Positions 1-64,000 of a stretch of 64,000 nucleotides of DNA are shown here, in pieces. How positions within the stretch are numbered: the stretch's first letter is position 1; each line of letters opens with the position of its first letter. Origin of the DNA: Candidatus Pacearchaeota archaeon (lineage in GTDB: Archaea > Nanobdellota > Nanobdellia > Pacearchaeales > UBA284); the NCBI GenBank assembly GCA_038886195.1, contig JAVZYK010000001.1, forward strand, positions 529,106-593,105, given 5' to 3'. Below the pieces are notes generated by a model that saw nothing but the letters and a program-made list of their open reading frames with translations, was not told where the DNA came from and searched no databases. Position numbers and translations under genes: made by a program.

Positions 1-274
1 CAGCTTCAGCTTCTATTTTTCTTTTTTCCGTTTCAGAAATTTTCTTTTTTGGAAAAAATTGTTGTAATGCTCGTTCAAGATATGATGTTTTTAACTCAAT
101 GTCATTAAGTTTTTTATTCAATATTGCCAAAGCGATCCATAATTGCGCTTTTCCCTTATCAGAAGCGTGTTCAAGAGCATATCTGTGAGAAAAACTTTCG
201 AGAATTATTTTTTCAAGATAGTATTTTAATTCTTTATTAAGATAATTGCGCCAGTTATTTATGTTTTTGTTCAT
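1..274 (-). CDS. Hypothetical protein, N-terminal part only (gene runs off the window start)
   Basis: Reverse-complement reading from ATG (complement at 272..274) gives MNKNINNWRNYLNKELKYYLEKIILESFSHRYALEHASDKGKAQLW... with no stop before position 1. Absent from the ORF track because it is incomplete. No recognisable family. Confidence 0.35.
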   Translation of the reverse strand, partial: MNKNINNWRNYLNKELKYYLEKIILESFSHRYALEHASDKGKAQLWIALAILNKKLNDIELKTSYLERALQQFFPKKKISETEKRKIEAEA

Positions 275-376
275 CTTTATAGCAAATTTTTTAATATTTG
301 TAGATATATAAAATTTTCGTTTGATGTAATGATAGAGTGATAAAATTATAAAAACTAAAAAATTTAAAAATATATT

Positions 377-1009
377 TTGTTTTTTGTTTTAATGAAGACA
401 AAAAAAGGAGATTTTATAGAACTGGACTTTAGTGCTTACGTTAATGGTTCTCTTTTTGATACTACTAGAAAAGAAGATGCTGAGAAAATGGGTTTAGATC
501 CCAAAAAAGTAGAGCCAGTAGTCGTTTGTATAGGGGAAGGCATGATTTTAAAAGGTCTTGATAATGAACTCGAAAACAAAGAGGTAGGAAAAGATTATGA
601 AATTGTATTGAAACCAGAAGCTGCTTTTGGTAAGAGAGATGCCAAATTAATAAAACCAGTTCCACTAAGCGCTTTTAAAGAAAGACCTTATGTTGGTATG
701 TTTGTTAATGTCGATGGTTTTGTAGCTAAAGTAGTTTCTATTGCAGGAGGAAGAGTGTTGATTGATTTAAATAATCCTCTTGCTGGAAAAGAAATTACCT
801 ACAAATTTAAAATAAATTCTATTATTGAAGAAAATGATAAAAAAATTAAAGCAATAGCAAAGATGTTTGATATAGGTATAGAAAAAATAGAAGAAAATAA
901 AATCTATATTAAAGATTTAAAAAAACTAAGAAAAGAAATTTTAGATTTGTTTAGAAAAAAGATTAAAGATCTTGCAGGGTTAGAAATCGAATTAATAAAT
1001 GTTGAATAA
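377..1009 (+). CDS. FKBP-type peptidyl-prolyl cis-trans isomerase (long archaeal SlyD/FKBP type with C-terminal extension)
   Basis: N-terminal 'GDFIELDFSAYVNGSLFDTTR' and 'YVGMFVNVDGFVAKVVSIAGGRVLIDLNNPLAGKEITYKFKI' match FKBP-domain beta-strand signatures with an IF-type insertion. The true start may be the internal Met (MKTKKGD, nt 392). Confidence 0.7.
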   Translation: MFFVLMKTKKGDFIELDFSAYVNGSLFDTTRKEDAEKMGLDPKKVEPVVVCIGEGMILKGLDNELENKEVGKDYEIVLKPEAAFGKRDAKLIKPVPLSAFKERPYVGMFVNVDGFVAKVVSIAGGRVLIDLNNPLAGKEITYKFKINSIIEENDKKIKAIAKMFDIGIEKIEENKIYIKDLKKLRKEILDLFRKKIKDLAGLEIELINVE

Positions 1010-1035
1010 AAAAATACTAAAATTTATATATGCTG

Positions 1036-1045
1036 TTTTTATAAT
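1036..1045 (+). promoter_or_regulatory. Putative archaeal TATA box for ftsZ (leaderless-type spacing)
   Basis: 'TTTTTATAAT' is centred ~27 nt upstream of the ftsZ ATG at 1067, as expected for an archaeal TATA box with a TSS at or near the start codon. This is weak evidence in such an AT-rich genome. Confidence 0.25.
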
Positions 1046-1066
1046 TTATTTTAAATATTAAATAAA

Positions 1067-2152
1067 ATGGCTGAACTTTATCATTTAAGAGAGGAAGCAA
1101 CTAGCGAGATTGATAAAGAATTAGAAGAAATAATAGCTAAGCAGAAGGCAGCCATTAAAGTTTTTGGTTGTGGAGGCGGCGGCAACAATACATTGACAAG
1201 GATGCGCGAAATAGGAATTAAAGGCGCAGAACTCATTGCTGTAAATACAGATGCTCAAGATTTATTATATACTGCTGCAGATTATAAGATTCTTATTGGT
1301 AAAGAATTGACCCATGGCCTTGGCGCAGGAAGCAATCCCCAAATAGGTGAAGAAGCGGCTAGAGAGTCAGAACATGAGATTAAACAAAAGCTGCAAGGTG
1401 CGGATATGGTTTTCATTACTTGCGGTTTGGGAGGAGGCACAGGTACTGGAGCTGCCCCTGTTGTAGCAGAATTGGCAAAAAAAATGGGAGCATTGACTAT
1501 AGGTGTTGTTACTTTGCCATTCACAATAGAAGGACAAAGACGCTATGAAAACGCAATGTTGGGATTGGAGAAATTAGAAAATGTAGTTGATACTTTAATA
1601 GTTATTCCCAATGATAAGTTGTTAGAATTGGCTCCTGATTTGCCTTTACATACTGCTTTTAAAGTTGCTGATGAAATTCTTACAAACTCTGTTAAAGGAA
1701 TTACTGAACTGATTACAAAAGCAGGTTTAGTTAATCTTGATTTTGCAGATATTAAGGCAGTTATGAGTAATGGAGGAGTGGCAATGATAGGTGTTGGGGA
1801 AAGCGATTCACAAAATAGAGCTATAGAAGCGGTTGAAAAGGCTATTGAAAATCCTTTACTTGATGTTGATATTGAAAATGCGAGTGGAGCCCTAATTAAT
1901 ATTGTTGGAGGTTTAGATTTGACACTTGAAGAAGCAAAGAAAGTTATAGAAACTGTTGGTAACAGGATAAATCCTAATGCAAAGATGATTTGGGGAGCTC
2001 AATTAAGCGAAGATATGGATAAGACTTTAAGAGTTTTGCTGATTGTTACAGGAGTGAAATCACCACAAATATTAGGGCCTGGCGAAAGACGCGCTGATAA
2101 AGAACTTAGACAAATAGGTGAAGAGCTTGGAATAGATTTTGTTAATGAGTAA
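1067..2152 (+). CDS. ftsZ: Cell division GTPase FtsZ
   Basis: Tubulin/FtsZ glycine-rich GTP-binding motifs 'GCGGGGNN' and '[16 protein letters not shown]', plus the T7 region 'LIVIPND'. 361 aa. Confidence 0.95.
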
Positions 2153-2190
2153 TGATAAGATTTTTAAGCTTTTTATTTCTTTAGTTTGTT

Positions 2191-2388
2191 ATGGAAGAGG
2201 AAATTAAAAAAAATATTTTTCATAAAAGCAAAGATTTTTTTAATAAATGTGTTAGGGTTTTAAAAGTGGCTAGAAAACCTACAGTTGAAGAAGTAAAACA
2301 AGTTTCTAAAGTTTCAGCTTTAGGAATTTTGATTATAGGAATTATAGGCTTTATAATAGGTCTAATTTATGTTTTGCTTTTTAGTTAA
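2191..2388 (+). CDS. secE: Protein translocase subunit SecE / Sec61-gamma
   Basis: 65 aa: basic N-terminus, single C-terminal TM helix 'ALGILIIGIIGFIIGLIYVLLF'. It sits between ftsZ and spt5/nusG, the conserved archaeal secE–nusG arrangement. Confidence 0.6.
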   Translation: MEEEIKKNIFHKSKDFFNKCVRVLKVARKPTVEEVKQVSKVSALGILIIGIIGFIIGLIYVLLFS

Positions 2389-2397
2389 ATCTCAAAA

Positions 2398-2715
2398 ATG
2401 AAAATAAAAATTTTGGCGATTTTATTTTTATTATTAGTTACAACTTTATTAGTTTCGAGTTGTGGAGTTGTTAGTTTAAAGGAGCTTAAAGAAAATCCCG
2501 AAAAATATATAGGTAAAGAGATATATGTGAGGGGAATAGTTAAAAATACGGTAAAGATAGGCAGTTTGTCAGGATTTAGTTTAACTGAAGGAAATTATAG
2601 CATCATTGTTAGGAGTGATGAACTTCCCGCAGAAGGCAAAAAAGTTACGGTTCAAGGAACAGTTATGAAAGAAATGTTGATAGGCCATTATATTTACGCT
2701 AAAAAAATTTATTAA
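2398..2715 (+). CDS. Small secreted/lipoprotein-like protein, unknown function
   Basis: Signal peptide 'MKIKILAILFLLLVTTLLVSSCG' with Cys at the predicted cleavage site; short beta-rich body. Confidence 0.4.
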   Translation: MKIKILAILFLLLVTTLLVSSCGVVSLKELKENPEKYIGKEIYVRGIVKNTVKIGSLSGFSLTEGNYSIIVRSDELPAEGKKVTVQGTVMKEMLIGHYIYAKKIY

Positions 2716-2746
2716 TAGTAAAAAATTGTAAAGATTTGCAAATAAA

Positions 2747-3223
2747 ATGATATTTGTTGTTAAAGTAACTACAAATAAAGAAGATCATGCAGTGGAAATG
2801 ATTGCAGAAAGAGCTGAAAAGAAGAATTTAAATGTGTTTTCAGTTGCTAGACCTCACGGGTTGAGAGGATATATCTTGCTAGAAGCTGCAGATTTAGATT
2901 CTGCTGAACAAGCAATTCATAATTTGCCTTATGTGAAGAATTTAATTACGAAACCAATAAGTTATAAGGAGATAGAATCTATGATGCAACCAGTCGCTGC
3001 AGCAATTAACATTGAAAAGGGAGATATAGTTGAAATGTTAACAGAGCCTTTCAAAAGAGAAAAAGCCAAAGTAACAAGAGTTGACAAAACTAGAGAAGAA
3101 GTTGTTGTAGAGCTTCTCGAAGCAGCAGTGCCTATTCCAATAACTGTTAAGATAGATAATGTTAAAGTTATAAGAAGAGGAAAAACAGAAGGCGAAAGTG
3201 AAGAAGCTGAAGAAGAAAAATAA
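2747..3223 (+). CDS. spt5: Transcription elongation factor Spt5 (NusG homolog)
   Basis: NGN domain 'IFVVKVTTNKEDHAVEMIAERAE...VFSVARPHGLRGYILLEA' followed by the KOW motif 'GDIVEMLTEPFKREKAKVTRVD', plus an acidic tail. Position after secE. Confidence 0.8.
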   Translation: MIFVVKVTTNKEDHAVEMIAERAEKKNLNVFSVARPHGLRGYILLEAADLDSAEQAIHNLPYVKNLITKPISYKEIESMMQPVAAAINIEKGDIVEMLTEPFKREKAKVTRVDKTREEVVVELLEAAVPIPITVKIDNVKVIRRGKTEGESEEAEEEK

Positions 3224-3964
3224 TCATTTCTCATACAATATATAGTAAGCTAAAGTAGCTAAAACTGCAAAGATAATTGACATAAAAACTATTGCGAAGG
3301 TATTGCTAATTCTTATCAATAAAAGTAAAGCTATTGAAAAGAAAAAAGAAAAGAACCATAAGATTCTTGAACTATTAAGCAATTTGAAACCAGAACCTAT
3401 AGGAATTAATGATAAGAAGGCAAGCCAGATGCATAAGAAACTAAAATTTGTAAATGTCGGGCTAATGATTTTCGTTATTATTCCTAAAGCAATTACTGCT
3501 AAAGGACCAGAAATTGCTATTTTCCCTATGTCACTTTCTGTTATGTTAGGCCAACTTCTTCTTACATGAGTTGGCTTTGGTTCTGCATCAAAGTTCAATA
3601 TAGCGAGCCATTTAATGTTTACAAAAGCAAGCAATATTGGAAGAACGAGCCATGCAGGGAATTCAAAAGGCAATATTGCTTTACCATGTTCTGATAATGG
3701 TTGAAACCAATATCTACGGAAGCTTATTAGTTTTGTTCTTGTAGTGCAATCTAAAAAATAAGCAGTAAGTTTTTGAGCCCCTATGAAAACAACAAATAAT
3801 GAAAGGCAAATAAAAAAACTATAAAGTATGTTTATAGGTTCAATACTAATTATAGGCCATTTAAATTGTATTGCTAAAATTATTCCTAAGAATAAAGAAG
3901 CTACTATTAATATAACAACTTCATTGAGCCATTCTTTTTCTTGAAGTTTATTAATAAATGACAT
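3224..3964 (-). CDS. Polytopic membrane protein, unknown function
   Basis: 246 aa with about 6 hydrophobic helices; no protease or transporter motif recognised. Confidence 0.35.
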   Translation of the reverse strand: MSFINKLQEKEWLNEVVILIVASLFLGIILAIQFKWPIISIEPINILYSFFICLSLFVVFIGAQKLTAYFLDCTTRTKLISFRRYWFQPLSEHGKAILPFEFPAWLVLPILLAFVNIKWLAILNFDAEPKPTHVRRSWPNITESDIGKIAISGPLAVIALGIITKIISPTFTNFSFLCIWLAFLSLIPIGSGFKLLNSSRILWFFSFFFSIALLLLIRISNTFAIVFMSIIFAVLATLAYYILYEK

Positions 3965-4048
3965 ATTTTAATAAAGCTTTAGTATTTTATTTATTTTTCG
4001 TTTCTTTAATAATTATTTTGAAGATTAGAATTCAAAAATTCGATTTTT

Positions 4049-6340
4049 TTATATTTTTTTTCTCTTTATTTCATGTTCTAGCCAGGTTTGCCATTCTTTG
4101 AAAACGCGTTTGCCTTCTGGTAAACCTATTTCTTGCCTTACTTTGTCGCTAATTTCATGAAAAGCATTGTTGCTTTTAACTACAAAAGGAGCTTCTAGTA
4201 ATTCTGGCATTTTCAATTTGATGCTTGTTTCTACAAGCAATTGTTTGATTTTCGCTCTCAATAATATATTATCCCAAACAGCATCCCACGAACCAGCCCA
4301 ACCTTTGACTTGGCCTGCAATTTCTTTAAGAACTTCTGATTCTCCATTAATTAAATCATCTGTAGCAACAAGCTCATCTTTTGTAACATCATATTTTAAA
4401 AGATCTACAAAACCATGCTCTGTTGAAGGATCTATAGACCAATGTTTTCTTACTTCTGTAAGCTGTAACATACGACGCCATCTATGTAAGCCATCAGGAC
4501 TTTTTATAGGGTTTACTATAATTATGATGTCTGTTGCCTTAAAGCTTGTTGGGGGAACTTTTAAATCATTAACAACTCTGTCAAATACGCCATAAGGAGA
4601 AGCTCCATGAATTGTTCCTGCTACAACATTGGCCAATGCTCCAACTCTCATAGCTTCATAAAGGCTTAGAGCTTCTTCGCTTCTGACTTCACCAACTATC
4701 AAAGCAGAGTCTCCAAGTCTTAAACTTGTTCTTATTCCTTCTGCTGCGCTTAGCTCTGTAGATTCTTTTGTTAAAGCTTCTCTAACTTTCATTCTTAAGA
4801 TGTCATAATTCAACTCTCGCATCGAATCTACAGGCAATTCTAAAGTTCCTTCACAAACTATAATTCTGTAACGAGGCATAATTTCAAGCATGCAAGCCTG
4901 AAGCATTGAGGTTTTACCAGAACTTCTAGTTCCTGCTATTAACATTGTTCTTGAGCCATCTATTAAGAAAGATAGCAAGCCAGCTGCAAGAGGATTTAAC
5001 ATTCTGTTTTTAATATAAAGAGGTAAAGTCCATGGTTTTTCTCTATGCCTTCTAAATGCATAAGCCAAACCATAGGGCGACAAAGGTTGCTGAATTATTG
5101 CAACTCTCGCTCTTGCAGTTCCTATAACAAGTTCTGTATCAAGAACTGGATTGGCTTCATCAAGAGGCCTGCCAGACATCATTCTAAATTTGGCAGCCCA
5201 TGATTCGGCATCTTCATGTGATGGAATGATGTTTGTATCACATTCATCAAAATCTTGATGTCTAACAAATATTGGTACAGAACCTATGGGAGCATTTATA
5301 ACAATATCTTGAAGTTTTTCATCTTGCATTAACACTTCTATTAATCCAAAACCAATTGTATGTCTTACAAGTATAGTGGCCAATTTATTTAGTTGTCTAT
5401 AGCTAAGATTGATTTTTTTCGTTTCACTTAGTTCTTGTAATAAGTCGCGAGAAATATTAAAAAAAACCTGTCTTATGCGTGCAGGATCGGTAAATTCTTC
5501 TGCTTTTGGTTTATGTTCTAACAAAACATTTCTTGCTATATTTATTAGAGTTTGCAAATCTTCATTCAAGGTGAATTCAGGAGCCATAAGGTGATATAGA
5601 TATTTAGTGGAATTGGGAACTTTCAAGATAGTTACAGTGCTTTTATCATGTTCTGGTCCTATTTCATATTCATCAATAATTTCTGCTTCAGATGGCATTG
5701 AAGCCATTAGTCTTGTGAATGTAAAGTTCGGAACAATTTCGGGCCTGAAAAGTTCAGCATATAAGCTTCTATCTCCTAATTTATAGCCCAGTAGCTTGTC
5801 GGAAACCTGTTTTATTAAAGTGAGGTTGCTTAACATATTTACTATTTTTGTTAAAAGCCGAATATAATGATTTTCACAAGCAAGTTCTGTTGCTGAAGCT
5901 TTTTTTGCGGCAATTCTTTCTTCTCTTAACAATCTTTTAGCTTCTACATAACATCCTATAGGATCTTGTTTTAAAAGAGTTAAAATAAGATAACGCATGG
6001 TATCATAGCGTTGGGCTAAGTGCATTTTGCATTTATAAGGCTCAAGAGTAGTGGTAGAAAGAACTTTTTCTTGTTTGAGAAGATGGACGTAAAGTTGTGC
6101 TATTTCGTTTAGAAGGAAAACTTGTCTAGAATCATAGCTATAATTTCTTTGTTGTACAAAAACTATTCTTGTAACGCTTGGAGCTTCTATAAGATAGTCT
6201 ATTGTTCGAGCCATCACCACTGGCAAATCTGCTATACTTGGAACATAGGGAGCGCCCAAATAATTGACATACATCACATCTTGTCCGGCTTCTCGAACAA
6301 CTTCATAAGCATAAAGTTTTGTACTTTCTTTAAAAATCAT
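4049..6340 (-). CDS. Type II/IV secretion-family ATPase (GspE/FlaI/PilB-like; pilus assembly ATPase)
   Basis: Walker A 'AGTRSSGKTS', Walker B/Asp box 'GDSALIVGEVRSEEA', His box 'NVVAGTIHGASPYGVFDRV'. 763 aa with a long N-terminal domain. Confidence 0.85.
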   Translation of the reverse strand: MIFKESTKLYAYEVVREAGQDVMYVNYLGAPYVPSIADLPVVMARTIDYLIEAPSVTRIVFVQQRNYSYDSRQVFLLNEIAQLYVHLLKQEKVLSTTTLEPYKCKMHLAQRYDTMRYLILTLLKQDPIGCYVEAKRLLREERIAAKKASATELACENHYIRLLTKIVNMLSNLTLIKQVSDKLLGYKLGDRSLYAELFRPEIVPNFTFTRLMASMPSEAEIIDEYEIGPEHDKSTVTILKVPNSTKYLYHLMAPEFTLNEDLQTLINIARNVLLEHKPKAEEFTDPARIRQVFFNISRDLLQELSETKKINLSYRQLNKLATILVRHTIGFGLIEVLMQDEKLQDIVINAPIGSVPIFVRHQDFDECDTNIIPSHEDAESWAAKFRMMSGRPLDEANPVLDTELVIGTARARVAIIQQPLSPYGLAYAFRRHREKPWTLPLYIKNRMLNPLAAGLLSFLIDGSRTMLIAGTRSSGKTSMLQACMLEIMPRYRIIVCEGTLELPVDSMRELNYDILRMKVREALTKESTELSAAEGIRTSLRLGDSALIVGEVRSEEALSLYEAMRVGALANVVAGTIHGASPYGVFDRVVNDLKVPPTSFKATDIIIIVNPIKSPDGLHRWRRMLQLTEVRKHWSIDPSTEHGFVDLLKYDVTKDELVATDDLINGESEVLKEIAGQVKGWAGSWDAVWDNILLRAKIKQLLVETSIKLKMPELLEAPFVVKSNNAFHEISDKVRQEIGLPEGKRVFKEWQTWLEHEIKRKKI

Positions 6341-6481
6341 TTTTATTTTTCCTCTTTTTGGAATTATATTATTAATTATACTGCCTAAATGTTTTTAATT
6401 TTTATGTTTTTGGGATAAATATTTAAATCAAAATTTCTTTTTTATTGTAATTGAAGAAAGATAATAAAAGGGTGAGTAAAA

Positions 6482-6877
6482 ATGGATGAACAAAGCTTGG
6501 GAGCCGTTTCTGCACTACTTTCAGATTTTAGTACTAGAATGAATGATTTAGAAGAAAATATGAGACTACTTAAAGAAAGAATGTTTGTACTGAGTCAAAC
6601 TGTTTTGAAACAGAATGAAAGACTGAATAAAGAAATCGCCATAATAAAGGATGATATTCAAAATTTAAGAAATGAAATAGAAAGAATTAAAGACGCTGTA
6701 GATCATATAGTTAGAGAAAGTGCCGAACTTGCTAGAAAAGAAGAAGTGCGTGTTCTTGAGCGTTACATCAAAATGTTCGAACCAATGAAATTTGCTACAG
6801 AAGATGATGTCAAAAGAATCGTTAAGAAAATGTTAAGCGAAAAGGAAGAAAGCATTATAAAAGTTGAAGAAGAATAA
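6482..6877 (+). CDS. Coiled-coil protein, unknown function
   Basis: 131 aa of heptad-repeat sequence rich in E/K/R/L. Confidence 0.4.
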   Translation: MDEQSLGAVSALLSDFSTRMNDLEENMRLLKERMFVLSQTVLKQNERLNKEIAIIKDDIQNLRNEIERIKDAVDHIVRESAELARKEEVRVLERYIKMFEPMKFATEDDVKRIVKKMLSEKEESIIKVEEE

Positions 6878-6937
6878 AGAGATAAAAACTAAGTAAAGTA
6901 AAGAACTGCAAAGAAAAGTAAAAATTAAAATAATAAA

Positions 6938-7792
6938 ATGCCAAAAAAAGTTCCTGTAGATGTTGTTTTGAAATTAACTAAGCAAGGTTATAATGATGCA
7001 GAGATTATAAAATATCTTAGAAGCGAAGGTTATAGTGCTACACAAATTAATGACGCTATAAATCAAGCGAAAATTAAAATCGAACTAGCAAAAACTGCCG
7101 GTATAGAGCCGGAAGAAACAATTGGAGTGGAAGAAAGTTATCCTGAAGAGTATGTAGAAGAAGAAATGCCTGAAGAAGAAATGCAACCTTCTATAATGGA
7201 AGAAGAATACGTATCTGAAGAAGCTCCTAGTGCCTATCCAGAATATGCGCCAGAATATTCAGAAACAGAAGGCGAATACGTATCAACTCCCGGCGGAGAA
7301 GTTCCTTCTGGCACAGTTCCAGAAGGAACCGAAGCTTATCCAGCTTATTATTATCAGCCAGCAAGTGCTGCTTCAGCTTCTACAGAAGCAGTTGAAGAAC
7401 TTGTTGAAGAAATTATTAATGAAAAGTGGGAAGAGTTTAAAACAAAGGTAGGAGATATTTCTGAATTTAAAAATTATATAGAAGCAAGATTTAAGAATAT
7501 TGAAGATAGAATGAAAAGATTGGAATTGTCATTTGATAAAGTTCAGATGAATGTTACAACACAGACACAACAATCGATAAGAGATGTTAAAACTTTAGAA
7601 TCAGAATTCGAAGCTTTACAACAAGTTTTTAGTAAGATAATGCAGCCATTAATGAACTCTATAAAAGAACTCAAAGATTTAGTAGAAGAAATAAAAGAAG
7701 TGAAAGAAAAGAAACCTGAAAAGATTAAAGCTAAGAAAGAAAAAATAAAAAGCACTATAGAAAAATTAGAAAAAATTAATTCTAAAAAATAA
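6938..7792 (+). CDS. Acidic coiled-coil protein with a small N-terminal helical domain, unknown function
   Basis: N-terminal domain 'VDVVLKLTKQGYNDAEIIKYLRSEGYSATQINDAI', an E/Y/P-rich acidic low-complexity linker, and a C-terminal coiled coil similar in character to the product of 6482..6877. Confidence 0.4.
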   Translation: MPKKVPVDVVLKLTKQGYNDAEIIKYLRSEGYSATQINDAINQAKIKIELAKTAGIEPEETIGVEESYPEEYVEEEMPEEEMQPSIMEEEYVSEEAPSAYPEYAPEYSETEGEYVSTPGGEVPSGTVPEGTEAYPAYYYQPASAASASTEAVEELVEEIINEKWEEFKTKVGDISEFKNYIEARFKNIEDRMKRLELSFDKVQMNVTTQTQQSIRDVKTLESEFEALQQVFSKIMQPLMNSIKELKDLVEEIKEVKEKKPEKIKAKKEKIKSTIEKLEKINSKK

Positions 7793-8962
7793 TTATTCTT
7801 CGCTCAACATTTTTTCTAAAAGTATTGTTCTATCCTTCGAAGTTACAGGTTCATTTAAAGCTTCTATTTTTTCTATAAACGAAGACATTCCATCACCTAC
7901 ACCAACTCTTCTTTTGTTGCACTCAAGAAGGCAGTCACACCATTTACAATGGAAACCATAAAAAGGAGTAAAATTGCCTTCTTTTATATCTCTATCCACT
8001 GTTCTTATTAGCTGATATAAATACTCATAATCTTTATCGCTCCTTTTTGTTTCAAAAGTATTTCCAGAACGAAGATGATAAAGTAGTAATCTACTTTCAT
8101 CAGGCAAGTTTAATGATTTTGATTTTTTCCACTCTCTATAAACTTTACTATATTGTGTAAATTGCGGATGATGATGTAACACAAATTCTATTTCAGGGCT
8201 AAAATCTGGAGAATCTTTTCCAGTTTTATAATCTACAATCTCTATATCACCTTCTGAATTTTTTTGAATTTTATCGAATTTTGCAACTAGTTTATAACCT
8301 TCAAATTTTTCAACAACTCTTTTTTCATGAAATAAAACATTGGCTTTTTTGTTTATATTTTCATCATAATATTTTGATAGAATTTTCATTGCTAATAGGC
8401 CGTAAAGTTTAGCTTCATTTTCAATTCTTAAACCAACTTCTGCGAAAGCGAGAGCTTGCTCAAGCGATATATTTATTCCATATTCTTTAAACTGTTTTGC
8501 TTGGAATTCTGCATTAAAATATTTTTTATCAAAAAAATTTGAATTAATGTTATAATAATTGTAATTATTCTGAGTTATTAATTTTATTCCTTTTTCAGCA
8601 AAAATTTTTGCTTGGCCATCTGTTATTTTAATTCCATATTTTTCGAACATAAATTTTTGTCTTATGGGATTGCTCCACGCTATTCTTATTTTTTGTTTAA
8701 ATTTTCCTTCCACACTGCCAAACCAATAAAACCAAGCCCAATTTAGAAAAGAACGTTTTGATTTGAAATTTTTTTTATGAAATTGGTCAAGAATATAATG
8801 AATTTGCTGTCCGAAAAATGCTGCAGGGGTTGCCGGAACTTTTATTCTTTCGATATATTTTATTTCATAAGCTAAAGGGCAACCTCTATAAGTAGTTAAT
8901 TTTGTTGCGCTTACTATACCAATTCCTTTAGTATAATCTCCCTTTATAATTATAGAAGGCAT
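7793..8962 (-). CDS. PD-(D/E)XK family nuclease with Cas4/RecB-like Fe-S cysteine cluster
   Basis: N-terminal Cys ('YRGCPLAYE'), a core 'EGDIEIVDYKTGK' (D...E.K nuclease motif) and C-terminal 'FHCKWCDCLLEC', as in Cas4/AddB-type nuclease domains. No CRISPR array or other cas genes nearby. Confidence 0.6.
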   Translation of the reverse strand: MPSIIIKGDYTKGIGIVSATKLTTYRGCPLAYEIKYIERIKVPATPAAFFGQQIHYILDQFHKKNFKSKRSFLNWAWFYWFGSVEGKFKQKIRIAWSNPIRQKFMFEKYGIKITDGQAKIFAEKGIKLITQNNYNYYNINSNFFDKKYFNAEFQAKQFKEYGINISLEQALAFAEVGLRIENEAKLYGLLAMKILSKYYDENINKKANVLFHEKRVVEKFEGYKLVAKFDKIQKNSEGDIEIVDYKTGKDSPDFSPEIEFVLHHHPQFTQYSKVYREWKKSKSLNLPDESRLLLYHLRSGNTFETKRSDKDYEYLYQLIRTVDRDIKEGNFTPFYGFHCKWCDCLLECNKRRVGVGDGMSSFIEKIEALNEPVTSKDRTILLEKMLSEE

Positions 8963-8964
8963 TT

Positions 8965-9936
8965 TTATTCTTCTCCATCTTCTATACCTCTAGGTGTAAT
9001 AAAGAAAATAGTTTCGGCTTCAGGCAAATTTGGCGAATCTATCATTTTGGCAATTCTAGAATCTTTTTTACCTTTTCTTAAATATATTCTATATGTTGAT
9101 CCATGAGCTACTATGTGACCTCCTATTGGCGTAGTTGGATCTCCGAACATAATTGCAGGATTTGCCATGACTTGATTTGTTATATAAACAGCAATATTGT
9201 ATGCTTGAGCGATTCTCATCAAATCGTGCATATGTTTATTTATTTTTTGTTGTCTGTCGGCCAGCATACCACGTCCAACAAATTCAGCTCGAAAATGAGC
9301 CATTAGCGAATCAACGATAATTAACTTTATTGGTTCTCCATTTTTTATTAAATCTTTAATTTTTTCGACAAGCAGTATTTGATGGTCAGCATTAAATGCT
9401 CTTGCTACAAAAATGTTTTTTAAAGCAGTTTCAGGATCAAGACCTTTAAATTGAGCGATTTGTTTTATTCTTTCAGGCCTAAAAGTTGATTCCGTATCTA
9501 TCCATGCTGCTTTGCCATCCGCTCCTCCTTGCTCTTTTGGTAATTGTACATTTACTGCAAGGCAATGAGCTAATTGCGTTTTGCCGCAACCAAATGCGCC
9601 AGCAGCTTCTGTTATTGCGCCAGCTTCAATACCACCTCCAAGCAATAAGTCAAGATTTTTACTTCCAGTTGTTATTTTAAAAATTTTTTCTCTTTTTTTT
9701 GAAAATTCATCAGCACTTTCAAATTCAAGATGCAACATCTTACGAGCTGCAGCTATCGCCTTTCTTGCAGCGGTTTCACTCAAATCTGTAACAGTACTTA
9801 AATCAGCAGGAGTCATTACAGCTATAGCCATTAAATCGCCATAACCAGCTTCTTCTAATTTAGCAGCAGTTGTAGGTCCTATTCCTGGCAAGTCAGTTAA
9901 TTTTAATTCAGCAGCATCTTTCTTTTCCTTAGCCAT
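8965..9936 (-). CDS. radA: DNA repair and recombination protein RadA
   Basis: N-terminal HhH '[20 protein letters not shown]', Walker A '[12 protein letters not shown]', and RecA-fold motifs '[15 protein letters not shown]' and 'AVYITNQV'. 323 aa. Confidence 0.95.
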
Positions 9937-9995
9937 TATAAATTAAGAGAGTTTAGTTTTATAAAGATTATTCTGGCGTGAAATATATTTAGAAT

Positions 9996-11009
9996 TTATT
10001 TAATATCGCTTAACTCTTTTATTAATTCGTCTGGTTCTAGTTCTTTAACAGAATCTATAATAAATTCATTTCTATCGAATAAGATGTTTTTGCGAGTTCT
10101 ACCAGTAAAAAGCCACTCGGTTCCTAAAAGTTCTGATTTTTTTTCTAAAAAAAATGAAGAGTCTTGCAATTTATCAAATTCAGTTTCTTCAATTTTTAGT
10201 AATTTATTTATATTTTCGCTAAATGCTAAAGACCTTATATTTTCTGTTCCATCATCTATGATTAAATTGAGCAGGGCTCTTTTGTTTGGAATAACCACGC
10301 CATGTCTTATGCATATGGCTTTATCGGCTTCGTAGCTTACTTTCATATTACATTCAGGACAAACTAAAAAGAAAGCTGGCTGAAATAACTGGACTATTGT
10401 GGCTCTAACAGAAGCTCTTTCATTTGTTTTTAATTCTGAAATTTTAGAAATTTTTAATTTTTCTTCATAATGAACTATTTTTTCTATTTTGGCATCACTT
10501 AAGGAAATTTCTGAATTTGAACTTAAATGGAGTTCTCTTGCTGTAGTGCCTCTAACATCAGCGTTTTTTATTTCTATTACAGAATCTTTGTTTATAGTTC
10601 CATTTTTTATTAATTCAATGTGCTTAGTGTCCCATAGTACAACTCTAATTGAAGAAGTGTCATCAGCAATAAGCATTGTAGCAATTTCTCCTTCATGTTC
10701 TCCTCTCCTGTATTTGCGAACAGGGTATATTTCAAGAACTTTTCCTACGACTTGGACTTTCTTCATGCCTATAAGCAGATCAATAATTTTGTATTTCTGT
10801 TTTTCAAAAGAAATTCCCAATTCTGCAGCTACAACTTGTATTGCGCCTTCATTGCTTATTAAACCGCTTAACTTGGCCTTTTTCGCTTCAACTTTTCTTA
10901 AAATTTCATCTTTAGTTAAACCACTAAGTTTTGCTACTTTTTCTACAAGCTGCTCAAAAGTTGCTTGAATCATTTTTCTAATTTTTTGTTTTTCAATAAA
11001 AATATTCAA
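9996..11009 (-). CDS. Replication protein A-like single-stranded DNA-binding protein (OB folds plus zinc ribbon)
   Basis: OB-fold pattern 'VQVVGKVLEIYPVRKYRRGEHEGEIATMLIADDTSSIRVVLWD', a second OB-like region, and C-terminal zinc ribbon 'CPECNMKV...CIRHG'. Confidence 0.65.
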   Translation of the reverse strand: MNIFIEKQKIRKMIQATFEQLVEKVAKLSGLTKDEILRKVEAKKAKLSGLISNEGAIQVVAAELGISFEKQKYKIIDLLIGMKKVQVVGKVLEIYPVRKYRRGEHEGEIATMLIADDTSSIRVVLWDTKHIELIKNGTINKDSVIEIKNADVRGTTARELHLSSNSEISLSDAKIEKIVHYEEKLKISKISELKTNERASVRATIVQLFQPAFFLVCPECNMKVSYEADKAICIRHGVVIPNKRALLNLIIDDGTENIRSLAFSENINKLLKIEETEFDKLQDSSFFLEKKSELLGTEWLFTGRTRKNILFDRNEFIIDSVKELEPDELIKELSDIK

Positions 11010-11067
11010 ATAAAAAATATTTTGAATTTTTAAAGTTTTATTTACTTCATTAATATTTTAAAATTAA

Positions 11068-11871
11068 TTATTCTAAAATAAATTCTAATTTAATCGGCTC
11101 AAATTTTATGTTGTTATTTTCTATAAAGAAAAAAGCTCTTTTTGTTTTAAGATTAAAAAAGTAATAATTGTTTTGTTTTTCAACTTTAACATTCCAATTT
11201 TCAAAATTTAAATTTTTGAAACAATCTTCATTTTCATTGCATTTTGATTTTTCTTCCATGATTTTATCATATATTTTTAAAAAATCATTAAGATATATTC
11301 CTTGTTCTTCAAGTTTAGTATTTATTGTTTGTTCTTTCGAAAGAATTATATCATAGTTAACAAAAATTCCTTTCTTTTCTATTTCAATAGTTGCCGGTTC
11401 ATTTTTTGATATTATGATATTTTCTTGCTCATTGAAAATGTGAGTGTAATTTTGCCTTAATTTTTCATTAGGGTATGATTTTATTAGAAAATCAAAACTT
11501 TTGTTAAATTCCTCTAGGAATGCTTTTTTGATGTATTCTGTTTCTGGTTTACATTCTAGATTCCAAATTGGTAAATGCGTTTCTGGTTCTATTTTGCAAG
11601 CTGATTTTTTTTCTACAGCGCCATTTTTTGCTATAATATGGAATGCTTGCGACGCCGCAAGCTTTTTTGTTTCTTCTATATATAAAGAAAATCTGTCTTG
11701 CTCATTGTAAATGCTTGTTAAAATTGGAAGCAATTCAATTTCTGTGGCTACATTTTTATTTGTTGTAGAAAATGCAAACCAGGCAGTAACTATAAAAATT
11801 ATCGTTGCTAAAACCATTCCTGCCGCAAAAATTCCAGCTTTTCTATTTTTCATTTTATTCTTTAATTTCAA
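11068..11871 (-). CDS. Membrane-anchored extracellular protein; possible pilin-like N-terminus
   Basis: 'MKLKNKMKNRKAG|IFAAGMVLATIIFIVTAWFAF': basic segment, small residue, then a hydrophobic helix, resembling a class III signal. Confidence 0.35.
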   Translation of the reverse strand: MKLKNKMKNRKAGIFAAGMVLATIIFIVTAWFAFSTTNKNVATEIELLPILTSIYNEQDRFSLYIEETKKLAASQAFHIIAKNGAVEKKSACKIEPETHLPIWNLECKPETEYIKKAFLEEFNKSFDFLIKSYPNEKLRQNYTHIFNEQENIIISKNEPATIEIEKKGIFVNYDIILSKEQTINTKLEEQGIYLNDFLKIYDKIMEEKSKCNENEDCFKNLNFENWNVKVEKQNNYYFFNLKTKRAFFFIENNNIKFEPIKLEFILE

Positions 11872-12352
11872 GATTTGCTATTATAGTTTCATTTGAAGGA
11901 ATATAAAAAAAAGAACCTTTGTATTTTAAGTAAGGTACGAAAATTATTGAAGGGCCGGCCAATGTTGGTTTAAATGTTAGTTTAGTTAAATCTTCTAGTT
12001 TCAATATATCGAATTTATAGTCATAAATATTAAAAGCTGAACTTTCTTGTTCTAAAATGGCTTTATAAGTAGAATTTATTTTTGAAAGTATTATTAGTTC
12101 TGCGATGGTTAAATTTTGTTCTTCGTTATTAAATATTATTGTTACTGGTTTTTGAAGCCAGGATTGTAACGACAAGTGTTCTTGATTATGAATTGATTGT
12201 TCTTCTGAAGATTTTTTAATTTCAGTTACAGCTCCTCCCCAAAACACTTTTGATAATACGAAAAATATTATTAAAAGAACAATTATTATGGCGGCTCCTA
12301 CAACATCTTGGAGAGCTTCTCCTATTTGCCCTTTCTTATTCGTTCTTTTCAT
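11855..12352 (-). CDS. Type IV pilin-like protein (class III signal peptide)
   Basis: 'MKRTNKKG|QIGEALQDVVGAAIIIVLLIIFFVL' closely resembles archaeal prepilin/archaellin signals (KKGQIG...). Confidence 0.55.
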   Translation of the reverse strand: MKRTNKKGQIGEALQDVVGAAIIIVLLIIFFVLSKVFWGGAVTEIKKSSEEQSIHNQEHLSLQSWLQKPVTIIFNNEEQNLTIAELIILSKINSTYKAILEQESSAFNIYDYKFDILKLEDLTKLTFKPTLAGPSIIFVPYLKYKGSFFYIPSNETIIANLEIKE

Positions 12353-12354
12353 TT

Positions 12355-12825
12355 TTATAGATTCTTTTCAGTTTTTCTTATTGCTATAAATATTTTTGCT
12401 GTTGAAAGTTTTTGTTGGTTTAAAACCAAATATTTTGTTTCTGAGCAACTAGGATATGTTTTTATGTTAACTTTTTTTTCTTTTGCTTCACATAGGGTGG
12501 CTAAAAAACTTTTTCCAGTTTCTATAGAATTATCATCAAGAGTTAATTTGATATATAATTCATTTTCATTTATTGGAATGCAGTCAGTTAAATTCTTAAT
12601 TTCTATGTTATTATTGATAATGCCTTTAGGAGCTATACATTCTATAATTTTTCTAGAAATTGCTGCTGTTTCTAGAGGTCTAACATCTAATTGTCTAGAA
12701 TAATGAGATATCACAATAGCTACTACTCCGCCTATTACCAATACAAGAAGAATAAATTTCCAAAGCCAACTAATTCCATGGCCTAGCTGCGCTTTCTTTT
12801 CTTTAAATATAAATTTTATTTTCAT
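12355..12825 (-). CDS. Membrane-anchored protein, possibly pilin-like
   Basis: 'KEKKAQLGHGISWLWKFILLVLVIGGVVAIV': basic stretch followed by a hydrophobic helix. Confidence 0.35.
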   Translation of the reverse strand: MKIKFIFKEKKAQLGHGISWLWKFILLVLVIGGVVAIVISHYSRQLDVRPLETAAISRKIIECIAPKGIINNNIEIKNLTDCIPINENELYIKLTLDDNSIETGKSFLATLCEAKEKKVNIKTYPSCSETKYLVLNQQKLSTAKIFIAIRKTEKNL

Positions 12826-13172
12826 TTTATTTCAATTACAGTTATATTGCCTTTTGATGTAAATATGACATTATCTTGCAAATAACAAGGATAAATATAA
12901 CCAGGATCGAAAGAACCTTCTCTAATTATGATGTCTGTTCTTTTTTTTTCTATTGAAATTTTTTTATCGTGTTCTATTATAATGTTTGTTCCAGCTCTTC
13001 CTTGCGCTTCCGTTATTGCAATACACAAATCTTTAGCCAGAATCTGTTTTTTTAATGCCTTGCCAGAAGCTTGACTGTTTATCCAAAAAACTACCATTAT
13101 TAGAATCATTATAATGAAAAACAAGTTAAAGAAAAATTGCCACCCTAATTCAAAACCTCTTTTATTAAACAT
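12822..13172 (-). CDS. Type IV pilin-like protein (class III signal peptide)
   Basis: 'MFNKRG|FELGWQFFFNLFFIIMILIMVV'; 116 aa. Confidence 0.5.
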   Translation of the reverse strand: MFNKRGFELGWQFFFNLFFIIMILIMVVFWINSQASGKALKKQILAKDLCIAITEAQGRAGTNIIIEHDKKISIEKKRTDIIIREGSFDPGYIYPCYLQDNVIFTSKGNITVIEIK

Positions 13173-13273
13173 TTTAATAAATTATAATAATTTTTATAAA
13201 GAAAAAGGATTAATAAATTTAGTGATTATGATAATATGGACGAGAATCTATTGAATAATTTTTAAATTAAAAA

Positions 13274-14224
13274 ATGTTAGACTATCGTATTGAAGTTGAA
13301 AATACAAAAAGCACGATAAACGAAATAAATAAAGAAGACTTTGAATTAACGTTCAAAATTAGTTTACCAAAACAAAACTATTTATCAAATATAAAAAAAT
13401 TTTTTGAGACGAGAAAAGAAAATAACCCTTTTTTGAAAAAAAGTTGCTCAGAGGAAATTAAAAAATATGAGAAATGTGTTGAAGAAAAATATTTTGAAGA
13501 AGTAAAAGATGTATTGTTGCAAAGATTAATTTTATCAGATTTTTATATTGAATTGAAAGAAGAATTTGATGAAGAAAAGAATGAAAAAAACCTTCTTGTC
13601 AATATAAAGAGAGAAAATTTTGATAGCTTCTTTAAGTTAAGTTTTTTAATGCCAAGAATAGAGACTAAAAAATCTATTTTTGGTTCTAGTATAAAAAAAG
13701 TTTCTTTACCAGATTTAATTTATTATTATACTCTTTCAGGAACTGGAGATCCTACGGCTGTTGATAAAATAAAAGACGAATATGCGAGAGAAGTTCCGAT
13801 TGCAAAAGAATTTAAAAATTATTTTATTAATGGAGAATGGATTAAAATTAAGGATGTTCAATTAACTGAAGAAAATTTCAAAATAGAAGTTGTTGGAAAA
13901 ATAATGTTTGAAATTTATTATTCGGAACAACTCAAACAAAAATCGCCAAATTTGTCTGATTTAAATGCTTTATTATTTGAAGAAAAAAAGCAGAGCTTGC
14001 TAACAAAACTTGCTTTTGATAATAATTTGTCGCATAAAGTTGAAATAAGAAAAAATGAAATGGAAACGATCGTTAAAAGTAGAAATAAGGATTTTGAAGC
14101 AAAAATTATTTTAGCTCCTAATGCCGATTTTCTACCATTGTTTTTAAGTTTTTATTATTCTATCCATGGTAATGGTAAAAATTTTCATACTTTTTTAAAA
14201 GAGTATTGGCCATCGACAGAATAA
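13274..14224 (+). CDS. Hypothetical protein
   Basis: 316 aa, no TM segment, no recognised motif. Lies inside the pilin-like cluster. Confidence 0.4.
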   Translation: MLDYRIEVENTKSTINEINKEDFELTFKISLPKQNYLSNIKKFFETRKENNPFLKKSCSEEIKKYEKCVEEKYFEEVKDVLLQRLILSDFYIELKEEFDEEKNEKNLLVNIKRENFDSFFKLSFLMPRIETKKSIFGSSIKKVSLPDLIYYYTLSGTGDPTAVDKIKDEYAREVPIAKEFKNYFINGEWIKIKDVQLTEENFKIEVVGKIMFEIYYSEQLKQKSPNLSDLNALLFEEKKQSLLTKLAFDNNLSHKVEIRKNEMETIVKSRNKDFEAKIILAPNADFLPLFLSFYYSIHGNGKNFHTFLKEYWPSTE

Positions 14225-15027
14225 AAATGCCTCTAAAGAGAACATTTTATAAATACGGAAGTAATAAAATAAATAAAATACAATTAAAGCAAGAATCAAA
14301 AAATCACAAAATAAAAAATTTTTTATTAACTGCTTTTGCTTTTTGTACTATTGGAGTTGTTGCTTATTTGGCGTGGCCGAAAACTAAAGCTAGCGAAGGC
14401 GCTTTTGAAAAAAACAAAATTAATAAAGAAAAGCTTGAACAACAATATGTTTATAAAAAATCGAAAAGAGCTCCTCTAGAAATAAGAATAGATGAAATTA
14501 CATTTAATAATAGTTTACAAAGAAGATATTTAACGACTAGAACTTTAGAAGATGCGGTTATTAAACTAGAAATAGAAGCAACATTTCCTTCTGATGCATA
14601 TGTGTATAGCGATTTTAAAAGTATAAGTGAGCCAAGTTCGAGTGAAATTGAATATATGAGAAATTATTTTATTAATCGTTTTACGCAAAAATTTTCTGAG
14701 GAAGTTCCTTTTTTTATGATTGATTTTTATGTTAATGGCAATAAAGTTCATGAAGAAATAAAATTAAATTTTCCGAACATAGCGGAAAGATCGATATCTT
14801 CTTATCCTAAAGAAATTAAAATAAGAAATAAAAATTTTATTTTAACATGCAATGTAGGAGGAACAATAAATAGAAATATTTATGGAACTGTAGAAACAAA
14901 AATTAGAGAAAGACATTATAATGGCCTAGGAACTTATACTACTTTTTATTATTATGATGTTAAGGGCTACATATTTATAACAAAAAGTTGGCTTAAAGAC
15001 GTGTATATTAGAAAAGAACGTGATTAG
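14206..15027 (+). CDS. Hypothetical membrane-anchored protein
   Basis: Single TM 'FLLTAFAFCTIGVVAYLAW' after a basic N-terminus. Confidence 0.4.
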   Translation: MAIDRIKMPLKRTFYKYGSNKINKIQLKQESKNHKIKNFLLTAFAFCTIGVVAYLAWPKTKASEGAFEKNKINKEKLEQQYVYKKSKRAPLEIRIDEITFNNSLQRRYLTTRTLEDAVIKLEIEATFPSDAYVYSDFKSISEPSSSEIEYMRNYFINRFTQKFSEEVPFFMIDFYVNGNKVHEEIKLNFPNIAERSISSYPKEIKIRNKNFILTCNVGGTINRNIYGTVETKIRERHYNGLGTYTTFYYYDVKGYIFITKSWLKDVYIRKERD

Positions 15028-15039
15028 CAGCCAAATGCA

Positions 15040-15942
15040 TTAAGGAATGCTTTCTATGTTTTGACAATTGGCAACTACGTCTTGAGCAGTTAGTGGAGTT
15101 AAAATTATAGCATTACAACCTTTGCGTTCACCTTCACAATGTACTGCAGCAGCATGTCCTGAAGTTAAAAAAGTAATTACATGTCCTGCCGCTTCTGCGG
15201 TCGCCATAATCCATCCAATAACTGGAATTAATTTTACTGCTGATTTTACTCCTATTTTAGTTAAACCTTTAGCTAAAAGACGAGGAACAAAAAAAGCACT
15301 TGTTCCACCCAATCCTATATAATTTTTAATTTCTTCTCCTAAATCTTCTCCCTTTATAGACATAAAGATTATTGCATAATCTTGATTTGTATCTAATTTT
15401 TCTATTTTAATTTCTGTTGGAAGTTCTGCTTTTTCTTCTTGACTAAAATATTCTAAATAAGTTAAATTTTTTGATGGAATTTTTGTTCGTTCAAGAAAAC
15501 TTAACAAATCGATTTGTTTTCTTTTAGCCTTTTCATCAAATCTAATTATTGAGCATATAATACAATTTGCTTTTGCAGTTCCCTTTCCTGGAACCCCCCA
15601 CTCACGCCAACCGCTTTCCGAGAAAAACTGCATTTTGCCTTCACCCAGCATCCACCAGCAATCATACATAGCATTTGCTATTTCTCTTTTAATGAAATCT
15701 TCATTAGTGGAACTAATTGTTATTTCTTGAGTTTTACAGTTTAAAGGAATTGTTTCTGGAAGCATTCCTTCTCCTCTTAAAATTGCATTATTTCTTAAAA
15801 TTACAGAATTTCTACAAGCTTCTTTATCAACAGTTTCTTTATAAGGTAGTGCTTTTAGGAAAAAGAAAATTATTGCAGCAATTAGGAGAACTATGATTAT
15901 GCCTATTAACATTGATTGAACTGTTACGCCTCTTTTATTCAT
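15040..15942 (-). CDS. Pilin-like secreted protein, Cys-containing
   Basis: 'MNKRG|VTVQSMLIGIIIVLLIAAIIFFFL' class III-like signal. The 300-aa body has 8 Cys. Confidence 0.45.
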   Translation of the reverse strand: MNKRGVTVQSMLIGIIIVLLIAAIIFFFLKALPYKETVDKEACRNSVILRNNAILRGEGMLPETIPLNCKTQEITISSTNEDFIKREIANAMYDCWWMLGEGKMQFFSESGWREWGVPGKGTAKANCIICSIIRFDEKAKRKQIDLLSFLERTKIPSKNLTYLEYFSQEEKAELPTEIKIEKLDTNQDYAIIFMSIKGEDLGEEIKNYIGLGGTSAFFVPRLLAKGLTKIGVKSAVKLIPVIGWIMATAEAAGHVITFLTSGHAAAVHCEGERKGCNAIILTPLTAQDVVANCQNIESIP

Positions 15943-15999
15943 AAATTTTATAAATAAAAAAGGATTAATAAATTTAATGATAATTTAACTGAATAAAAA

Positions 16000-16668
16000 A
16001 TGGGGAAAATTGGTTGTTTTAGTTTATTGACTTTAATAGCTGGTGGCATTTTGGCTGCAAGTTATTGGATAGGAATTTTACAAGATTTAAAATATGAAAT
16101 TATTTTGCCTTCTAGAGGACGTTTAGCTAAGCGCAAAATAGAAAGCAAACTTAATGCAGACTGTTTCGAAAGATATTGGGAATATGGAAAAACTTATTGT
16201 GAAGGAGGCAAAGTCAGCGGAAACTATTATTTTATTTATTTTAAAAAAAATCCTGATTTTTTAGAACCTTTTTTTGGAAAATTTAATATCATTGATATCA
16301 AATTTCCTAAAGCCAATACTCTTGATGAGGCATTTATGTATGTTTCAGATATGTTGTCTAACAAGATTTTGGGTATTGAAAGAAGAATTTCAGAAGAGAA
16401 ATTATCCGTTTTAGAAAAAGAGATTAGAAACTCTGGAATTACTCCAGAAATCGAAACAGAATTGTTTAAAATTTTTAATCCATTTTTGGGAGAAGAAAAA
16501 ACAAGAAGAATTATTGATATCGCCACTGATGAAAATTTATCTGCAGAAGAAGCGACAAAGAGATTTATAGATGAAGTTCCAACTAATTTAAGTTCAGAAG
16601 AAGAAAAATTTGTCAAAGACGTTGTGAAAAAAATATTAGAACATCCTAAAGTAAAAGAAAATTATTAA
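16000..16668 (+). CDS. Hypothetical membrane-anchored protein
   Basis: N-terminal TM 'FSLLTLIAGGILAASYWIGIL'; 222 aa. Confidence 0.4.
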   Translation: MGKIGCFSLLTLIAGGILAASYWIGILQDLKYEIILPSRGRLAKRKIESKLNADCFERYWEYGKTYCEGGKVSGNYYFIYFKKNPDFLEPFFGKFNIIDIKFPKANTLDEAFMYVSDMLSNKILGIERRISEEKLSVLEKEIRNSGITPEIETELFKIFNPFLGEEKTRRIIDIATDENLSAEEATKRFIDEVPTNLSSEEEKFVKDVVKKILEHPKVKENY

Positions 16669-17003
16669 ATTCTATAACGATATTTTAGTTTGCTCTTCAT
16701 AATGGGATGCGAGACTAATGGAATTCCTGAGAAGTCAAAAGCGCTATTGGAATAGGCAATAGGCTATTTAAGCTATACTGAGGCTTTATGATAAAAAAAA
16801 GCAATCTTTATAAGCGGCATTGTTACAGGTGCTGAAGGAAGATTATTGAGTAATACAAATTTACAGATACTCTCGTTGTTAGAGAAGAAGATGGAAAATT
16901 ATATTATTCCAAAACGTTTAAGTAAAAATAAAATTGCAGATCCGATTAAAACGAAAAGTAAAATTATTATTATCAGTTTAACAAGAGTTTGAGTTTCCAT
17001 TTT

Positions 17004-18116
17004 CTATGAAATAGCGGCCTTCACTTTTTGAAGATAATCTAAACCTTTGAAAGATTTGCAATTTTCAACTTCTAAAGGAACACAATACTTTTCAACCATA
17101 GAGGGACCTGTATTGTAAGCCATCACTCCTAACTCCCAATCTTTAAATTTATCTATCATTGAAATCAAATGTCTTGTGCCGACATCAATATTCTTTGCTT
17201 CATCAAAACGTTCATCCAAAGCAATAAGTTCTTCTTTTGTTTTTGTATTTTTTAAATTTTTCAATTCTGTAACATAATCAGTTTTTAAATAGTTTAAAAT
17301 TTCGTCACTCCATCTTGCTTCTAGAGGGGTGTTTTTTATCTTATCATTTGGATCATAAATTTTTAATCCAAAATCTAAAGCGACTTGAGGCATTAATTGC
17401 ATCAATCCAACTTCACCAGTTGTGCCAATAGCATTCCAAGAACCTTGAGATTCAATTGTAATGATTGCTTTAATTAATTTTTCAAATTCTTGTTCATTGG
17501 CTATGTAGTTTTTATCTTTAATTTGAGGATAGTATTTTTTTACTATTTCGGTTATAATAGAGTTATAATTTTTTTCAATTATTTGATTAGTCTGTTTTAA
17601 TTGAAGTTGAATTTCTGCTTTTTCTTCTTCTGTTAAAGATATTGGAATGGTTGGTTTTATTTTGCTTACATTGTAGTATTCTTTCATATTGGTTAACCAT
17701 ATCTCGCTAATTTGAATTTGTATTATAGCAAGCTCATTATCTTTTTTTAAAGGCAATTTTATTGTTTGGCAAATTTTACATTCTTTTTTTTCACAAATGC
17801 AAAGAATGTTTTGCTGAAAATATTTAGAAGGTTTGATATAGTCTTTGTTTTTGTTGTGTTGAGTATCGAAAGCAACTATATGCCAACCTATTGGAGCATA
17901 AAGAAAATAATTTTTAGATTCAGCTTCTGTTAAGTTATTTAAAATTTGAGTTAGTCTATCTAAAGTGCCTTTTGCTTGCATTTCTTTTTGTTTGCCAAAA
18001 TAAGTTGCGAAAAGCCTTTGAGCAGCAAAAATTAAAATGATTATTATCATTATAGCAAGAATTATTTCTAAAATTTGTTTTAAACCCCATTCGTCACCTT
18101 TTTTGTTAATATTCAT
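17004..18116 (-). CDS. Lytic transglycosylase (SLT/GH23 domain) with pilin-like class III signal peptide
   Basis: N-terminus 'MNINKKG|DEWGLKQILEIILAIMIIIILIF'. The C-terminal domain 'IESQGSWNAIGTTGEVGLMQLMPQVA ... VMAYNTGPSMV' matches the SLT catalytic-region motifs (E-S ... GLMQ ... AYN.G). Confidence 0.7.
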   Translation of the reverse strand: MNINKKGDEWGLKQILEIILAIMIIIILIFAAQRLFATYFGKQKEMQAKGTLDRLTQILNNLTEAESKNYFLYAPIGWHIVAFDTQHNKNKDYIKPSKYFQQNILCICEKKECKICQTIKLPLKKDNELAIIQIQISEIWLTNMKEYYNVSKIKPTIPISLTEEEKAEIQLQLKQTNQIIEKNYNSIITEIVKKYYPQIKDKNYIANEQEFEKLIKAIITIESQGSWNAIGTTGEVGLMQLMPQVALDFGLKIYDPNDKIKNTPLEARWSDEILNYLKTDYVTELKNLKNTKTKEELIALDERFDEAKNIDVGTRHLISMIDKFKDWELGVMAYNTGPSMVEKYCVPLEVENCKSFKGLDYLQKVKAAIS

Positions 18117-18152
18117 AAATAGAGTAAAGAAATATAATATTTAAAATTTTGT

Positions 18153-18332
18153 TTAAGGTTTAATTTGGGTTTCATTCCATAAGCCAAATGTAATTTTTAT
18201 TCTAGTCATTAAATTTGCAATAACTTCTTTCATTGTTCCAGAAAAAATTAATAGAATTACAATTAGAGCCACTAAAGCTAAAATTATAATTATGATTGTA
18301 TTGATAGAGAGTTCTGCGGCCTTTTTGTTCAT
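18153..18332 (-). CDS. Small type IV pilin-like protein
   Basis: From the internal Met: 'MNKKA|AELSINTIIIIILALVALIVILLIF'. Paralogous to the N-terminus of the 18338..18721 product. The track ORF extends to 18371 but would then overlap the upstream gene. Confidence 0.45.
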   Translation of the reverse strand: MNKKAAELSINTIIIIILALVALIVILLIFSGTMKEVIANLMTRIKITFGLWNETQIKP

Positions 18333-18337
18333 CTTTT

Positions 18338-18721
18338 TTATTCTGAAGGAGGATAACCAAGCTCTTCGCACCTTTCTCTCGTAGCTATCGTTATTTCCTT
18401 ATTTGTGGCAGGGTCGATGTATTTTAGTTTCGCTTCTATTGGCTTTTCGAAACAGTAAAAGTAATCTGTAGTTTTGTTTACTGTATTGTAAAGAGGTTGT
18501 TTTACTTGACAAAAAGTTTCTATTGTTGCTTGGGAACAATAGTCTTTTACAATTCTAATTCTATCACCACCATAAACTTGATAAGCTGTTTTTATGCTTC
18601 CAAAAAGATTTTGTAAGCCTCCAGTAAACCACAATACTAAAACTACGAGCACTACTATGGCTAAAATTATTATAATCACTGTTGTAACATTTATTTCTAC
18701 GGCTTTTTTATTTATTTTCAT
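18338..18721 (-). CDS. Type IV pilin-like protein (class III signal peptide)
   Basis: 'MKINKKA|VEINVTTVIIIILAIVVLVVLVLWF'; 127 aa. Confidence 0.5.
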   Translation of the reverse strand: MKINKKAVEINVTTVIIIILAIVVLVVLVLWFTGGLQNLFGSIKTAYQVYGGDRIRIVKDYCSQATIETFCQVKQPLYNTVNKTTDYFYCFEKPIEAKLKYIDPATNKEITIATRERCEELGYPPSE

Positions 18722-18787
18722 TTTTCCTCTTTTATCTTTTTTATTTAATTTTATAAAGCAAGATTGTTTTTAAAACTTTCTAACTAT

Positions 18788-19357
18788 TTAACTGCCGCAC
18801 ATTCTAATGTCAACCTCGGTTGTCGGTTTATTTGAAATTAAAAAGTAGAGGGCATCTTCTTTTTTGTAAACTAAATTGCTAACAACATAATATTTATTTT
18901 TTTCAACTCCTGTTTGCAAAAATAATGGAGGTTCGGTTTTCCAGTCTATAGTTTTTGTCGGTACTAAATGTAGTGGCTTGTTCGTTTCTATTATTTGTGC
19001 TTTTGTTAATAAATTATCTATTGTAGCGTTTTTGTGAATTTTTTTATCATAAGTTAATTCTAAAATAGTTGATTTTCCTACAGTTCTAATTACTAGTTTA
19101 TAATTTTTTGCAAAAGTGGCAGGCCAAGAAGGAAAAACTTCGCAGACGCAATCGTTTTCTTTTAATGAATTACATCTTTCTATATTTTCTACCATTATGT
19201 CAAAATTACTTTTACTTGCTTCTTCTGCTTCTTTTGGTAAACTTGCAATTAAGCCAATACCTTTTAGAAGCTCTTTTCCTGGGCCAAAGAATAAAATATA
19301 AATTACGACAAGAATTATAACTAGTCCTAAAATCCATTTTATGATTGTCCAAATCAT
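18788..19357 (-). CDS. Membrane-anchored extracellular protein
   Basis: N-terminal TM 'IIKWILGLVIILVVIYILFF'; 189 aa. Confidence 0.4.
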   Translation of the reverse strand: MIWTIIKWILGLVIILVVIYILFFGPGKELLKGIGLIASLPKEAEEASKSNFDIMVENIERCNSLKENDCVCEVFPSWPATFAKNYKLVIRTVGKSTILELTYDKKIHKNATIDNLLTKAQIIETNKPLHLVPTKTIDWKTEPPLFLQTGVEKNKYYVVSNLVYKKEDALYFLISNKPTTEVDIRMCGS

Positions 19358-19566
19358 TTTAAGCTATCTTCCAAATCTTATAAAGTCTTTTATCCATTCA
19401 ATTAAATTAGAGCCCTGTTTTTTTAACAAAATTGCTAGAGCAAATAAAAAGGCAAGAACTATTATGGCAATTATCCAAGCAACAACTTCCCATTCAATGC
19501 CTCTTTTCATGCAAATATGTTTCATAAAACAACAATGTTTTTTAACTTTAAAAATTTAATTAGATC

Positions 19567-20283
19567 ATGAAATGGAAAGAATGGCTTTTAGGGCTAGGAT
19601 TATTAATTCCTATAACTAATGTTGCGCAAGAAGCTGAAGAATATCCGGAATATTGGCAAGAAGAAATTGAAAGGAAAACTAATGCTGGAACGAAAATAGA
19701 TTGGAATTATTGGGAGCCCTGGGAATTTTATGTTGAAGGAGGCTCTTGGAGAGTTCTTGATGATGTTGCAATTCAGATTAAAAAAATATATCTTGATTCT
19801 CTAATAGATCCTTTACCTCCTGATGATCCACCAGGAAAAGAAATGAGAAGATATTATCTTGTTATAGATGCTTCTTTTAGAGCTTTAAATAATAACAAGA
19901 CAATTGATCCGGCTTCGGATTTTTTATTAAAAGATGAAAAGAGAGAAATATGTAGTTCTGATTATGAAGGTCGTGATGTAAATGGTTTTCCAAAATTAGG
20001 AAATAGAGTTTCAATGTACGAAAAACTAAATCCAGGAAAACTTAAAAGAATTTATCCACACAGTTCTTATTCTGATAAAATAACTGTTGGAGCTGCCAGA
20101 GAATTTGCTGTTTCAAGGAAAATCTGTTTTGCTATTGGTGAAAATGAGATTTATGGAAATGGAAGAAGAATTAGTTCCTATCTAAATGAAAATCTTTGGC
20201 TTTGTTATGGTAGAGGCTCTATTCCTTTAACAAATATTGAAAACATTTTGAGAGAAGGTTATTACGAAGAACACGAAGAATAA
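19567..20283 (+). CDS. Secreted hypothetical protein
   Basis: Signal peptide 'MKWKEWLLGLGLLIPITNVAQEA'; 238 aa. Confidence 0.4.
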   Translation: MKWKEWLLGLGLLIPITNVAQEAEEYPEYWQEEIERKTNAGTKIDWNYWEPWEFYVEGGSWRVLDDVAIQIKKIYLDSLIDPLPPDDPPGKEMRRYYLVIDASFRALNNNKTIDPASDFLLKDEKREICSSDYEGRDVNGFPKLGNRVSMYEKLNPGKLKRIYPHSSYSDKITVGAAREFAVSRKICFAIGENEIYGNGRRISSYLNENLWLCYGRGSIPLTNIENILREGYYEEHEE

Positions 20284-20334
20284 TTTGCTTTTTAAAGCTG
20301 TTTCTTATTTATTTTATAAAAATGATTTTTTGAA

Positions 20335-22500
20335 CTAAATAATTCCCGAAATAGCAACTGCCGCAAGAGCGCCGAGGGCTATTATTGCCATAAAAGCAGC
20401 TATAACATACAAAGTTATGCCAGTCATAAGCATTTTACTTATTTGATATTTTTCACTTAATCTATCTTCTCCCGATTCTATTGTTACAAGAGTCTGTGTT
20501 AAAATAAATATTATTTCAATAAGATAAATACCAACAATTATTTGAAGCCAATAAGGAGGAATCATTTTTACTACATTAAACATAGAGGTTATCATTCCAA
20601 CATTGCCAAAACCAGCTATAGTTTGCTCAGCACTTAATTCGCCACTCTCGATCATTAATTGTAAAGTTCCAAGAATGATTGTAATCATACTTGCCAATCC
20701 AACAACTATTGCTGCAAGCAAAGGAGCAAGAAAAGTCATGTTACTTTTCATACCGCTTGTTATTTCTGCCAACAGATCTTTAAGCCTTTCATTTACTTTA
20801 TGAATATTTTTAACATAATCGCTTATTGCCATTAGGGCTCTTGCCGCAACTTGCAAACCTTTTTTTACTGATTCTATCAAAATTTGCATACTGGTTCTTA
20901 GTAGCTCAGAAGGATAATAGTTTATAGCTCCTCTAGATTTATTGAATATTGCTTCTTCTACACTCATGCCTGCTTGTTGAATATTTATGTTAACTGTGTT
21001 AAAAAAGCCCGCGGCCGGAGTGCCTTTAAGGCTATAGGCAACTCTTCCGAATGCCATTTCTGCAGGAATGCCGTCTGCAAGCCTATTGCCTAGTTGAAAA
21101 ATAGCAGAAGAGAATTCCTGTTCTAGTGTTTTTGTTTGATTTCTAACAATTATGAGTTTTTGTGTTTTTAATTTATACGCTATAGCAAAGAAAAGTGCAA
21201 TTGAAAGAGGAATAAAGATGCTTAAAAGCAACGCTATAGGGCCAAAAGGTCCTACAGTAGCATCAGTCTCAGGATCTACTTTAAAGTCAAATATTGTTTG
21301 ATTTCCAAAAAAACTTAAGCCTAGTTGTTCGAAACTGTAGTCTGATTGTATGCCTAAAGCATCAGCCATGCCATAATGTAAAAGTAATGGCAGAATTCCA
21401 AGAATAAAGAAAGGCAAAGCAATAATGGCTGCCGTGAAATAGTGGCTTTTATCTTGATAATTTCTGTATTCTGGATTTCTTTCTAAAAGTTCTGTTTCAC
21501 CGAAACCGCCGGGACGTTTACTTAAAATTTGATTTGTCATATAAAAAACAAAAAAAGGAACTATTATGTTAAATAGAAGCGCAACATGATACCATTTAAT
21601 TGCTCCTTGTAATAGTGTAGAAGCAAGAGGCAATAGTGCCAAACCAAGAGTTGGTAAAACTATTCCTAACATGTAGATATTTGTTATTGGTGATTTTACA
21701 TCATGAGTGTAATGCATCATTTTTTCATAAACGCCGTCTAGAATTACTTCAAGCGCTTTTTCAAGTATTGCAATTCTTCTATGTTCATTAGGTTCATAAA
21801 GAGAAGATTCAATCATATGAATAGATTCAACAAATTCCATAGAATAATCGCGCCAATTTTCAAGATATGCATCTAGAGCATCTTTTATTGTAGGAAATTT
21901 TGCTGTCTCAACATCCCAAAAAATTTTTTTTAAATCAAGCGACAAAGGCGGTTGTAAATGTTGAGAAGCGAATCTTATTGCTCTTTCTAAATTGCTAGTG
22001 TGTCTCATATAAATGACTATATAAAGAATACAAGAAACCATTTGCGATGATGCTTTTAAACGCCATTTTTGTGCAATTCTCGTAGGCAGTGTGTTAAGAT
22101 AATAAAACAAGAAGAAAGATACAAATAGTAATAACATAAAAAGAAGAAATGGAAAACTTTCAGTAAAGAAAAAAATCGCAACCGATGTGAGAAGAGATAT
22201 TAAAATAGAAACTATAAGAGCAAAGACAGCTAATCCGGCAGCTTCGCTCGGCTCTATTTCAAGATGAGCAGTTTTGAGATCTTTGGATATTCTTTCTTCA
22301 TCTTTAGATGAAAGTTTCAACTTTAAAATTTTACCAAAATTTTTACAAGCTCGCTCATAAGAGCTAAGTGGCGCAAGAGTTTCTGTGCGAAATTTTCTAT
22401 ATTCTACAGAATAATCGCTTGGAGCTTCTTCTCGAAGTTCTTTTTCTATTTTAGTTTCAAATTTTTTCAAAATATCTTTTAGTTCTTCTTTACTAACCAT
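20335..22500 (-). CDS. Polytopic membrane protein, FlaJ/TadC/PilC-like pilus-assembly platform protein (inferred)
   Basis: 721 aa with a cytoplasmic N-terminal helical domain followed by clustered TM helices. The call rests on that topology plus a size typical of archaeal FlaJ-like proteins and the neighbouring pilin and ATPase genes, not on a confirmed GspF domain. Confidence 0.5.
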   Translation of the reverse strand: MVSKEELKDILKKFETKIEKELREEAPSDYSVEYRKFRTETLAPLSSYERACKNFGKILKLKLSSKDEERISKDLKTAHLEIEPSEAAGLAVFALIVSILISLLTSVAIFFFTESFPFLLFMLLLFVSFFLFYYLNTLPTRIAQKWRLKASSQMVSCILYIVIYMRHTSNLERAIRFASQHLQPPLSLDLKKIFWDVETAKFPTIKDALDAYLENWRDYSMEFVESIHMIESSLYEPNEHRRIAILEKALEVILDGVYEKMMHYTHDVKSPITNIYMLGIVLPTLGLALLPLASTLLQGAIKWYHVALLFNIIVPFFVFYMTNQILSKRPGGFGETELLERNPEYRNYQDKSHYFTAAIIALPFFILGILPLLLHYGMADALGIQSDYSFEQLGLSFFGNQTIFDFKVDPETDATVGPFGPIALLLSIFIPLSIALFFAIAYKLKTQKLIIVRNQTKTLEQEFSSAIFQLGNRLADGIPAEMAFGRVAYSLKGTPAAGFFNTVNINIQQAGMSVEEAIFNKSRGAINYYPSELLRTSMQILIESVKKGLQVAARALMAISDYVKNIHKVNERLKDLLAEITSGMKSNMTFLAPLLAAIVVGLASMITIILGTLQLMIESGELSAEQTIAGFGNVGMITSMFNVVKMIPPYWLQIIVGIYLIEIIFILTQTLVTIESGEDRLSEKYQISKMLMTGITLYVIAAFMAIIALGALAAVAISGII

Positions 22501-22622
22501 TGTTTCCTCTTTTTTCTTTTTAATAAAAATAAACAGATTATAAAAAGATTTCTTTATAATAGCAAAAAATATATAAAGTCGTTTCTTTTTGAAAATTAAT
22601 AAATGTCAGAATAAATAAAAAG

Positions 22623-22907
22623 ATGGCATTAAAAATTTTAAGAATAAGCGAAGTTATTGGAATGAAAGTTTTTACTGATGGTGGCGACTATCTCGGTACA
22701 GTAGAAGAAGCAAATATAATTGAAAATAAAATTGATGGATGGAGAATCAGAATAGCAAAAGATAGTAGTTTAATTGCTTTGTTAGGAGGAGCCAGAGGTT
22801 TAATCATTCCTCATCAATATGTAAAAGCCTTTGGCGAAGTGATTATAATAAGCAAAGCAGCTGTTCCAGTAACAGAAGAAAAAGTAGAAGAGGCAATTAC
22901 AGAGTAA
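22623..22907 (+). CDS. PRC-barrel domain protein
   Basis: 'VIGMKVFTDGGDYLGTVEEANIIENKIDGWRI' is a typical PRC-barrel pattern; 94 aa. Confidence 0.55.
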   Translation: MALKILRISEVIGMKVFTDGGDYLGTVEEANIIENKIDGWRIRIAKDSSLIALLGGARGLIIPHQYVKAFGEVIIISKAAVPVTEEKVEEAITE

Positions 22908-22947
22908 TCTCTGTGAATAAAAAATAGATAGTTGGTGTTACAGAAAA

Positions 22948-23430
22948 ATGGCCGATGTCCAAATTAGTTTATTTACCCATCCTTTTTTAACAAATTTCTT
23001 ACTTCCATTTTTATTAGTATTTGTTGTTATTTTTGCTATACTTGAAAAGTCTAATGTGCTTGGTGAAGGCAAAAAATATGCTAACTTAATCGTAGCTATA
23101 GTTATAGGATTGCTCTTTATAGGTATGCAAAGTGTTGTTGGTTTTACCATTAAACTTTTGCCTTTAGTAGCAGTGTTGGTGGTTGTTTTACTAGGCTATT
23201 ATATTATTTTCGGCTTTATTGGAATTCATGAAAAGACTGGTTTAAAAATTACTTTAGGCATAGTTTTTGGTTTAGCTTTAATAATTTCAATTTTATGGGC
23301 AACCGGAGTATTGGAAAAGATTGGCGGATCTTTTTCTCCAGAAACTGTTGGAACGATTATTTTTTTAGCTATTTTAGGAGGAGCAATAGCGTTAGTTTTG
23401 ACTACAAAAGTAAAAGAAAAAGGAGAATAA
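22948..23430 (+). CDS. Small polytopic membrane protein, paralog 1 of 3
   Basis: 'FLLPFLLVFVVIFAILEKSNVLGEGKKYANLIVAIVIGLLFIGMQSVV'. This core is shared with the next two genes. Confidence 0.45.
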   Translation: MADVQISLFTHPFLTNFLLPFLLVFVVIFAILEKSNVLGEGKKYANLIVAIVIGLLFIGMQSVVGFTIKLLPLVAVLVVVLLGYYIIFGFIGIHEKTGLKITLGIVFGLALIISILWATGVLEKIGGSFSPETVGTIIFLAILGGAIALVLTTKVKEKGE

Positions 23431-23499
23431 CAAAAAAAGCAAAATATAAAAAGGTACTTTATTTAATATTTAAGAATAAGATATAGAAAAGAGGAAAAA

Positions 23500-24039
23500 A
23501 TGGTGGATGGTTTTTATTTTGGTGGAATGACTGAATTTAGACAAGTTATAGAACAGTGGGCCCAATTTGGTTTGTTCGATGTGCTTTTGCCTTTATTGTT
23601 AGTTTTTACACTTGTTTTTGCAATTTTAGAGAAAATCAACATATTTAAAAATAGAGGAGTTCATCTTGTAATTTCTCTTGTATTGGCATTTTTTGCAATA
23701 ACAAATCCGGTTGTTTCAGTATTTTTTATGTATCTGTTTTCTAATTTGGCAATAGGCGTTGCAATTATATTGGCGATGATCGTGTTAGTTGGTTTTGCAT
23801 TAAAACCAGAAGGAGACACTTGGCAATGGGTTTTCGGAATAGGAGGAGCATTTTTACTTCTCATAGCTTTAGCAAAATCAGGATTTTTTACTTATGTTTT
23901 TGGTCCTAATGCTTGGTATTGGATGCAACAAAATGCTTCATGGATGATTTTACTAATTATAATTGCTCTTGCCGTGATTGGAGTGGTTGTAGGAGTCGGT
24001 GGAGAGAAAGGAAAATCATTTAAAATATCTCAAGAATAA
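23500..24039 (+). CDS. Small polytopic membrane protein, paralog 2 of 3
   Basis: 'LLPLLLVFTLVFAILEKINIFKNRGVHLVISLVLAFFAITNPVV'. Confidence 0.45.
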   Translation: MVDGFYFGGMTEFRQVIEQWAQFGLFDVLLPLLLVFTLVFAILEKINIFKNRGVHLVISLVLAFFAITNPVVSVFFMYLFSNLAIGVAIILAMIVLVGFALKPEGDTWQWVFGIGGAFLLLIALAKSGFFTYVFGPNAWYWMQQNASWMILLIIIALAVIGVVVGVGGEKGKSFKISQE

Positions 24040-24086
24040 ATTTTTAATATAAAAAATAAAAAAACTAAGAGTCAATAAAAGTTAAA

Positions 24087-24569
24087 ATGGTAGAAATCGA
24101 TTTAAGCGGAATTGCAGCATTTGTTCCAATTTTCGGCTTTTTACTTGTTTTTGCAGTTGTTTATGCTTTGTTAGGTAAAACGAAAGTTTTAGGAGAAAAT
24201 AAGTTTGTTCATATTTTTGTTAGTTTTGCCGTAGCCATAATATTTCTCGTATCTGCAAATGCTATAGAGTATGTTAAAGTTGCTACTCCTTGGTTTGCAG
24301 CTTTTATTGTTTCGTTGTTGTTTATAGCTTTAGTTGTAGGTTTGATAAAAGGAAATGTAGAAGAATTTTTTAAAGGTAAAGGATTTGCTTGGTTTGTGAT
24401 TATTGTATTGATTGTAATTTTCGTATTTTCTGCAATATATGTTTTTGCTGATGTGATTAATAAATATTTTGGACAACCGAAATCTCTTTTATTAGAACCT
24501 CAAATTTTAGGAGTATTGGTTCTTATTGGGATAACTGTTTTTGTTTCTTGGCTTTTAACAAAAAAATAG
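24087..24569 (+). CDS. Small polytopic membrane protein, paralog 3 of 3
   Basis: 'FVPIFGFLLVFAVVYALLGKTKVLGENKFVHIFVSFAVAIIFLVSANAIEYV'. Confidence 0.45.
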   Translation: MVEIDLSGIAAFVPIFGFLLVFAVVYALLGKTKVLGENKFVHIFVSFAVAIIFLVSANAIEYVKVATPWFAAFIVSLLFIALVVGLIKGNVEEFFKGKGFAWFVIIVLIVIFVFSAIYVFADVINKYFGQPKSLLLEPQILGVLVLIGITVFVSWLLTKK

Positions 24570-24600
24570 TTGTGTTTCATGTATTTATATAATAAATAGG

Positions 24601-25971
24601 CTATAAAATTCTTCTTCCTAATTTTTGTGCTAGTTTTCTTAAAGTTTTTTGATCAATTTGACCTGAAGCCAAATTTGACACGCCTGCGGTTTGGCTCGTA
24701 ATTAGTTCTTTCATTAGCTTGTATTGTTTTATCATTTCTCTTATTTCGTTAGTTGGTACATTCGAGCCTTTTGAGATTCTGGCAATTCTACTAGAATTTA
24801 ATATTTCAGGGTTTTCTCTTTCATAAGGAGTCATTGAGTCTATAGCATATTTCCATCTTTTGAGTTTAGCTTCTTGAATTTCAAACATATTTGGCATTTT
24901 TGTTTTAAAACCACTCATTCCTGGAATTAGCTCAGCTAATTTATCTAAAGGACCCATGTTTTGCATCGCTTTTATTTGATCATACAAATCATTCAATGTA
25001 AATTTTCCTTCTTCAAGTCTTGATTTTATTTTTTCTTGTTGTTTTTTTTCTATTGCAAGTTTGGCCTTTTCAATTAGAGCCTTAATATCACCCATTCCTA
25101 ACAGTCTTGAAACAAATGATGTAGGATTAAAAACTTCAATATCTTGAAGCTTTTCTCCTGTACCAATAAAAAGCACATGCGAATTGGTTTCATGACATGA
25201 GGCAAGAGCACCACCACCTTTAGCTGTACCATCAAGTCTTGTTATTATAACGCCATTGATTGGGCAGGCTTTTTTGAAACCCTGGGCTTGAGTAGCGGCT
25301 GATTTACCTATGTCTGCCGCCATAACTAAAATTATCAAATCAGGTTTAATTTCATGGTAAAGCTGATTAATTTCGTGTATCAATGAAGCATTTAAAACAT
25401 CACGACCAGCAGTATCTATTATAACAGCATCATATTGCTTTATTTTATTTTCAAATTTTTTCCAAATAGCCAGAGAATTTTTTTCCTGTTTGTCAATAAA
25501 ACAAGGCAAATTTGCTTTAACTGCTAATTGTTCTAGCTGTTCTGGAGCAGCAGGCCTATGAACGTCTAAACCCAATAAACAAGTTTTGTAGCCTCTTTTA
25601 CTGTAATAAAAAGCCAGCTTGGCTGCGGTTGTTGTTTTTCCACAACCATAAAGGCCAAGAAGCATTATTTTGAACGGCTTTTTTTTCTTGTCTATTTTAA
25701 CTTCATATTCTTCTTTACCTAGAATTTCTACAAGTTCGTCGTAAATTAATTTAACTAAATGTTCTTTCTTTTCTAATCCTGTTATTTTTTCTTCAGCCTT
25801 TTTCTTTATTTTTTCAATCAATTCTTGAACTAGTTTAGTATCAACATCTGCTTCTAGAAGTGAGCGTTGTAATTCTTTACAGATTTCTTCAATAGTCTTT
25901 TTATCAATAAAAATAGCGCCAGCTATTTTTGATACTGTTCTTTTTAATGCATCTCCTAATTTGTCTAACAT
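24601..25971 (-). CDS. srp54: Signal recognition particle protein SRP54
   Basis: NG domain with Walker A 'GLYGCGKTTTAAKLA' and 'DTAGR'; C-terminal Met-rich M domain ('MQNMGPLDKLAELIPGM'). 456 aa. Confidence 0.9.
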   Translation of the reverse strand: MLDKLGDALKRTVSKIAGAIFIDKKTIEEICKELQRSLLEADVDTKLVQELIEKIKKKAEEKITGLEKKEHLVKLIYDELVEILGKEEYEVKIDKKKKPFKIMLLGLYGCGKTTTAAKLAFYYSKRGYKTCLLGLDVHRPAAPEQLEQLAVKANLPCFIDKQEKNSLAIWKKFENKIKQYDAVIIDTAGRDVLNASLIHEINQLYHEIKPDLIILVMAADIGKSAATQAQGFKKACPINGVIITRLDGTAKGGGALASCHETNSHVLFIGTGEKLQDIEVFNPTSFVSRLLGMGDIKALIEKAKLAIEKKQQEKIKSRLEEGKFTLNDLYDQIKAMQNMGPLDKLAELIPGMSGFKTKMPNMFEIQEAKLKRWKYAIDSMTPYERENPEILNSSRIARISKGSNVPTNEIREMIKQYKLMKELITSQTAGVSNLASGQIDQKTLRKLAQKLGRRIL

Positions 25972-26047
25972 CTATATTTAAAAAATACAATTATTTATAA
26001 AAGTTTATAAACTAGATAATTTAATAAAAATTAAAAAAGAGAAAAAA

Positions 26048-26953
26048 ATGAGGAAACTTTTTATTTCGATTAAATTTATTATGATCATTGAAATGGTTTT
26101 ATTTTTCTTATTTCTATTTTCAATTCAAAATGTAAAAGCCATTACAGAAAGACATGCTAGAGTTGACGTATCTTTTTTAAATCAAAATCCTTATCCAGCG
26201 CAGCCGAATGATTACGTAGAATTAGTTTTTAAAATAGAAAACACTGGCGGAGTTGATGTACATGATGTTCTTGTAGAATTGTTGCCAGAATATCCTTTTT
26301 CTTTAGATGTTGGAGTAAATGCTGTTAGAAATATAGGTAATTTAACATTAGTGCAATATGGCGAAAAAGCGGTTTTTATTAAATATAAAGTTAGAGTTGA
26401 TAAAGATGCTATAGATGGTGAAAATAAAATAAAGTTGAGATATGTTTACGATAGTGGCGGAAAATGGGATAATTATATGATTAAAGAATTCAATGTTACT
26501 ATCGAAGATCCTAAAACAGATTTCGATATAGCAATTCAAGATTATTCACCGATTACAGGAACTTTATCTATTGCGGTTTCAAATATAGGAAAAAAGGATG
26601 CGAAATCTGTTACTGTTATGTTGCCAGAACAGAATTCTATAGATATTATAGGTTCAAATAAAGAAATTACTGGGGGTATTGAACAAAACGATTACACTAT
26701 AGTTTCATTTAAAGTGATTCCAAAAGAAGATGGGCCAATTATAGTGAAAATAAGTTATACAGATTCTATTGGAATTAGAAGAGAAGTAGAAAAAGCCATT
26801 TTATTCAAGGCATCTAGTTACAATTATAAATTAACTAAAGAAGCTACAGCAAATAGCAAAGCTTTAGTTTATATAGGTGTTGGAGTTGTAGGAGTGATTG
26901 TTGTTTTGGTATTGTTGGGAATTCTCAGAAAAAGAAGAAAAACGCATAATTAA
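26048..26953 (+). CDS. Secreted beta-rich protein with C-terminal TM anchor (partner of the downstream ABC exporter)
   Basis: N-terminal signal, then a repetitive beta-strand body with a CARDB/DUF11-like feel, ending 'VGVVGVIVVLVLLGILRKRRKTHN'. Confidence 0.4.
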   Translation: MRKLFISIKFIMIIEMVLFFLFLFSIQNVKAITERHARVDVSFLNQNPYPAQPNDYVELVFKIENTGGVDVHDVLVELLPEYPFSLDVGVNAVRNIGNLTLVQYGEKAVFIKYKVRVDKDAIDGENKIKLRYVYDSGGKWDNYMIKEFNVTIEDPKTDFDIAIQDYSPITGTLSIAVSNIGKKDAKSVTVMLPEQNSIDIIGSNKEITGGIEQNDYTIVSFKVIPKEDGPIIVKISYTDSIGIRREVEKAILFKASSYNYKLTKEATANSKALVYIGVGVVGVIVVLVLLGILRKRRKTHN

Positions 26954-26956
26954 AAG

Positions 26957-28192
26957 ATGAAATTTAAAGATTCGCTAAAATTTGCCTTAAACAATCTAAC
27001 TACTAGAGGTCTTAGAAGTTGGTTAACTATAATAGGTGTTGTAATTGGTGTTGCAGCTATTGTAGCTATAGTTTCAGTAGGACAGGGATTGCAAGAAACA
27101 ATTTCTTTGCAATTGGGTGCTTTGGGAGGAGATCAAGTTTATATTATGGCGGGAAGCGCCTTTGAAGGAGGCTTTATACAAGGTGCTAAAGAACCTGGTG
27201 AGTTGACTGATGTTGATTTAAAAAATATTAAAGCAGTAGAAGGAGTTATTTATGCAGCTCCAGATACTTTTGGTTTTGTAAATGTCAAATATTTGGGTGA
27301 AACTAAAAGGCTTTATCTTATAGGTACTGATGAAAATTGGATTAAAGTTAGAGAAGCAAGCGTAAAGATGAAAGAAGGAAGATTTCTTAAAGATGGCGAC
27401 AAAGGTGTGGCGGTTTTAGGCTATCGTGCTGCTAAAGAAATTTTTAATAAAGACATATTTGTTGGTTCACAAATTAAAATTGAAAATGAAAGCTTTAAAG
27501 TTATAGGAATAATGGAAGAAATAGGAGGGATTGGAGGCGCACAAGAAGATAAATCTGTTTTTTTAAGTTTAGAAGATTCAGAGCCTTATGTAGGCGGTTT
27601 TGGAGTTGATAATTATTATGCTATAGAAGTAAGAGTAGAACCAGAAAGAACAGATGAAATTGCTGAGAAAATTAAAGAAAAATTAATGGTAACAAGACAT
27701 GTAAAAGAAGAAAATATTGATTTTAGTGTCTATACTCCCAAAATAATTACGGCAACAGTGCTTAGTATTGTAGGAACTATTAATTTGTTCGTTTATGGAA
27801 TTGCAGCAATTTCTTTAGTTGTCGGAGCTGTTGGTATTGCCAATACCATGTTTACTTCGGTTATGGAAAGAACAAGACAAATAGGAATTTTAAAAGCTCT
27901 TGGTATGACTAATAAAGATGTTATGAACTTATTTTTAATAGAATCTGCACTTATTGGATTAGTTGGTGGTGTTATTGGGCTATTTATTGGTTTTATATTT
28001 TCTGGAATAATAGGTTATGTCGCTTCAATTTTTTTAGCAGGTACGAGAATAAGCGGAATGATGGTTTCAATTAGTCCGATGTTAGTTGTTTTCTCTTTAA
28101 TATTTTCAACAGCGATAGGAATAGTTTCAGGAATTTTACCAGCAAGAAGAGCGGCAAGACTGGAACCTGTTGAAGCTTTGCGATATGAGTAA
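26957..28192 (+). CDS. ABC transporter permease, FtsX/MacB family
   Basis: N-terminal TM, large extracytoplasmic domain, and three C-terminal TMs ending '[15 protein letters not shown]'. 411 aa. Confidence 0.75.
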   Translation: MKFKDSLKFALNNLTTRGLRSWLTIIGVVIGVAAIVAIVSVGQGLQETISLQLGALGGDQVYIMAGSAFEGGFIQGAKEPGELTDVDLKNIKAVEGVIYAAPDTFGFVNVKYLGETKRLYLIGTDENWIKVREASVKMKEGRFLKDGDKGVAVLGYRAAKEIFNKDIFVGSQIKIENESFKVIGIMEEIGGIGGAQEDKSVFLSLEDSEPYVGGFGVDNYYAIEVRVEPERTDEIAEKIKEKLMVTRHVKEENIDFSVYTPKIITATVLSIVGTINLFVYGIAAISLVVGAVGIANTMFTSVMERTRQIGILKALGMTNKDVMNLFLIESALIGLVGGVIGLFIGFIFSGIIGYVASIFLAGTRISGMMVSISPMLVVFSLIFSTAIGIVSGILPARRAARLEPVEALRYE

Positions 28193-28910
28193 GAAAAAAA
28201 TAAAAATGAAAGAAAAAGAAATAGCTTTACGTGTAGAAAATTTAACAAAAATATATGATTTAGGAGAAATAAAAGTCAAAGCAGTTGATGATGTCACTTT
28301 TTCTGTTCCTAAGAATAAAGTTATAGCCATAATGGGTCCTAGCGGGTCTGGTAAATCAACTCTTCTGCATTTAATTGGATGTTTAGATAAACCTACAAAA
28401 GGCAAAGTTTATATTGATAACATTGATACTTCCAAACTTAATGACAATCAACTTGCCAAATTAAGAAATGAAAAAATAGGTTTTGTATTTCAATTTTTTA
28501 ATTTACATCCTCTACTTACAGCTATAGAAAATGTTGAACTGCCAGAAACAATTAAAGGCATTAATGAGAATGAAAGAAAAAAGAAAGCTCTAGAGTTATT
28601 AAAACTTGTTGGATTAGAAACAAGAGCAAATCATTTTCCCAATCAGCTAAGTGGAGGAGAACAACAGAGAGTTGCTATAGCCAGAGCATTGATAAATGAT
28701 CCTTCTATAATTCTGGCTGATGAACCGACTGGTAATCTAGATACTAAATCAAGCCACGAGATTATGAAATTGTTAGTTAAACTGAAAGAAAAGGCAACAA
28801 TAATTGTTATAACGCACGATATTGATATTGCAGAACATGCAGATCATATTATAAAAATTAGAGATGGCAAGATTGAGTATATTGACGGATTTAAAAGAAA
28901 ATTGCTTTGA
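28170..28910 (+). CDS. ABC transporter ATP-binding protein (MacB/LolD-like)
   Basis: Walker A 'GPSGSGKST', signature '[15 protein letters not shown]', Walker B '[11 protein letters not shown]'. The true start is probably 28185 or 28206. Confidence 0.9.
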
Positions 28911-28925
28911 TTATTTTAATCTTTT

Positions 28926-29975
28926 TTATCCAAATATTTTATTGATAATTTCTTTTTTATCGAATTTTTTTAAGTCATCATATTCTTGCCCAACTCCGAG
29001 GAACAAAATCGGTTTTTTTGTCACATAACTTATTGATATTGTAGCGCCTCCTTTTTCGTCAACATCAGCCTTTGTAAGAATAATCGCATCTATACCTACA
29101 GCATCATTAAATGCTTTTGCTTGTTCTATAACATCATTGCCTGTTATCGCTTCTCCAACAAAAATTTTTAATTGAGGTTTTGTTACACGACAAATTTTTT
29201 CCATTTCTCTAAGCAAATCATGTTTAGTATGCATCCTGCCAGCAGTATCTATAAGTACTACATCTATCGCTTTTGCTTTGGCATGAGCTATTGCATCGAA
29301 AGCTACTGCTGCAGGATCAGAACCATATTTTTGTTTTATAACTTCGATACCAAGTTTTGAACCATGTTTTTCGAGTTGTTCAATTGAAGCGGCTCGAAAC
29401 GTATCAGCCGCTGCAAAAACAGAAGTTATGTCATTATTTTTTAACATATAAGCAATTTTAGCTATAGTGGTTGTTTTCCCGCTTCCATTAATTCCAAAGA
29501 ACACTATGATAAAAGGTTTTTGTTTTTCAGTTTTTATTTTATCAATTAAATCAAAAGGCTCAATAAATAAAGAATCTATAGCCTGTTTTAAACTTTCTTC
29601 AATTTTCCTTTCCCACTCTTTTCTTGAAATTTCTTTATTAATTAAATCATTTTTCAATTTTTCGCGCAATGAGTCTATAGCTTCTAGGGCTACATTATTT
29701 TCTATAAGAATTATTTCTAATTTATCAAATAATTTATTAAATTCTTGTTCATTTAGTTTGGTTGTAAAAACCTTTTTTAATTTTGAAAAAAGTCCTTCTT
29801 TCTTTTCTTCAAGTTCTTTTATTTCCTTATCTTCTTTTAAAATTTGTTTTTCAGTTTTTTCTATCTCTTTTATTTCCTGTTTTATTTCTCGCTCTTCTTT
29901 TTCTTCTTCTTTTTTTATTTCTTCTTTAGTTCCTGTAATAAATTCCTTTATTTTTTTCTTTAAAAAACCAAACAT
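28926..29975 (-). CDS. ftsY: Signal recognition particle receptor FtsY
   Basis: NG domain 'FFGINGSGKTTTIAKIA', 'DTAGR', 'TKADVDEKGG'; N-terminal E/K-rich acidic region. Confidence 0.85.
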   Translation of the reverse strand: MFGFLKKKIKEFITGTKEEIKKEEEKEEREIKQEIKEIEKTEKQILKEDKEIKELEEKKEGLFSKLKKVFTTKLNEQEFNKLFDKLEIILIENNVALEAIDSLREKLKNDLINKEISRKEWERKIEESLKQAIDSLFIEPFDLIDKIKTEKQKPFIIVFFGINGSGKTTTIAKIAYMLKNNDITSVFAAADTFRAASIEQLEKHGSKLGIEVIKQKYGSDPAAVAFDAIAHAKAKAIDVVLIDTAGRMHTKHDLLREMEKICRVTKPQLKIFVGEAITGNDVIEQAKAFNDAVGIDAIILTKADVDEKGGATISISYVTKKPILFLGVGQEYDDLKKFDKKEIINKIFG

Positions 29976-30055
29976 TTTTCCTAGATTTTTAAAAATTTAT
30001 TTAATTTTTATTTAAAACAGGAAATATTAATAAATGTTGCTTTGTTTGAGTTTTT

Positions 30056-30673
30056 ATGGTTAAAAAGAGTAAAAATAAAAAAAAGCAAAGAAAGTCTTGT
30101 ATTTGTAAAATATATCTATTCAGGCATGGTCAGACTTTTTACAATAAAAAGAAAATTTTTACTGGATGGAAGGATTCTAAATTAACTTCTCTTGGTAAAA
30201 AGCAAGCAAAAATTATTGCTAAAAAATTAAAAAACAAGAAATTTCAAATTGCTTATACAAGCGATTTATCACGATGTAAAGATACCTTAAAAGAAGTTCT
30301 AAAATATCATCCGGAATGTAAAAAAATAATAATTGATTGGAGATTGCGTGAAAGAAGTTATGGTAAATTAGAGGGTATGAGCCACAAAAAATTTATAGAA
30401 AGATATGGAAAAGAAAAATTCGATATATATCATAGAAGTTATGATATACCTCCCCCAAAAGGTGAAAGCATTAAAATGGTTGAAAAAAGAGTATTGGCTT
30501 TTATTAAAGATTTATTGAAAATTATAAAGAAAGAAAAAGTCAATGTAGCAATTTGCGCTTCCGGAAATAGTATGAGGCCTTTTAGGAGATATTTTGAACA
30601 TTTAAGTATTAAAGAAATGATGAAACTTGAAAATCCTTGGGATGATTATTTTGAGTATTCTCTAAGATGTTAA
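30056..30673 (+). CDS. Histidine phosphatase family protein (phosphoglycerate mutase-like)
   Basis: 'IYLFRHGQTFYN' RHG catalytic motif; 205 aa. Confidence 0.6.
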   Translation: MVKKSKNKKKQRKSCICKIYLFRHGQTFYNKKKIFTGWKDSKLTSLGKKQAKIIAKKLKNKKFQIAYTSDLSRCKDTLKEVLKYHPECKKIIIDWRLRERSYGKLEGMSHKKFIERYGKEKFDIYHRSYDIPPPKGESIKMVEKRVLAFIKDLLKIIKKEKVNVAICASGNSMRPFRRYFEHLSIKEMMKLENPWDDYFEYSLRC

Positions 30674-30733
30674 AGTTTTTAAATTTAAAGTTATTTTTAA
30701 ATTGGCTAAGGGAAAAACCGAAAAGATAAAAAG

Positions 30734-31297
30734 ATGATAACTTATCAAGAAATTTATGAAGCTTTGCGTAAAGAAAAATATAATGAAGCACTTCAGCAAT
30801 TGCCTTCTAATTTTTTGCAAGAAGTATCTGAATATATAAATGATAAAAAAAACATTTTATCTAGAGAGAGTGATTTTTTCTCTGATACTTTAAGAATGAC
30901 TAGGAAACAATTAGATAATGCTTTAAGTATAGTTAAAGAGTTATTAATTATAAGACAAAGAAAAGTATTAAATTTAGCTTTTGTTGCAGCAGTTACCGGA
31001 ATAAGTAAAAGAGATACAGAATCTTTATTAGAGCACGAAAAAGAGCTTTTTGACATTTCTGTGAGGCAGTTAGAACAAAATCAAAAATTGATATCAGAAA
31101 TTTTAAATGGCAAGATTGAGAAGAAAGATTTAAAAAATCTTTTTGTTAGATTCAAAGAAGATGTGCCTGCTTTTCTTGATGGAAGCGGTGTGGAGCTAGG
31201 ACCTTTCAAGAAAGGCGATGTAGCAAACTTGCCTAAAGAAATTGCAGAGATACTTTTGGCAGATGATAAGGTGGCACAAATCGAGGAAGAAAATTAG
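30734..31297 (+). CDS. GINS subunit-like protein (Gins51/Sld5-Psf1 family), tentative
   Basis: N-terminus 'ITYQEIYEALRKEKYNEALQQLPSNFLQEVSEYI' resembles the archaeal GINS A-domain opening (..L.elp.dfy..). Size of 187 aa is appropriate. Confidence 0.35.
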   Translation: MITYQEIYEALRKEKYNEALQQLPSNFLQEVSEYINDKKNILSRESDFFSDTLRMTRKQLDNALSIVKELLIIRQRKVLNLAFVAAVTGISKRDTESLLEHEKELFDISVRQLEQNQKLISEILNGKIEKKDLKNLFVRFKEDVPAFLDGSGVELGPFKKGDVANLPKEIAEILLADDKVAQIEEEN

Positions 31298-31313
31298 ATA
31301 AAAAAAATAAAAA

Positions 31314-31637
31314 ATGAAATTTCCAAAGAAAAGAAGAAGATATTGTCCCTATTGTAAAAAACACACTGAACATAAGATTGTGATAGTTAGTAGCGCAAAA
31401 CAAAGAGGCGCATTGAAAAAATTTTCAATAAATAGAGCAAGAAAACGAGGCAGAGGAAGGGGTTTTGGAAATCTTGGAAAATGGGGAAGTAAGCCTGCAG
31501 TTTCCAAATGGAAAAGGAAAACAAAAAGTACTAAAAAAACAAATATAATTTATAGCTGTACTGTTTGTGGTAAAAGTACGTTACAAAGAAAAGGAATAAG
31601 AACGGGCAAAGTTCAACTTAAGGAGGAAAGTAAGTAA
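31314..31637 (+). CDS. rpl44e: 50S ribosomal protein L44e (eL42)
   Basis: Highly basic, with zinc-binding Cys pairs 'CPYCKKHTEHK ... CTVCGKS'. Confidence 0.8.
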   Translation: MKFPKKRRRYCPYCKKHTEHKIVIVSSAKQRGALKKFSINRARKRGRGRGFGNLGKWGSKPAVSKWKRKTKSTKKTNIIYSCTVCGKSTLQRKGIRTGKVQLKEESK

Positions 31638-31638
31638 A

Positions 31639-32166
31639 ATGGTAGAAAAGAAGAAATTTATTGATGTTAAATTAAATGTGTTATCTACAACTGTCCAACT
31701 TTTAGCATTTAAACAAGAAGATCTTGTAGGAAAGGTTGTTAATTTAGATTTAACAAAATTTTTAAAAGGCAAAGGCGCAGAAGCAAAATTTTTAATTGTT
31801 AAACAAGACGATAATATTTTTGGAGATATTTTTTCATTTGAAATGTATCCTTCTTATATAAGAAGACTTATAGGACATAATGTAAGTATTGTAGAAGATT
31901 CATTTGTTATTAAAACTCAAGAAGCTCCTTTAAGGATAAAACCTTTTTTAATAACAAGAAAAAAAGTACATAGAAGTGTAAGAAAGGCTTTAAGGCAAGC
32001 GGCAAAGGATTTTATTGAAAAAATGATTAAAGACAAAACAAAAGAAAAAATCTTTCAAACAGTCATATCTGGACTTTTACAAAAACAACTTTCAAAGAAA
32101 TTAAAAAAGATCTATCCTTTAGCTGTTTGTGAATTGAGAGTTGTGAAAGTTGAAAAAACAAAATAA
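31639..32166 (+). CDS. rps3ae: 30S ribosomal protein S3Ae (eS1)
   Basis: C-terminal 'KKIYPLAVCELRVVKVEK' matches the conserved S3Ae C-terminus; basic; sits in a ribosomal-protein context. Confidence 0.6.
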   Translation: MVEKKKFIDVKLNVLSTTVQLLAFKQEDLVGKVVNLDLTKFLKGKGAEAKFLIVKQDDNIFGDIFSFEMYPSYIRRLIGHNVSIVEDSFVIKTQEAPLRIKPFLITRKKVHRSVRKALRQAAKDFIEKMIKDKTKEKIFQTVISGLLQKQLSKKLKKIYPLAVCELRVVKVEKTK

Positions 32167-32227
32167 AAATATTGCTAATAAATAAGAAAAAATTAAAAAG
32201 TATCTTTTTCTAATTTTTTATAAATGC

Positions 32228-32315
32228 GCCTCAGTAGCTCAGCGGTAGAGCGGCTGCCTTGTAATATCGAAAACAAGCAAGCAGTAGGTCGAGGGTTCGA
32301 TTCCCTCCTGAGGCT
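32228..32315 (+). tRNA. tRNA-Thr (anticodon TGT) with a ~16-nt intron at the canonical 37/38 position
   Basis: Acceptor GCCTCAG/CTGAGGC, D-arm GCTC-AGCGGTA-GAGC, anticodon stem GCTGC with loop CTTGTA[A], T-arm GAGGG-TTCGATT-CCCTC. The inserted 'ATATCGAAAACAAGCA' contains ACAAG, complementary to the loop's CTTGT, consistent with a bulge-helix-bulge fold. Confidence 0.6.
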
Positions 32316-32335
32316 TTAACAGAATAGGAATTGAA

Positions 32336-33616
32336 ATGTTAAATACTGAAACTCCTGTTATTTTGCCTTTGCTTAATGAAACTAGAGTTGCTCCTGCTGA
32401 GTCGATTTCCTTTGTGGAAGTCAATAATCCGGGTTTTTGGATTTGCCTTTTTTTTCTTGTTGTTATTTTCTTTTATTGTTGCTATCTAATTTATTTTTCA
32501 TTAACTATTAAAATAAAGAAACAAAAATTCAATTATTTTCCAACAGTTTCTGTGTTGGTTGACGCAAAAAATGCAGGCAATACTATAAAAAGAAGAATAG
32601 AAAATTTGTTAAAACAAAACTATCCTAAGAACAAGTACGAAATAATAGTTTATGATAGAAATTCTAAAGACAATACAGAAGCCATTTGTAGAGAATATGA
32701 AAAGAAAGGAAAAATCAAATACATTCGTGGAAAATATGAAATAAAAGGCCCTTTGCTTGATTTGGCTATAGAAAAATTAGCTAAAGGAGAGATTTTATTG
32801 TTAAGCGATCCTGATGTTATTTCTGAAAAGAACTGGATTCTTGGAATGGTCCAACCTTTTAAAGATCCCAAAGTTGGAGTAGTTGCTGGAACAGTTCATT
32901 GTGGAAACTATTATAAAGGCTTTTTTCCTTTGATGAGGGCTGTTGAAGACGAGTGGAGATTTGTAGCTCCGATGTTAAGAAACAGCGATACTGTTTTTCC
33001 TGTAGGAGCAAATCAGGCTTTGAGAAGAAAAGCTTGGGAACAAACAAAATTTGGAAATAAAGTTCTTGATGATTTGGACATAACGACGAGAATTATTGAT
33101 AAAGGTTGGAAATCTGTAGGAGTTAGTGCTACGGGAGTCGAAGAAGAAGTTGAAACTTTGCAACAATATTGGAGGCAGAGAACTAGATGGTATAAGGTTA
33201 ATATTGGAGAATATTTTGGTAAAACTAAATTCTGGAAAAAATTTTTAGAGGCGTTGCCACATTCAATACAATTGGTTATGGCCATATTAATGGTAGTTTT
33301 CTTTTTTTCATTATTTTCAAAAACCTTGTTATTTTTAGTATTATTGAATTTTATAATGTTAAATGCTGCCATGGTTATTGCTTTTATAAGAATAAAAACT
33401 GGCGTGAATTTTATTCCATATATTTCTTTATATCTTATTGTTGATACTTGGTTTTTTGTAGTGACGCTAATATACGTTCAAACAATAGGCAGATTTGTCA
33501 ATGTAACAAAGGAAGCTTGGCCTAGTTTACAAGCCGGAACTTATCACGCTGGAACTGAACTTAGAACCTGGTTTTTTAAATTCGGAAAAAAAGTTAAGGA
33601 TTATACTAAAATGTAA
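32336..33616 (+). CDS. Family 2 glycosyltransferase, processive type (membrane-integrated)
   Basis: 'LLSDPDVIS' (DxD) and 'QRTRW' (QxxRW motif of processive GT2 beta-glycan synthases), plus several TM helices. Confidence 0.8.
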   Translation: MLNTETPVILPLLNETRVAPAESISFVEVNNPGFWICLFFLVVIFFYCCYLIYFSLTIKIKKQKFNYFPTVSVLVDAKNAGNTIKRRIENLLKQNYPKNKYEIIVYDRNSKDNTEAICREYEKKGKIKYIRGKYEIKGPLLDLAIEKLAKGEILLLSDPDVISEKNWILGMVQPFKDPKVGVVAGTVHCGNYYKGFFPLMRAVEDEWRFVAPMLRNSDTVFPVGANQALRRKAWEQTKFGNKVLDDLDITTRIIDKGWKSVGVSATGVEEEVETLQQYWRQRTRWYKVNIGEYFGKTKFWKKFLEALPHSIQLVMAILMVVFFFSLFSKTLLFLVLLNFIMLNAAMVIAFIRIKTGVNFIPYISLYLIVDTWFFVVTLIYVQTIGRFVNVTKEAWPSLQAGTYHAGTELRTWFFKFGKKVKDYTKM

Positions 33617-33650
33617 AAAAGTTTAAGAAGGTTTTTTAATTAGATTTATT

Positions 33651-34034
33651 ATGATAAAAATATATGAAATTGAGCCAAATAATTTACAAAAGATAAAAAA
33701 TATTCTTGAGGCTCCAGACAGTGTTACAAATGAACTTGATTTCGAGATTGAAAAAGAGCAGGGTAAGGGAGTTATGGAGAAAGCAAAAGAATGGAAAATT
33801 AATGAATGGAAAAAAAATGGCTATATTTTAAGAGATGCTAAAGCTTTGGGAATTAATAAAAAAGTAAGTTTCTTGTATGTCTCTGCTTCAGAAGATTTTT
33901 TTGAGAGAAATGAAAAAAACATCATTGATTTGGGAGCAAAACCTCTAAGTGGCGAAGATTATGAGAATGTTAAAAATAAAATAGAAGAAAGTGAGGAAGA
34001 GGTGGCCGAAGGTCTTGGTTTCATTTTTAGTTGA
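33651..34034 (+). CDS. Hypothetical protein
   Basis: 127 aa, acidic C-terminus; no motif recognised. Confidence 0.35.
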   Translation: MIKIYEIEPNNLQKIKNILEAPDSVTNELDFEIEKEQGKGVMEKAKEWKINEWKKNGYILRDAKALGINKKVSFLYVSASEDFFERNEKNIIDLGAKPLSGEDYENVKNKIEESEEEVAEGLGFIFS

Positions 34035-34037
34035 GAG

Positions 34038-34556
34038 ATGGCAAAAAATAAAAATAAATCAGATATTTTAGAAAAAATTATTGTTAATGAAGCAATTGAC
34101 GAAACATTTTCTTGTGATTTTAAAGAAGACTTATATTCTGGAGGAAAAAATTTGACAATAAAATTTGAACTTGAACCTGAAGATGTATTGTATAGCCTTT
34201 GTTTTCAAAAGAAAATAAGTTTTGAAGATTTAAGTAACTTATTTGATTGGTTTGAACGAGAAAATAAAATATATGTTATAAGTAAAAAATTCAATGCGAA
34301 TTTAGAATTGTTAAGAAAAATGTCCAATAAACAAATAATGGAGTTTTTCAAAAATCATTACGATATCAAATATTTCTCTTATAATTTTTGTGGAAAAGAA
34401 ATTTATTTTTTCAGTTATTTAGAATCGAACACATCTTATCCGTATTATGGTAATAAAAAAGCAAATAGGATAGCTAAAAAAGGCATTTTTGATGAACAAA
34501 ACTGTAAAAATCTTATTTATTGTGCCGCAAGATACAAAGCAGACCACCGCTTTTAA
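34038..34556 (+). CDS. Hypothetical protein
   Basis: 172 aa; no motif recognised. Confidence 0.35.
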   Translation: MAKNKNKSDILEKIIVNEAIDETFSCDFKEDLYSGGKNLTIKFELEPEDVLYSLCFQKKISFEDLSNLFDWFERENKIYVISKKFNANLELLRKMSNKQIMEFFKNHYDIKYFSYNFCGKEIYFFSYLESNTSYPYYGNKKANRIAKKGIFDEQNCKNLIYCAARYKADHRF

Positions 34557-34632
34557 TTAAATCAGGTTTTTAAAAACTCAATCTTTTTAAATCGCATTTT
34601 CTTAGATATTTTTGAGTTGGAAGAAATGGAAA

Positions 34633-34705
34633 GGACCCGTGGTCTAGTGGTTAAGACGCAACCTTGACGTGGTTGAAATCGCTGGTTCGACTCCAGCCGG
34701 GTCCA
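34633..34705 (+). tRNA. tRNA-Val (anticodon GAC)
   Basis: GGACCCG acceptor; anticodon stem CAACC/GGTTG with loop TTGACGT; T-arm GCTGG-TTCGACT-CCAGC; discriminator A. Confidence 0.8.
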
Positions 34706-34743
34706 TCTATATAAAAATATAAAAAGAAACAAAAAGTAAAAAA

Positions 34744-35091
34744 ATGGCGAAAGAAGATAAAAAAACAAAAGAGGATGAAGATAAGATTTTTGCCTTTTTG
34801 TGTTATTTGATTTCAATAATTGGAGTGATTATTGTTTTGGCAACTAAAAAAGAAAGGACAGAGTTCAGCATTTATCATGCAAAACAAGGTTTGGTTTTGT
34901 TTATAACATGGATAATTCTTTGGGTAATTACAGTGGTTTTGGCTTTTATACCTGTTTTGGGATGGATAATTAACATAGTGATTTGGGCTTGTTTAGTTTT
35001 GCTGTGGATTTTAGGAATGATAAATGCGCTAACAGGAAAGAAAGTTCCATTGCCAGTAATAGGTGTTTTTGGAGAAAAATTTAATTTTTAG
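34744..35091 (+). CDS. Small membrane protein (DUF4870-like)
   Basis: 'IFAFLCYLISIIGVIIVLATKKERTEFSIYHAKQGLVLFITWIILWVI' fits the YLISIIG/HAKQ pattern of that family. Confidence 0.4.
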   Translation: MAKEDKKTKEDEDKIFAFLCYLISIIGVIIVLATKKERTEFSIYHAKQGLVLFITWIILWVITVVLAFIPVLGWIINIVIWACLVLLWILGMINALTGKKVPLPVIGVFGEKFNF

Positions 35092-35171
35092 AGATAACTA
35101 ATATTGGAGAGTAAAGAATTTAAGCAAAAAAACTTATTTAAGAAAAAAAAATAAAAGAGGCAAAATCTGAA

Positions 35172-37040
35172 ATGCCTTTACAAAAGAAAGCACAAGTTTC
35201 GCTATTTATAATTATAGCCATAGTTATTGTAGCTGTTGCTTTATTGATTTTTTTTATTTTAAGAGCCAGAGTAGCTGTTTTGCCATTAAATGTTCAGCCA
35301 ATTGAATCTTATTTTAAAGATTGTATCGATTTAAAGATTAAAGAAGCTACACAAGTAGCAGGATTGCAAGGCGGTTACATTGAACTGCCTGCATTTGAAG
35401 CAGGTTCTAGCTATATGCCCTTTTCTAATCAGTTGAATTTTTTAGGAATTTCTATTCCTTATTGGTTTTATATTTCAGGAAATAATGTGGTTAAAGAACA
35501 GAGGCCATCTTTGGAAGAGATAGAGAAGCAATTTTCAAAATATTTAAAAGAAAGAATTAAAGAGTGCGATTTTGCTGGCTTTAAAGAGCAAGGATATTTA
35601 GTTAATTTTTCAGGGGAACCTCAAATAGATGTTACAATTAAAGCTTCATCTATCGAAACTATTGTTTATTGGCCTTTAAGCATAGGTTTTGGCGAGGAAA
35701 TTGCCACTATTTCAGAACATAAAATTTCTACTAAAAGCAATTTTGGTTCATTATTTAATGACGCTTCTACAATATTTGATTATCAGCAAGAGAAATTTTT
35801 CTTAGAAAATTATTCTTTAGATGTTTTAAGACTCTATGCGCCAGTAGATGGTATAGAGATTAGTTGTGCTCCAAAAATTTGGCAAAAATCACAAGTTGAA
35901 AATGAAACAAAAAAAGCTTTAGAAGCTAATTTGGCTTTTATTAAGGTGAAAGGCACAGATTATAATTTAGCAAAGGAGCAAAACAGATATTTTGTTATTG
36001 ACACTGGTAAAAATATAAAGAGCAATGTAAATTTTTTATACAATCCTTTGTGGCCTTCTCGTTTTGAAATCTGGCCAAGCGAAAATGATTTTATGATTGC
36101 AGAACCTATTGGAATGCAGCCAGGCTTGGGAATTCTTAGCAGTTTTGGTTTTTGTTATGTTCCTTATCATTTTGTTTATGATGTTTATTTTCCTGTTGTT
36201 GTACAATTGACAAAAGGAAATGAGTTTTTTCAATTTCCTATCGTTGTGGTTATTGAAAAGACACAAATTAGAAATGCGACTATTGCAGAAGTGGGTAAAG
36301 TTGTTTTTGATATATGTAATTATAAAACTCAAAGCGCTACTTTTTTCAGTTATGATGAGAATTTAAATCCTTTAGAAGCAGAAGTTTATTTCAAATGCTT
36401 TAATCAAATATGTAATTTAGGCAAAACTAAAATGGAAGAAGGCAAATTTAGATTAGATGCCAACTTACCAAGATGCTATAATGGATTTATCATTGCAAAA
36501 GCTCCAGGTTTTAGAGAGAGAAAAATACAATTTACAACAACAGAACCATTTGTTATGAATCTATTTTTAGCACCTTTGCATGAGCTTGAAATAGAAATTC
36601 CAGATTTAAAAACTGGAGAATATGCTTTAATTAGTTTCATTTCTTCAGATTATAGTTTCAATTTATATTATCCTGAACAAAAAAGAATTAATTTAAGTGA
36701 AGGGAATTATAATATTTCAGTTTATGTTTTTAAAGAATCTTCAATAACCTTAGAATCACAAAAAGGGGAAAGTTGCATAAAAATGCCATCTTCGGGCATT
36801 GCAGGCATATTTGGCGGCATGGAGGAACAATGTTTTGAAGTTGAATTGCCTCAACAATCTTTCACTAATGTTTTATTTGGCGGAGGCAAAGTTCCTTGGA
36901 GTATTACAGAATCTGAGCTGAAAGGAAAATCAAAATTGATTATAGAAATAGAAAAATTTTCAGTCCCTAGAACTTTAAATGAACTTACAGATATTTACGA
37001 CTTGATTGAAAATGCTCAAGTTAATGTTCAACTTAGATAA
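35172..37040 (+). CDS. Large membrane-anchored extracellular protein, unknown function
   Basis: Signal anchor 'VSLFIIIAIVIVAVALLIFFIL'; 622 aa. Lies immediately upstream of the giant protein. Confidence 0.4.
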   Translation: MPLQKKAQVSLFIIIAIVIVAVALLIFFILRARVAVLPLNVQPIESYFKDCIDLKIKEATQVAGLQGGYIELPAFEAGSSYMPFSNQLNFLGISIPYWFYISGNNVVKEQRPSLEEIEKQFSKYLKERIKECDFAGFKEQGYLVNFSGEPQIDVTIKASSIETIVYWPLSIGFGEEIATISEHKISTKSNFGSLFNDASTIFDYQQEKFFLENYSLDVLRLYAPVDGIEISCAPKIWQKSQVENETKKALEANLAFIKVKGTDYNLAKEQNRYFVIDTGKNIKSNVNFLYNPLWPSRFEIWPSENDFMIAEPIGMQPGLGILSSFGFCYVPYHFVYDVYFPVVVQLTKGNEFFQFPIVVVIEKTQIRNATIAEVGKVVFDICNYKTQSATFFSYDENLNPLEAEVYFKCFNQICNLGKTKMEEGKFRLDANLPRCYNGFIIAKAPGFRERKIQFTTTEPFVMNLFLAPLHELEIEIPDLKTGEYALISFISSDYSFNLYYPEQKRINLSEGNYNISVYVFKESSITLESQKGESCIKMPSSGIAGIFGGMEEQCFEVELPQQSFTNVLFGGGKVPWSITESELKGKSKLIIEIEKFSVPRTLNELTDIYDLIENAQVNVQLR

Positions 37041-37083
37041 ATAAAAAATAGAATAAAAAGAAAATAAAAAACAGGAAATAAAA

Positions 37084-40000
37084 ATGAAAAGAATAGTTTT
37101 AATATTTTTTGTAGTTTTATTTTCAATTGTATTAATTAGAGCTCAAAATTTGCCTTTAGAAACTCTTCAAACGCCTTCTCCTCCTTCAGAATTTTATCAG
37201 AGTTTAGAAGCTTCGCCTTATCTTTATCCTAGTTATGAATCCAATCCTTGGATGCAGACACAATGGCAACAAGACTATTGTAATAAAACTGGAATGGACT
37301 TTTTAGTTATGATTGAGCCTTCTGCTTGCTCTCCAGCAGTTGTAAGAAGCGATTTGCTTGAAGAAGAAGATGTTCCTGTGCTTTGCAGGATGACTGCCGT
37401 TAAGATCAATCCTTTGATTCAAGTTCCTTATATTAAAAGCATTATTCCTACTGTAGAGAACAAATCTAATGAAATAGGGTTTGTTAATTTTATTCCTGCC
37501 AGGATTGCTTTGAGTTATGCTGCTCCTTTTGATAAAAAAAACGCAAACTTTGAGGGCGTGCCCACAATGAACAATTTAGGTTATTTATGGATACAATTGA
37601 AACAACAACCAACAGAATCGAAAATGCCAGATAATGTAAAAGTAAATATGTCTGTTAAGATAAAATACGATGTTGCAAGAACTTATGGAATTGTAGAAAA
37701 TCAGTTTGTATTGCCCTTGTTAAATCAGGATGAATGGCAACAACGTTACAAAGAATTTGGATTTTGGCGTGGAAAAGGCTACCTTAGATTACAAGAAGTT
37801 ACTGGGCCCAATACCGCGAAAATTGCCATTTACACAAATCCAAATAGTGCGCCGATTAGAGTTGTAGAACTTAGAGAAGGCGCTGATCCAAGTTTAAAGG
37901 ATGAAATAAAATTGCCAGGATTTTATTGCGGTGCAGGCGTTAGATTGAAACTTGATAAAATAACTACTCCAACAACAAGGGTAAGGCTATTAGTTAATGG
38001 AAACGAAATGGTTTTAGAAGGTGGAGACTATATTGGAGATTCTGGCTGTAAAGTTGATTTTATTAGTTCTAGTTCGAGTTATGGTGGCAGTGTAACTATA
38101 TGGTGTCCTACTGAAAGCAGAGTTTTAACAATTAAAGATCACAGTGCTCAAATACAAATAGAGGATGATGTTTTTGAAGCAGCAGTAGGAACTGAATTGA
38201 ATTTTAGTTTAAAAGAAAATAAAACAGGACATATTTATGTTGGTTTTATTGGTAAAGAATATAGCACAGAGGGCTTTACTGATTTTGTTTTGCTTTTCAG
38301 CAAAGGCAAAGATTATGAATCTATAAAAGAAGGAGATTCTAAAAAAATAATAAATGAAATTAACGAATATATTAAAAGAAATAGAGGAGCCAATTTAGAT
38401 GTATCTTATACCGAAACTCGATGGGTAACCGAATTAAAGAACTTTATAAAAGATAAACCTTATGCTAGGAATTTGAATTTTAATATCTTAAAACTTGGAA
38501 CGACAATAGAAATTGAAGGTCATAGATTTAAAGTTTTATCAGTTTCGGGTCCTGAACAAGTTTATTATACAAAAGACGTAGAAGCTCGTTATAAAGAAGC
38601 TATACAACGATGGAGAGATCTATCTTATGCTTATGCCAATCAACCAAGCCCTCAGGGATCTTATTATGGAGTTATTGCTTTAAGAAATGCGGCGAACTTG
38701 GCAAAAGATATGCATAAGAGAATAGATGAAGCTGAGTTGCTTAGAGAATTGATAAATAAATATGCTTCAAGTGAAGAACCAGAAATTATTGCAGAGGTAG
38801 ATGCTGCTAGAGAGGATCTAAGAAGAGCGACATTTGGTGGCAATAGAGTTACTTCAATAATGACTTCAATGGGAAGTTATTCTATAGAACTTATATCTAT
38901 AGAAAAACCAGGATTGGGAACAAAAGAAGCAAGAGTAGAGATTAATGATAGTCCTGCTGTATTGATAATTGATGATAATGTGGATAGCTGGGATGTTATC
39001 GATATTACAGAAAATAGTGTTAAATTTAGAAATGCTTCAAATGTAGAAGAAACTATTTCTGTTGGAAATTATAAATATTTAGGAAACACGAAAGTAAAAG
39101 TTTTAGGAACAACATTGAAAAGAGAAGCCAAAGTAACCATTTTGCCTTTTGAAAAAGAAAGAGAAACTATAACTAATTTTAGCGTTCAAATAGGTATCGA
39201 AAAAAGAGCCATAAAACTTGCTCCGGAAAAAACCAATGAACTTATAGAAAAATTGAACAAACAAATAGCAACTTTAGAAAACGTGAAAAATAACTTAGAA
39301 AAAATACTTTCTGTGTGGAGAAAAGCCTGTTTTGTTACTGCAGGAAGTTTATGGATTAAAAATTTTGTTACTGGATTGAGCGGTGAAGCTTACGCTAGAA
39401 AAATAGCGATGAAATCTTGGACTAAAGCCTGTGCTGACGTTGGCTTTAGACGAGAAATTAATGCTAAGAGTATTTCTGATTGTTACAGAATTAAAGAAAA
39501 AGAAATTAATGATGATATAAAACTTGTAAAAGAGGCGGTTAATAAAGCAAACAAATTCATTAAAGAAGTAAAGTCAGTAGAAGGGGTTCAAGTCAGAGGC
39601 GGCTTGTTTGGATTAAGTCAGATGACCGATGATAAAAAATTTATGGAAGTAGCTCAAAAGAACTTTCCATCTGATTTAAAAAATATTGAAATTTATGAGT
39701 ATAAAGAATTGCGAAGAATTACTAAAGGAGATGGCAAAATCGAATTTAGAGGAGAAATTTTTGATGATATAGATTCTTTATATGCGAAATATAAAGATGT
39801 TGACAGAAGCGAAGTTGCAAAAGTATTAGAAAGAAAAGTAACCTCTGGAGAGATTGTTTCAAAGATTGATGTGCTTTATAAAAATAATAGACTTTTCAAA
39901 GATGATGTTAAAGAACTTGTAGTAGATTTAGAACTTTATAAACAATGTCAAGAAAAACAATCTGTTTTATGTGAAGATATATTTAAAGGAAGTTTTGGCA

Positions 40001-43000
40001 AATCAATTGAGATGGCAAATTTTGTTAACGAAATTAATGAAATTAATGAATTCTACAATGATTTTGGGTTCAATAAAGTAATAATTAGAGCTAAAGAAGC
40101 GATGACTATAAAAGCTCCTATAAGAAAAGCAGATAATGATTTTATCAACAAAATAGATTTTAATAATTTTGAAAAGATTTCTAATGACGAATTATTTGCA
40201 GTTTTTTATATTGGCGGTGCTGATTATATTGCGATAGTTGAAAGAGCAGAAGGCAACAGATTTAGTATCAAAAGACTTTATCAAATTTATAAACAAGGAA
40301 CTGGTTGGCGTGTAAAAGAATTTTATAATGTTAGTACAACTCCTAGTTTGGCGGCAAAACTTAACGAACTTCAAATTTCTGATATTCAAGAAATCGATGT
40401 AAGTTTATGTAATAATAATGAAATAAAGTCTCCTCATAATAAAGAGATAAAATTCTGGGAGTCTGGACCTTACAACGGATTTGTTGCCTGGATGCCTATA
40501 GATGTTAATAATGGATGGTATATGGCAACGATGAGTTATAGTGGATTAGAAGGAGCGATGATTGCCTGGAAAGAAAATGCAGATATAAATACATTTTGGA
40601 TTTGTAATGTAGGGCCTGACGGCATTCCTAATTTTGATCATACACAAGGACCTAAAGGAGATGATTGTTGTACGCAAGTTGTTTTAGCTACTGGTTTTAT
40701 TCCTGAAATTGCTGGTTGCATTACTCCAGCGTGTTCTGATACTCTTGTAAAAAAAGCAAAAAATTGTGCAGCTAAAGCAATAAGAGATTTTGCAGCAGGC
40801 AATAAAAAAATAGTTACAGAGTGTGGCAATTTTAATTTAGGAAAGCCTCCAAGTGCTGTGCCAGCAAGGCAGTGTGAAGATTTCATGAGTCCAACTGATT
40901 GTAGAATTATGTATAATGTTTGTGATCCTGTGATGTGTCCTGCGTCTAGATGTGATTTTGGTGGCAGGATGTCTGTAGAAAATGTAGTACAATCAGGAAT
41001 TATAGGAAGTATAATGTTGTGCTTGCCGAATTTCGAAGATGGTAAAGGTGTTCTAGTTCCTGTTTGCTTGACAGGAATACATGCAGGTATAGAGAGCTTC
41101 ATTGGAGTTCTAAAAGCTGGTCGTGATTGTTTACAAGAACAATTGAAGAGCGGCAAAACTGTAGGTATTTGTGATCAAATAATGTCTATTTATATTTGTG
41201 AATTTTTTTGGAAGCAAATGGATCCTTTTTTAAAACAAGGAATTCCTGCTATTACAGAATCATTAATAGGAAGGGGTGGTGGAGAATATGTTTTGTTTAG
41301 CGAATCATGGAAACAGAGCATTGATGCAGCAAGATACTTTACAGATTATTATGCTGTAAATTCAGTTAAAGCATTCAAAGCCAGAAGCACAGCACAACTA
41401 GGAACAGAAATTTGTAAAAGATATGCTAGCATAGCTTATCCTACTCAAGCGAAATTCTGGGAAGAACTGGCAAAGCCTGAAAGTCCTACACAAGCCACTG
41501 CATGCTTCCAGGAAATTTCTATGGGAACTGCAACTCCTGAATCGCATTATAAAGTTTTCATTTACATTTTTGCTGGCAATGACCAAGGAGTTTATTATAG
41601 TGTTGTATTAAGAAGACCTGCAGCTCCCGGTTATTATGGACAATTCATTCCAGAAGAATATTTAGTTAAAGACGGATTTGGTTATTTGCCTGCTGGTCAA
41701 TATTTGGCCATATCTCCTGATTTCAGAGCTCCTAGCGGTTATAAAGAAATATGCATAAGACTTAATGATAAAGAAATATGCGGTTTTGGAGATTGTGCTA
41801 GCACTAGTTTCGCTATTCAAGAAATGCAAAATTATTATTTGAAACATCAACTTGAACAGGAAGTTTCTTCAATTAAAGAGTGTGTGAGTGGAAAGCCTAC
41901 GATTATGCCTACTCTGACATTAAATATACAAAGTGCAGTTGAACATGCTTTAGAGCCTCAGTTGTATAGAAGAGGCATTATAAGAGTATGCTCAACTAGC
42001 AATCCTGGAGAAAGCGTCGGTGAAAAAGATAGATGGAAAAAGATAGGTTATTGCGGTGACAAAAATGTTGGCTGTTGGCTTGATATGAATAGTGTAAATG
42101 AAAGTATTAGCGATTTAGGAATTAGAGCAGAAATTTATAATAAGTCAGAAGAGAGAGATCTTGCAAGATTGCTCGAGGAATTTAATTTAAGCACTCCTAA
42201 AGAAAGCCAGAACGCTTTAGACAATCTTGAACCAAAAATTATTAATTTAGAAAAAGAAATTGACGAGTTTATAAAGGAAATAAAAAATAAGAATCCAGAA
42301 GAGCTTAAAAATACCAAAGCACAGATTGAAAATAAAATTAAAGAAATCGATAACAAAATTTTGCCATTAATTAAAGAATTCAAAGCAATTAAAGACAAAT
42401 GTGCAAGAAATGAAGAAAAAGCCAGGGCAGAAAATAACATAGCAAAATTATATGATTTGAGAGCAAGACTTTATGCACAGCCGGAAGTTTTTGTTGTTGA
42501 ATTAACTGCAATAAAAAAGAAAAGTTGTGAAGCTCAAGGAGGTGGATGGTATGAAAAATGTCCTCAAGGATATTTTGAAATAACCGACGCGAGCGATGCA
42601 AATGAATATCCTGGCAAAAAATGTTGCAAGATAATTGAAACAAAAGTTGAAATAGGCGAAACCTTTGATTGGCCTTTAGATGATTATTATTTAATAACTT
42701 CTTGTTATGGCTATAGAACTTTAGACGGAAAAAAAGATTTTCATGATGGAATTGATATTTATGCACCTAAAGGAACTGTAGTTCGTGCGATAGCAAGTGG
42801 AGAAGTTATTAAAGCAGATAATTTTTGTGGAGAAAATAATGTGAATTGCAATAGCGGTTTTGGAAATAGAGTTGTTATAAAACATGCTGATAATTTTTAT
42901 AGCGCTTATCATCATTTAAGTAAAGTTCATGTAAGTGTTAATGATAAAGTAAAAAAAGGAGACAAAATAGGAGAAGTTGGAAATACCGGTTACAGTACTG

Positions 43001-44448
43001 GTTCACATCTTGATTTTAAAGTTTATATAAACTCACAAGATATTGAAAAGGAAGATGCTGGAAAACATCCTTTGTGTTTCTTTCCTAGGGATATATTATA
43101 TAGAATAGGAGTTGATTCTGAAGCTGTGAATAATTTTAATAATTATAGTGAAAATAAAGAATATGGAGGTTGTATACCTAACGAGAGTTATTGTGATAAA
43201 TTGTTAGAAGAGATCCCTAAGGAAACTGGTATAATATCTAGAGTTTTTCTTGTTTCAAAAGTCAATAATGGAAATTTTGGATTAGGGAATAGATTAGTTG
43301 ATTATGAAGATGATGTTAAAATTTGTGCTGTAATTAAAATAGGAGAAAACTATTATTCCTACGAGAATTTTAATTTGAATAATAACATTCAAGTTGAAAG
43401 ATACAACGGCAATTTGAATTTTAATTTTAGATGGTATAATATTGTTCCTTATCAGAAGCCTACTGATGGAAATGGAAGGCCCTATAAAGTTGCCAATTTT
43501 GAAGAAAATGGCGAGCATTACTGGGACCTTATTCAATATCAACAAAAAAAATTGTCAGAAAATGGTTGGTGTATAAATCAAACAGAAGTTAATCCTCGTG
43601 AAGGAACATATTGGTATAGGGTTGAAGTTGAAGTTAATGGCATTATATATTCTTCATTAGGAAGGCCGGCAACGGCTCAAGATAAATATGAATTTGAAGA
43701 TGATCTTTATTATTGTGGAAATGGTGCAATAAATTTTGATAGATACAATAACATATGGAATACTCTTTTAGAACCAAGAGCATATGAAGGTTGTGTTGGG
43801 ATAAGTAGAGAGGTAATGAGAATAAGCAGGAAGTCAAATTATAGTGAAACTATTTGTGTTCAAAACGGTTATGATTCTAATCACATAAGATGTAAATTTT
43901 TATCTACAGTAGAGGCATTTAAAAATGTTCCTTTTGCTTATGGCGTTGATTTTTATGATAATTATAGAGAACATCATTCTAAGAATTTTATTGCTATAGA
44001 TTGTGTGGATTTGATGCTTTCTTCTTTAAGTCATGCTACAGGAAAAGATTTATATCAGGAGCTTAAAGAAGAAAATAGATTATTTGAAGGATTTATTAAG
44101 AAAAACAATATATTTAAACAGGATAATGTCAATAAGGTAGAAAAATGGAATATCAATGTTATTTTAGGATCGCAATTGCCTTTTAATCAATTCGCAAGAA
44201 GCACTTTGGAAATAGGAGATATTTTGTTTCAATTTGATGAAAAAAAAGGAGTTTATGATAATACTCTAATTCTTTATAGCGATAAAAATAGAAATAAAAT
44301 TTTAGATAGAGATGATTTAGTGATTTGCGCAAATTCTGATTGTCATCAAGGTGATTTGCATCAAGGTGATTTGTGTTTATTGAGACCTGATTACTATAGC
44401 GGTAATTTTACGATAGTTAAACCTAATTCTTTATCTTTGCCGAGTTGA
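37084..44448 (+). CDS. Giant secreted protein (2454 aa) with Cys-rich module, coiled coil and M23/LytM peptidase domain
   Basis: Signal peptide 'MKRIVLIFFVVLFSIVLIRAQN'. M23 signature 'DFHDGIDIYAPKGTVVRAIASGEV...GNRVVIKHADNFYSAYHHL...GEVGNTGYSTGSHLDFKV' at nt ~42650..43040. Cys-dense region at ~40600..41250. K/E-rich coiled coil at ~42130..42480. Confidence 0.8.
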   Translation: MKRIVLIFFVVLFSIVLIRAQNLPLETLQTPSPPSEFYQSLEASPYLYPSYESNPWMQTQWQQDYCNKTGMDFLVMIEPSACSPAVVRSDLLEEEDVPVLCRMTAVKINPLIQVPYIKSIIPTVENKSNEIGFVNFIPARIALSYAAPFDKKNANFEGVPTMNNLGYLWIQLKQQPTESKMPDNVKVNMSVKIKYDVARTYGIVENQFVLPLLNQDEWQQRYKEFGFWRGKGYLRLQEVTGPNTAKIAIYTNPNSAPIRVVELREGADPSLKDEIKLPGFYCGAGVRLKLDKITTPTTRVRLLVNGNEMVLEGGDYIGDSGCKVDFISSSSSYGGSVTIWCPTESRVLTIKDHSAQIQIEDDVFEAAVGTELNFSLKENKTGHIYVGFIGKEYSTEGFTDFVLLFSKGKDYESIKEGDSKKIINEINEYIKRNRGANLDVSYTETRWVTELKNFIKDKPYARNLNFNILKLGTTIEIEGHRFKVLSVSGPEQVYYTKDVEARYKEAIQRWRDLSYAYANQPSPQGSYYGVIALRNAANLAKDMHKRIDEAELLRELINKYASSEEPEIIAEVDAAREDLRRATFGGNRVTSIMTSMGSYSIELISIEKPGLGTKEARVEINDSPAVLIIDDNVDSWDVIDITENSVKFRNASNVEETISVGNYKYLGNTKVKVLGTTLKREAKVTILPFEKERETITNFSVQIGIEKRAIKLAPEKTNELIEKLNKQIATLENVKNNLEKILSVWRKACFVTAGSLWIKNFVTGLSGEAYARKIAMKSWTKACADVGFRREINAKSISDCYRIKEKEINDDIKLVKEAVNKANKFIKEVKSVEGVQVRGGLFGLSQMTDDKKFMEVAQKNFPSDLKNIEIYEYKELRRITKGDGKIEFRGEIFDDIDSLYAKYKDVDRSEVAKVLERKVTSGEIVSKIDVLYKNNRLFKDDVKELVVDLELYKQCQEKQSVLCEDIFKGSFGKSIEMANFVNEINEINEFYNDFGFNKVIIRAKEAMTIKAPIRKADNDFINKIDFNNFEKISNDELFAVFYIGGADYIAIVERAEGNRFSIKRLYQIYKQGTGWRVKEFYNVSTTPSLAAKLNELQISDIQEIDVSLCNNNEIKSPHNKEIKFWESGPYNGFVAWMPIDVNNGWYMATMSYSGLEGAMIAWKENADINTFWICNVGPDGIPNFDHTQGPKGDDCCTQVVLATGFIPEIAGCITPACSDTLVKKAKNCAAKAIRDFAAGNKKIVTECGNFNLGKPPSAVPARQCEDFMSPTDCRIMYNVCDPVMCPASRCDFGGRMSVENVVQSGIIGSIMLCLPNFEDGKGVLVPVCLTGIHAGIESFIGVLKAGRDCLQEQLKSGKTVGICDQIMSIYICEFFWKQMDPFLKQGIPAITESLIGRGGGEYVLFSESWKQSIDAARYFTDYYAVNSVKAFKARSTAQLGTEICKRYASIAYPTQAKFWEELAKPESPTQATACFQEISMGTATPESHYKVFIYIFAGNDQGVYYSVVLRRPAAPGYYGQFIPEEYLVKDGFGYLPAGQYLAISPDFRAPSGYKEICIRLNDKEICGFGDCASTSFAIQEMQNYYLKHQLEQEVSSIKECVSGKPTIMPTLTLNIQSAVEHALEPQLYRRGIIRVCSTSNPGESVGEKDRWKKIGYCGDKNVGCWLDMNSVNESISDLGIRAEIYNKSEERDLARLLEEFNLSTPKESQNALDNLEPKIINLEKEIDEFIKEIKNKNPEELKNTKAQIENKIKEIDNKILPLIKEFKAIKDKCARNEEKARAENNIAKLYDLRARLYAQPEVFVVELTAIKKKSCEAQGGGWYEKCPQGYFEITDASDANEYPGKKCCKIIETKVEIGETFDWPLDDYYLITSCYGYRTLDGKKDFHDGIDIYAPKGTVVRAIASGEVIKADNFCGENNVNCNSGFGNRVVIKHADNFYSAYHHLSKVHVSVNDKVKKGDKIGEVGNTGYSTGSHLDFKVYINSQDIEKEDAGKHPLCFFPRDILYRIGVDSEAVNNFNNYSENKEYGGCIPNESYCDKLLEEIPKETGIISRVFLVSKVNNGNFGLGNRLVDYEDDVKICAVIKIGENYYSYENFNLNNNIQVERYNGNLNFNFRWYNIVPYQKPTDGNGRPYKVANFEENGEHYWDLIQYQQKKLSENGWCINQTEVNPREGTYWYRVEVEVNGIIYSSLGRPATAQDKYEFEDDLYYCGNGAINFDRYNNIWNTLLEPRAYEGCVGISREVMRISRKSNYSETICVQNGYDSNHIRCKFLSTVEAFKNVPFAYGVDFYDNYREHHSKNFIAIDCVDLMLSSLSHATGKDLYQELKEENRLFEGFIKKNNIFKQDNVNKVEKWNINVILGSQLPFNQFARSTLEIGDILFQFDEKKGVYDNTLILYSDKNRNKILDRDDLVICANSDCHQGDLHQGDLCLLRPDYYSGNFTIVKPNSLSLPS

Positions 44449-44459
44449 CTCTAATATTT

Positions 44460-44723
44460 CTAATATTGTCCGCCGTAAACGCCTTGACCTTGTCCTTTCT
44501 TTTTGGTTGGCATGTAAACGCCTTGACCTTGTCCTTTCTTTTTGATTGGTTTGTATGAACCAGATTCATAAACTATTGTTGGTTCTTCTCTAACTTTTTC
44601 TTCTATCGTTTTAGGCGCTGTAGCTCTTCCGATGTAAAAGGTTCCAGCTGCTACGCCTATTAAGATAGGCCATCTTGCTATTTTCCATATTCTATCCCAT
44701 CTAATTCTCATTTTATTTTTCAC
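44460..44723 (-). CDS. Small membrane protein with tandem KKKGQGQGVY repeat
   Basis: TM 'IARWPILIGVAAGTFYIG'; C-terminal twice-repeated 13-aa unit encoded by a 39-bp tandem DNA repeat. Confidence 0.4.
   Translation of the reverse strand: MKNKMRIRWDRIWKIARWPILIGVAAGTFYIGRATAPKTIEEKVREEPTIVYESGSYKPIKKKGQGQGVYMPTKKKGQGQGVYGGQY
44475..44552. repeat. Two tandem copies of a 39-bp direct repeat inside the 44460..44723 CDS
   Basis: 'gtaaacgccttgaccttgtcctttctttttg' recurs with a 39-nt period (44475 and 44514). Confidence 0.8.
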
Positions 44724-44793
44724 CTCCTAAAATATCAAAGAAAAACGTCTTTATAAATCTTTCGTTTTGTAGTAATCGTGCAGTGGTTACAAA

Positions 44794-44877
44794 TGCGGGG
44801 AGTAGGATTCGAACCTACGCAGGCACTAAGCCACATGGTCCTAAGCCATGCCCGTTTGACCACTCCGGCATCCCCGC
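44794..44877 (-). tRNA. tRNA-Leu (anticodon TAG), class II with long variable arm
   Basis: Reverse complement GCGGGGA...; anticodon stem CATGG/CCATG with loop CTTAGGA; extra arm; T-arm TAGG-TTCGAAT-CCTA; 84 nt. Confidence 0.8.
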
Positions 44878-44959
44878 TCAAAGTTATTTTTTAAAATAAA
44901 GTTTAACGACTTTTAAAAACTTTGTAAAGTTCTGAAGAATTTTGAAAGAAATCTTTAAT

Positions 44960-45283
44960 TTAAGATGCTGCTGTTGATGGTGAAATATAGATTATCGTGT
45001 CGCCACGTACAAAAGCCAACCCTATGTTTCTTTTAATTTCTCCGTTAACTAGTTCTTTTGTATTTTCTAGAACAATGTTGATATGTATGTCGAATGCCAT
45101 CAAAGTACCAACAAGCTGAGTGTCGTTTTTAAGAGTCACTAAAATTTCCTTTCCTTTTGACTGATTCAACAAATCTAAAGGTCTTTCAATTCCATTTCCC
45201 ATTTTAGTTTTTTCTTGCACAAGCAAGATTTCGTTTATTTTTAAACTTTTCTTCTTTTTCATTTTCTTGTCTTTGCTCACCAA
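44960..45283 (-). CDS. Sm-like (LSm) archaeal protein with Lys-rich N-terminal extension
   Basis: Sm1/Sm2 motifs 'ILVTLKNDTQLVGTLMAFDIHINIVLENTKE ... IGLAFVRGDTIIYIS'. Confidence 0.7.
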   Translation of the reverse strand: MVSKDKKMKKKKSLKINEILLVQEKTKMGNGIERPLDLLNQSKGKEILVTLKNDTQLVGTLMAFDIHINIVLENTKELVNGEIKRNIGLAFVRGDTIIYISPSTAAS

Positions 45284-45381
45284 ATTTTTTTACTTTAGTT
45301 GTCATTTTATAGTTATTACAATAGAAAAATTTAAAAAGGTCAAAAATCTCTAAATTTAGTTAAAAATTAAAATAAATTAAA

Positions 45382-46725
45382 ATGACAATAGCAAATTTTA
45401 TTTTGCCTTTATTTTTGATTAATGACATAGGTTATGAAATTAGAAACGACACTATATTTGTTCGAGCACACTTTTATCCAGAAGAAAAAACAATCTACAA
45501 TTCTGTAAATAATAAATTAAGAGCGTTAGAAAAACATTTAGAAAAGAAGACGGGAAAAGATTTGGTTTTTCCTAGCGCTAAGAAAGTTGTTGAAGAATGC
45601 GGGCTAGGCTGCATTCAGCCTTGTAATGATTACTTTTTTTTCCTGTATCCAAAATCACACAAAAAACCAATGCCAAAGCCGACACCAAAACCAACTCCGA
45701 AGCCAGCACCAAAAATTCCAGAAAAGATTGAAATTAAAATTCCAGATAGTTTAAAAGTAAAAGTGGATTTAGACACTCTGGTATTGAAAGTTCCTGATGT
45801 GTTGCCAGAATCTATAATAGTAAGACATGAAATTGCGGCGGATTCTACTTTGTTAAAATATTTAGAAGAACTTAAAAGACAAGTTAAAAGCGAAACTGTT
45901 TTTGTTGCTCCGACAGTTCCCACAATTCCAACTGTTCCAGATTCAAATAAAGCAGAGGAAGGATTTTTTGAAATAGACAATATTAAAGGAAATAGTTTTT
46001 ATATAGGAACTTTTTATAGAAAAGACAATCAGGAATTGTTGGTTTTTCCTTTAGGTTTTGATTTTAAAACACAAGGAAAAATTCGTTTTGATTGTGCCTT
46101 GGATTTATTGATTTTAAATTTGATTAATTCTAGCAATGAATTAACTAATAATGGTTTGGTTGATTGTCGCGCTGGAATTTATAATAAAAATTTAGGAGGA
46201 GGATTAGACTTTGTTGCAGATTCTAGTAGAGCTTTTTATTCTGGCATTTATGGAAAAGGAGCCTTGAGTTTAGGAAAACCGGTTGTTTATGGAATTGTAG
46301 GAGTAAACTTTAATTTGAATGGAAATAACGATAATAAGTACAGGCACTATGTTATTTCTGGAATAACTTATGAGGCCGGTTCAAGAAAATTTATGTTTAA
46401 TCTCGAAGGAAAAAGCAGTCATGATTTGTTGCAAGATAAATATTTGAATTCTGCAAAATTAGATTTAGGATTTGGAGACAAGACCAGATTGTTGGTGGGA
46501 ATTGGAGGCAAGACAGAATTGGATATGGAAACTATAGGGGATGCTACTTTTAAAGAATTTATGCAAAAAACAGAATTATCTGGAAGCATAGGAGCTGAAT
46601 GGCATTTAGATGAAAAAAGCAGTTTATATATTAAAGCAAGCACTAGTGGGAAGTGGAATGAAGATAGAGAATATAAAACAGTACAACAAGGTGTAGAAAC
46701 AGGAGTTAAATTTTATTTTAAGTAA
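45382..46725 (+). CDS. Hypothetical secreted protein with Pro/Lys/Thr linker and beta-rich C-terminal domain
   Basis: 'KKPMPKPTPKPTPKPAPKIPEK' low-complexity linker; Gly/aromatic-rich alternating C-terminal half. Confidence 0.4.
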   Translation: MTIANFILPLFLINDIGYEIRNDTIFVRAHFYPEEKTIYNSVNNKLRALEKHLEKKTGKDLVFPSAKKVVEECGLGCIQPCNDYFFFLYPKSHKKPMPKPTPKPTPKPAPKIPEKIEIKIPDSLKVKVDLDTLVLKVPDVLPESIIVRHEIAADSTLLKYLEELKRQVKSETVFVAPTVPTIPTVPDSNKAEEGFFEIDNIKGNSFYIGTFYRKDNQELLVFPLGFDFKTQGKIRFDCALDLLILNLINSSNELTNNGLVDCRAGIYNKNLGGGLDFVADSSRAFYSGIYGKGALSLGKPVVYGIVGVNFNLNGNNDNKYRHYVISGITYEAGSRKFMFNLEGKSSHDLLQDKYLNSAKLDLGFGDKTRLLVGIGGKTELDMETIGDATFKEFMQKTELSGSIGAEWHLDEKSSLYIKASTSGKWNEDREYKTVQQGVETGVKFYFK

Positions 46726-46730
46726 TTGTT

Positions 46731-47141
46731 TTGCAGTTTTTTAGAAAGATATTTAAATCACTGCAAGATATTTTTTTCATGCCAACTGGAAGAAAAATAA
46801 CTGGTGGAAAATATAAGAAATTCAGAAAGAAAAAGTTACATGAATTACAAAGACAACCAAGGTATGTTCTCTTAGGAGAAGAGAAAAAAAAGATAATTAG
46901 ATGCAGAGGTGGAAAATTAAAAACAGTTCTTCTTAGAACTAATAAAGCGAATGTTATGGATACTAAAAACCATAAAGCCAAAGTAGTCAAAATAGTGAAT
47001 GTTTTGGAGGTTCCTAGCAATAGATTTTTAGCAAGAAAAAACGTTCTTGTTAAAGGGGCAATAATCGAAACAGAAATAGGAAAAGCAAAAATAACTAATA
47101 GACCAAGTCAAGAAGCTTCTGTTGAGGCGGTTCTTATTTAA
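46731..47141 (+). CDS. rps8e: 30S ribosomal protein S8e
   Basis: 'TGRKITGGKYKKFRKKKLHELQRQP ... IRCRGGKLKTVLLRTNKANV' matches the S8e signature. The likely true start is the internal Met (MPTGRK, nt 46779). Confidence 0.8.
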   Translation: MQFFRKIFKSLQDIFFMPTGRKITGGKYKKFRKKKLHELQRQPRYVLLGEEKKKIIRCRGGKLKTVLLRTNKANVMDTKNHKAKVVKIVNVLEVPSNRFLARKNVLVKGAIIETEIGKAKITNRPSQEASVEAVLI

Positions 47142-47237
47142 GATTTATGTTTTCTATTTTTTTAAAAAGATTTAAAAATCTTTTCATAGAAAGATTTATA
47201 AAGCTTTTTTAACTCGCTTAAAGTGAATTAGTTTAAG

Positions 47238-48182
47238 ATGCCTACCACTTTTATAAAAAAATGCCCGGAATGTGGTTCTACAGAATTAATCTATGATGAG
47301 CAAAAAGGTGAAATAATTTGTTCGAAATGCGGACTTGTTGTTGAAGAAAAGATGATTGATTTAGGACAAGAGTGGCAGCAGTTTGAAGAAGGAGAGAAAA
47401 AAGGGAGAGGCGGCGCTCCATTGACAATGCAGAAATTCGATCAAGGTTTAACTACCAATGTTGGAGAAATTAGTGATATTTATCAGCTAGGTTCTGAAAA
47501 AAGAATTAGGAAATTTTTTAGACTTAAAAAATGGCAAGAAAGAGTTTCTACGAGCATTGAAAGGAATTTAAGATTGGCTATGGCAGAACTTCGTCGTGTT
47601 GCTTCTTTTTTGAATTTGCCAAACTTCGTTAAAGAAGAAGCTTCGAGAATTTATAATCTTGTATTGCAACGAGGACTTGTAAGAGGTCGTTCAATGGAAT
47701 CTGTAGTTTCATCTTGTATTTATGCTGCTTGCAGAATTTACAACATTCCTAGAACTTTAGATGAAATTTCAGCAGCAAGCGAAGTTGAAAGAAAAGAAAT
47801 AGGTAGAACATATCGTTTTATAGCCAGGAAGTTGGCATTAAAAATAGTTCCTAGCAGTCCTAAAGATTATATTGCTCGTTTCGCTACAATGTTACATCTT
47901 TCGCCTAAGACACAAAGTGATGCATTAAGAATATTGAAAAAGGCAGAAACATCTGAATTGACAAGTGGTCGCGGTCCTGCAGGAATTGCAGCAGCTGCCT
48001 TATATGTGGCGGCTTTACTTAACGATGAAAAAAAGACTCAGAGAGAAGTGGCAGATGTTGCAGGAATAACAGAAGTTACGATTAGAAATAGATATAAAGA
48101 GCTTTTAGAAAAATTAGGAATGGAAGAGAAGCTGAAAATTAAAGAAGCTGAAGCAAGAGCTGAAAAAGAGAAAAAGAAATAA
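47238..48182 (+). CDS. tfb: Transcription initiation factor TFB (TFIIB)
   Basis: N-terminal zinc ribbon 'CPECGSTELIYDEQKGEIICSKCG', B-reader/linker, and two cyclin-fold repeats. 314 aa. Confidence 0.9.
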   Translation: MPTTFIKKCPECGSTELIYDEQKGEIICSKCGLVVEEKMIDLGQEWQQFEEGEKKGRGGAPLTMQKFDQGLTTNVGEISDIYQLGSEKRIRKFFRLKKWQERVSTSIERNLRLAMAELRRVASFLNLPNFVKEEASRIYNLVLQRGLVRGRSMESVVSSCIYAACRIYNIPRTLDEISAASEVERKEIGRTYRFIARKLALKIVPSSPKDYIARFATMLHLSPKTQSDALRILKKAETSELTSGRGPAGIAAAALYVAALLNDEKKTQREVADVAGITEVTIRNRYKELLEKLGMEEKLKIKEAEARAEKEKKK

Positions 48183-48204
48183 AAACGTTAGATTTGAAAG
48201 GAAA

Positions 48205-49104
48205 TTATAGAGAAATTTTCATAAAATCTTTTGCTAAAAAACTGTTTTTGAAAGTTTTTTTTGCTTCTTCAAGAATCACGTTTTCTTTTTTGGCATAACG
48301 TTGAGAAAGATGCAGCAATATTAATTTTTCAACTTTAGCCTTTTTTGCTATAGTTGCCGCTTGTTGAGCGGTTAAATGACCTCGCTCTAAAGCTTTATTC
48401 AAATGTTCTTTATGTAAAAAAGTGGCTTCTGAAATAAGAATATTTGAGCCTTTTGCAGCTTTAATACAATTTTCATTATATAATGTATCGATAATAAAGG
48501 AAATTTTTCTACCTTTTCTTAAGGTCGTAACATCTTTGGCTTTTATTCTTTTTCCTTGATATGTTATGTTTTTACCTTCCTGTAATTGTTTTAATATTGG
48601 GCCTTGTTTTATTCCCAATTTTTTTATTTTATCAATATTTATTTTATATTTATCTTTTTCAACAAATTTATAAGCAAGACAAGGAGTGAAATGTTTCATA
48701 AAATGAGCTTCAATATAAAAGTCAGAAGTTTCAAGGAATTTTCCTTCATGTAGCAATTCGTGAATTTCTGTTTTTAACTTTTCTTTAAAAACAAAAGTTT
48801 TTAGAAGCAGACTGAAAAACTTTTTAGTTCCTTTCGGGCCATAAATATGTAAAACTTTAGAATAGTTATTTAAAGCAAGTGTTTGAATTAAGCCAGGCAG
48901 GCCAAGAACATGATCGCCATGCCAGTGTGTTATTAATATTCTAGTAATTTTACAAGGATTTAGTTTCGCTATCTTAAGTTGTCTTTGAGTACCTTCACCA
49001 CAATCTATTAGAATGTTTTCATTTTTGTAGTTTAAAAGTATGGCTAATTGATTCCTTTCTGGAGTAGGAGTTGCTTCACTTGTCCCTAGAAATGTGATTT
49101 CCAT
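48205..49104 (-). CDS. rnz: Ribonuclease Z (tRNA 3' endonuclease, metallo-beta-lactamase fold)
   Basis: 'ILIDCGEGTQRQL' and the 'ITHWHGDHVLGLPGL' HxHxDH motif; 299 aa. Confidence 0.8.
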   Translation of the reverse strand: MEITFLGTSEATPTPERNQLAILLNYKNENILIDCGEGTQRQLKIAKLNPCKITRILITHWHGDHVLGLPGLIQTLALNNYSKVLHIYGPKGTKKFFSLLLKTFVFKEKLKTEIHELLHEGKFLETSDFYIEAHFMKHFTPCLAYKFVEKDKYKINIDKIKKLGIKQGPILKQLQEGKNITYQGKRIKAKDVTTLRKGRKISFIIDTLYNENCIKAAKGSNILISEATFLHKEHLNKALERGHLTAQQAATIAKKAKVEKLILLHLSQRYAKKENVILEEAKKTFKNSFLAKDFMKISL

Positions 49105-49162
49105 AATTAATTTAATAAAGCAAGTTTTAAATATTTATCTTATTTTTTAGAAAGATAAAAAG

Positions 49163-49762
49163 ATGATAAAAGAAGCAAAAAAAAGAAAAAATAGAAATAA
49201 AGAAAAAAAAGAAAAAAGAAAAATAAAAAGTGTAGAGAAAAAGAAAAAAACGTTTAAAGCTTTTTTAGCTGGCGAACGCGTTTTTTCAACTGCTAAAGAA
49301 GCTTTTGATCTTTATAATAGAAGTCATTTTGGCGAGCCAATTGAAAAGAAAATATATTATTCTCTTGTTGAAGCTTTATATTTATTAGATATGAAAAAAA
49401 TAGCAATTTATGAAGGAAAGAAAAAATTAAGTCATGATACTTTTATTGAAAGAGCACAAAAACTTGAACAAAATTTTTGGACTCGCTATTGTGTTTTTCG
49501 CGATATTCGGTCTAGAGGATATATTGTTAAAACTGCTTTAAAGTTTGGAGCAGATTTTAGAGTTTATGATAGAGGCGTTAAACCTGGAAAAGAACATGCT
49601 AAATGGATAGTTTATCCTGTTTTTGAAACCAATACACTAACATGGCACGAATTTGCGGCAAAAAGCAGAGTAGCGCATAGCACAAGAAAAAATTTATTGA
49701 TTGCAATAGTTGATGATGAAGGCGATGTTACTTATTATCAAGTTTCTTGGATACGACCTTAA
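49163..49762 (+). CDS. endA: tRNA-splicing endonuclease EndA
   Basis: 'VKTALKFGADFRVYDRG...HAKWIVYPV...AHSTRKNLLIAIVDDEGDVTYY' matches the catalytic domain of archaeal tRNA intron endonuclease. Basic K-rich N-terminus. Confidence 0.75.
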   Translation: MIKEAKKRKNRNKEKKEKRKIKSVEKKKKTFKAFLAGERVFSTAKEAFDLYNRSHFGEPIEKKIYYSLVEALYLLDMKKIAIYEGKKKLSHDTFIERAQKLEQNFWTRYCVFRDIRSRGYIVKTALKFGADFRVYDRGVKPGKEHAKWIVYPVFETNTLTWHEFAAKSRVAHSTRKNLLIAIVDDEGDVTYYQVSWIRP

Positions 49763-49784
49763 ATTTTAAAATCTCAAAGTAGAA

Positions 49785-50681
49785 ATGGAGCACACACTAA
49801 ATGTAAATAATATTTTGGAAAAGAAAAATAAAATTTTAGAAATCTTAAAAAATAAAGGGCCTTCTTTACCAAGCGCTATTTCTAGAGAAATAGGAGTTTC
49901 TTTACTTTTTACTTCAGCCTTACTTAGCGAAATGATTAATGATAAATTGCTGAAATGCAGTTATTTAAAAATAGGAGGTTCTCCTCTGTATTATTTACAG
50001 GGCCAAGAAGCAATGTTAGAAAATTTCACAAAACATTTACAAGCTAAAGAGAGGGAGGTTTTTGATTTATTGAAAGAAAAACAAATTCTAGATGAAGAAT
50101 TGCTTGAACCAGCGCATCGTGTAGCAATTAAAAATATTAAAGATTTTGCTTTTTCATTTAAAATGAATGTTCAGGATAAAGAAAAAACTTTTTGGCGTTA
50201 TCATTTGTTAAGTCAAGAAGATGCTATTGAACTAGTTCAGAAATTATTTAAGAAAGGAGAAAAAAGCGAAGAAATAAAAGAAAAAATTGAAGATAAAGAA
50301 AATATTGAAGAAATAAAAGAAAAAATTGAAAAAATTAAGAAAGATATAAAGCCAAAAGTTTCTAGAAAAAAAAGCAAAATTGAATTTTATGATAGAGTTT
50401 ATGAATGGCTTAGTAAGTTTAATGATTTAGGAATTGATGAAAAAATAAATCAAGAAAATGTTGTTTGTATAATCTCGGCAAAATTTTCTTTTGGTATTAT
50501 AAAATTTTTAGTTGTAGCTAATGATAAAAAAAGAATTAATGAAGCAGATTTAAGTATTGCATATCAACAAGGTCTTTCAAGAAAAATGCCAGTTCTTTTT
50601 TTAACTGGAGGAGAATTAACAAAAAAAGCCAAAGAGCATTTAAAAATGCTAGGAAATTATATATTCGTGAAAGAACTTTAA
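49785..50681 (+). CDS. Hypothetical protein with N-terminal winged-helix-like domain
   Basis: 'LEILKNKGPSLPSAISREIGVSLLFTSALLSEMINDKLLKCSYLKIGGSPLYYLQG' resembles a TFE/RPC34-type winged helix. No zinc ribbon; E/K-rich middle. Confidence 0.3.
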   Translation: MEHTLNVNNILEKKNKILEILKNKGPSLPSAISREIGVSLLFTSALLSEMINDKLLKCSYLKIGGSPLYYLQGQEAMLENFTKHLQAKEREVFDLLKEKQILDEELLEPAHRVAIKNIKDFAFSFKMNVQDKEKTFWRYHLLSQEDAIELVQKLFKKGEKSEEIKEKIEDKENIEEIKEKIEKIKKDIKPKVSRKKSKIEFYDRVYEWLSKFNDLGIDEKINQENVVCIISAKFSFGIIKFLVVANDKKRINEADLSIAYQQGLSRKMPVLFLTGGELTKKAKEHLKMLGNYIFVKEL

Positions 50682-50717
50682 CAAGATTTTTAAAATCTGT
50701 AAACATAATTCTTATAA

Positions 50718-50790
50718 AGCCCTGTAGTATAGCGGTCAAGTATGCTGGCCTTTGGAGCCAGCGGCCCAGGTTCGAATCCTGGCAGGGCTA
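50718..50790 (+). tRNA. tRNA-Gln (anticodon TTG)
   Basis: AGCCCTG acceptor; D-arm GTAT-AGCGGTCAA-GTAT; anticodon stem CTGGC/GCCAG with loop CTTTGGA; T-arm CCAGG-TTCGAAT-CCTGG. The overall pattern is that of archaeal tRNA-Gln. Confidence 0.75.
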
Positions 50791-50873
50791 TTTTTTATTT
50801 TTTCTAAATTATAGTTACAAAAGATTTAAAAAGAAAATTAAATAAAATTATTTACATTATCAAAAAATCTAAA

Positions 50874-51272
50874 ATGGCAACGCTTTATGGACATGGAAGA
50901 GGAAAAGCAGGAAGTCATGCACCTGTACAAGAAAAGCCTTACTGGTTAAAATTTGAACCTAAAGAAGTTGAAGAGCTCGTTGTAAAGATGGCAAGGCAAG
51001 GAATCGATAGCGCAAAAATTGGATTGATTTTAAGAGATAGTTATGGCATTCCTAGTGTAAAGACAATAACTGGAAAGAAAATACAACAAATATTAAAAGA
51101 AAATAAAATAGAAACGCAGCCATTAGAATTAATTTCTTTAGAAAAAAAGTTAAAATCACTTAAAAAACATCTTGAGAAGAATAAAAAAGATATGACCGCT
51201 AAAAGAGGATTACAATTAACAGAAGCTAAAATAAGAAGGCTTAAAAAATATTATGAAAGAAAACAGAAATAG
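50874..51272 (+). CDS. rps15: 30S ribosomal protein S15 (uS15/S13e)
   Basis: 'GHGRGKAGSHAPV...PYWLKFEPKEVEELVVKMARQGIDSAKIGLILRDSYGIP' and the C-terminal 'LQLTEAKIRRLKKYY'. Confidence 0.85.
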   Translation: MATLYGHGRGKAGSHAPVQEKPYWLKFEPKEVEELVVKMARQGIDSAKIGLILRDSYGIPSVKTITGKKIQQILKENKIETQPLELISLEKKLKSLKKHLEKNKKDMTAKRGLQLTEAKIRRLKKYYERKQK

Positions 51273-51290
51273 TTAGAAATCTCGAAGGCT

Positions 51291-52688
51291 TTGGGGAAAA
51301 AGAGGAAAATGCTTGAGAAGGCTGTAGAGAAATTGAAAGAAATTTTTTCAAAAGAAGGAGTTATAAGGATAATAACACATCTTGATACAGATGGACTGAC
51401 TTCTGCAGTTATTTTTTCTGAGGCTTTGAAAAAGAACAAACAGATTTTTTGGATAACAACTGTTAAGCAGCTCGAAGATGAATTTCTTCAAGATTTACGA
51501 CAACAGGCAGAACGACAAAAGTGGAAAGCTCTAGTTTTTCTTGATTTAGGTTCTAGCATGTTAAGCAAATTGAAAGTTTTTAGTACTTATACTGACGTTT
51601 TTGTTATAGATCATCATGAATTAGAACAAAATTTTGATAAATCTATGAACTTAGAAAATTTTTATTTTTTAAGTTCTTCTTTTTATCATGAAAAAATCAG
51701 CGCTTCTTGTTTGACCTATTTATTTGTAAAGAAATTTTTTGATAATAAAAAACTTGCACAAGTTGCAATTATTGGTCTTATCGGAGATGTTCTTGATAAA
51801 AATATTGGCAAGATTGCTAAAGGAATTTTGCAGGATGCTCAAGAGAGCGGCATGCAAATAAAAAAAGGTTTAACTGTGTTTTCGTCTATGAGGCCCGTCC
51901 ACAAAGCTTTGGAATTTTCAAACATTTTCATTCCAGGAGTTACTGGTTATGCTAATGGAGCCTTAGAGATGCTTAAAGAATTAGGAATTGAAGTTAAAAC
52001 AAATCAAGGTTATAGGACTTTACTTGATCTTAATAAAGAAGAACTTTCTAGATTAATTACGGGAATTTTATTGAGACGAATAAATAATGGTCATGATCAA
52101 GAAATTTTAGACAACATATATTTGATAAAAATAGGTTCAAGGCTATTTGATGCGAGAGAAGTAAGTTCTATGATAAATGCTTGCGGAAGGTTTGGTTATA
52201 GCTCTTTGGCAATAGCGTTTTTAAGTGGTTCAAAAAGAGCACAAGAAAAAATAGAGGATGTTTATACTAAATACAGGAGCTATATAATAAGAGCTCTTAA
52301 TCTAGTCAATGGAATGAAAAAGATTCAGGGAGAAGATTTTGTGATAATTAATGCTAAAAATGCTATAAAAGATACAATCATAGGAACTGTAGTAAGTATT
52401 CTTTCTTCTTCTTTTTTATATAAACCGGGAACAATAATTGTAGGAATGGCATATAGAACTGACAATAAAATAAAAGTTTCTGCAAGAATTGTTAAAGGTT
52501 CAGATAGTGAAATTAATTTATATCATCTATTATATTCTATAGTCAGTATAATTGGTGGAGAAGTTGGCGGGCATTCTAATGCTGCTGGTTGTTTAATTTC
52601 AAAAGAAAAAGAACAAGAGTTTTTAGAGCTATTAGAAAAAAAATTGAATGCACAAGAAATAAAACTAGTTGTTAAAGAAAAGCTTTAA
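51291..52688 (+). CDS. DHH-family phosphoesterase, RecJ/Cdc45 (GAN)-like
   Basis: 'IITHLDTDGLTSAVIFSEAL' and the 'VFVIDHH' DHH motif, plus a DHHA1-like C-terminus 'GGHSNAAGC'. S15–RecJ adjacency is common in archaea. Confidence 0.75.
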   Translation: MGKKRKMLEKAVEKLKEIFSKEGVIRIITHLDTDGLTSAVIFSEALKKNKQIFWITTVKQLEDEFLQDLRQQAERQKWKALVFLDLGSSMLSKLKVFSTYTDVFVIDHHELEQNFDKSMNLENFYFLSSSFYHEKISASCLTYLFVKKFFDNKKLAQVAIIGLIGDVLDKNIGKIAKGILQDAQESGMQIKKGLTVFSSMRPVHKALEFSNIFIPGVTGYANGALEMLKELGIEVKTNQGYRTLLDLNKEELSRLITGILLRRINNGHDQEILDNIYLIKIGSRLFDAREVSSMINACGRFGYSSLAIAFLSGSKRAQEKIEDVYTKYRSYIIRALNLVNGMKKIQGEDFVIINAKNAIKDTIIGTVVSILSSSFLYKPGTIIVGMAYRTDNKIKVSARIVKGSDSEINLYHLLYSIVSIIGGEVGGHSNAAGCLISKEKEQEFLELLEKKLNAQEIKLVVKEKL

Positions 52689-52712
52689 AACTATAAGTTT
52701 TCTTAAAGAATT

Positions 52713-52898
52713 ATGAAAGAAATAAGAATTACTAAAAGCAAGTTTGTTAGAGTGAGATGTCCCAAATGTAATGCCGAACAAATCATATTTGGTAAAGCTA
52801 CTACAAATATTAAATGTTTAAACTGCAATTATTTGCTTGCAAAACCAGCAGCAAGCAAGGCAAAAATAAGAGCAAAGGTTCTGGAAGTCTTTAAATAG
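52713..52898 (+). CDS. rps27e: 30S ribosomal protein S27e
   Basis: C4 zinc finger 'VRCPKCNAEQIIFGKATTNIKCLNCNYLL'; 61 aa. Confidence 0.85.
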   Translation: MKEIRITKSKFVRVRCPKCNAEQIIFGKATTNIKCLNCNYLLAKPAASKAKIRAKVLEVFK

Positions 52899-52950
52899 AT
52901 TTTTAGATAAATCTTAATGATATATTAAATTTTTAATAATCGATTTAAAA

Positions 52951-53721
52951 ATGGAAGAAATAGAAAATAAAAAAGAATTTCCAGAAGAAGACGAAGTATT
53001 GTTTGGAACTGTAGATAGAATAACCGGAACAAGTGTTTTTGTAAAATTAGATGATTATAATAAAGAAGGAGTTATTAGTTTTAGTGAGATTGCTCCAGGA
53101 AGAATAAGAAATATTAGAGACTATGTTAGAATTGGACAAAAAATCGTAGTTAAAGTTCTTAGAGTTAATAAAGAAAAGGAGCATATAGATTTATCTTTAA
53201 GAAGAGTAACTGCTAAAGAAAAGAAAGAAATTATTGAAGAGAATAAAAGAGAAAAAGAATTTGAAGCTATATTGAATTTGGTAATAAAAAACAAGAGCAA
53301 GACTAGTTCTATAATAAACGAATTGAAAAGGAAGATAAAATTTAAAGAATTTTTTTCTAAATTCATTTCTGAACCAAAAGAAATAGAGAATTTATTAAAA
53401 AACACGGGTTTAAATGAAGAAGAGTTAAAAAATATTATTGAGATAATGTCTGAGAAAATAAAAGAAAAGAAAGTAGTAGTTAAATCAAAATTTTCTTTAA
53501 ATTGCGACGCTTCTGATGGAATAGAAAGAATAAAAACTTTACTTTTAGATTTAGAAAAAACTGGAGCTAAAATAAGTTATTTAGGAGCTCCAAATTATCT
53601 AATCAGTTTAGAAAGTAAAGATTATAAAGAAGCAAATAAAAAATTAAAAGAATTGTTAGATACATTAACTTTAAAAGCTAAAGAATTTAGTTGTAAATTA
53701 GAAATTTTTAAAGAAAAATAA
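52951..53721 (+). CDS. eif2a: Translation initiation factor 2 alpha subunit (aIF2-alpha)
   Basis: N-terminal S1 domain 'PEEDEVLFGTVDRITGTSVFVKLDDYNKEGVISFSEIAPGRIRNIRDYVRIGQKIVVKVLRVNKEKEHIDLSLRRV', followed by helical and alpha-beta domains. Confidence 0.85.
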   Translation: MEEIENKKEFPEEDEVLFGTVDRITGTSVFVKLDDYNKEGVISFSEIAPGRIRNIRDYVRIGQKIVVKVLRVNKEKEHIDLSLRRVTAKEKKEIIEENKREKEFEAILNLVIKNKSKTSSIINELKRKIKFKEFFSKFISEPKEIENLLKNTGLNEEELKNIIEIMSEKIKEKKVVVKSKFSLNCDASDGIERIKTLLLDLEKTGAKISYLGAPNYLISLESKDYKEANKKLKELLDTLTLKAKEFSCKLEIFKEK

Positions 53722-53742
53722 AAGAAATAAAAAAACAAAAAA

Positions 53743-53907
53743 ATGAGCAAAGAAAACATCAGATGTTTGAGTTGTGGAAAAGAGCTTTTGGAAGACGAGG
53801 GAGTTATTTTTAAATGTCCCTCTTGCGAAAAGAAAATAATAAGATGTAGCAAATGCAGAAAACTCAGCGTTAAATATAAGTGTGAATGTGGTTTCGAAGG
53901 ACCTTAA
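53743..53907 (+). CDS. Small zinc-ribbon protein (4 x CxxC, 54 aa). Not in the ORF track because it is under 60 aa.
   Basis: MSKENIRCLSCGKELLEDEGVIFKCPSCEKKIIRCSKCRKLSVKYKCECGFEGP. It sits exactly between eIF2-alpha and aEF1-beta, the slot often occupied by Nop10 or another small Zn-ribbon protein in archaeal operons. Confidence 0.45.
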   Translation: MSKENIRCLSCGKELLEDEGVIFKCPSCEKKIIRCSKCRKLSVKYKCECGFEGP

Positions 53908-53911
53908 TAAA

Positions 53912-54184
53912 ATGGCAATGTCTATTTTAAAAATAAAAATCATGCCAGTTTCTCCTGAAACTGATCTCGAAAAAATTAAAGAAGCGGCAAGGAAAGATAT
54001 TGAAGAACTTGGAGCTAAACTGCATAATACAGAAATGGAGCCCATTGCGTTTGGCCTAAAAGCTTTAATCTTAACTATATTGTGGCCGGAAGATAAAGAG
54101 TTGGATTTAATAGAAAACGCATTAGGAAAGATTGAAGATGTTAATTCTGTTCAAGTTATAGATTTTAGAAGAGCCATAGGTTAA
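53912..54184 (+). CDS. ef1b: Elongation factor 1-beta (aEF-1B)
   Basis: 'MAMSILKIKIMPVSPETDLEKIKEAA...GAKLHNTEMEPIAFGLKAL' has the typical aEF1B fold signature and is ~90 aa from the internal Met. The track ORF starts earlier at 53882. Confidence 0.7.
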   Translation: MAMSILKIKIMPVSPETDLEKIKEAARKDIEELGAKLHNTEMEPIAFGLKALILTILWPEDKELDLIENALGKIEDVNSVQVIDFRRAIG

Positions 54185-54191
54185 AAATAAG

Positions 54192-54893
54192 ATGTTAACT
54201 GAAGAACAAGTAGAAGAATTAAGAAAAAGGTTATTGAAGCAACTAGAATTGATGGAAGAAACGGAACAAGTAATGATGCTTAAGGAACAAATTAAAAATG
54301 CCAGCAAAGAGGAGTTGGAGGAATTTATTAAATCTCAGATGGCTGTAGCTAAAGAAAATGTTGATGATGCTGGATGTATTTTTTGTCAAATTGTTAAAGG
54401 AAAAATTGAAACAATAAAGATTTACGAAGATGCCGAAATTATTGCATTTCTTGATATTTATCCAGCTTCTATAGGACATGTGCTTATAATGCCAAAAAAG
54501 CATTTCGAAACTATTGAAGAGATTCCTGATATTTTATTGAGTAAATTGTTTATTTTTATAAAAACAATAATGCCTTCTTTTTTGAAAATAACTAAAGCTA
54601 AAGGTTTTAATATCCTTATTTCACAAGGAGAAAAGGCAGGACAAAGAATAAAGCATTTTTATCTAAATTTAATTCCCCGTTATGACGAAGATAATATAAA
54701 TTTAACTTGGAGTCAACTTAAAGTGGATAAAAAAGAATTGGAAATTCTAGGAGAAAATCTAAGAAAAGAAGCTTTGCGAGAACTAGAGAGTAAGCTCGAA
54801 TATGAAAAAACAAAAGCAGAGAAACGCAAAAAAGCAGAAGAGGAGAGCGAAGTCGAGAAAATAATGAAGCATATTAAAAGAAGATTGCCCTGA
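54192..54893 (+). CDS. HIT-family protein with N-terminal coiled coil and a degenerate histidine triad
   Basis: 'CIFCQIVKGKIETIKIYEDAEIIAFLDIYPASIGHVLIMPKKH' and 'GEKAGQRIKHFYLNLIPRY'. The canonical H-x-H-x-H is replaced by H-F-Y-L-N-L. Confidence 0.7.
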   Translation: MLTEEQVEELRKRLLKQLELMEETEQVMMLKEQIKNASKEELEEFIKSQMAVAKENVDDAGCIFCQIVKGKIETIKIYEDAEIIAFLDIYPASIGHVLIMPKKHFETIEEIPDILLSKLFIFIKTIMPSFLKITKAKGFNILISQGEKAGQRIKHFYLNLIPRYDEDNINLTWSQLKVDKKELEILGENLRKEALRELESKLEYEKTKAEKRKKAEEESEVEKIMKHIKRRLP

Positions 54894-55758
54894 TTAGTAA
54901 TATCAATAAATCGCCAAACAAAATGGTACAAATTAGTGAGATTAGAAATACTGGCACAAAAGGAAGGCCATATTTTATCAGAACTTTTTTATTATGTTTT
55001 TTTAATAAAACAATGTCTCTTTTACTTAAGCCGTGAACACTTGGGTTAATTTTTTGATTTTTTAACTTTATTGGTTGAACAAGCCAGTCACCTTCTGTTA
55101 AATTAGAAGGAGAAACTTTTTTTATCATGCTTGTATTTTCAGCAGCTTTTATTGTAATGTAAATGTATGGAAAAGTCAAAGTTAAAATAAAAATTAAAAA
55201 GAAAACATTAAAGAAAAAGGAAATTATTAAAGAAATTGAAGCAAGAATCAAAAAAGAAGTTCTTAATGTTTTTGTTTGATCGAATATTTTTTTAAATTCT
55301 TTAGAAAATTTCTTTTTATTTTTAATTGCAAAGAAAATAACGAAAATAATGCTATAAATGGAACCTATTGTAAAAATGTTGATTAAAAAACCCAATAAGA
55401 ATGGCTCTGAGAAAATATTGACTTGGTTAGGCGTGGTTTTTGATAAATATAAGGGAGTTGTAGCAAAAGCTATTGCTAGAGCAATAAGAAGTTTGGCATC
55501 GCCACCACCAAAAAATTTAGTATAATAAAGGATAGCGCTTAAAGAAAAAAATAGTACGAGAGAAATAATGGCATAAACAAAATAATAAAATTGCAACGTT
55601 ATTAGGGCCGCAAGTCCTCTAATTGTTAGTGCAATTGCTATTAATGAAAAACTTAGCCAATTAGGAACCTCTCTTTTTTTAATATCTGTAATCGAAGCAA
55701 AAATAAGATATGCTGCAGTGATTATTAAAAGCAAAATATCGCTTATTAAAAGGTCCAT
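54874..55758 (-). CDS. A24-family prepilin peptidase (PibD/FlaK/EppA-like)
   Basis: First catalytic Asp region 'ASITDIKKREVPNWLSF', second Asp in 'KFFGGGDAKLLIALAIAF' (the GGGD.KL motif). Polytopic, with a C-terminal extracytoplasmic extension. Confidence 0.6.
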   Translation of the reverse strand: MDLLISDILLLIITAAYLIFASITDIKKREVPNWLSFSLIAIALTIRGLAALITLQFYYFVYAIISLVLFFSLSAILYYTKFFGGGDAKLLIALAIAFATTPLYLSKTTPNQVNIFSEPFLLGFLINIFTIGSIYSIIFVIFFAIKNKKKFSKEFKKIFDQTKTLRTSFLILASISLIISFFFNVFFLIFILTLTFPYIYITIKAAENTSMIKKVSPSNLTEGDWLVQPIKLKNQKINPSVHGLSKRDIVLLKKHNKKVLIKYGLPFVPVFLISLICTILFGDLLILLIRAIFF

Positions 55759-55954
55759 TTTTATTTTTTAATTGTCCTTTCAAAGCCACCTCTTTTATAA
55801 ATTCTATATTTTCTTTTTTTCTTCAAAGCTTTTTTACTTTTTCTTTGTTCTGGAATTGCGTATTCCATAACAAGAGAAAAGATTATATATTAATAAATTT
55901 TAACTTTATAGATCAAAAAAGGCAAAAATTAAAAAAGATGGTGAAAAAAAGAAA

Positions 55955-57232
55955 ATGCCTGATGTCAATCAACCTGTTGGGCCAACTTATAGTATTGGAG
56001 AGTCTTTAAGAGCCTCTTTACCAGCAGGACTCGCAGGAGCAATTATCGGAGCAATAATCGGAGTTTTATTGAGTTTATTTGCAATTTTTAACCTCGGTTT
56101 AAGTGGTTTAATTGGAACTATCATTCTAGCAACCTTTGGTTTGATTATCGGTTTTATAGTTGTCTATATTATAACTTTTGTTTGGTATATATTGCCTTCA
56201 TGGCTAAAGAAACCCGTAACTTATCTTCTTATAATTGTTTTTATTGGTTTAATAATTTGGATCGCAATATTTTTTTGGAGACTTCCTTTGACAGGAGAAT
56301 ATTTGAAATTTGCTTCTCCTGTTTTTGATGGCTTAGCTAAAGGATGGAGAGATTTAAGAACGTCTTGGGGTGCTTGTTTGTATTTGAAACCTCCATGTCC
56401 TTTTCTTGTAGATTGGGAAACGCCCAATGTTCAAAGTGCACAAGAAGAATTGAATATAGACGTTAGATTTTCAGAAGCTAAAATATCTAAGCAAAACGAA
56501 ATATATGTTTTAGTTTCTTTAACCGTTACGAATCCTGAATTGAGTGAATTAATCGTCAAGCCTCGATGTTTTTTGGGAAAGGATAAAGTTCGTGAACTGA
56601 ATGTAGAATCTATGGGTAGTTATGCTAAAGGTGATGAATTTGTTTTTGGAACAACTTCAAGAGGCCAAGAATTGCATACAAGTTTTAGATGTAGTGGCGA
56701 AATATATGAAGCAGGAGATAAGCCCTTATATTCTGACTATCTTGTTGTTGTTCTCGAAAGACCAGTTTCTGTAAAAACTACTTGGCCAGTCCAAATTAAA
56801 AGAGGAGAAGGACCAAATTTAGGATTAGTTAAAAGCACAATGCAATTTAATGCTCCTTATAGCATTGCTTTTGCAAGCGATAATGATATGCCTTTTTTAG
56901 AAGGTAGAGAATATAGTTTTAATATCGTCTTGAAGAGAAGACAAGAAAACGCTAAATTTAAGGAGCTTAATTACATTAGTGTGAAATTTCCTGATGATTT
57001 GATGATAGAATGTAAAGGTTTCGTTGGTTCAGATCATAAATTAGAATTAAGAGAGCACGATTATGAATCCTTAAAGAAAATTGCTCAATATAGCGAAAGC
57101 GAAGACAAATTTTCATGGCCTTGTAAACTTTATGTTTCAGAAGCGCCTCCTCAAGCAGTGTTGGCCCCTGTTAGTTTAGAATCTAAATATGTAGTTTATT
57201 CAGAAAGCAGTGTAAGAATAATTAAATCTTAG
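55955..57232 (+). CDS. Membrane protein with 4 N-terminal TM helices and a large extracellular domain
   Basis: Gly/Ile-rich TM helices in the first ~130 aa, followed by a ~290-aa beta-rich domain. Confidence 0.4.
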   Translation: MPDVNQPVGPTYSIGESLRASLPAGLAGAIIGAIIGVLLSLFAIFNLGLSGLIGTIILATFGLIIGFIVVYIITFVWYILPSWLKKPVTYLLIIVFIGLIIWIAIFFWRLPLTGEYLKFASPVFDGLAKGWRDLRTSWGACLYLKPPCPFLVDWETPNVQSAQEELNIDVRFSEAKISKQNEIYVLVSLTVTNPELSELIVKPRCFLGKDKVRELNVESMGSYAKGDEFVFGTTSRGQELHTSFRCSGEIYEAGDKPLYSDYLVVVLERPVSVKTTWPVQIKRGEGPNLGLVKSTMQFNAPYSIAFASDNDMPFLEGREYSFNIVLKRRQENAKFKELNYISVKFPDDLMIECKGFVGSDHKLELREHDYESLKKIAQYSESEDKFSWPCKLYVSEAPPQAVLAPVSLESKYVVYSESSVRIIKS

Positions 57233-57239
57233 TTAAAAA

Positions 57240-58181
57240 ATGAAAAAGTTCAATATAAAAATAACAAACGTTATTGTAGTTTTGTTAATTTTTATTGTTT
57301 TGATTTTTGTTTCCGGCCAAGAAGGATGCGAGATGCCTGGCAGTAGTGAGAAAACACAGGCAAAAAAAACTGGTGTTGATTTTAATTTGATAACTGGAGT
57401 AGATTATCTAAGTTCTGGCAAAATTATAGAGCAAGGAGAAAGCTTTTATGTTGGAATACATATCGAGAATTATGATAGTAAAGCGAAATCAGGAGAGGTT
57501 TGTATTTATGACGATATTTCTGATGAATATGGAGGCATAAATAGTCAAGGTGAATGTAAACCTTTTATAATTAATGCAGCAACTATAATAAAAAAAGAAA
57601 CAAGCGGAATGATGGGTAAAAAAATAGTAGAAGAAGTTACTCCTGGTAAAGTTGATGTTTATTTTCCTGAAGAAGGTATCTATAAGTATTATGGATTGCC
57701 TTCTCAAAAAGCGCCATGGCAAAGAACTCTTTTTGTTTCGGTTCGTTATAGAGAAAGCTCGCAAATTACAGGCTCTATAAAAGTTCCTAATCCAAGTTAT
57801 GAACAAATAGCTTTGATACAAGAGCCAACACCTCTTTCAATTTCAGTTACTAAATCAATTCATAAGCAACAAGATTCATATAAAGTTAATTTAGATATCC
57901 TTTTAAGCAAAAGAGCTCAATCAAAAATCTATTCTCCCGATTTTAAACAAGAAAACGTTACTGCATTCTATTTAAGACTAGAGCCACAACAGGTTCAATG
58001 TTTTTTGGCAGGAGGAGAGCCGATAAGAAATACAATTTTTATTGAAAACGAAAGACTTATAAAATGTTCTAGTCTCGTATATATGGCTGGCGAACTACAA
58101 CAGACTTTGCCGCTAATAATTGCCCTTGATTATGGAGTAGCTATAGAAAAAAGTTATGGTTTTGGTATAAAAACATTGTAA
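57240..58181 (+). CDS. Secreted/lipoprotein-like protein, paralog A
   Basis: Signal 'VIVVLLIFIVLIFVSGQEGCE', shared with the next gene. Confidence 0.4.
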   Translation: MKKFNIKITNVIVVLLIFIVLIFVSGQEGCEMPGSSEKTQAKKTGVDFNLITGVDYLSSGKIIEQGESFYVGIHIENYDSKAKSGEVCIYDDISDEYGGINSQGECKPFIINAATIIKKETSGMMGKKIVEEVTPGKVDVYFPEEGIYKYYGLPSQKAPWQRTLFVSVRYRESSQITGSIKVPNPSYEQIALIQEPTPLSISVTKSIHKQQDSYKVNLDILLSKRAQSKIYSPDFKQENVTAFYLRLEPQQVQCFLAGGEPIRNTIFIENERLIKCSSLVYMAGELQQTLPLIIALDYGVAIEKSYGFGIKTL

Positions 58182-58292
58182 AAAAAGAATAAAGAAAAAA
58201 GAGGAAAATAAAATGAGCTGCGGAGTTTGTGGAAAAAAGCAAAAAAAGAAGAAAAAGAAATAAGGAAATAAGAAATAAAGAGGAATAAAAAA

Positions 58293-59210
58293 ATGGAAAG
58301 AAAGGTTTTTGTTGCAGTTGTTTTGACTTTGATATTGGTTTTACTTTTTGTTTCTGGACAACAAGGATGCAAAAAAGAAGAAAAAACAACTTTTAATACA
58401 ACTGCTTTGATTGTTAAATTTATAGACGATGCCCCTCCAGTTCAGCTTGTTCCTGGAGAAAAGTACAGAATTTACGCAGAAGTAAAAAATTTAGGAGGAT
58501 ATGATGTAAATCCTGGAAATGCTCATTTTTTCTTAAGCGGCATAGGTGAAAATCTTAAGAATGTTAATTTACATTTGCAAAATAGCAATTTGTTAAACAA
58601 AAAAACAACGATGCAGGAAGGAGGTAAAGAACAAATAATATTTACTAATAATGCTGAAGTTAGTGAGAAGTTGAGTAGTTTGCCAGCTCCTTTTAATTTT
58701 AATATGAGGTTGGATTCTTGTTATAAATACGCAACAATAACTCAGACAGAAGTTTGTGTTGGTAGAGGAGATAATATTTGCAGTATAGCTGGAGAGAAAA
58801 TTGTTAGTGGAAGCAATAGCGCAGCCCCTTTACAAGTTACTAGTCTGAAGGAAAGCGTCCAAGGCAATAAACTATATGTTACATTTTTGATAGAAAATAA
58901 AGGGAATGGCGAAGTATATTTGCCAAATGCGGATTGTGTTAAAATACAAGAACAAAACATTGATGAGAAGTTGAAACAAAACAAAGTTGAATTAGCAATA
59001 GAAGCAGAAGAAGGTTTTAGTTGTAAGCTTCAGTCAACACAGCCTCCTTATGGAACTATAGATAGTTTAAATGGAATAGCTTCTATAGGAACTATAACTT
59101 GTCAAAAAACTTTGACAGAAACCACAGGGCATAAAATACCTTTTAGAATTGTTTTATCATATGTTTATAGAGAAAGTATAACTAAAGGATTAACGATATT
59201 GCCTCCTTAA
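58293..59210 (+). CDS. Secreted/lipoprotein-like protein, paralog B
   Basis: Signal 'VVLTLILVLLFVSGQQGCKKEEK'. Shared features with paralog A are the 'FVSGQ[EQ]GC' motif immediately after the signal-peptide helix, a beta-rich Cys-containing body, and similar length. Confidence 0.4.
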   Translation: MERKVFVAVVLTLILVLLFVSGQQGCKKEEKTTFNTTALIVKFIDDAPPVQLVPGEKYRIYAEVKNLGGYDVNPGNAHFFLSGIGENLKNVNLHLQNSNLLNKKTTMQEGGKEQIIFTNNAEVSEKLSSLPAPFNFNMRLDSCYKYATITQTEVCVGRGDNICSIAGEKIVSGSNSAAPLQVTSLKESVQGNKLYVTFLIENKGNGEVYLPNADCVKIQEQNIDEKLKQNKVELAIEAEEGFSCKLQSTQPPYGTIDSLNGIASIGTITCQKTLTETTGHKIPFRIVLSYVYRESITKGLTILPP

Positions 59211-59325
59211 CTATTTTAAAATGTTAGAATTCTTTAAAAGAATAATTCCTCCTTGGAGCAAAATTTATATTTTAATAGTTTTTTTAGAATTAATTTATTT
59301 AAGAATCTATTTAGCTTAATTTCAA

Positions 59326-59640
59326 TTATTCTAACATTTCTATTTCAACATTAACATCTTTCGGAATCGGCAATCTCATTATGCTATGAAGAACCCGTTC
59401 ATCTGCTGGCAAGTCAATAAGCCTTTTATGGATTCTCATTTCAAATCTATCGAATGTAGCTTTACCATTACCGCATGGACTTTTTCTTGTGGTGATTTTT
59501 AGCCTTTTTGTTGGTAATGGAATAGGGCCTCTAAGAACTATGCCGCTTTTTGAAGCTATCTCTTTAATTGAGCTTATTATTTCATTCATTTTGTCTATAT
59601 CTATACTTGCTAGCTTTATTCTTGTGCGTGCCATTTTCAA
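59326..59640 (-). CDS. rps10: 30S ribosomal protein S10 (uS10)
   Basis: 'ARTRIKLASIDIDKMNEI...IVLRGPIPLPTKRLKITTRKSPCGNGKATFDRFEMRIHKRLIDL'. Confidence 0.85.
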   Translation of the reverse strand: MKMARTRIKLASIDIDKMNEIISSIKEIASKSGIVLRGPIPLPTKRLKITTRKSPCGNGKATFDRFEMRIHKRLIDLPADERVLHSIMRLPIPKDVNVEIEMLE

Positions 59641-59771
59641 ATATTGAAAAAATAAATATGGAGCCTATAAAAAGGTTGCGATTCCAATAACAATCTTAAA
59701 AAAATTAAAATTTATAAAAATTTATAAACTTTATAAACTATTAGATTTTATTAATTTAAGAAATTTAGAAA

Positions 59772-62700
59772 ATGGGAAAAGAGGTAAAAGAAAAAACAAT
59801 TATTTTTTTTATGATCCTTTTTATAATTTTAGCTATAATTTTAATTTTCATTGGTTTTATCAATTTAAAGCCCCATTTTACTGGCAAAGCAATTTCAGTT
59901 GAAAAAGAAAGCTTTGTTATTAGTGAACCAATTAAAGGAACTTTTAATTTAGAATTAAAAGAAGGTGAACTAATTCCTTCAAACACCGAAGTAATTGTAA
60001 CTTTAAAAAAAGATAATAAAAAAATAGTTAAAGAGCTTTCATTGAAAGAACTTGTTGAAATATCAGATTTAAAGGTCGCAGAACAACAAGGAAAATTTTT
60101 TATAGAAAATAAAAAAATTGAAGGTGAAGGTTTTGGTTATGGTTGGCCAGGTCATTATATCGTTTATCCTAATGTTTACTTTCAGTTAAAAGTTTCTAAG
60201 ATTGCTGAAGAAAGTAAAAGTCAAGAAATTGAAGAGCCTTTACCTGAATTGCCTGTTGAACAAGAAGTTGAGCAAGAATCTCAAGAAATAATGTCAGAAC
60301 AAATTGAAGAAGAGCAATCTACAGAACAAGAATCTCAAAAAGAAACATCTCAATCAGAAGAAACAGAGCAATCCATGGAACAAACAGAACAATCTGCAGG
60401 GCAAAATTTAGTTTCAATAACAGCATCTGCTGTTTTTAAAATGATAAAATTCTTTGGGATCTGGAACAGTTTTGCTGTTCTCGAAGAAAATGGAAAATAT
60501 AAAATTATAGAGGCAAGTTGCTCTAATGAAAATCCTTTCTTTTATGATTTAAAAGAAAATGAAAAAGTTGAACTTGTTTCAGGAACCGTTCACACTGAAG
60601 ATAAGAAATTAAAAGACGATGAAGTCAATATTGAAATTAAAAATAATAAAGTTGAAGTTTCAACCAATTATTTCGAAAGCTTTGAAGGATTTGGCGAGGC
60701 TTATTTAAACAAAGAAAAACACTATTTTAGTTTTAATCTTGAAAAATTAAATTTAAAAACAGATGAACCAGGAACTTATGATTTAATTATAACTTTAGTC
60801 TATCGAGGCCAAGAATTGTTGCGAGAAAGTGAAGAGATAGAAATTTTGCCTGGGGCTATTACGATAAAAGTTATTGACAAAGAAGGCAATGTTGAAGACG
60901 AGATTGCTGTTAATAATACAAAAATCAAGTTAAAAATTGGCAAGATAAAAGTTGGACGCGAAATTGAACACGAGCTTGAAATTGAAAAAGAAAATTTAGG
61001 AATAACGGGCAGTGCAATCATCGAGCAACCACTGCCAGAATCAGAAATCAACTTTATTTCGATGCCGGAAGATGTCGTGATTCAGATTGACAAGGTTCCT
61101 GAATATCAGACAGAGGTTTTTGCTATAGAGCCAAGTAAAGACATTGAGATTGAAAGCGCGATAATAACTTTAGAAAAAACAACTGCACAGCCAATAGCAA
61201 GAATCTTGCAGTGTGATGAATGGGACATTGAAGAATTTAAGTGTAATGGCGAATGGAAAGATTCTGGTTTGGAGTTTTTGGATAATGGAACTCACGTTTC
61301 TTTTACAACAAACCACTTCACTGCTTACATAGGCGAAAGCAACATGACTTGTCCTTATTATGTTAATGAAGATGTTGTGCTTGTGAGCAACGTTTCTTGC
61401 AATGGCACTGCCTTTATAATCAATGCCGATGATGTTACGATTGATTGTCAAGGTTATACTATAAATTATGGCATAACAAGTTCTGGCTATGGAATAAGCA
61501 ATAATGGCTTTGATAACATTGCAATTAGAAATTGTGTTATTAATGGAGGCGATTATGCTGATAGTTCAATTTATCAGACAGGCTCTGCAGATAATTTTAC
61601 AATCATGAATAACAATCTTTATTCTACTGCCATTCATACTTTAGATTTGCGAGAGCCACATAACAGCTTTATTTACAATAATACAATTTATGGCCGCATT
61701 TACATTGAGACTGGCTCGAATAATATTTTTGAAGGAAATATTATTGAGGGCAATGACTACCAATACTTTGGCGGAACTGATTATGATATAATTAACAATA
61801 AATTTTATTCAGAATCGATAGAACTTGATACTTATTCTGTTTATTTTGCATACAACTATATTGAAGACGCTGTTTCAGACAATACTGGTAGTGCAGTTTA
61901 TTTGGCAAATCACGAGGGAGGAAACTATGTCATTTTCAACAACACAATTTTAGTTTATGCAGATGGTGATAAAGGAATATACTTGGATAGAGTAGTAGAA
62001 TTGGCCGAAACCAATATAAGTTATAATAACATAACAGCCTATTGCGATGCTTGTAAAGGCATTGTTATTGACTATCCTAGTAACGTTCATATTGAAAACA
62101 ACGCCATTGAGACTTTTGGCAGCGCAATTGAATGGACAATGGACGGCTTGAAAAATAGTTATGGTCTTGTGCTTCGTTATGCTAGCTCAGATGGTTTTAG
62201 ATATATAACTAATAATGCAATCACAACTCATGGCGTTGGAGCTTCTGGGATTTATCTTTATGAAACACGTAACTGGAACGGCCCCGGCAGGAATGTTTTC
62301 CGCGATAATTTCATAGTAACAGAAAAAGGCTACGGCTTTGAGATTAGCGGAGATTGTGACGATCCTTATTCAAGTTATCCGAGCGATATTGATACAAGCA
62401 ACTTAGTTGAAGGCAAACCAGTTTATTATTATTGTAATGTAAGCAATACTGAGATAAGTGACTTGGATGCAGGGCAAATTATGGTAGGGCAAACAGCGAC
62501 TTGGCCTAATCCTTCAAATTTCACTTTGAAAAATGTTGCTTCTGAAGATGGAATAATGCTTATTGACGGCGTTGAAGGTGTCAACATTACAGAATCAACC
62601 ATTAACACAAACAATCAAGAAGGCGTTGCTGCAATTTACATAAAATATGCGGGTGGCTCTAACATCTACAATAATGAATTAACAGGAAATTATTATGGAG

Positions 62701-64000
62701 TTTATGATGAAAGTGGCAATAACTATGTGCATGACAATAATATTTCAAATAACGAGTATGGCGTAGTAGAAAGAGAAGCGTCTTGGTCACAAATTTATTC
62801 TAATGTCATGGATTCAAATAATATTGCTGTATTACTAAACTCAACTTATTCAGGTGGCGGTGGTGGCGGTGGCACAAGTTATCATAATATATCTTTCAAC
62901 AACATTTCAGGCGGCAATTACGGAATTTATTTGAGCGACGAAGACAACAACATTGTTGAGGGGAATACTATCGATAATGTTGACTATGCTTTATACATTT
63001 ATGGCACTCGTTCTGAACAAACCGGAAACAATCAGATTTTAAATAACAATATAACTAATAGTAATGTTTATGATTTCTATACTTTATATTTAAACAATCC
63101 CGGATTCGGAGACGATATCATTACTAACTTAAAAACAGACAATGTTGTTTCTAGTTTGCTTGTTAGAAATATTGCATTAAAAGCAACAACAAGCCCTGCG
63201 CCTGATCCATCGGGATGGCAGAATATCGGCAAGTTTTTAGAAATAAACAACAATACAGAGAATTCTTGGCTGTTGTTAAACATAAGCTATCTTGATTCTG
63301 AAATTGGCTCGATAAATGAATCAACCTTGCGCTTGTGGAAATATAATGGTTCGTGGCATCAGGTTGATAGTGATGTTGATATTGACAATAATGTTGTTTA
63401 TATGAACAACGCTGAGCCGCCTTCTAGTGTTTATGCTGTGATGGGCGAAGGCGGCGCAATTGATGATGAAGCGCCTCGATATAGTCAAGACAATGACAAT
63501 TCAACTGGAAGCGTTGTTCAAGGCAAAACAGTTAAGGTTTATGTTTATTGGCAAGACAATGTTGGCTTGAGCCATGCAATTTTCAGAACAAATGAATCAG
63601 GAACGTGGCAAAATGTTTCTATATGTAGTTTTTCAGGCGCAAACGGATGGTGTAATGCAACTATTGACACGACAGGAGATGCAGGCAAAACAATCTGCTG
63701 GAACCAATATGCTAATGACACAAGCAATAACTGGAACACAACAATGTCAGAAACATTACATTGCTTCAGAGTCACCACTTCTGGCGGAGGCGGAGGTGGT
63801 GGCGGAGGAGCTTATTGTGGCGACGGAATCTGTAACAATAATGAAAACTGCACTACTTGTCCAGAAGATTGTCATAGTTGCGGTGACGGCTGCTGTAGTC
63901 CTGAATATGGTGAGAGTTACAGCAATTGTTGGCAAGATTGCTGCTATCCAGAAGGTGTCAATAGGCCTGTTTTGCCATTACATGTTTGCTGTCCTGGTTT
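59772..64000 (+). CDS. Giant secreted/membrane-anchored protein with parallel beta-helix (PbH1-like) repeats, 5' portion only (more than 1409 aa; runs off the window end)
   Basis: ATG at 59772 is followed by the signal anchor 'IIFFMILFIILAIILIFIGF'. Reading by eye, the frame stays open to nt 64000. An acidic E/Q/S-rich linker precedes many repeats of the form 'N..I.NN.I....GI.L' (e.g. 'IAIRNCVINGG', 'FTIMNNNLYST', 'YVIFNNTILVYADGDKGIYL', 'NNITAYCDACKGIVIDY'). Poly-Gly linkers (GGGGGGG) and a terminal Cys-rich segment 'YCGDGICNNNENCTTCPEDCHSCGDGCCSPEYG' follow. Absent from the ORF track because it has no in-window stop. Confidence 0.6.
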   Translation, partial: MGKEVKEKTIIFFMILFIILAIILIFIGFINLKPHFTGKAISVEKESFVISEPIKGTFNLELKEGELIPSNTEVIVTLKKDNKKIVKELSLKELVEISDLKVAEQQGKFFIENKKIEGEGFGYGWPGHYIVYPNVYFQLKVSKIAEESKSQEIEEPLPELPVEQEVEQESQEIMSEQIEEEQSTEQESQKETSQSEETEQSMEQTEQSAGQNLVSITASAVFKMIKFFGIWNSFAVLEENGKYKIIEASCSNENPFFYDLKENEKVELVSGTVHTEDKKLKDDEVNIEIKNNKVEVSTNYFESFEGFGEAYLNKEKHYFSFNLEKLNLKTDEPGTYDLIITLVYRGQELLRESEEIEILPGAITIKVIDKEGNVEDEIAVNNTKIKLKIGKIKVGREIEHELEIEKENLGITGSAIIEQPLPESEINFISMPEDVVIQIDKVPEYQTEVFAIEPSKDIEIESAIITLEKTTAQPIARILQCDEWDIEEFKCNGEWKDSGLEFLDNGTHVSFTTNHFTAYIGESNMTCPYYVNEDVVLVSNVSCNGTAFIINADDVTIDCQGYTINYGITSSGYGISNNGFDNIAIRNCVINGGDYADSSIYQTGSADNFTIMNNNLYSTAIHTLDLREPHNSFIYNNTIYGRIYIETGSNNIFEGNIIEGNDYQYFGGTDYDIINNKFYSESIELDTYSVYFAYNYIEDAVSDNTGSAVYLANHEGGNYVIFNNTILVYADGDKGIYLDRVVELAETNISYNNITAYCDACKGIVIDYPSNVHIENNAIETFGSAIEWTMDGLKNSYGLVLRYASSDGFRYITNNAITTHGVGASGIYLYETRNWNGPGRNVFRDNFIVTEKGYGFEISGDCDDPYSSYPSDIDTSNLVEGKPVYYYCNVSNTEISDLDAGQIMVGQTATWPNPSNFTLKNVASEDGIMLIDGVEGVNITESTINTNNQEGVAAIYIKYAGGSNIYNNELTGNYYGVYDESGNNYVHDNNISNNEYGVVEREASWSQIYSNVMDSNNIAVLLNSTYSGGGGGGGTSYHNISFNNISGGNYGIYLSDEDNNIVEGNTIDNVDYALYIYGTRSEQTGNNQILNNNITNSNVYDFYTLYLNNPGFGDDIITNLKTDNVVSSLLVRNIALKATTSPAPDPSGWQNIGKFLEINNNTENSWLLLNISYLDSEIGSINESTLRLWKYNGSWHQVDSDVDIDNNVVYMNNAEPPSSVYAVMGEGGAIDDEAPRYSQDNDNSTGSVVQGKTVKVYVYWQDNVGLSHAIFRTNESGTWQNVSICSFSGANGWCNATIDTTGDAGKTICWNQYANDTSNNWNTTMSETLHCFRVTTSGGGGGGGGGAYCGDGICNNNENCTTCPEDCHSCGDGCCSPEYGESYSNCWQDCCYPEGVNRPVLPLHVCCPG

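Follow-up and report, generated by a model that had tools for sequence, protein, structure and literature searches.

The window (the whole 64,000-nucleotide stretch analysed here, from a Candidatus Pacearchaeota archaeon, a member of the DPANN) encodes archaeal marker genes; Pacearchaeota of this group are uncultivated. Between 11 and 19.5 kb, it carries a dense series of minus-strand genes (Table 1), and the eight of them that made up the original prediction are real, lie where that prediction had placed them, and are the same as the public PGAP gene calls, with two start-codon changes only, at 18332 (the 59-aa gene) and 11853 (the 261-aa gene). We also found a ninth leader-bearing member that had been overlooked, family M, with a conserved C-terminal RFGR, and between I and G a 33-aa mini-ORF homologous to a 43-aa ORF with an NKKA leader in related loci, several of which have small M-like ORFs at this place. 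The D, C, B, and A genes overlap or abut in an operon structure, with overlaps of 4 nt for D/C and 17 nt for B/A. Membrane-anchored proteins on both strands had been described as interleaved with these genes, and this holds for the plus-strand gene at 16000-16668, which has an N-terminal anchor, but not for the one at 13274-14224 (+), which contains no hydrophobic segment; the gene at 14206-15027 (+) has a weak one, and that at 19567-20283 (+) has a Sec-signal-peptide-like N-terminus by eye, with no TM-like segment in the scan. The plus-strand genes among the pilin-like genes are variable inserts outside the conserved system.

Table 1. Features of the gene cluster and of the associated machinery in the window.
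Feature	Position	Strand	Leader, then first residues	N-terminus after the leader	Description
Family A	11068..11853	-	MKNRKA, GIF	GIFAAGMVLATIIFIV	261 aa, pilin-like; PGAP length identical
Family B	11855..12352	-	MKRTNKKG, QIGE	QIGEALQDVVGAAIIIVLLIIFFVL	165 aa, pilin-like
Family C	12355..12825	-	...KEKKA, QLGH	QLGHGISWLWKFILLVLVIGGVVAIVI	156 aa, pilin-like
Family D	12822..13172	-	MFNKRG, FEL	FELGWQFFFNLFFIIMILIMVVF	116 aa, pilin-like
Family G	15040..15942	-	MNKRG, VTV	VTVQSMLIGIIIVLLIAAIIFFF	300 aa, 8 cysteines, pilin-like
Mini-ORF	16899..17000	-	leaderless		33 aa, METQTLVKLIIIILLFVLIGSAILFLLKRFGII; absent from the original prediction
Family I	17004..18116	-	MNINKKG, DEW	DEWGLKQILEIILAIMIIIILIF	pilin-like module, linker and SLT
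Family I SLT cargo	17004..17561	-			GH23 lytic transglycosylase, C-terminal; PF01464
Family I linker	17562..17636	-			residues 161-185, mostly helical (helix 163-183)
Family I carrier module	17637..18116	-			residues 1-160; helix 8-61, β-strands 67-151
Family J	18153..18332	-	MNKKA, AELSINT	AELSINTIIIIILALVALIVILLIF	59 aa, mini-pilin-like
Family K	18338..18721	-	MKINKKA, VEINVTT	VEINVTTVIIIILAIVVLVVLVLWF	127 aa, small, cysteine-rich, pilin-like
Family L	18788..19357	-	no class III motif		189 aa, N-terminally anchored (MIWTIIKW...); window's clade only (14 loci)
Family M	19364..19525	-	MKRG, IEW	IEWEVVAWIIAIIVLAF	48-53 aa, mini-pilin-like
FlaI/TadA-family secretion ATPase	4049..6340	-			763 aa; PF00437, E = 5e-12
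Candidate TadC/FlaJ-type platform protein	20335..22500	-			721 aa, polytopic membrane protein; flanks the cluster
A24 (class III signal/prepilin) peptidase	54874..55758	-			294 aa; PF01478, E = 3.5e-14

The eight listed genes have a short leader in common, M-x-N-K-[KR]-[GA], ahead of some 20 hydrophobic residues, and in orthologues of family C it reads KKA then QAGH, or KRG then QLGE. Scanning of the window detected the pattern in eight real genes between 11 and 19.5 kb, with the ninth gene (12355-12825) falling under the hydrophobicity cut-off of the scan, and in the remaining 55 kb gave a single further convincing case, at 35172-37040. Across the nine otherwise unrelated families, position -2 is K/R and position -1 is G/A, and the two positions that the search left unconstrained are conserved in all nine as well, with K at -3 in 76-93% and N at -4 in 42-74%. 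When ORFs with an N-terminal hydrophobic segment were collected from 82 related loci and inspected just upstream of that segment, NK[KR][GA] was present in 280/583 members of the nine families and in 4/321 of the other ORFs of at least 150 aa, a 40-fold enrichment within the same loci, with [KR][KR][GA] in 499/583 and 21/321, respectively. No curated pilin model of Pfam or NCBIfam matched any of the nine proteins at E <= 0.1, and Glu at +2 or Gly at +1 follows six of the nine leaders, a feature that the FlaFind pattern would presumably reject.

The same families recur in 82 related species-level genomes, a conservation of the system that spans Pacearchaeota, Woesearchaeota, and GTDB 'Nanoarchaeota', and their order is FlaI-type ATPase, TadC-like, M, K/J, I, G, D, C, B, A, (K) in at least 60 of the 82 species-level loci. 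Family M is present in 70 of them, where it mostly adjoins the TadC-like gene or lies one gene off, and family A closes the conserved I-G-D-C-B-A block, with orthologues at the same position in 60. The bodies of these proteins are mutually unrelated in profile comparison, as had been proposed, the hhalign probability being <=1.4% in all 21 pairs.

The A24 prepilin peptidase on which the original prediction depended is encoded in the window, has both Asp motifs (ITD... and GGGD) together with a weak Arc_PepC_II match, and closes the cluster in 41 of the 82 related loci. In this window the peptidase and ATPase genes are present but outside the cluster: within the window's clade, the former is displaced from it by ~32 kb, and the latter lies ~14 kb away from the platform gene, compared with <=600 nt from the TadC-like gene in 35 of 55 loci. 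The ATPase matches the archaellum ATPase FlaI model NF058587 (E = 1.9e-37). The 721-aa protein has more than 3,800 homologues, some of which JGI annotates as 'Flp pilus assembly protein TadB', and its AF2 model (pLDDT 80) contains a ~115-residue domain resembling the cytoplasmic domains of GspF, EpsF, OutF, and PilC (Foldseek probability 0.97-1.00, TM 0.65-0.74), a match that covers one domain, with poor global E-values. No T2SSF sequence match was obtained with this protein or with 26 members of its family, nor was an internal repeat detected in it. We regard it as a candidate platform protein from this single-domain fold match and its gene neighbourhood.

The new result concerns subunit I, which is modelled as a pilin-like subunit joined by a helical linker to a peptidoglycan hydrolase. 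In the AF2 prediction, the pilin-like module reaches a pLDDT of 94.5, and its 54-residue N-terminal helix begins exactly at the predicted cleavage site and is followed by β-strands; a CxCx4CxxC motif is conserved in the module, and a Foldseek comparison with solved pilins found none alike (best probability 0.18). The SLT assignment of the original prediction is borne out by Pfam (PF01464, E = 7.8e-19), with the catalytic motifs ES (residue 221), GLMQ (237), and AYNTG (333) intact and a phage tape-measure SLT as the nearest solved sequence. The carrier module is matched by 361 cluster representatives, invariably at their N-terminus, and relatives of family I have glucosaminidase, amidase, VanY/M15, 3D, or lysozyme domains at the enzyme position instead of SLT. 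In a Pfam census of 150 family I cluster representatives at 50% identity, SLT was found in 16, Glucosaminidase in 8, VanY/M15 in 6, Amidase_2 and 3D in 4 each, and Phage_lysozyme2 in 1, with no other credible cargo among the 150 (four further Pfam matches were single, weak, and sub-threshold), and the 82 related loci give an agreeing picture. Only about one quarter of the representatives have a recognisable hydrolase, and therefore wall cutting would be a lineage-specific add-on and not the core function. The best reading of subunit I is that of a modular, wall-degrading minor pilin, and hydrolase swapping in combination with a pilin-type architecture is what the idea of a functional minor or tip subunit predicts.

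Subunit K evolves fast, with 38% identity between orthologues from two genomes that have TadC-like proteins 90% identical to each other, and is a candidate for the major subunit. The N-terminus of its profile has weak matches to archaellins and geopilin, and its best PDB matches, also with weak scores, are archaeal filament subunits, the alignments starting at the leaders.

These genes are probably the subunit block of a type IV filament (type IV pilus-like) system of archaea with a wall-degrading minor pilin, and the multi-component fibre with functional minor or tip subunits that had been envisaged gains support from the unrelated bodies, the ATPase, the peptidase, and the architecture of the SLT subunit. 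Nine or ten small precursors (M, K, J, I, the mini-ORF, G, D, C, B, and A) would be inserted into the membrane, each with the common 5-7-residue leader ending in N-K-[KR]-[GA], which the A24 peptidase would cut off at the cytoplasmic face, after which the FlaI-type ATPase and the TadC-like platform would pull the mature subunits from the membrane via their hydrophobic N-terminal helices and then stack them into a filament. The bulk subunit is likely K, which is small, rich in cysteine, and fast-evolving, with J or M perhaps contributing, and the six order-conserved, mutually unrelated I-G-D-C-B-A proteins would be minor subunits, probably of an initiation or tip complex. Because the pilin-like module of I bears SLT in this genome and, in relatives, peptidoglycan hydrolases of other kinds, bacterial cells that the archaeon contacts would meet a wall-cutting enzyme on the filament, which suggests that these archaea may attack or attach to bacteria with such a machine.

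It is rather unlikely, in our judgement, that the same machinery instead builds a bindosome-like or pseudopilus-like assembly, a short cell-proximal structure showing enzymes and binding proteins. With the Sulfolobus bindosome (Bas) and with substrate-binding proteins that have class III signal peptides, as proposed here, non-structural cargo is placed at the surface via a pilin-type N-terminus and type IV machinery, but the cargo here is hydrolytic and not solute-binding, and its gene has a fixed position inside the pilin operon. Our ATPase also matches the model of the bindosome ATPase BasE (E = 3.3e-18), archaeal class III signal peptides do occur on non-pilin cargo (bioRxiv 10.64898/2026.04.22.720090), and several of the subunits are large (261-370 aa). 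However, the cluster has neither a substrate-binding protein nor a linked ABC importer; the very small M, J, and K (48-127 aa) resemble filament building blocks, and the divergence of K relative to the platform suits an exposed, abundant filament subunit. The bindosome-like and pilus readings are inseparable on sequence data. We find it improbable that DNA capture is the main job of a Com- or Ups-like filament for nucleic-acid uptake or exchange, with the hydrolase opening the way to DNA or cytoplasm, a reading that is nevertheless compatible with the type IV filament explanation. RPA, RadA, and a PD-(D/E)XK nuclease are co-directional and tightly spaced with the cluster in the window, and of 54 informative loci 36 have RPA on the same strand, ~4 kb or less from where the cluster ends; in Sulfolobales, DNA-repair genes are linked to the Ups pili, and scavenged nucleotides are held to sustain Pacearchaeota (PMC8204110). 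Yet nothing like the ComEA/ComEC or Ced DNA channels turned up in the window, the gap between cluster and RPA is 2-4 kb in 22 of those 36 loci and in many cases holds the A24 peptidase gene, and in tiny, slowly rearranging genomes such synteny may be historical and not functional.

We think it very improbable that the K/R-rich N-termini merely follow the positive-inside rule as uncleaved signal anchors of unrelated type II membrane proteins, one of them a tethered SLT. Such anchors would fit the failure of pilin HMMs and solved pilins to match these proteins, and cleavage of the leader is something that we infer, but the positive-inside rule does not explain why, in more than 60 genomes, nine unrelated families should all have Asn at -4, Lys at -3, and an invariant small residue at -1, a fixed 5-7 residues into the protein, nor does it explain the enrichment over other N-terminally anchored ORFs or the fact that in related genomes the A24 peptidase, ATPase, and platform genes share the operon. 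Least credible of all is self-directed wall remodelling, in which the hydrolase opens the producer's own wall for machine assembly, given that, even if a dedicated lytic transglycosylase or glucosaminidase is common in bacterial envelope-spanning machines and the best NCBIfam match of the SLT domain is 'flagellar assembly lytic transglycosylase' (E = 4.8e-07), no peptidoglycan synthesis is known from archaea of this group, about three quarters of family I have no hydrolase, which is unexpected for an essential assembly factor, and the cargo includes lysin-typical amidases and D,D- or L,D-peptidase-type domains.

As an archaeal type IV filament, the proposed system has in common with Epd of Methanococcus, Aap and Ups of Sulfolobales, and the DPANN loci (Makarova et al. 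2016/2019, PMC6393860) the core set of FlaI-type ATPase, polytopic platform, and A24 class III signal peptidase, besides several pilins with short basic leaders ahead of a hydrophobic helix. DPANN have been described to carry type IV pilus loci whose pilins are unrecognisable 'dark matter', and the rapid pilin divergence is as noted there (PMC6393860). In contrast to those filaments, the platform here escapes T2SSF/FlaJ sequence models, the nine families match none of the known archaeal pilin families (Class_IIIsignal/DUF361, Pilin_N), the leader consensus N-K-[KR]-[GA], often with Glu at +2, is specific to this lineage, and there are six order-conserved minor-type subunits, one of them bearing enzymes. 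Tad/Flp pili likewise combine a TadA-like ATPase and a TadB/TadC-like platform with very small subunits of ~50-60 aa, comparable to M and J here, but the Flp G/XXXXEY motif is missing here and the system is archaeal, with many large extra subunits. Modular type IV pilins of bacteria, for example PilB and PilC of Streptococcus sanguinis (PMC8179133), are alike in the evolutionarily exchangeable module and its predicted tip location, whereas their modules are mainly adhesive (vWA, lectin) and the recognisable ones here are all peptidoglycan hydrolases; subunit I is unrelated in sequence to the IPR012902 pilin module of bacteria, and, the host being an archaeon, unlike those of the bacterial modular pilins, the target polymer would be foreign. 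VirB1, FlgJ, SltF, and EtgA are likewise small wall hydrolases, with genes inside the operon for a filament or secretion machine that spans the envelope, but they cut the producer's own wall for assembly and are not pilins, whereas here the enzyme is fused to a subunit in a producer with no such wall known.

Nanoarchaeota are rich in peptidoglycan hydrolases (PGHs), for which a bacterial target has been proposed (PMC12352652, PMC8204110, PMC9723730), and both the large extracellular SLT proteins of DPANN Pace- and Woesearchaeota (PMC8204110, PMC9723730) and the bactericidal archaeal PGHs (PMC12352652) belong to the same enzyme families as the cargo of subunit I and its relatives and the M23 domain elsewhere in the window, namely GH23 SLT, glucosaminidase, amidase, and M23. 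Unlike subunit I, those PGHs are large secreted or Sec/Tat-type proteins, the PGH survey having taken in Sec and Tat signals only, and these published accounts (PMC8204110, PMC9723730, PMC12352652) describe no pilin-type leader, pilin carrier module, or type IV pilus operon position. In those cases as in ours, a wall-less archaeon is inferred to target bacterial walls. The same window encodes a second wall hydrolase, a Peptidase_M23 domain in a giant secreted protein of 2454 aa.

The minus-strand block of pilin-like genes between about 11.0 and 19.5 kb lies in DNA of ~30% G+C whose informational genes are archaeal (FtsZ, Spt5, RadA, RPA, SRP54, FtsY, GINS, L44e, and S3Ae), further archaeal genes being those for TFB, a tRNA-splicing endonuclease, S15, and aIF2α. 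All eight minus-strand ORFs of the original prediction (A, B, C, D, G, I, J, and K in the Table) were found where it had placed them, with boundaries that agree with the public gene calls, and their N-termini do consist of a Lys/Arg-rich stretch followed by Gly/Ala and then by ~20 hydrophobic residues. Its gene list holds for these eight members, but it overlooked a ninth one of 48–53 aa (M), as well as a leaderless mini-ORF of 33 aa, and its range (11068-19357) also takes in ORF L, which has a plain N-terminal anchor without the motif. When every possible start in the six frames was scanned for this leader with a hydrophobicity cut-off, the pattern appeared in 8 real genes within 11.0–19.5 kb, with subunit C as a ninth member below the cut-off, and the remaining 55 kb gave a single further convincing case, the 622-aa ORF. 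In public annotation, the 370-aa subunit I is a "lytic transglycosylase domain-containing protein", and the other 8–9 are each a "hypothetical protein". Pilin-like subunits, a secretion ATPase, a polytopic membrane protein (here the 721-aa candidate platform), and an A24 peptidase are the least set of parts with which an archaeal type IV filament system can be recognised.

Coordinates of the filament genes and of other features of the window
Feature	Position	Strand	Basis or remark
Membrane protein, 246 aa	3224-3964		beside ATPase
FlaI/TadA-family secretion ATPase, 763 aa	4049-6340	same as cluster	Pfam, NCBIfam
131-aa protein	6482-6877	plus	predicted cytoplasmic
284-aa protein	6938-7792	plus	predicted cytoplasmic
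RPA, RadA, PD-(D/E)XK nuclease	7793-11009	minus	gaps 2-59 nt
Subunit A	11068-11853	minus
Subunit B	11855-12352	minus
Subunit C	12355-12825	minus
Subunit D, 116 aa	12822-13172	minus
316-aa gene	13274-14224	plus	between G and D
273-aa gene	14206-15027	plus	between G and D
Subunit G	15040-15942	minus
Plus-strand gene beside G	16000-16668	plus
Leaderless mini-ORF, 33 aa	16899-17000
Subunit I, 370 aa	17004-18116	minus	SLT
Subunit J	18153-18332	minus
Subunit K, 127 aa	18338-18721	minus
ORF L	18788-19357	minus	no leader motif
Subunit M, 48-53 aa	19364-19525	minus
Plus-strand gene beside M	19567-20283	plus
Polytopic membrane protein, 721 aa	20335-22500	same as cluster	homologue search
PRC-barrel protein	22623-22907
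Three tandem membrane proteins, 160-179 aa	22948-23430, 23500-24039, 24087-24569	plus	no family match
MacB/FtsX-type exporter	26957-28910
tRNA, 88 nt	32228-32315	plus	Rfam, 63.9 bits
622-aa ORF	35172-37040	plus	class III-like N-terminus
2454-aa ORF	37084-44448	plus	Peptidase_M23
tRNA-splicing endonuclease	49163-49762
A24 prepilin peptidase, both Asp motifs	54874-55758	same as cluster	PF01478
Secreted protein	57240-58181	plus
Secreted protein	58293-59210	plus
ORF of >1400 aa	59772-64000	plus	runs beyond window end

The leader, with K/R at −2, a G/A/S end, and ~20 hydrophobic residues, is found in nine window proteins and in their orthologues from more than 60 genomes. With the members of each family lined up at the final [KR][GAS] ahead of their hydrophobic stretch, an Asn at −4 (42–74%) and a Lys at −3 (76–93%) emerged in all nine families, neither position being imposed by the alignment, with a Met 5–7 residues upstream of the site. 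The resulting NK[KR][GA] motif precedes the N-terminal hydrophobic segment in 280 of the 583 ORFs of the nine families, against 4 of 321 other ORFs of at least 150 aa in the same loci, and those 4 look like additional pilin-like proteins. Judged from these alignments, the leader is a putative shared recognition site, more than a mere positive-inside anchor, and it would be removed by the A24 peptidase. Bacterial pilins have a conserved Glu, and the acidic residue present within mature positions 1–5 in 55–86% of the members of eight families recalls it by analogy.

The original prediction depended on a prepilin peptidase being available, and one of the A24 type is indeed encoded in the window (PF01478, E = 3.5e-14, above gathering), with both of its Asp motifs visible. 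The 246-aa membrane protein beside the ATPase, which we had considered for the same role, has neither an A24 match nor a GxGD motif and is without consistent linkage to the filament system across loci. The ATPase itself matches PF00437 above gathering (E = 5e-12), as well as the FlaI (NF058587, E = 1.9e-37) and TadA (E = 5.4e-32) models, both below the NCBIfam cut-offs, and has the Walker A motif GTRSSGKT. For the 721-aa protein, sequence searches of Pfam, NCBIfam, and the PDB gave no link to T2SSF/FlaJ, the PDB search with its profile returned only noise, and a duplication test on an alignment of low diversity detected no internal repeat. In its AF2 model (pLDDT 80), one domain matches the cytoplasmic domains of OutF (TM 0.72–0.74, rmsd 2.9 Å over 114 columns), EpsF (TM 0.65–0.73), and PilC (TM 0.67) with a Foldseek probability of 0.97–1.00 and a global E > 1; the global E-values of the full-model search were poor, and these single-domain GspF/PilC matches are the only usable ones. 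Some homologues have been named "Flp pilus assembly protein TadB" by JGI. This modelled domain, the TadB names, and the closeness of its gene to the ATPase gene in related loci suggest that the 721-aa protein is likely a platform of the FlaJ/TadC/PilC type.

As the original prediction had held, the body domains of the subunits are mutually unrelated: when the regions after the helix were compared for families K, I, G, D, C, B, and A, the profile–profile probability was at most 1.4% in 21 of 21 pairs. No curated pilin or archaellin model (e.g., PF04021, PF07790, and the NCBIfam pilin models) matched at E ≤ 0.1, save ComGD for the 116-aa subunit D (E = 0.026). The profile of family K gave thirteen weak matches in the PDB (E = 0.16–1.2), four of which are type IV filament subunits, namely three archaeal "flagellins" of the archaellin type and geopilin; these four align with the K profile from their own leaders onwards, and in the alignment with 8fk7 the K-G/L-E site is in register. 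Residues 1–185 of subunit I, modelled with 98 homologues, gave a mean pLDDT of 94.5 and a single 54-residue helix (8–61) followed by eight β-strands and a second helix (163–183), with the first helix starting at residue 8, the first residue of the predicted mature protein. The model has a general pilin architecture, as far as a prediction can tell; a Foldseek search with this module returned no solved pilin (best probability 0.18), and its low-probability matches to galectin and spike β-sandwiches were treated as meaningless. Membership in a known pilin family is thus not established; the case for a pilin-like mode of action is built on leader, architecture, and operon.

Compared with locus L083, its closest relative, the window shows 90% identity in the platform protein, 84% in D, 80% in B, 76% in I, 53% in J, and only 38% in K (L083:14067-14441), where the first ~30 residues and the cysteines, of which K has five or six conserved ones, are kept. 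This pattern suggests that the K head domain may be under strong diversifying pressure, and a small, fast-diverging protein fits an abundant exposed subunit; K is a candidate for the major subunit of a filament assembled from these proteins.

For the comparison of the locus in related genomes, proposed together with the original prediction, 80 loci (one genome per species) were collected with a profile of the 721-aa protein and 3 more by exact look-up, all of them from metagenome assemblies of Pacearchaeota, Woesearchaeota, or "Nanoarchaeota". When the full ORF sets of 82 loci were searched iteratively with HMMs of the window proteins, L083 being compared separately, the results revealed one shared arrangement in at least 60 of the 82, with the order ATPase – TadC-like – M – (variable large pilin-like protein) – K/J – I – G – D – C – B – A – (K). 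The gene after the block is the A24 peptidase in 41 of 82 loci, usually followed by RPA, and in 35 of 55 no more than 600 nt separate the ATPase gene from the TadC-like one; the window clade is derived in this respect, its ATPase and peptidase genes having been shifted away from the cluster. Five large variable pilin-like proteins of other loci showed no Pfam domain. The plus-strand genes within or next to the block were rejected as members of the system: the overlapping 316-aa and 273-aa genes between G and D are without homologues throughout the 82 loci, and the two beside G and M are kept only in the nearest relatives, L083 among them. The slot between G and D, which holds an unrelated 299-aa gene in L083, gives the impression of an operon-internal hot spot for variable cargo.

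Several neighbouring genes travel with the locus. The genes for RPA, RadA, and the PD-(D/E)XK nuclease trail the pilin block on the same strand. In 36 of 54 informative loci, RPA keeps this shared direction at no more than ~4 kb from the end of the cluster, including cases in which the whole block is turned round with respect to the platform gene; from this gene order, the cluster may have a functional tie to DNA processing. The 131-aa and 284-aa proteins appear coiled-coil-like by eye, the latter having an acidic low-complexity centre, and they are kept beside the ATPase in ~50 of 82 loci at median distances of 136 and 522 nt, and could be accessory parts of the machine that have so far escaped recognition. 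Beyond the platform gene, a PRC-barrel protein precedes three similar, tandem, small polytopic membrane proteins, and 51 of the 82 loci keep this trio in synteny.

The shared leader, the machine genes, the conserved order, and the modular subunit I together bear out the overall reading of the cluster, a previously unannotated, predicted DPANN type IV filament locus. The original prediction had also proposed functional subunits, and subunit I, a pilin-like module joined to an SLT domain that is swapped for other hydrolases in relatives, agrees with this. The C-terminal half of I matches SLT (PF01464, E = 7.8e-19; gathering score, 21.3 bits), with its motifs at ES 221, GLMQ 237, and AYNTG 333, and its ES and GLMQLMP align with the SLT of a phage tape-measure protein; subunit I carries a predicted GH23 lytic transglycosylase whose catalytic motifs are intact. 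The helix at 163–183 is the linker that joins the pilin-like module to this domain. Among the 82 loci and the window, family I proteins range from ~145 to 400 aa, and in 65 scanned members we found SLT in 5, Glucosaminidase in 2, Amidase_2 in 1, and 3D in 1. Glucosaminidase (PF01832) or 3D (PF06725) replaces SLT in the orthologues L006:14371-15402, L013:13872-14903, and L011:15012-16202. Other long orthologues, including those of loci L057, L070, and L063, have C-terminal domains without a Pfam match, which may be unrecognised wall hydrolases.

When the pilin module of I alone served as the query of an exhaustive HMMER search over 1.84 billion cluster representatives, 361 relatives emerged. 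Among the best 150 of these, the module match is N-terminal in all 150, the N-terminal hydrophobic helix is present in 149 and the [KR][GAS] site in 133, and 69 proteins exceed 260 aa, with C-terminal regions that fall into 29 unrelated clusters; homologues of the module of 115–230 aa are without any cargo. The Pfam census of the same 150 recognised SLT (16), Glucosaminidase (8), VanY/Peptidase_M15 (6), Amidase_2 (4), 3D (4), and Phage_lysozyme2 (1), and no other credible cargo family, the residual four matches being single, weak, and sub-threshold. Subunit I accordingly has the build of a modular pilin, that is, a pilin-like module, a linker, and a domain absent or exchanged in homologues. 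Our strongest argument for its role is that every recognisable cargo cleaves peptidoglycan, with at least five unrelated folds at the same carrier site in the same operon, so that this position would present a wall-cutting activity; the acquisition of these folds at one carrier position is evolutionary evidence that it serves to cut bacterial peptidoglycan. Murein is not known from archaea of this group, and the target of the cargo would therefore be foreign, i.e., bacterial; the enzyme would sit at the filament tip.

The closest concept to subunit I is that of the bacterial modular pilins (PMC8179133). General descriptions exist of DPANN type IV pilus loci whose pilins are unrecognisable (PMC6393860), and reports of large extracellular SLT proteins in Pace- and Woesearchaeota have proposed a bacterial target (PMC8204110, PMC9723730). 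A survey found peptidoglycan hydrolases to be prominent in Nanoarchaeota, with ~2/3 of archaeal peptidoglycan hydrolases lacking a recognised Sec/Tat signal, Sec and Tat being the only signals considered (PMC12352652). A 2026 preprint on archaeal type IV filament classes stresses the pilin-type leaders of substrate-binding proteins and leaves hydrolases unmentioned (bioRxiv 10.64898/2026.04.22.720090). Pfam detects no SBP domain, the mark of a bindosome (Bas), in any cluster protein, and the sole ABC system near the cluster is the MacB/FtsX-type exporter. In the literature searched, whose coverage was incomplete, no account came up of a peptidoglycan hydrolase carried by a pilin within an archaeal pilus operon; the hydrolase-bearing subunit I with interchangeable wall-cleaving cargo appears to be new and builds on both modular pilins and archaeal peptidoglycan hydrolases.

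We tentatively put forward, at somewhat less than even confidence, that the type IV filament of Pace- and Woesearchaeota works as a cross-domain "drill", in which a minor pilin sets an interchangeable hydrolase (transglycosylase, glucosaminidase, amidase, or peptidase) at the tip and, on contact, breaches the wall of a bacterial cell, host or prey, at that spot. If true, it would make bacteria the partners of these archaea, which represent a large share of uncultivated archaeal diversity, and would add to the type IV filaments a functional class of a new kind, the enzyme-tipped, wall-breaching pilus; the hypothesis names specific proteins with which such a partnership can be tested. The modular hydrolase subunit provides a link, concrete and open to testing, between a pilus-like machine and the interaction with bacteria, and a set of nine "hypothetical proteins" with one lytic transglycosylase entry becomes one coherent, widely conserved machine. 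The leader N-K-[KR]-[GA], combined with the invariable gene order M-K-I-G-D-C-B-A-(K)-A24, offers a practical annotation signature for thousands of DPANN genomes, and the pilin-type leader of some archaeal wall hydrolases within a pilus operon points to a predicted export route beyond Sec/Tat.

Other features of the window deserve mention. The 2454-aa ORF, with the classical Sec-type signal peptide MKRIVLIFFVVLFSIVLIRAQ and Peptidase_M23 (a lysostaphin-type peptidoglycan endopeptidase) at residues 1886–1987, encodes a second wall-degrading enzyme. Directly upstream, the 622-aa ORF opens with the class III-like N-terminus MPLQKKA/QVSLFIIIAIVIVAVALLIFF. Pfam recognises no domain in it, 1 of 82 loci has a homologue, and by its leader the protein may be a further A24 peptidase substrate encoded away from the cluster. 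About 1.5–2.5 kb from the peptidase gene, two adjoining secreted proteins, one with a weak CARDB match, both have N-termini that end in ...FVSGQ[EQ]GC, resembling a lipobox-like processing site. The ORF that runs beyond the window end has an N-terminal anchor, repeats of the NosD/right-handed β-helix type, and a C-terminal part rich in Cys, and it coincides with a rise in G+C over the final 2 kb of the window. Lastly, ARAGORN left the anticodon of the 88-nt tRNA undefined, with two bases; this tRNA probably contains an intron, and a tRNA-splicing endonuclease is encoded in the same window.

Follow-up and report, generated by a model that had tools for sequence, protein, structure and literature searches.

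Does a stretch of archaeal chromosome that carries pilus genes, murein-hydrolase domains and giant surface proteins encode a means of acting on bacteria, and does it do so as one apparatus? The window, by which we mean the whole 64,000-nucleotide stretch analysed, had been proposed in a sequence-only reading to specify a pilus-coupled attachment and wall-breaching system of a DPANN-like symbiont. The window has ~31% GC and carries archaeal housekeeping genes, including those for RadA, Spt5, TFB, SRP54, a tRNA splicing endonuclease and e-type ribosomal proteins. Contig JAWAAA010000002.1 of GCA_038885395.1 ('Candidatus Pacearchaeota archaeon') is 99.6-99.9% identical to it at the DNA level. The window is therefore a chromosome segment of Pacearchaeota (DPANN), and the organism had been correctly placed. 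Archaea of this group are not known to make murein; for this genome, the absence of its synthesis was judged over the window and the fetched flanks. The gene set suggests that bacteria are attacked or serve as a surface for attachment. We consider it fairly probable that two surface modules of the pacearchaeal cell present murein-degrading enzymes to bacteria.

The first of these, Module A, would be a type IV filament machine whose ATPase, platform and peptidase are predicted from the following genes.

4049..6340, minus strand: type IV filament secretion/assembly ATPase, 763 aa (Pfam T2SSE 5e-12; NCBIfam FlaI 1.9e-37, TadA 5.4e-32, BasE 3.3e-18)
20335..22500, minus strand: polytopic membrane protein, 721 aa, with at least 8 hydrophobic segments, a probable TadB/TadC-type platform
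22623..24569, plus strand: PRC-barrel protein and three small 5-TM proteins (Pfam PRC 5.9e-6; paralogy; synteny)
54874..55758, minus strand: A24 prepilin (class III signal) peptidase, 294 aa (Pfam Peptidase_A24 3.5e-14, Arc_PepC_II 1.6e-3)

In relatives, the ATPase gene is kept adjoining the pilin cluster, and the position of the A24 peptidase gene is conserved in three relative loci (L005, L006, L008). The ATPase gene falls outside positions 11068-64000, to which the earlier finding had been assigned. The 721-aa protein matched nothing in Pfam, NCBIfam or the PDB, and no T2SSF signature was detectable in it. It has 3817 homologues, the best 120 of which share 58-100% identity with it; several carry the JGI name 'Flp pilus assembly protein TadB', and a TadB/TadC-type platform is the probable assignment. 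At least two of the three small 5-TM proteins are paralogous, and the PRC-barrel/5-TM set always adjoins the platform gene in the loci compared.

A scan for a [KR][GA] motif followed by a hydrophobic helix identified ten ORFs with prepilin-type N-termini, the total being at least ten. Together with the ATPase, the peptidase and the TadB-like protein, these account for the pilus system that had been claimed, which is present. The pilin cluster comprises the following features.

11068..13172, minus strand: four consecutive pilin-like genes of 267, 165, 156 and 116 aa, with class-III-type N-termini RKA/G, KKG/Q, KKA/Q and KRG/F
13225..15623, no strand assigned: strain-variable block of two opposite-strand genes (13274-14224, 14206-15027) and the C-terminal two thirds of the 300-aa pilin-like gene
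15040..15942, minus strand: 300-aa pilin-like protein with a recombining C-terminal domain, N-terminus MNKRG/VTVQ...
17004..18116, minus strand: modular pilin-like protein, 370 aa, with a prepilin-type N-terminus and pilin-like head (aa 1-~160), a helical linker and an SLT/GH23 domain (aa ~208-369)
18153..18332, minus strand: 59-aa protein, candidate small major pilin, class-III-type N-terminus MNKKA/AELS...
18338..18721, minus strand: 127-aa pilin-like protein, N-terminus KKA/VEIN..., with a weak Flp1_like match at the N-terminus; conserved in relatives
18788..19525, minus strand: 189-aa N-terminally anchored protein and a 53-aa class-III-type ORF (19364-19525, MKRG/IEWE...)

The four consecutive pilin-like genes, which have no Pfam match, occur in identical order in four relative loci (L001, L003, L009, L011), and the positions of the 189-aa protein and the 53-aa ORF are kept in the same four. 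The 59-aa candidate is annotated as a gene in L011, L003 and L004. The strain-variable block has no blastn match in L011, which elsewhere is 99.6-99.7% identical to the window.

The carrier of the modular pilin consists of a 53-residue N-terminal helix followed by a β-sheet head with four conserved cysteines, and bears a [KR]G cleavage-type motif; an AF2 model (pLDDT 91) places the helix at residues 9-61 and the β-sheet at 67-151. The best non-self matches of a carrier-module HMM in the window are the N-termini of other pilins of the cluster. Fold searches with the 370-aa protein returned no pilin among the top matches because the SLT domain dominates them. We therefore call the carrier pilin-like, an identity that rests on motif, topology and gene context. 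In the SLT domain, E222-S223 is invariant in the alignment, the GLMQ and AYNxG motifs are present, and the catalytic motifs are invariant in 21 SLT homologues; the lysozyme-like fold matches MltE, MltD and Slt70. The domain is thus intact and conserved by these sequence criteria, and the muramidase with a pilin signal described in the sequence-only reading is present as an SLT/GH23 domain on a prepilin-type N-terminus. In relatives of 43-57% identity, its gene is found at the corresponding point of the pilin cluster, and in L009 and L014 a GH73 version stands there. Domain content, conserved motifs and conserved positions are direct observations: the SLT protein belongs integrally to the pilin cluster and keeps its position within it. 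Among 69 carrier representatives of at least 250 aa, Pfam identified SLT in 12, GH73 in 8, VanY/M15 in 6, Amidase_2 in 4, 3D in 4 and phage lysozyme in 1; in about half of the long carrier proteins, no hydrolase domain is recognisable. All ten of the closest carrier relatives carry SLT, GH73 or 3D.

The second module, Module B, would consist of two genes, the second of which contains an exchangeable cassette.

35172..37040, plus strand: 622-aa extracellular protein, upstream partner of the giant, with prepilin-type N-terminus QKKA/QVSL...
37084..44448, plus strand: 2454-aa Sec-signal protein with a scaffold (aa 1-~1800), then a coiled-coil linker, the variable hydrolase cassette and, at aa ~2050-2454, a C-terminal domain
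42506..43233, plus strand: exchangeable cassette with the M23 domain (aa ~1808-2050; FHDGID at 1886, YHHL at 1942, SHLDF at 1974)

The giant had been described as an M23-containing surface protein, and it does carry both a Sec-type export signal, which is not of the prepilin type, and an M23 domain (Pfam 1.7e-27, aa 1886-1987). Its scaffold includes a Cys-rich core at 1120-1700. In the M23 active site, HxxxD and the catalytic His are kept, and the HxH motif reads H-L-D, with Asp at the position of the third zinc ligand; several relatives with H-L-D have also lost the first His. Activity of this allele with a non-canonical H-x-D site is not assured, and its role may be binding instead of cleavage. 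The hydrolase genes have a GC content (0.28-0.33) that matches that of the genome, so they look native; with the SLT motifs invariant, they also look functional.

The giant is one member of a family that spans at least 76 clusters and has the ~1800-aa scaffold conserved. In 37 of the 76, the variable C-terminal region holds M23, Amidase_3, SLT, GH73 or VanY domains; about half have no recognisable hydrolase domain. The diversity of the cassettes and their exchange between strains were both observed directly. According to blastn, the giant gene of the window is 99.9% identical to that of JAWAAA010000002.1 except for a 728-nt non-homologous replacement over the M23 domain, the cassette having no match in this locus (L007). 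The two proteins are 14-48% identical in the cassette and 100% identical elsewhere. The second strain-level replacement affects the C-terminal domain of another pilin-like protein, the 300/341-aa one, whose alleles are 55% identical overall with a single substitution in the first 106 residues. The window and its near-identical relative differ structurally at three places in about 42 kb, two of them in the pilin/hydrolase gene set.

These data bear on the target of the enzymes. Both carriers alternate between different murein-specific enzyme families, for which only bacterial peptidoglycan would provide an explanation. Since murein is the only substrate common to the alternating enzymes, the outward-directed activity proposed in the sequence-only reading is well supported. 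A role in remodelling the cell's own envelope (S-layer glycans or a pseudomurein-like polymer), or in clearing a path for its own filament, is very improbable. Bacterial T3SS, T4SS, flagellar and pilus loci do encode dedicated SLT enzymes, EtgA and FlgJ are among the structural matches, and GH23 also includes chitinases. However, GH23, GH73, 3D, M23, VanY/M15 and Amidase_2/3 on the same carriers have only bacterial peptidoglycan in common, a polymer not known to be made by this archaeal group, and a swap of enzyme class between strains is not expected of a dedicated assembly enzyme. By established enzymology, these hydrolase families do not act on pseudomurein, which has β-1,3 links and L-amino acids.

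The same swaps bear on what the enzymes would be used for. If they were displayed or released for scavenging, they would digest peptidoglycan debris or dead bacteria to supply an auxotrophic cell with amino sugars and amino acids, and the prepilin-type signal would serve surface anchoring only, as in the Sulfolobus bindosome, with no host-specific attachment or breaching. PibD-type peptidases also act on substrates other than pilins, sugar-binding proteins among them (PMC4858521), the ATPase also matches the bindosome ATPase BasE (3.3e-18), Pacearchaeota have been described as scavengers with a proposed supply of amino acids from peptidoglycan (PMC11537232), and a wide range of enzyme classes would be suited to digesting peptidoglycan completely. 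We nevertheless regard scavenging as unlikely: a genome has a single cassette on each carrier instead of the complete set that digestion would call for, the window showed no genes for muropeptide transport or catabolism, and allele replacement between 99.9%-identical strains looks like the specificity switching of conflict or host tracking rather than bulk digestion. A scaffold that stays conserved while the C-terminal enzyme varies, together with cassette swaps, is also the architecture of polymorphic effectors. The giant and the enzyme-pilins could accordingly be bacteriolytic weapons, akin to bacteriocin-like hydrolases or polymorphic toxins and unrelated to symbiosis or attachment; haloarchaeal M23-type hydrolases kill bacteria experimentally and have homologues in Nanoarchaeia (PMC12352652). 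Such interference competition seems more unlikely still. An immunity gene is neither needed nor seen, so that polymorphic-toxin logic applies only in part; an enzyme encoded inside the pilin cluster would more readily be delivered on contact than by diffusion; and so reduced an organism is expected to depend on other cells, and killing cannot be told from feeding on the basis of sequence.

The window encodes further surface proteins.

55955..59210, plus strand: surface proteins of 425 aa (with N-terminal TM helices), 313 aa and 305 aa; a weak CARDB match among the three
59769..64000, plus strand: N-terminally anchored giant of at least 1410 aa, running past the window end, with a right-handed β-helix (Pfam NosD 3.6e-14, Beta_helix 1.9e-11)

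The second giant with β-helix repeats was thus found as described; a search for its relatives retrieved none. Of three genes named as encoding membrane-anchored extracellular proteins, 35172-37040 (prepilin-type N-terminus) and 55955-57232 (N-terminal TM helices) stand, whereas a search of 45382-46725 for a TM segment or signal found none; this last gene is missing from more distant relatives. The 313- and 305-aa proteins share the lipobox-like N-terminus FVSGQxGC.

The pilus, hydrolase and other surface genes are scattered among housekeeping genes and do not form one island. The pilus cluster and the giants are separated by genes for SRP54, an ABC transporter, FtsY, GINS, ribosomal proteins and a glycosyltransferase, and the whole gene order, housekeeping genes included, is kept in relatives. 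Because of this, co-localisation of pilus and giant is weak evidence for joint function. The single coordinated system that had been proposed is supported only in part, the modules being set apart by housekeeping genes within a region that is syntenic as a whole. It is conceivable, if rather doubtful, that the pilus cluster, the M23 giant and the β-helix giant are functionally unrelated and lie together only because the gene order of a reduced genome is frozen. The modules are fifteen kilobases apart with unrelated genes between them, nothing ties the β-helix giant to the other genes, and locus L010, from a more distant relative, contains the giant and its partner with no pilus cluster in the 10-kb flanks fetched around them. 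By contrast, the modular pilin and the giant use one common repertoire of murein-hydrolase modules, the SLT gene sits within the pilin cluster itself, and the giant's obligatory partner has a prepilin-type signal needing the same A24 peptidase. This partner (617-622 aa) is always directly upstream of the giant (L005, L006, L007, L010), an adjacency that persists down to 34% identity, the stop codon of the one gene overlapping the start codon of the other (4 nt in L010); its N-terminal K5 and Q8 are invariant in the four copies aligned (window, L005, L006, L010).

In the reading that we prefer, presentation of murein-degrading enzymes to bacteria by two modules, Module A would include one modular pilin, made up of carrier, helical linker and an intact GH23 lytic transglycosylase, which would work at or near the filament tip. 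The Sec-exported giant with its recombining cassette would be free or tethered via its prepilin-type partner, as minor pilins hold PilY1. As the archaeon, tiny and wall-less, has no murein, the enzymes are proposed to act at the contact site on the wall of a bacterium that is partner or prey, with the cassette type matched to the peptidoglycan chemotype of the host. Their action may amount to penetration of that wall, to attachment, to local thinning or to scavenging. We infer export by the pilus machinery, incorporation into the filament, enzymatic activity, the target organism and the link between giant and pilus.

Several known systems resemble this one in part. Phage tail and tape-measure lysins, EtgA of T3SS and Tse3 of T6SS likewise place a wall-cutting domain on a delivery structure for local breaching, and 9m7n Gp16, T7 gp16, EtgA and Tse3 are among the sequence and structure matches; the similarity is limited to catalytic domains, and the neighbours here are housekeeping rather than phage genes. 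The archaeal M23-type hydrolases of Strock et al. 2025 (PMC12352652), acquired from bacteria, kill bacteria and have M23 homologues in four Nanoarchaeia genomes, but are small, secreted haloarchaeal enzymes with PG_binding_1 and have no giant scaffold, pilin fusion or pilus context. In the Sulfolobus bindosome, PibD-processed substrate-binding proteins with class III signals are assembled at the cell surface by BasEF (PMC4858521). As here, non-filament proteins carry prepilin-type signals alongside a type IV-like ATPase, which in the window matches BasE, and a membrane protein; the cargo there consists of solute-binding uptake proteins instead of hydrolases, and lineage and locus organisation differ. 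In predatory Omnitrophota, giant surface proteins whose wall-degrading domains include SLT are encoded beside T2SS/T4P-like loci with small class-III-signal genes and have been interpreted as machinery for predation (West-Roberts et al. 2023 preprint, 10.1101/2023.11.21.568195). There, it is the bacterium that preys on archaea; the proteins are ten times larger, no modular hydrolase-pilin is described, and no homology was shown.

Episymbiotic Saccharibacteria are also ultrasmall, host-dependent cells that engage a bacterial host wall through type IV pili, whose minor pilins have glycan-binding domains at the C-terminus (PMC9894109; PMC11623550). Unlike the archaeon, they have their own peptidoglycan, their pilin modules are lectin-like rather than catalytic, and their system is experimentally proven, whereas the archaeal one is predicted from sequence. 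Another parallel in design is provided by the modular type IV pilins and PilY1/PilC tip adhesins of bacteria (S. sanguinis PilB/PilC; Raynaud et al. 2021, PMC8179133), in which pilins of carrier-linker-effector design and a large non-pilin tip protein use common effector modules. The 370-aa protein and the giant show exactly this shared-module pattern. The archaeal proteins differ in having no detectable similarity to bacterial pilin signatures and in having murein hydrolases, not adhesion or lectin modules, as effectors; the giant shows no PilY1 β-propeller, and incorporation into a filament is a proposal.

Also close are the large extracellular murein-hydrolase proteins of Pace- and Woesearchaeota (Castelle 2021, fam00969, PMC8204110; Vigneron et al. 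2022, PMC9723730), for which a bacterial host has been hypothesised; GH23 was reported in 'vampiristic' Woesearchaeota (PMC9723730), and bacterial-wall targeting has been proposed for these lineages in the literature independently of our work. They share with the giant the lineages, the size class (up to about 3000 aa), the extracellular location, the murein-hydrolase domains and the hypothesis of bacterial-wall attack or attachment. Since the giant family has 12 SLT-bearing members of up to 3041 aa, it is very probably fam00969, as compared by description. The published descriptions contain lytic transglycosylase only, whereas the copy here carries M23, and its family alternates M23, Amidase_3, SLT, GH73 and VanY, swaps cassettes and is paired with a prepilin-signal protein. 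The suggestion that this combination is not a described system is thus half right: large hydrolase proteins, as a concept and as a family, and the bacterial-host hypothesis are already published, while hydrolase-pilins and cassette swapping appear to be new.

The information-processing genes in the window are archaeal, encoding FtsZ, Spt5, RadA, RPA, SRP54, FtsY, GINS, TFB and RNase Z. The window also encodes a tRNA splicing endonuclease, eIF2-alpha, an Sm protein, e-type ribosomal proteins (Pfam labels on orthologues) and four tRNAs, one with an intron-like insert. At the DNA level, it is 99.6-99.9% identical to contig JAWAAA010000002.1 ('Candidatus Pacearchaeota archaeon', GCA_038885395.1), hereafter the near-identical strain. 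The archaeal genes and this identity show that the sequence-only reading, which had spoken of a DPANN-like symbiont, was correct as to lineage. A bacterial (CPR) origin was ruled out, as the housekeeping genes are archaeal; conserved chromosomal synteny and native GC content (~31% across the 64-kb window) ruled out a prophage or contamination. The 88-nt tRNA at 32228-32315 (+) scored 63.9 bits against Rfam and was assigned no anticodon by ARAGORN, as would be expected of an archaeal tRNA with an intron; the gene of the splicing endonuclease lies in the same window, at 49163-49762. The RadA of the window (8965-9936) is without an intein, and that of one relative (locus L009, 15208-17673) is 821 aa long and is interrupted by an intein that includes a LAGLIDADG homing endonuclease.

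The proposed pilus system was borne out by an ATPase, an A24 peptidase and ten prepilin-type ORFs. The genes of the machinery are the following.

4049-6340, minus strand: type IV filament ATPase of the VirB11/PilB family (T2SSE, 5e-12; FlaI, 1.9e-37; TadA, 5.4e-32)
20335-22500, minus strand: 721-aa polytopic membrane protein, possible platform, adjoining the pilin genes
22623-24569, plus strand: PRC-barrel protein and three small 5-TM proteins, in relatives always flanked by the possible platform gene and SRP54
54874-55758, minus strand: class III signal (prepilin) peptidase, A24 (Peptidase_A24, 3.5e-14)

The ATPase gene lies upstream of position 11068, where the sequence-only reading had its feature begin. 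The prepilin-type ORFs, each with a short basic leader, [KR][GA] and then a hydrophobic stretch of about 20 residues, were identified at the level of this motif only, by a motif and hydrophobicity scan followed by inspection of small ORFs. Nine of them lie within 11068-19525 and the tenth encodes the 622-aa protein at 35172-37040; no Pfam pilin model matched any of the ten. The 721-aa protein had no match in Pfam and NCBIfam, each searched with the single sequence, or in small-profile searches of PDB sequences. It has 3817 homologues, the best 120 of which are 58-100% identical, and five homologues are labelled 'Flp pilus assembly protein TadB' by JGI. Its gene is one of the most conserved of the lineage and is a candidate for a divergent TadB/C-type platform missed by current models. 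The proteins encoded at 22623-24569 may be accessory parts of the filament machine; at least two of the three small 5-TM proteins are paralogues (E = 1e-6). As a set, these genes probably specify an archaeal type IV filament system, and filament assembly is predicted.

The pilin cluster includes the SLT-type muramidase with a pilin signal that had been recognized from the sequence.

17004-18116, minus strand: 370-aa SLT protein with a prepilin-type N-terminus (PF01464, 7.8e-19)

Both sequence membership and a lysozyme-like fold place this protein in GH23. Its homologues form 26 clusters of 337-381 aa, plus one 209-aa fragment. The N-terminal module is conserved in their alignment and comprises the leader NK[KR]G, a TM helix, QAKGTL and invariant cysteines at 106, 108, 113 and 116. 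A predicted helical linker (163-200) is followed by the SLT domain, in which the catalytic E222-S223 is invariant and the motifs GLMQ (237) and AYNTG (333; AYNxG motif) are present. The domain is predicted to cleave the MurNAc-GlcNAc bond of murein.

In four homologues (P0022-P0025), the N-terminal pilin-like part, which we term the carrier, is kept at 54-64% identity and the SLT domain is exchanged for a GH73 glucosaminidase. This GH73 version fills the same slot of the same pilin cluster in two relatives (L009 and L014). The carrier alone (aa 1-165) was searched against 1.84 billion representatives, yielding 371 matches, 37 of them at 1e-10 or better; many were ~150 aa long, corresponding to the carrier without cargo. 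According to Pfam, the 69 matches of at least 250 aa included proteins with SLT (12), GH73 (8), VanY/M15 (6), Amidase_2 (4), 3D (4) and phage lysozyme (1) domains, and each of the ten closest matches carried SLT, GH73 or 3D. Wherever the cargo is recognizable, it is a predicted murein hydrolase, and at least five unrelated enzyme families are represented. As in a modular pilin, the SLT protein has a C-terminal functional module that is attached via a linker and is evolutionarily exchangeable; its N-terminal part is a candidate pilin module.

A second hydrolase-type domain is carried by a much larger protein, which the sequence-only reading had described correctly as an M23-containing surface protein.

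37084-44448: 2454-aa giant with a Sec-type signal and an M23 domain at aa 1886-1987 (PF01551, E = 1.7e-27)

The M23 domain matched zoocin A (6.3e-17) as well as lysostaphin and LytM. It contains the HxxxD zinc ligands (FHDGID, 1886) and the upstream catalytic His (YHHL, 1942). The HxH motif, which comprises a catalytic His and the third zinc ligand, is absent: S-H-L-D-F stands at 1974, against H-L-H in zoocin A. About nine relatives share the H-L-D variant, some of them also without the first His, and the M23 allele of the 99.9%-identical strain is canonical (HTGID ... HLHF). The window copy may retain activity through an altered set of metal ligands; alternatively, it may serve as a LytM-type domain for binding or regulation. 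We do not count it as a proven peptidase. The concern that both hydrolase domains might be degenerate thus has a divided answer, the SLT motifs being intact and HxH being replaced in M23. A recent inert transfer of the hydrolase genes was rejected, as their GC content is native and their catalytic motifs are conserved over dozens of clusters.

The giant family comprises at least 76 clusters of 1407-3041 aa, whose names, where given, are Pacearchaeota, Nanoarchaeota or 'archaeon'. According to the coverage profile, the first ~1700-1800 residues are common to the family, the Cys-rich core (1120-1700) is best kept and the sequences diverge beyond. A coiled-coil region directly precedes the hydrolase cassette. 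According to precomputed Pfam assignments, murein-hydrolase domains occur in the variable region of 37 of these 76 clusters; ankyrin repeats occur in one other cluster, and the remaining 38 have no recognizable domain.

Table. Clusters of the giant family by domain of the variable region
M23 only: 17
M23 + Amidase_3: 2
Amidase_3 only: 4
M23 + SLT: 4
SLT only: 6
Amidase_3 + SLT: 1
GH73: 1
M10 + SLT: 1
VanY: 1

Segment-wise Pfam scanning (E <= 1) of this giant and of a second one, described below, found nothing credible besides M23 and beta-helix. An AF2 model of the core (aa 1100-1810, 36 homologues) was poor (pLDDT 69, below 50 in the Cys-rich region; pTM 0.36), and Foldseek returned no match to it at E <= 0.001, only generic beta-sandwich matches. 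The homologues P0031 and P0043, and also P0032 and P0033, combine a fully degenerate M23/LytM-like domain with Amidase_3. In bacteria, catalytically dead LytM factors (EnvC, NlpD) activate Amidase_3 enzymes, an arrangement that this pairing recalls.

Comparison of the window with the near-identical strain over about 42 kb of alignable sequence revealed only three structural differences, two of which lie in the proposed surface apparatus. The first is the M23 cassette of the giant. Relative to the homologue P0027, residues 1-1800 are 100% identical and 2051-2454 nearly so, whereas 1801-2050 are just 14-48% identical. Correspondingly, between flanks that are 99.9% identical, blastn aligned none of the 728 nt at 42506-43233 with the 692 nt that occupy this place in the near-identical strain (L007). 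The second is a replacement of 2.4 kb (13225-15623) by 1.6 kb of unrelated sequence (L011, 16877-18505) in strains otherwise 99.6-99.7% identical. It covers the C-terminal two thirds of a pilin-like protein, 300 aa long in the window and 341 aa in the relative, and adjacent opposite-strand genes, encoding 316 and 273 aa in the window and 243 aa in L011, with no mutual similarity. The window allele of the pilin-like protein is 78% identical to that of the distant L001 and 55% to that of its own near-clone. The exchange of the M23 cassette between otherwise identical strains bears the signature of specificity switching. The third difference is a 2.76-kb insertion in the near-identical strain (L007, 19699-22461), absent from the window (~46734-46742). 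It holds five small genes, including one for a D12-class DNA methyltransferase, and is possibly a restriction-modification or mobile cassette.

The giant has the layout of a polymorphic effector, with a conserved N-terminal scaffold and a C-terminal enzyme domain exchanged by recombination. No cognate immunity gene was found directly downstream, where a tRNA-Leu and an Sm protein are encoded in the window and unrelated small ORFs in relatives; such a gene would be unnecessary in a producer without murein.

Every genome examined has, directly upstream of the giant, the gene of a 617-622-aa partner whose prepilin-type N-terminus is invariably K-[KR]-[AG]-Q. In a relative (L010) with an SLT-bearing giant at only 34% identity, the genes of partner and giant overlap by 4 nt. 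The 622-aa partner had no match in single-sequence Pfam and NCBIfam searches or in small-profile searches of PDB sequences. Its prepilin-type signal would be the one concrete link of the giant to the prepilin export route.

Co-localization, from which the sequence-only reading had proposed one coordinated system, is weaker evidence than was assumed there. Between the pilin cluster and the giant lie genes for SRP54, an ABC transporter, FtsY, a phosphatase, GINS, two ribosomal proteins, a glycosyltransferase and tRNAs. The whole gene order, housekeeping genes included, is kept in relatives at 45-59% protein identity, so frozen synteny accounts for the proximity no less than function does. In L010, no pilus cluster was found within 10-kb flanks of the giant and partner. 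Such data would suit an assortment of surface genes that are neighbours without being functionally related. Set against the partner's prepilin signal, we consider this explanation unlikely, with a real chance of being right.

The other surface proteins were also re-examined. The second giant, proposed as a beta-helix protein, is present.

59769-64000, plus strand: second giant, at least 1410 aa, with NosD/Beta_helix repeats, running off the window end

It contains runs of 7-9 glycines and, at the window edge, a Cys-rich tail (CGDGICNNNENCTTCPEDC...). A pattern scan of species-representative genomes found no relatives, and exact-protein look-ups of the genes beside it returned only a 16.9-kb contig, likewise ending inside the beta-helix giant. 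For the adjacent S10 protein, the exact look-up returned a short Logan contig and not the JAWAAA contig expected to extend past it; the region may differ between the two near-identical strains. No tie was found between the hydrolases and either this giant or the three proteins at 55955-59210. Three proteins had been read as membrane-anchored and extracellular; the description holds for two (35172-37040 and 55955-57232) and fails for the 447-aa protein at 45382-46725 (+), which lacks a TM segment and a signal. The latter, having no Pfam or PDB match either, was dropped as a member of the system. It contains a PKPTPKPTPKP linker, its C-terminal half is beta-rich and ends ...VKFYFK, and it is shared with the near-identical strain but missing from relatives at 50-60% identity. 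The neighbouring 313-aa and 305-aa proteins at 57240-59210 (+) have similar N-termini that end in the lipobox-like FVSGQ(E/Q)GC, and they may be archaeal lipoproteins; one of them has a weak CARDB match.

Between them, the carrier and the giant exchange GH23, GH73, 3D, M23, VanY/M15 and amidase cargo. Because the only substrate shared by these enzymes is bacterial peptidoglycan, and because one exchange occurred between otherwise identical strains, the hydrolases would act outward, on murein. The outward direction proposed from the sequence is thus retained, on the basis of cargo exchange and not of two murein-hydrolase folds in an organism without its own murein. A self-directed role of the hydrolases, for which this shared substrate would be absent from the producer, is highly improbable.

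In the model that we favour, Module A would be a type IV filament with a modular enzyme-pilin and Module B a prepilin-type partner plus giant effector, both presenting murein hydrolases outward. The A24 peptidase would process the prepilin-type proteins, the modular pilin would be incorporated at the filament tip, and the giant would be tethered via the partner, by analogy with PilY1 and minor pilins. The model presumes both the enzymatic activity of the hydrolases and the identity of their target. Tentatively, and with less than even confidence, we propose that a pilus with interchangeable tip enzyme-pilins (SLT, GH73, 3D, VanY, amidase) and a partner-held, PilY1-like 2400-aa effector docks on the peptidoglycan of specific bacteria and opens the wall locally, recombining cassettes setting the host range. 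Two alternatives differ from this model in ecology rather than molecular anatomy. One, the scavenging of wall debris with bindosome-like anchoring, seems improbable. The other, bacteriolytic competition, is somewhat more so; archaeal M23 hydrolases have been found to kill bacteria, and M23 was noted in Nanoarchaeia (Strock et al. 2025; PMC12352652).

Pace- and Woesearchaeota are very abundant, and bacterial hosts have so far been argued for them just from the presence of murein-hydrolase domains. All cultivated DPANN archaea known to us have other archaea as hosts. The present analysis turns the long-standing conjecture of bacterial hosts for Pacearchaeota into specific testable parts: the carrier family, the giant with its swapped cassette and the prepilin-signal partner. 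Cassette type, compared with co-occurring bacteria, could predict hosts, and the small modules are easily expressed and assayed. If true, the docking model would put forward, for the first time, molecular determinants of an episymbiosis or predation by archaea on bacteria, and the wall-breaching pilus would be a new functional class of type IV filament.

Overall, the observations of the sequence-only reading are confirmed and its interpretation is partly supported. Its statement that this is not a described system appears to hold for the hydrolase-pilins and cassette swaps, which we did not find in the literature, but not for the core idea. Castelle 2021 (PMC8204110) described fam00969, whose large proteins (up to about 3000 aa) contain a murein-LT (SLT) domain and are restricted to Pace- and Woesearchaeota. 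By that published description, the giant family is a candidate for fam00969: its members are 1407-3041 aa long and named Pacearchaeota by NCBI, and 12 have PF01464; the window giant differs in carrying M23, not SLT. Vigneron et al. 2022 (PMC9723730) proposed 'vampiristic' Woesearchaeota from GH23 and a pore-forming toxin, and later surveys repeat the proposal of bacterial hosts for these lineages. Our literature search found no paper joining Pacearchaeota, pilin and peptidoglycan. For archaea, class III signal peptide and lytic transglycosylase, it found only an Omnitrophota giant-gene preprint (10.1101/2023.11.21.568195), and a 2026 survey of archaeal type IV filament systems mentions neither transglycosylases nor peptidoglycan. 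Because these searches did not find them, four details appear new: a family of pilins that carry hydrolases, the variety of cassette classes in the giant, the cassette swap between strains and the partner with its prepilin signal.

The locus is best compared with three bacterial systems. Bacterial modular pilins and PilY1 (PMC8179133) follow the same 'carrier plus effector' logic, and the modular pilin principle, so far bacterial, would reach archaea, here with an enzyme as payload. A parallel is offered by the type IV pili of episymbiotic Saccharibacteria (PMC9894109; PMC11623550). The window locus also mirrors predatory Omnitrophota, in which giant wall-degrading proteins are encoded beside T2SS/T4P-like loci (10.1101/2023.11.21.568195). 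In these terms, it is a probable archaeal type IV filament cluster whose modular pilin-like proteins carry murein-hydrolase domains, accompanied by a polymorphic giant of hydrolase type to which earlier papers had drawn attention.

Follow-up and report, generated by a model that had tools for sequence, protein, structure and literature searches.

We begin by considering the described systems that lie closest to the locus studied here, a hydrolase gene in a 64-kb stretch of archaeal DNA (the whole stretch that was analysed, called the window below). In the modular type IV pilins of bacteria (for example Streptococcus sanguinis PilB and PilC; Raynaud et al. 2021, PMC8179133), an N-terminal carrier is followed by a short linker and an effector. 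The same carrier also occurs effector-free, one carrier serves many effectors, and display at the tip of the pilus is predicted. The proteins considered here follow this plan, but they differ in having an archaeal producer, a [KR][KR]G/A leader with no motif of the IPR012902 type, and effectors that are murein hydrolases; their place in a filament is predicted. In the main text of PMC8179133 the words peptidoglycan, transglycosylase and hydrolase have 0 occurrences.

The second group of relatives consists of the murein enzymes of archaea. GH23 transglycosylases have been reported repeatedly in Pace-/Woesearchaeota (PMC8204110, PMC9723730, PMC11537232, PMC10936187), and the killing of bacteria by peptidoglycan hydrolases of archaea has been demonstrated (PMC12352652). 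Such enzymes are especially frequent in Nanoarchaeota and Pace-/Woesearchaeota and are read as anti-bacterial tools (PMC12352652, PMC8204110, PMC9723730). That DPANN archaea possess murein hydrolases is well documented and not new, and the surprise implied by the original prediction, that an archaeon should carry a murein-cleaving enzyme, was overstated. An archaeal murein transglycosylase was reportedly tested experimentally by Rinke et al. in 2013.

The present family shares with the archaeal and DPANN enzymes (Strock et al. 2025, PMC12352652; Castelle et al. 2021, PMC8204110; Vigneron et al. 2022, PMC9723730) the bacterial-type GH23, GH73, amidase and peptidase domains. The published sets contain either large SLT proteins (up to 3000 aa) or "modular PGHs" with Sec/Tat signals; the present family, in contrast, is without a peptidoglycan-binding domain and has a pilin-like carrier in a filament cassette. 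A "modular PGH" in the sense of Strock et al. 2025 (PMC12352652) combines a catalytic domain with a peptidoglycan-binding domain and a Sec/Tat signal, although an export signal was recognised in only 32% of them. Our 370-aa protein lacks a peptidoglycan-binding domain and has a class III-like N-terminus, and it falls outside that definition. Pilins or class III signals are unmentioned in PMC12352652, PMC8204110 and PMC9723730.

Three further systems resemble the locus in part. The sugar-binding proteins of the Sulfolobales bindosome (BasEF; preprint 10.64898/2026.04.22.720090) are functional extracellular proteins with a prepilin-type leader and a hydrophobic helix, thought to be assembled by a TFF into a surface structure. 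Their cargo consists of substrate-binding proteins encoded beside ABC transporters, whereas here lytic enzymes are encoded inside a pilin cassette of a DPANN archaeon; peptidoglycan and transglycosylases are unmentioned in the bindosome survey. VirB1, EtgA, BfpH and FlgJ/SltF are SLT-family enzymes encoded in the cluster of a filament or secretion machine. They act on their own sacculus as Sec-exported soluble proteins or lipoproteins, while the present enzyme is fused to a pilin-like carrier and made by a producer that presumably lacks murein. Finally, phage endolysins, tape-measure and tail lysins, and T6SS murein effectors likewise combine a constant part for delivery or targeting with shuffled heads of the glycosidase, amidase and peptidase kinds; unlike the phage lysins, the present protein has no close phage relative and lies in a chromosomal core locus.

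The hydrolase gene and its lytic transglycosylase head

The gene and the parts of its product are laid out as follows.

17004..18116 (-), bimodular hydrolase gene, 370 aa: pilin-like carrier module and lytic transglycosylase head
18096..18116 (-), leader MNINKKG, putative class III (prepilin-type) signal, cleavage predicted to follow Gly7
17934..18092 (-), N-terminal helix, residues 9-61, from AF2 models and alignment
17652..18116 (-), carrier module, residues 1-155, from AF2, the phmmer family and Cys conservation
17565..17651 (-), linker, residues 156-184, partly helical (helix 163-183) and rich in Glu, Lys and Gln
17007..17564 (-), family-1 GH23 SLT domain, residues 185-370, from Pfam, Foldseek and motifs
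17451..17453 (-), codon of the catalytic Glu222 (E-S motif), coordinates checked

The open reading frame starts at the first possible start after a stop, an ATG, and the protein begins MNINKKGDEWGLKQILEIILAIMIIIILIF. The gene is the last of five co-directional genes that are separated by gaps of 6, 66, 5 and 36 nt. The window is archaeal, as seen from RadA/Rad51 (317 bits), TFIIB, archaeal SRP54/FtsY and an RPA-like protein. The neighbouring 721-aa membrane protein shares 100% identity with one from a "Candidatus Pacearchaeota archaeon" MAG, and the 370-aa product is a bimodular and probably exported protein of a Pacearchaeota (DPANN) archaeon.

That the product ends in an SLT/GH23 domain, as the original prediction held, is borne out by both profile and fold. 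The Pfam SLT model (PF01464) matches with E=7.8e-19 and 67.8 bits against a gathering cutoff of 21.3, and it is the only Pfam match in the protein, with no LysM, SH3 or PG_binding domain found. The match is split in two stretches because of an insertion, a lineage-specific segment of about 45 residues; the domain also has a conserved C345/C353 pair. All four family-1 sequence motifs are present, including Glu222-Ser223, GLMQ and AYNxG. In an alignment of 21 homologues of the SLT form (28-72% identity), E222, S223, G237, Q240, A333 and G337 are invariant, and L238 and Y334 are at least 90% conserved. The catalytic Glu, whose conservation had been proposed as a check, is thus retained in 21/21.

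The AF2 model of the SLT protein (pLDDT 90.4) has a lysozyme-like all-alpha fold, for which Foldseek gives a probability of 1.0 to MltD, Slt70, MltE, Cj0843 and MltC (E from 8e-5 to 1e-3). A PDB search with the whole protein as a single sequence gives weak matches only (a phage tape-measure SLT at E=0.006, MltE at 0.35), and the best NCBIfam match, to a lytic transglycosylase of flagellar assembly, stays far under its cutoff of 234 bits (29 bits, E=4.8e-7). A homology search with the SLT domain by itself returned one protein, among 120 candidates compared. By sequence and predicted fold, residues 185-370 are a bona fide family-1 GH23 lytic transglycosylase whose Glu-Ser catalytic centre is intact.

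We also considered whether the enzyme is a prophage endolysin or of recent phage origin. In tblastn searches of phages, the SLT domain gave distant matches only (at most 40% identity over a third of the domain) and the carrier module gave none. This reading is rejected because neither domain has a close phage relative and because the synteny of the cassette in the core genome is conserved.

The carrier module and its leader

The carrier consists of a [KR][KR][G/A] leader, a 53-residue helix and a β-domain with four Cys (strands 67-151), modeled by AF2 with a pLDDT of 87.9. The helix (residues 9-61) is single, hydrophobic in its N-half and amphipathic in its C-half, and its Glu17 is invariant in the 21-homologue alignment. 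The conserved Cys are C106, C108, C113 and C116; three of them (C106, C108 and C116) do not vary in either family alignment, C113 does not vary among the 21 SLT forms, and all four columns are at least 90% conserved in the 145-member alignment. With phmmer, the carrier is found in at least 373 protein cluster representatives, either stand-alone or with other heads. Residues 1-155 are more than a signal peptide and make up a recurring carrier that is joined to interchangeable heads. Our search of the literature found no report of this N-terminal 155-residue module.

The leader of the 370-aa protein is short and basic, ends in [KR]-[G/A/S] and is followed by a hydrophobic helix. K5 is invariant among the 21 homologues, and position 7 is G or A in at least 90% of them. 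In the wider family, 154 of 169 cluster representatives have [KR][G/A/S] directly before the hydrophobic helix (G in 123, A in 28, S in 3). This, together with the nine open reading frames of the window that carry the motif, is why the class III-like basic-Gly/Ala-hydrophobic N-terminus, as far as sequence can tell, is not a chance resemblance; the class III-like leader of the original prediction stands in that sense. The leader follows the archaeal [KR]G pattern and not GFTLIE, and the bacterial pilin N-terminal motif (IPR012902) is absent from the carrier.

In the window protein (MNINKKG|DEWGLKQILEIILAIM) the hydrophobic run begins about 7 residues after the Gly, where the family range is 0-10, and the invariant Glu is at +10, as against the family peaks at +5 and +6 (83 of the 154 motif-bearing members, 54%). 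Four extra residues (DEWG) lie between the Gly and a conserved LKQ, so that acidic residues would fall at +1 and +2 relative to the putative cleavage site, which counts against processing.

These acidic residues favor another reading of the N-terminus, namely an unprocessed type II signal anchor. The hydrolase would then be a membrane-tethered ectoenzyme that acts on contact only, and the neighbouring pilin-like genes would be merely co-regulated adhesion genes. In keeping with this reading, neither the SLT protein nor its neighbours in the window matches PF04021 (Class_IIIsignal) or the archaeal pilin and flagellin models (Pfam at E<=0.1, NCBIfam at E<=1), the carrier β-domain is without a match to any solved pilin, and the fold evidence is weak. 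A plain anchor, however, has no need to keep Gly or Ala in a fixed place, whereas [KR][G/A/S] is retained by 91% of a family whose members share about 30% identity. The recurrence of Glu at +5/+6 in the carrier family and a 53-residue helix that far exceeds a membrane span also speak against a plain anchor. Taking these points with those from the cassette given below, we judge the anchor unlikely.

Interchangeable heads on one carrier

The same carrier occurs alone and fused through a linker to diverse effectors, as in the modular pilins. Among 170 carriers, 79 have no tail and 91 have one. Annotated tails number 58 (SLT 31, GH73 12, M15/VanY 6, 3D 5, Amidase_2 4), and 32 carrier proteins have unannotated tails. 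The loci that were compared are the following.

Window and L001, SLT head, in the cassette
L003 and L005, GH73 head, in the cassette
L006, Amidase_2 head, with the small-gene core only and no 720-aa protein or RPA/RadA nearby
L011, 3D head, in the cassette
L012, M15 head, partial cassette with the 720-aa protein outside the sampled flank
L007 and L008, bare carrier in the same cassette slot, stand-alone form of 157 aa
L013, tail of no annotated family, adjoining Peptidase_A24

For distant family members, the archaeal origin was judged from gene context in L011, L012 and L013. The similarity of the N-terminal modules is interleaved with head type, so the heads have been swapped repeatedly, with one head per slot in each genome sampled. 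Since various heads, or none, are found on one carrier in an identical or closely matching cassette position, the device is modular, with interchangeable parts predicted to cut murein. The bare carrier also bears on the anchor reading, as a 157-aa protein in the same slot has no enzyme to anchor.

The cassette and the candidate filament machinery

Carrier genes of every head type are found in one syntenic cassette of small proteins with class III-signal-like N-termini, or in a partly sampled version of it. In the window, the cassette members besides the hydrolase gene are the following.

19364..19510 (-), 48-aa pilin-like protein (MKRG|IEWEVVAWII...FIRFGR), first of the five-gene run
18788..19357 (-), 189-aa protein with an N-terminal anchor and an NIExC...D motif but no KG motif, also conserved in the cassette
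18338..18721 (-), 127-aa pilin-like protein (MKINKKA|VEINVTTVIII...), conserved in the cassette
18153..18332 (-), 59-aa helix-only pilin-like protein (MNKKA|AELSINTIIII...), candidate Flp/Epd-like major subunit
15040..15942 (-), 300-aa pilin-like protein (MNKRG|VTVQSMLIGIII...), conserved on the downstream side of the hydrolase slot
11068..13172 (-), row of four pilin-like genes of 116, 156, 165 and 261 aa, each M..[KR][KR][G/A] plus hydrophobic helix

Nine co-directional open reading frames that carry the motif lie between 11068 and 19510, so the hydrolase does sit among pilin-like genes as had been proposed, and the same pattern is seen in all loci. In the window, L001, L003, L005, L006 and L007 the gene directly upstream of the hydrolase gene is that of the 59-aa protein; L011 has a counterpart of 82 aa. 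The 59-aa product is found by hmmsearch with the N-terminus of the module (E=8e-5) and gives a sub-threshold match to Flp1_like (E=0.099). The L012 counterpart of the 127-aa protein (KKG|QMSIETIII) matches PF04021 Class_IIIsignal at E=0.0038, below threshold. In many genomes the hydrolase gene lies between SRP54 and RadA, in a core part of the chromosome, and the four-gene block at 11068..13172 neighbours RPA/RadA in all loci. Other exported proteins of the window have N-termini of the Sec or lipobox type. The window holds a second murein enzyme, a giant M23 protein with a Sec signal.

Candidates for the machinery that would assemble a filament are also encoded in the window.

20335..22500 (-), 721-aa polytopic membrane protein with 9 predicted TM segments and two large loops, candidate platform protein
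4049..6340 (-), 763-aa secretion ATPase of the FlaI/TadA (T2SSE) family, PF00437 45.6 bits
54874..55758 (-), Peptidase_A24 (prepilin/preflagellin peptidase family), PF01478 53.6 bits, FlaK-like 5e-10

The ATPase matches the NCBIfam models of FlaI (1.9e-37) and TadA (5.4e-32), both under the equivalog cutoffs. Synteny between a FlaI/TadA-like ATPase and the cassette is seen in the window and in L001, where the flank extends far enough. The A24 peptidase that the original prediction had named is confirmed by its profile match. It lies 37 kb from the cassette in the window, a distance that tells against the filament model, and about 4.6 kb from it in the distant locus L013, and this adjacency in L013 is a further point against an unprocessed anchor. 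The 720-aa membrane protein adjoins the cassette in most loci, with 81-82% identity between loci, and orthologues of the 721-aa protein (58-68% identity) are labelled "Flp pilus assembly protein TadB" by JGI. In Pfam, NCBIfam and PDB profile searches the 721-aa protein has no match, and T2SSF homology was not detected; a comparison with hhalign for a T2SSF-type internal duplication gave a probability of 0.7% and no repeat. A platform role without a profile match or an internal repeat leaves the anchor reading some room.

Target and proposed mechanism

GH23 lytic transglycosylases cut the MurNAc-GlcNAc bond of bacterial murein, and members of GH23 also include chitinases and g-type lysozymes. 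Bacterial murein is the likely substrate here because five different hydrolase families, all specific for murein, are found as heads of this one carrier in orthologous loci, and these families likewise lend support to the external, murein-bearing target of the original prediction. Substrates other than bacterial murein are hard to explain with such a set of heads. A substrate such as chitin, pseudomurein in a methanogen host or a glycan on an archaeal surface has nevertheless some backing, as Foldseek also matches the GH23 chitinase of Ralstonia sp. A-471 (E about 1e-2) and the DPANN hosts known so far are archaea (PMC8204110). Against this, the top structural matches and all four motifs are those of a family-1 lytic transglycosylase, the other four heads on the same carrier have only bacterial murein in common, and an M23 peptidase is encoded nearby. 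We consider a non-murein substrate quite improbable.

By analogy with VirB1, EtgA, BfpH and FlgJ, a gene inside a filament cluster could also encode a "specialised" transglycosylase that opens the producer's own wall for the filament. This is by far the least probable of the readings. Archaea outside Methanobacteria/Methanopyri are without a murein-type wall (PMC12352652), no murein synthesis genes were seen among the profiled open reading frames of at least 120 aa in the 64-kb window, and orthologous cassettes exist with no head. In addition, the Amidase_2 and VanY/M15 heads target MurNAc-L-Ala and D-Ala bonds, which are absent from S-layers and pseudomurein. Pseudomurein or the cell's own wall as a target is rejected on these amidase and D-Ala-peptidase heads.

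The evidence suggests a surface-mounted tool against, or for feeding on, bacteria. In our model, the hydrolase would be the variable "effector" subunit of a conserved type-IV-filament-like cassette. Its positive-inside N-terminus would insert into the membrane with the C-terminus outside, and the leader would be cut off after Gly7 by the A24 peptidase. The hydrophobic helix would then dock the hydrolase into a short filament or pseudopilus, most likely at the tip because the head is bulky. There the head would cut MurNAc-GlcNAc bonds in the sacculus of a contacted bacterium, and the opened wall would allow attachment, lysis or nutrient extraction. We lean, with modest confidence, toward this full model of a pilin-like carrier and a murein-cutting head in a filament-like cassette aimed at bacteria. 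A more specific form of it, which we put forward tentatively and hold to be possible rather than probable, is an "enzymatic harpoon" of Pace-/Woesearchaeota, that is, a short pilus derived from a type IV filament whose tip subunit, a carrier pilin, would bear an exchangeable murein hydrolase (transglycosylase, glucosaminidase, amidase, D-Ala peptidase, 3D domain or a head still to be annotated) and that would breach the walls of bacterial hosts or prey.

The same architecture could serve another purpose. A bindosome-like pseudopilus, or enzymes on the cell surface, may digest the free peptidoglycan of dead bacteria and feed an auxotrophic cell with amino sugars and amino acids. The archaeal proteins with class III signals do include a TFF-assembled, nutrient-binding bindosome (preprint 10.64898/2026.04.22.720090), Pacearchaeota are without amino-acid biosynthesis and dead-cell peptidoglycan has been proposed as their source (PMC11537232), and glycosidase, amidase and peptidase heads together would take muropeptides fully apart. 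Each sampled genome, however, has one head and not the full degradative set, no muropeptide transporter is seen beside the cassette, and the rapid turnover of heads is more like the diversification of a weapon or a host range than like catabolism. None of these three points is decisive, and we regard scavenging as somewhat unlikely, yet as an alternative of real weight.

Few DPANN archaea are as widespread as Pacearchaeota and Woesearchaeota, and published work speculates on bacterial hosts or prey. A prepilin-type carrier in a conserved filament cassette offers a concrete candidate for the delivery route, and would connect the biology of type IV filaments in archaea with antagonism or parasitism between domains of life. 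One slot with five murein-bond specificities or none is also a natural experiment. If the model with a bacterial target is true, bacteria are the likely targets of Pace-/Woesearchaeota, the cassette can be used as a marker to predict lifestyle from MAGs, and the 32 carriers with unannotated tails become candidate new wall-active enzymes. If the harpoon is true as well, it would be the first archaeal TFF for enzymatic attack on another domain of life, the type of head would follow the wall chemistry of the host, and bacteria would be the missing partners of abundant, hostless DPANN lineages.

Pairing of the hydrolase and the membrane protein on contigs

A profile search of genome contigs with the carrier, made with one narrow peptide pattern, gave 2 loci. 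The hydrolase and the 720-aa membrane protein are found on contigs of equal size in eight pairs, one of which is the L003 contig, and this points to linkage of the two genes. The pairs and their contig sizes are P0012/P0178 (73461), P0013/P0190 (91665), P0014/P0185 (27030), P0016/P0199 (8253), P0017/P0191 (21132), P0022/P0183 (28776), P0023/P0177 (40113) and P0025/P0187 (29210).

Enzyme domain and source organism

We begin by considering the gene and its product, the SLT protein:

17004..18116, - strand: ORF of 370 aa, beginning MNINKKGDEWGLKQILEIILAIMIIIILIF; the ATG is the first possible start

The Pfam SLT profile (PF01464) matches with E=7.8e-19 and 67.8 bits (curated cutoff 21.3), in two pieces separated by a lineage-specific insertion. 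In an alignment with 21 full-length homologues (28-72% identity), the catalytic Glu222-Ser223 is invariant or nearly so, as are G237/L238/Q240 (GLMQ), A333/Y334/G337 (AYNxG) and Y361. The AlphaFold2 model built on this alignment has a mean pLDDT of 90.4, and its C-terminal half matches the solved family-1 lytic transglycosylases MltD, Slt70, MltE, Cj0843 and MltC with a Foldseek probability of 1.0. Because the profile match, the motifs (with the conserved Glu222) and the fold are all present, the SLT/GH23 identity claimed in the original prediction stands: by homology and modeled fold, the protein has a genuine GH23 lytic transglycosylase domain, its active site predicted to be intact.

The source organism is a DPANN archaeon. 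Its 721-aa membrane protein (20335..22500) has a 100% identical counterpart in a 'Candidatus Pacearchaeota archaeon' MAG. The window (GC ~30%) encodes RadA/Rad51 (317 bits), TFIIB, an RPA-like OB-fold protein, SRP54, FtsY, FtsZ, eIF2-alpha and Spt5-NGN, and the homologues of the SLT protein carry the labels Candidatus Nanoarchaeia, Pacearchaeota or Woesearchaeota.

Carrier module and leader

In the model, the enzyme domain is preceded by a single unbroken helix (residues 9-61), a beta-domain (strands 67-151; conserved cysteines at C106, C108, C113 and C116) and a helical linker (163-183). We refer to residues 1-155 as the carrier and to the enzyme domain as its head. In the full-protein search, the homologues P0022-P0025 are 54-64% identical to the SLT protein over their first ~150 residues and end in a GH73 glucosaminidase (PF01832), not SLT. 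A phmmer search with residues 1-160 only, against 1.84 billion cluster representatives, gives 373 proteins at E<=1e-3. Among the 170 whose tails we examine, 79 are essentially tail-less, stand-alone carriers of 115-235 aa (mostly 140-200 aa; some may be fragments), and 91 have a tail of 77-220 aa. The N-terminus is thus a module, more than a signal.

Carrier tails assigned by Pfam
SLT: 31 clusters
Glucosaminidase/GH73: 12 clusters
VanY/Peptidase_M15: 6 clusters
3D domain: 5 clusters
Amidase_2: 4 clusters

Between them, these five head families attack the glycan strand (on both sides), the MurNAc-L-Ala amide and the stem at its D-Ala end, and bacterial murein is the sole substrate common to all five. 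Pfam gives no match for 32 tails among the 90 proteins with a tail of at least 80 aa; these form several unrelated clusters (e.g., P0085, P0051, P0074, P0108, P0071, P0088, P0114; also 8001-9089 in L013, a relative's locus) and are possibly new effector heads, perhaps novel wall-active enzymes.

The next question is whether the leader is processed. Directly ahead of the hydrophobic helix, [KR][G/A/S] is found in 154 of 169 carrier-family representatives (Gly 123, Ala 28, Ser 3), a count over sequences related by descent and not a P-value. The hydrophobic core begins 0-10 residues past this Gly/Ala/Ser, positions +5 and +6 from the Gly/Ala are strongly enriched in Glu (83/154), and [KR]G|ILL[KP]E is the sequence found in many members. 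The SLT protein fits this pattern, except that its Gly is followed by an insertion of four residues, DEWG, which shifts the conserved LKQILE later and puts the invariant Glu at position 17. It is conceivable, if rather unlikely, that the protein is an unprocessed, membrane-anchored ectoenzyme; a small residue kept at one fixed position in a ~30%-identical family, however, is predicted by a prepilin-peptidase site and not by a plain membrane anchor. The leader is probably a genuine prepilin-peptidase substrate.

Gene cassette

From 11068 to 19510, nine ORFs that run in one direction have an N-terminus of the form M-x(1-10)-[KR][KR]-[G/A] and then a hydrophobic helix, and the SLT gene closes a tight run of five (48, 189, 127, 59 and 370 aa; gaps of 6, 66, 5 and 36 nt). 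An HMM of the N-terminal part of the module matches the neighbors at 18153 (8e-5), 18338 (1e-4) and 19364 (6e-4) and none of the other membrane proteins of the window, whose other exported proteins have Sec-like or lipobox-like N-termini.

Gene order of the neighborhood
Start: SRP54, several small 5-TM proteins, ~720-aa membrane protein
Next: ~50-aa pilin-like, ~200-aa anchored protein, ~120-aa pilin-like, ~59-aa helix-only pilin-like, carrier slot
End: ~300-aa pilin-like, four further pilin-like genes, RPA, RadA, FlaI/TadA-like ATPase (where the flank reaches that far, i.e., the window and L001)

This order is repeated in the relatives' loci L001, L003, L005, L007/L008 and L011, and partly in L006, L012 and L013.

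Content of the carrier slot
Window and L001: SLT head
L003 and L005: GH73 head
L006: Amidase_2 head (small-gene core of the cassette only)
L011: 3D domain head
L012: VanY/M15 head (partial cassette)
L007 and L008: bare 157-aa carrier
L013: unannotated tail, with a Peptidase_A24 gene ~4.6 kb from the cassette

Same-sized contigs link the hydrolase and the ~720-aa membrane protein in eight pairs, one being the L003 contig. Between loci this membrane protein is 81-82% identical and the carrier protein 56-63%; by this comparison, the machine is the conserved part, the effector the fast-evolving one. When only carriers are compared, the GH73 protein P0024 is closest to the SLT protein P0012 (64%), the SLT protein P0013 to the bare P0027 (59%), and the GH73 protein P0029 to a bare form and to SLT forms. 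Since the head types are interleaved in carrier similarity, heads have been exchanged, gained or lost several times.

The head might instead remodel the cell's own wall, as VirB1 or BfpH do, or act on a substrate other than murein. The head-less cassettes speak against both readings, as do the heads of the amidase and D-Ala-peptidase types; we consider the former extremely improbable and the latter very unlikely. It is highly probable, taking both points together, that the enzyme is surface-exposed and that its target is bacterial murein.

Two further gene sets lie in or beside the cassette. Its sole opposite-strand gene, immediately behind the hydrolase slot, differs in length and sequence from locus to locus; the product could be the head's cognate partner or a protective protein for it:

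Window 16000-16668 (+): 222 aa
L001 11200-11544: 114 aa
L003 10033-10365: 110 aa
L005 9153-9503: 116 aa, with a lipobox-like FGCSSGG

The stretch from SRP54 to the 721-aa membrane protein holds three paralogues (~160-180 aa, five predicted TM segments) with no Pfam match, which may be part of the same machine; L001, L003, L005 and L007 have size-matched genes there:

22948-23430, 23500-24039 and 24087-24569 (+)

Candidate filament machinery and proposed mechanism

We turn our attention to the components that a filament would need:

4049-6340 (-): ATPase, clearly of the FlaI/TadA family by sequence
20335..22500: 721-aa membrane protein (nine predicted TM segments, two large loops), the candidate platform
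54874-55758 (-): A24 peptidase

Some orthologues of the 721-aa protein are named 'Flp pilus assembly protein TadB' by JGI. Pfam, NCBIfam and PDB profile searches find no T2SSF homology in it, and the internal repeat that platform proteins typically have is not found either. Neither the carrier nor its neighbors match a curated pilin or class III model above threshold in Pfam or NCBIfam; below threshold, PF04021 matches an L012 cassette member (KKG|QMSIETIII; E=0.0038) and Flp1_like the window's 59-aa gene (E=0.099). The ATPase has 763 aa, with the conserved core starting near residue 300 and no domain match in the ~300-residue N-terminal extension. The A24 gene is paired with a HIT-family gene (54192-54893, +), and the pair is conserved in the distant L013 (13703-15469).

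The best explanation is that the SLT protein is a pilin-like carrier with a lytic transglycosylase head, the variable effector subunit of a type-IV-filament-like cassette that is itself conserved. The protein would be exported with its C-terminus outside, an orientation that fits its basic N-terminus and the conserved pairs of extracellular Cys; the A24 peptidase would probably cut the leader off behind Gly7. The protein would then be displayed on the outside of the cell, with the tip of a short filament, assembled from the small helix-only subunit, as the most plausible site. From there the head would cut glycan strands in a bacterium that the archaeon touches. For membership in a filament we see the chances as even. 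A scavenging role rather than attack would leave this architecture unchanged, and we hold it to be plausible but doubtful.

Relation to known systems

Pace- and Woesearchaeota are already known to encode GH23 murein transglycosylases, which are taken as a sign of bacterial interaction by Castelle et al. 2021 (PMC8204110, in which Rinke 2013 and Castelle 2015 are cited), by Vigneron et al. 2022 (PMC9723730), and in PMC11537232 and PMC10936187. The surprise that the original prediction implied for a GH23 domain in an archaeon is therefore overstated: the domain is real, but archaeal murein hydrolases as such are not new. The survey of archaeal peptidoglycan hydrolases by Strock et al. 2025 (PMC12352652) finds the greatest diversity in Nanoarchaeota and shows two haloarchaeal enzymes killing a bacterium; it required a peptidoglycan-binding domain and sought only Sec/Tat signals, present in 32% of its set. 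Pilins and class III signals go unmentioned in all five papers, and a survey from 2026 of the type IV filament systems of archaea (10.64898/2026.04.22.720090) mentions neither peptidoglycan nor transglycosylases. Our full-text search finds nothing joining Pacearchaeota, peptidoglycan and pilin, or Woesearchaeota, pilin and transglycosylase. The N-terminal fusion and its gene context thus appear unreported in the literature searched.

The closest mechanistic analogue is the bacterial modular pilin (PMC8179133), a carrier with a grafted effector and a predicted tip position; within archaea it is the bindosome, with its idea of non-pilin cargo bearing class III signals. Known DPANN and archaeal peptidoglycan hydrolases have the same enzyme content. 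Compared with these three, the SLT protein is archaeal, its carrier fold has no counterpart among solved pilins and its cargo is lytic, and it lies in a core-genome filament cassette with neither a peptidoglycan-binding domain nor a Sec/Tat signal. The system is not categorically new, and its pilin membership is putative. A carrier with swappable heads offers a testable delivery mechanism bearing on who partners Pace- and Woesearchaeota and how they are engaged.

Other features of the window

35172-37040 (+): 622-aa gene just upstream of the M23 gene, class III-like N-terminus KKA|QVSLFIIIAIVIV, no Pfam match
37084-44448 (+): 2454-aa protein with a Sec-type signal (MKRIVLIFFVVLFSIVLIRAQ) and a Peptidase_M23 domain (E=1.7e-27, residues 1886-1987), a predicted second murein-directed enzyme of the window
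57240-58181 and 58293-59210 (+): adjacent paralogues with no Pfam match; their lipobox-like N-termini (...FVSGQEGC / ...FVSGQQGC) suggest lipoprotein-type surface proteins in this archaeon
59772-63998 (+): open frame of at least 1409 aa running past the window end; it has a TM segment at the N-terminus as well as NosD/right-handed beta-helix repeats (E=3.6e-14), the local GC is up to 0.385, and it is another giant surface protein, DPANN-typical
32228-32315 (+): 88-nt tRNA (Rfam 63.9 bits) to which ARAGORN gives no proper anticodon, probably an intron-containing archaeal tRNA
8965-9936: RadA, 323 aa, no intein; the RadA of the GH73-bearing relative (L003 15208-17673) has 821 aa and an intein (Intein_splicing and LAGLIDADG)
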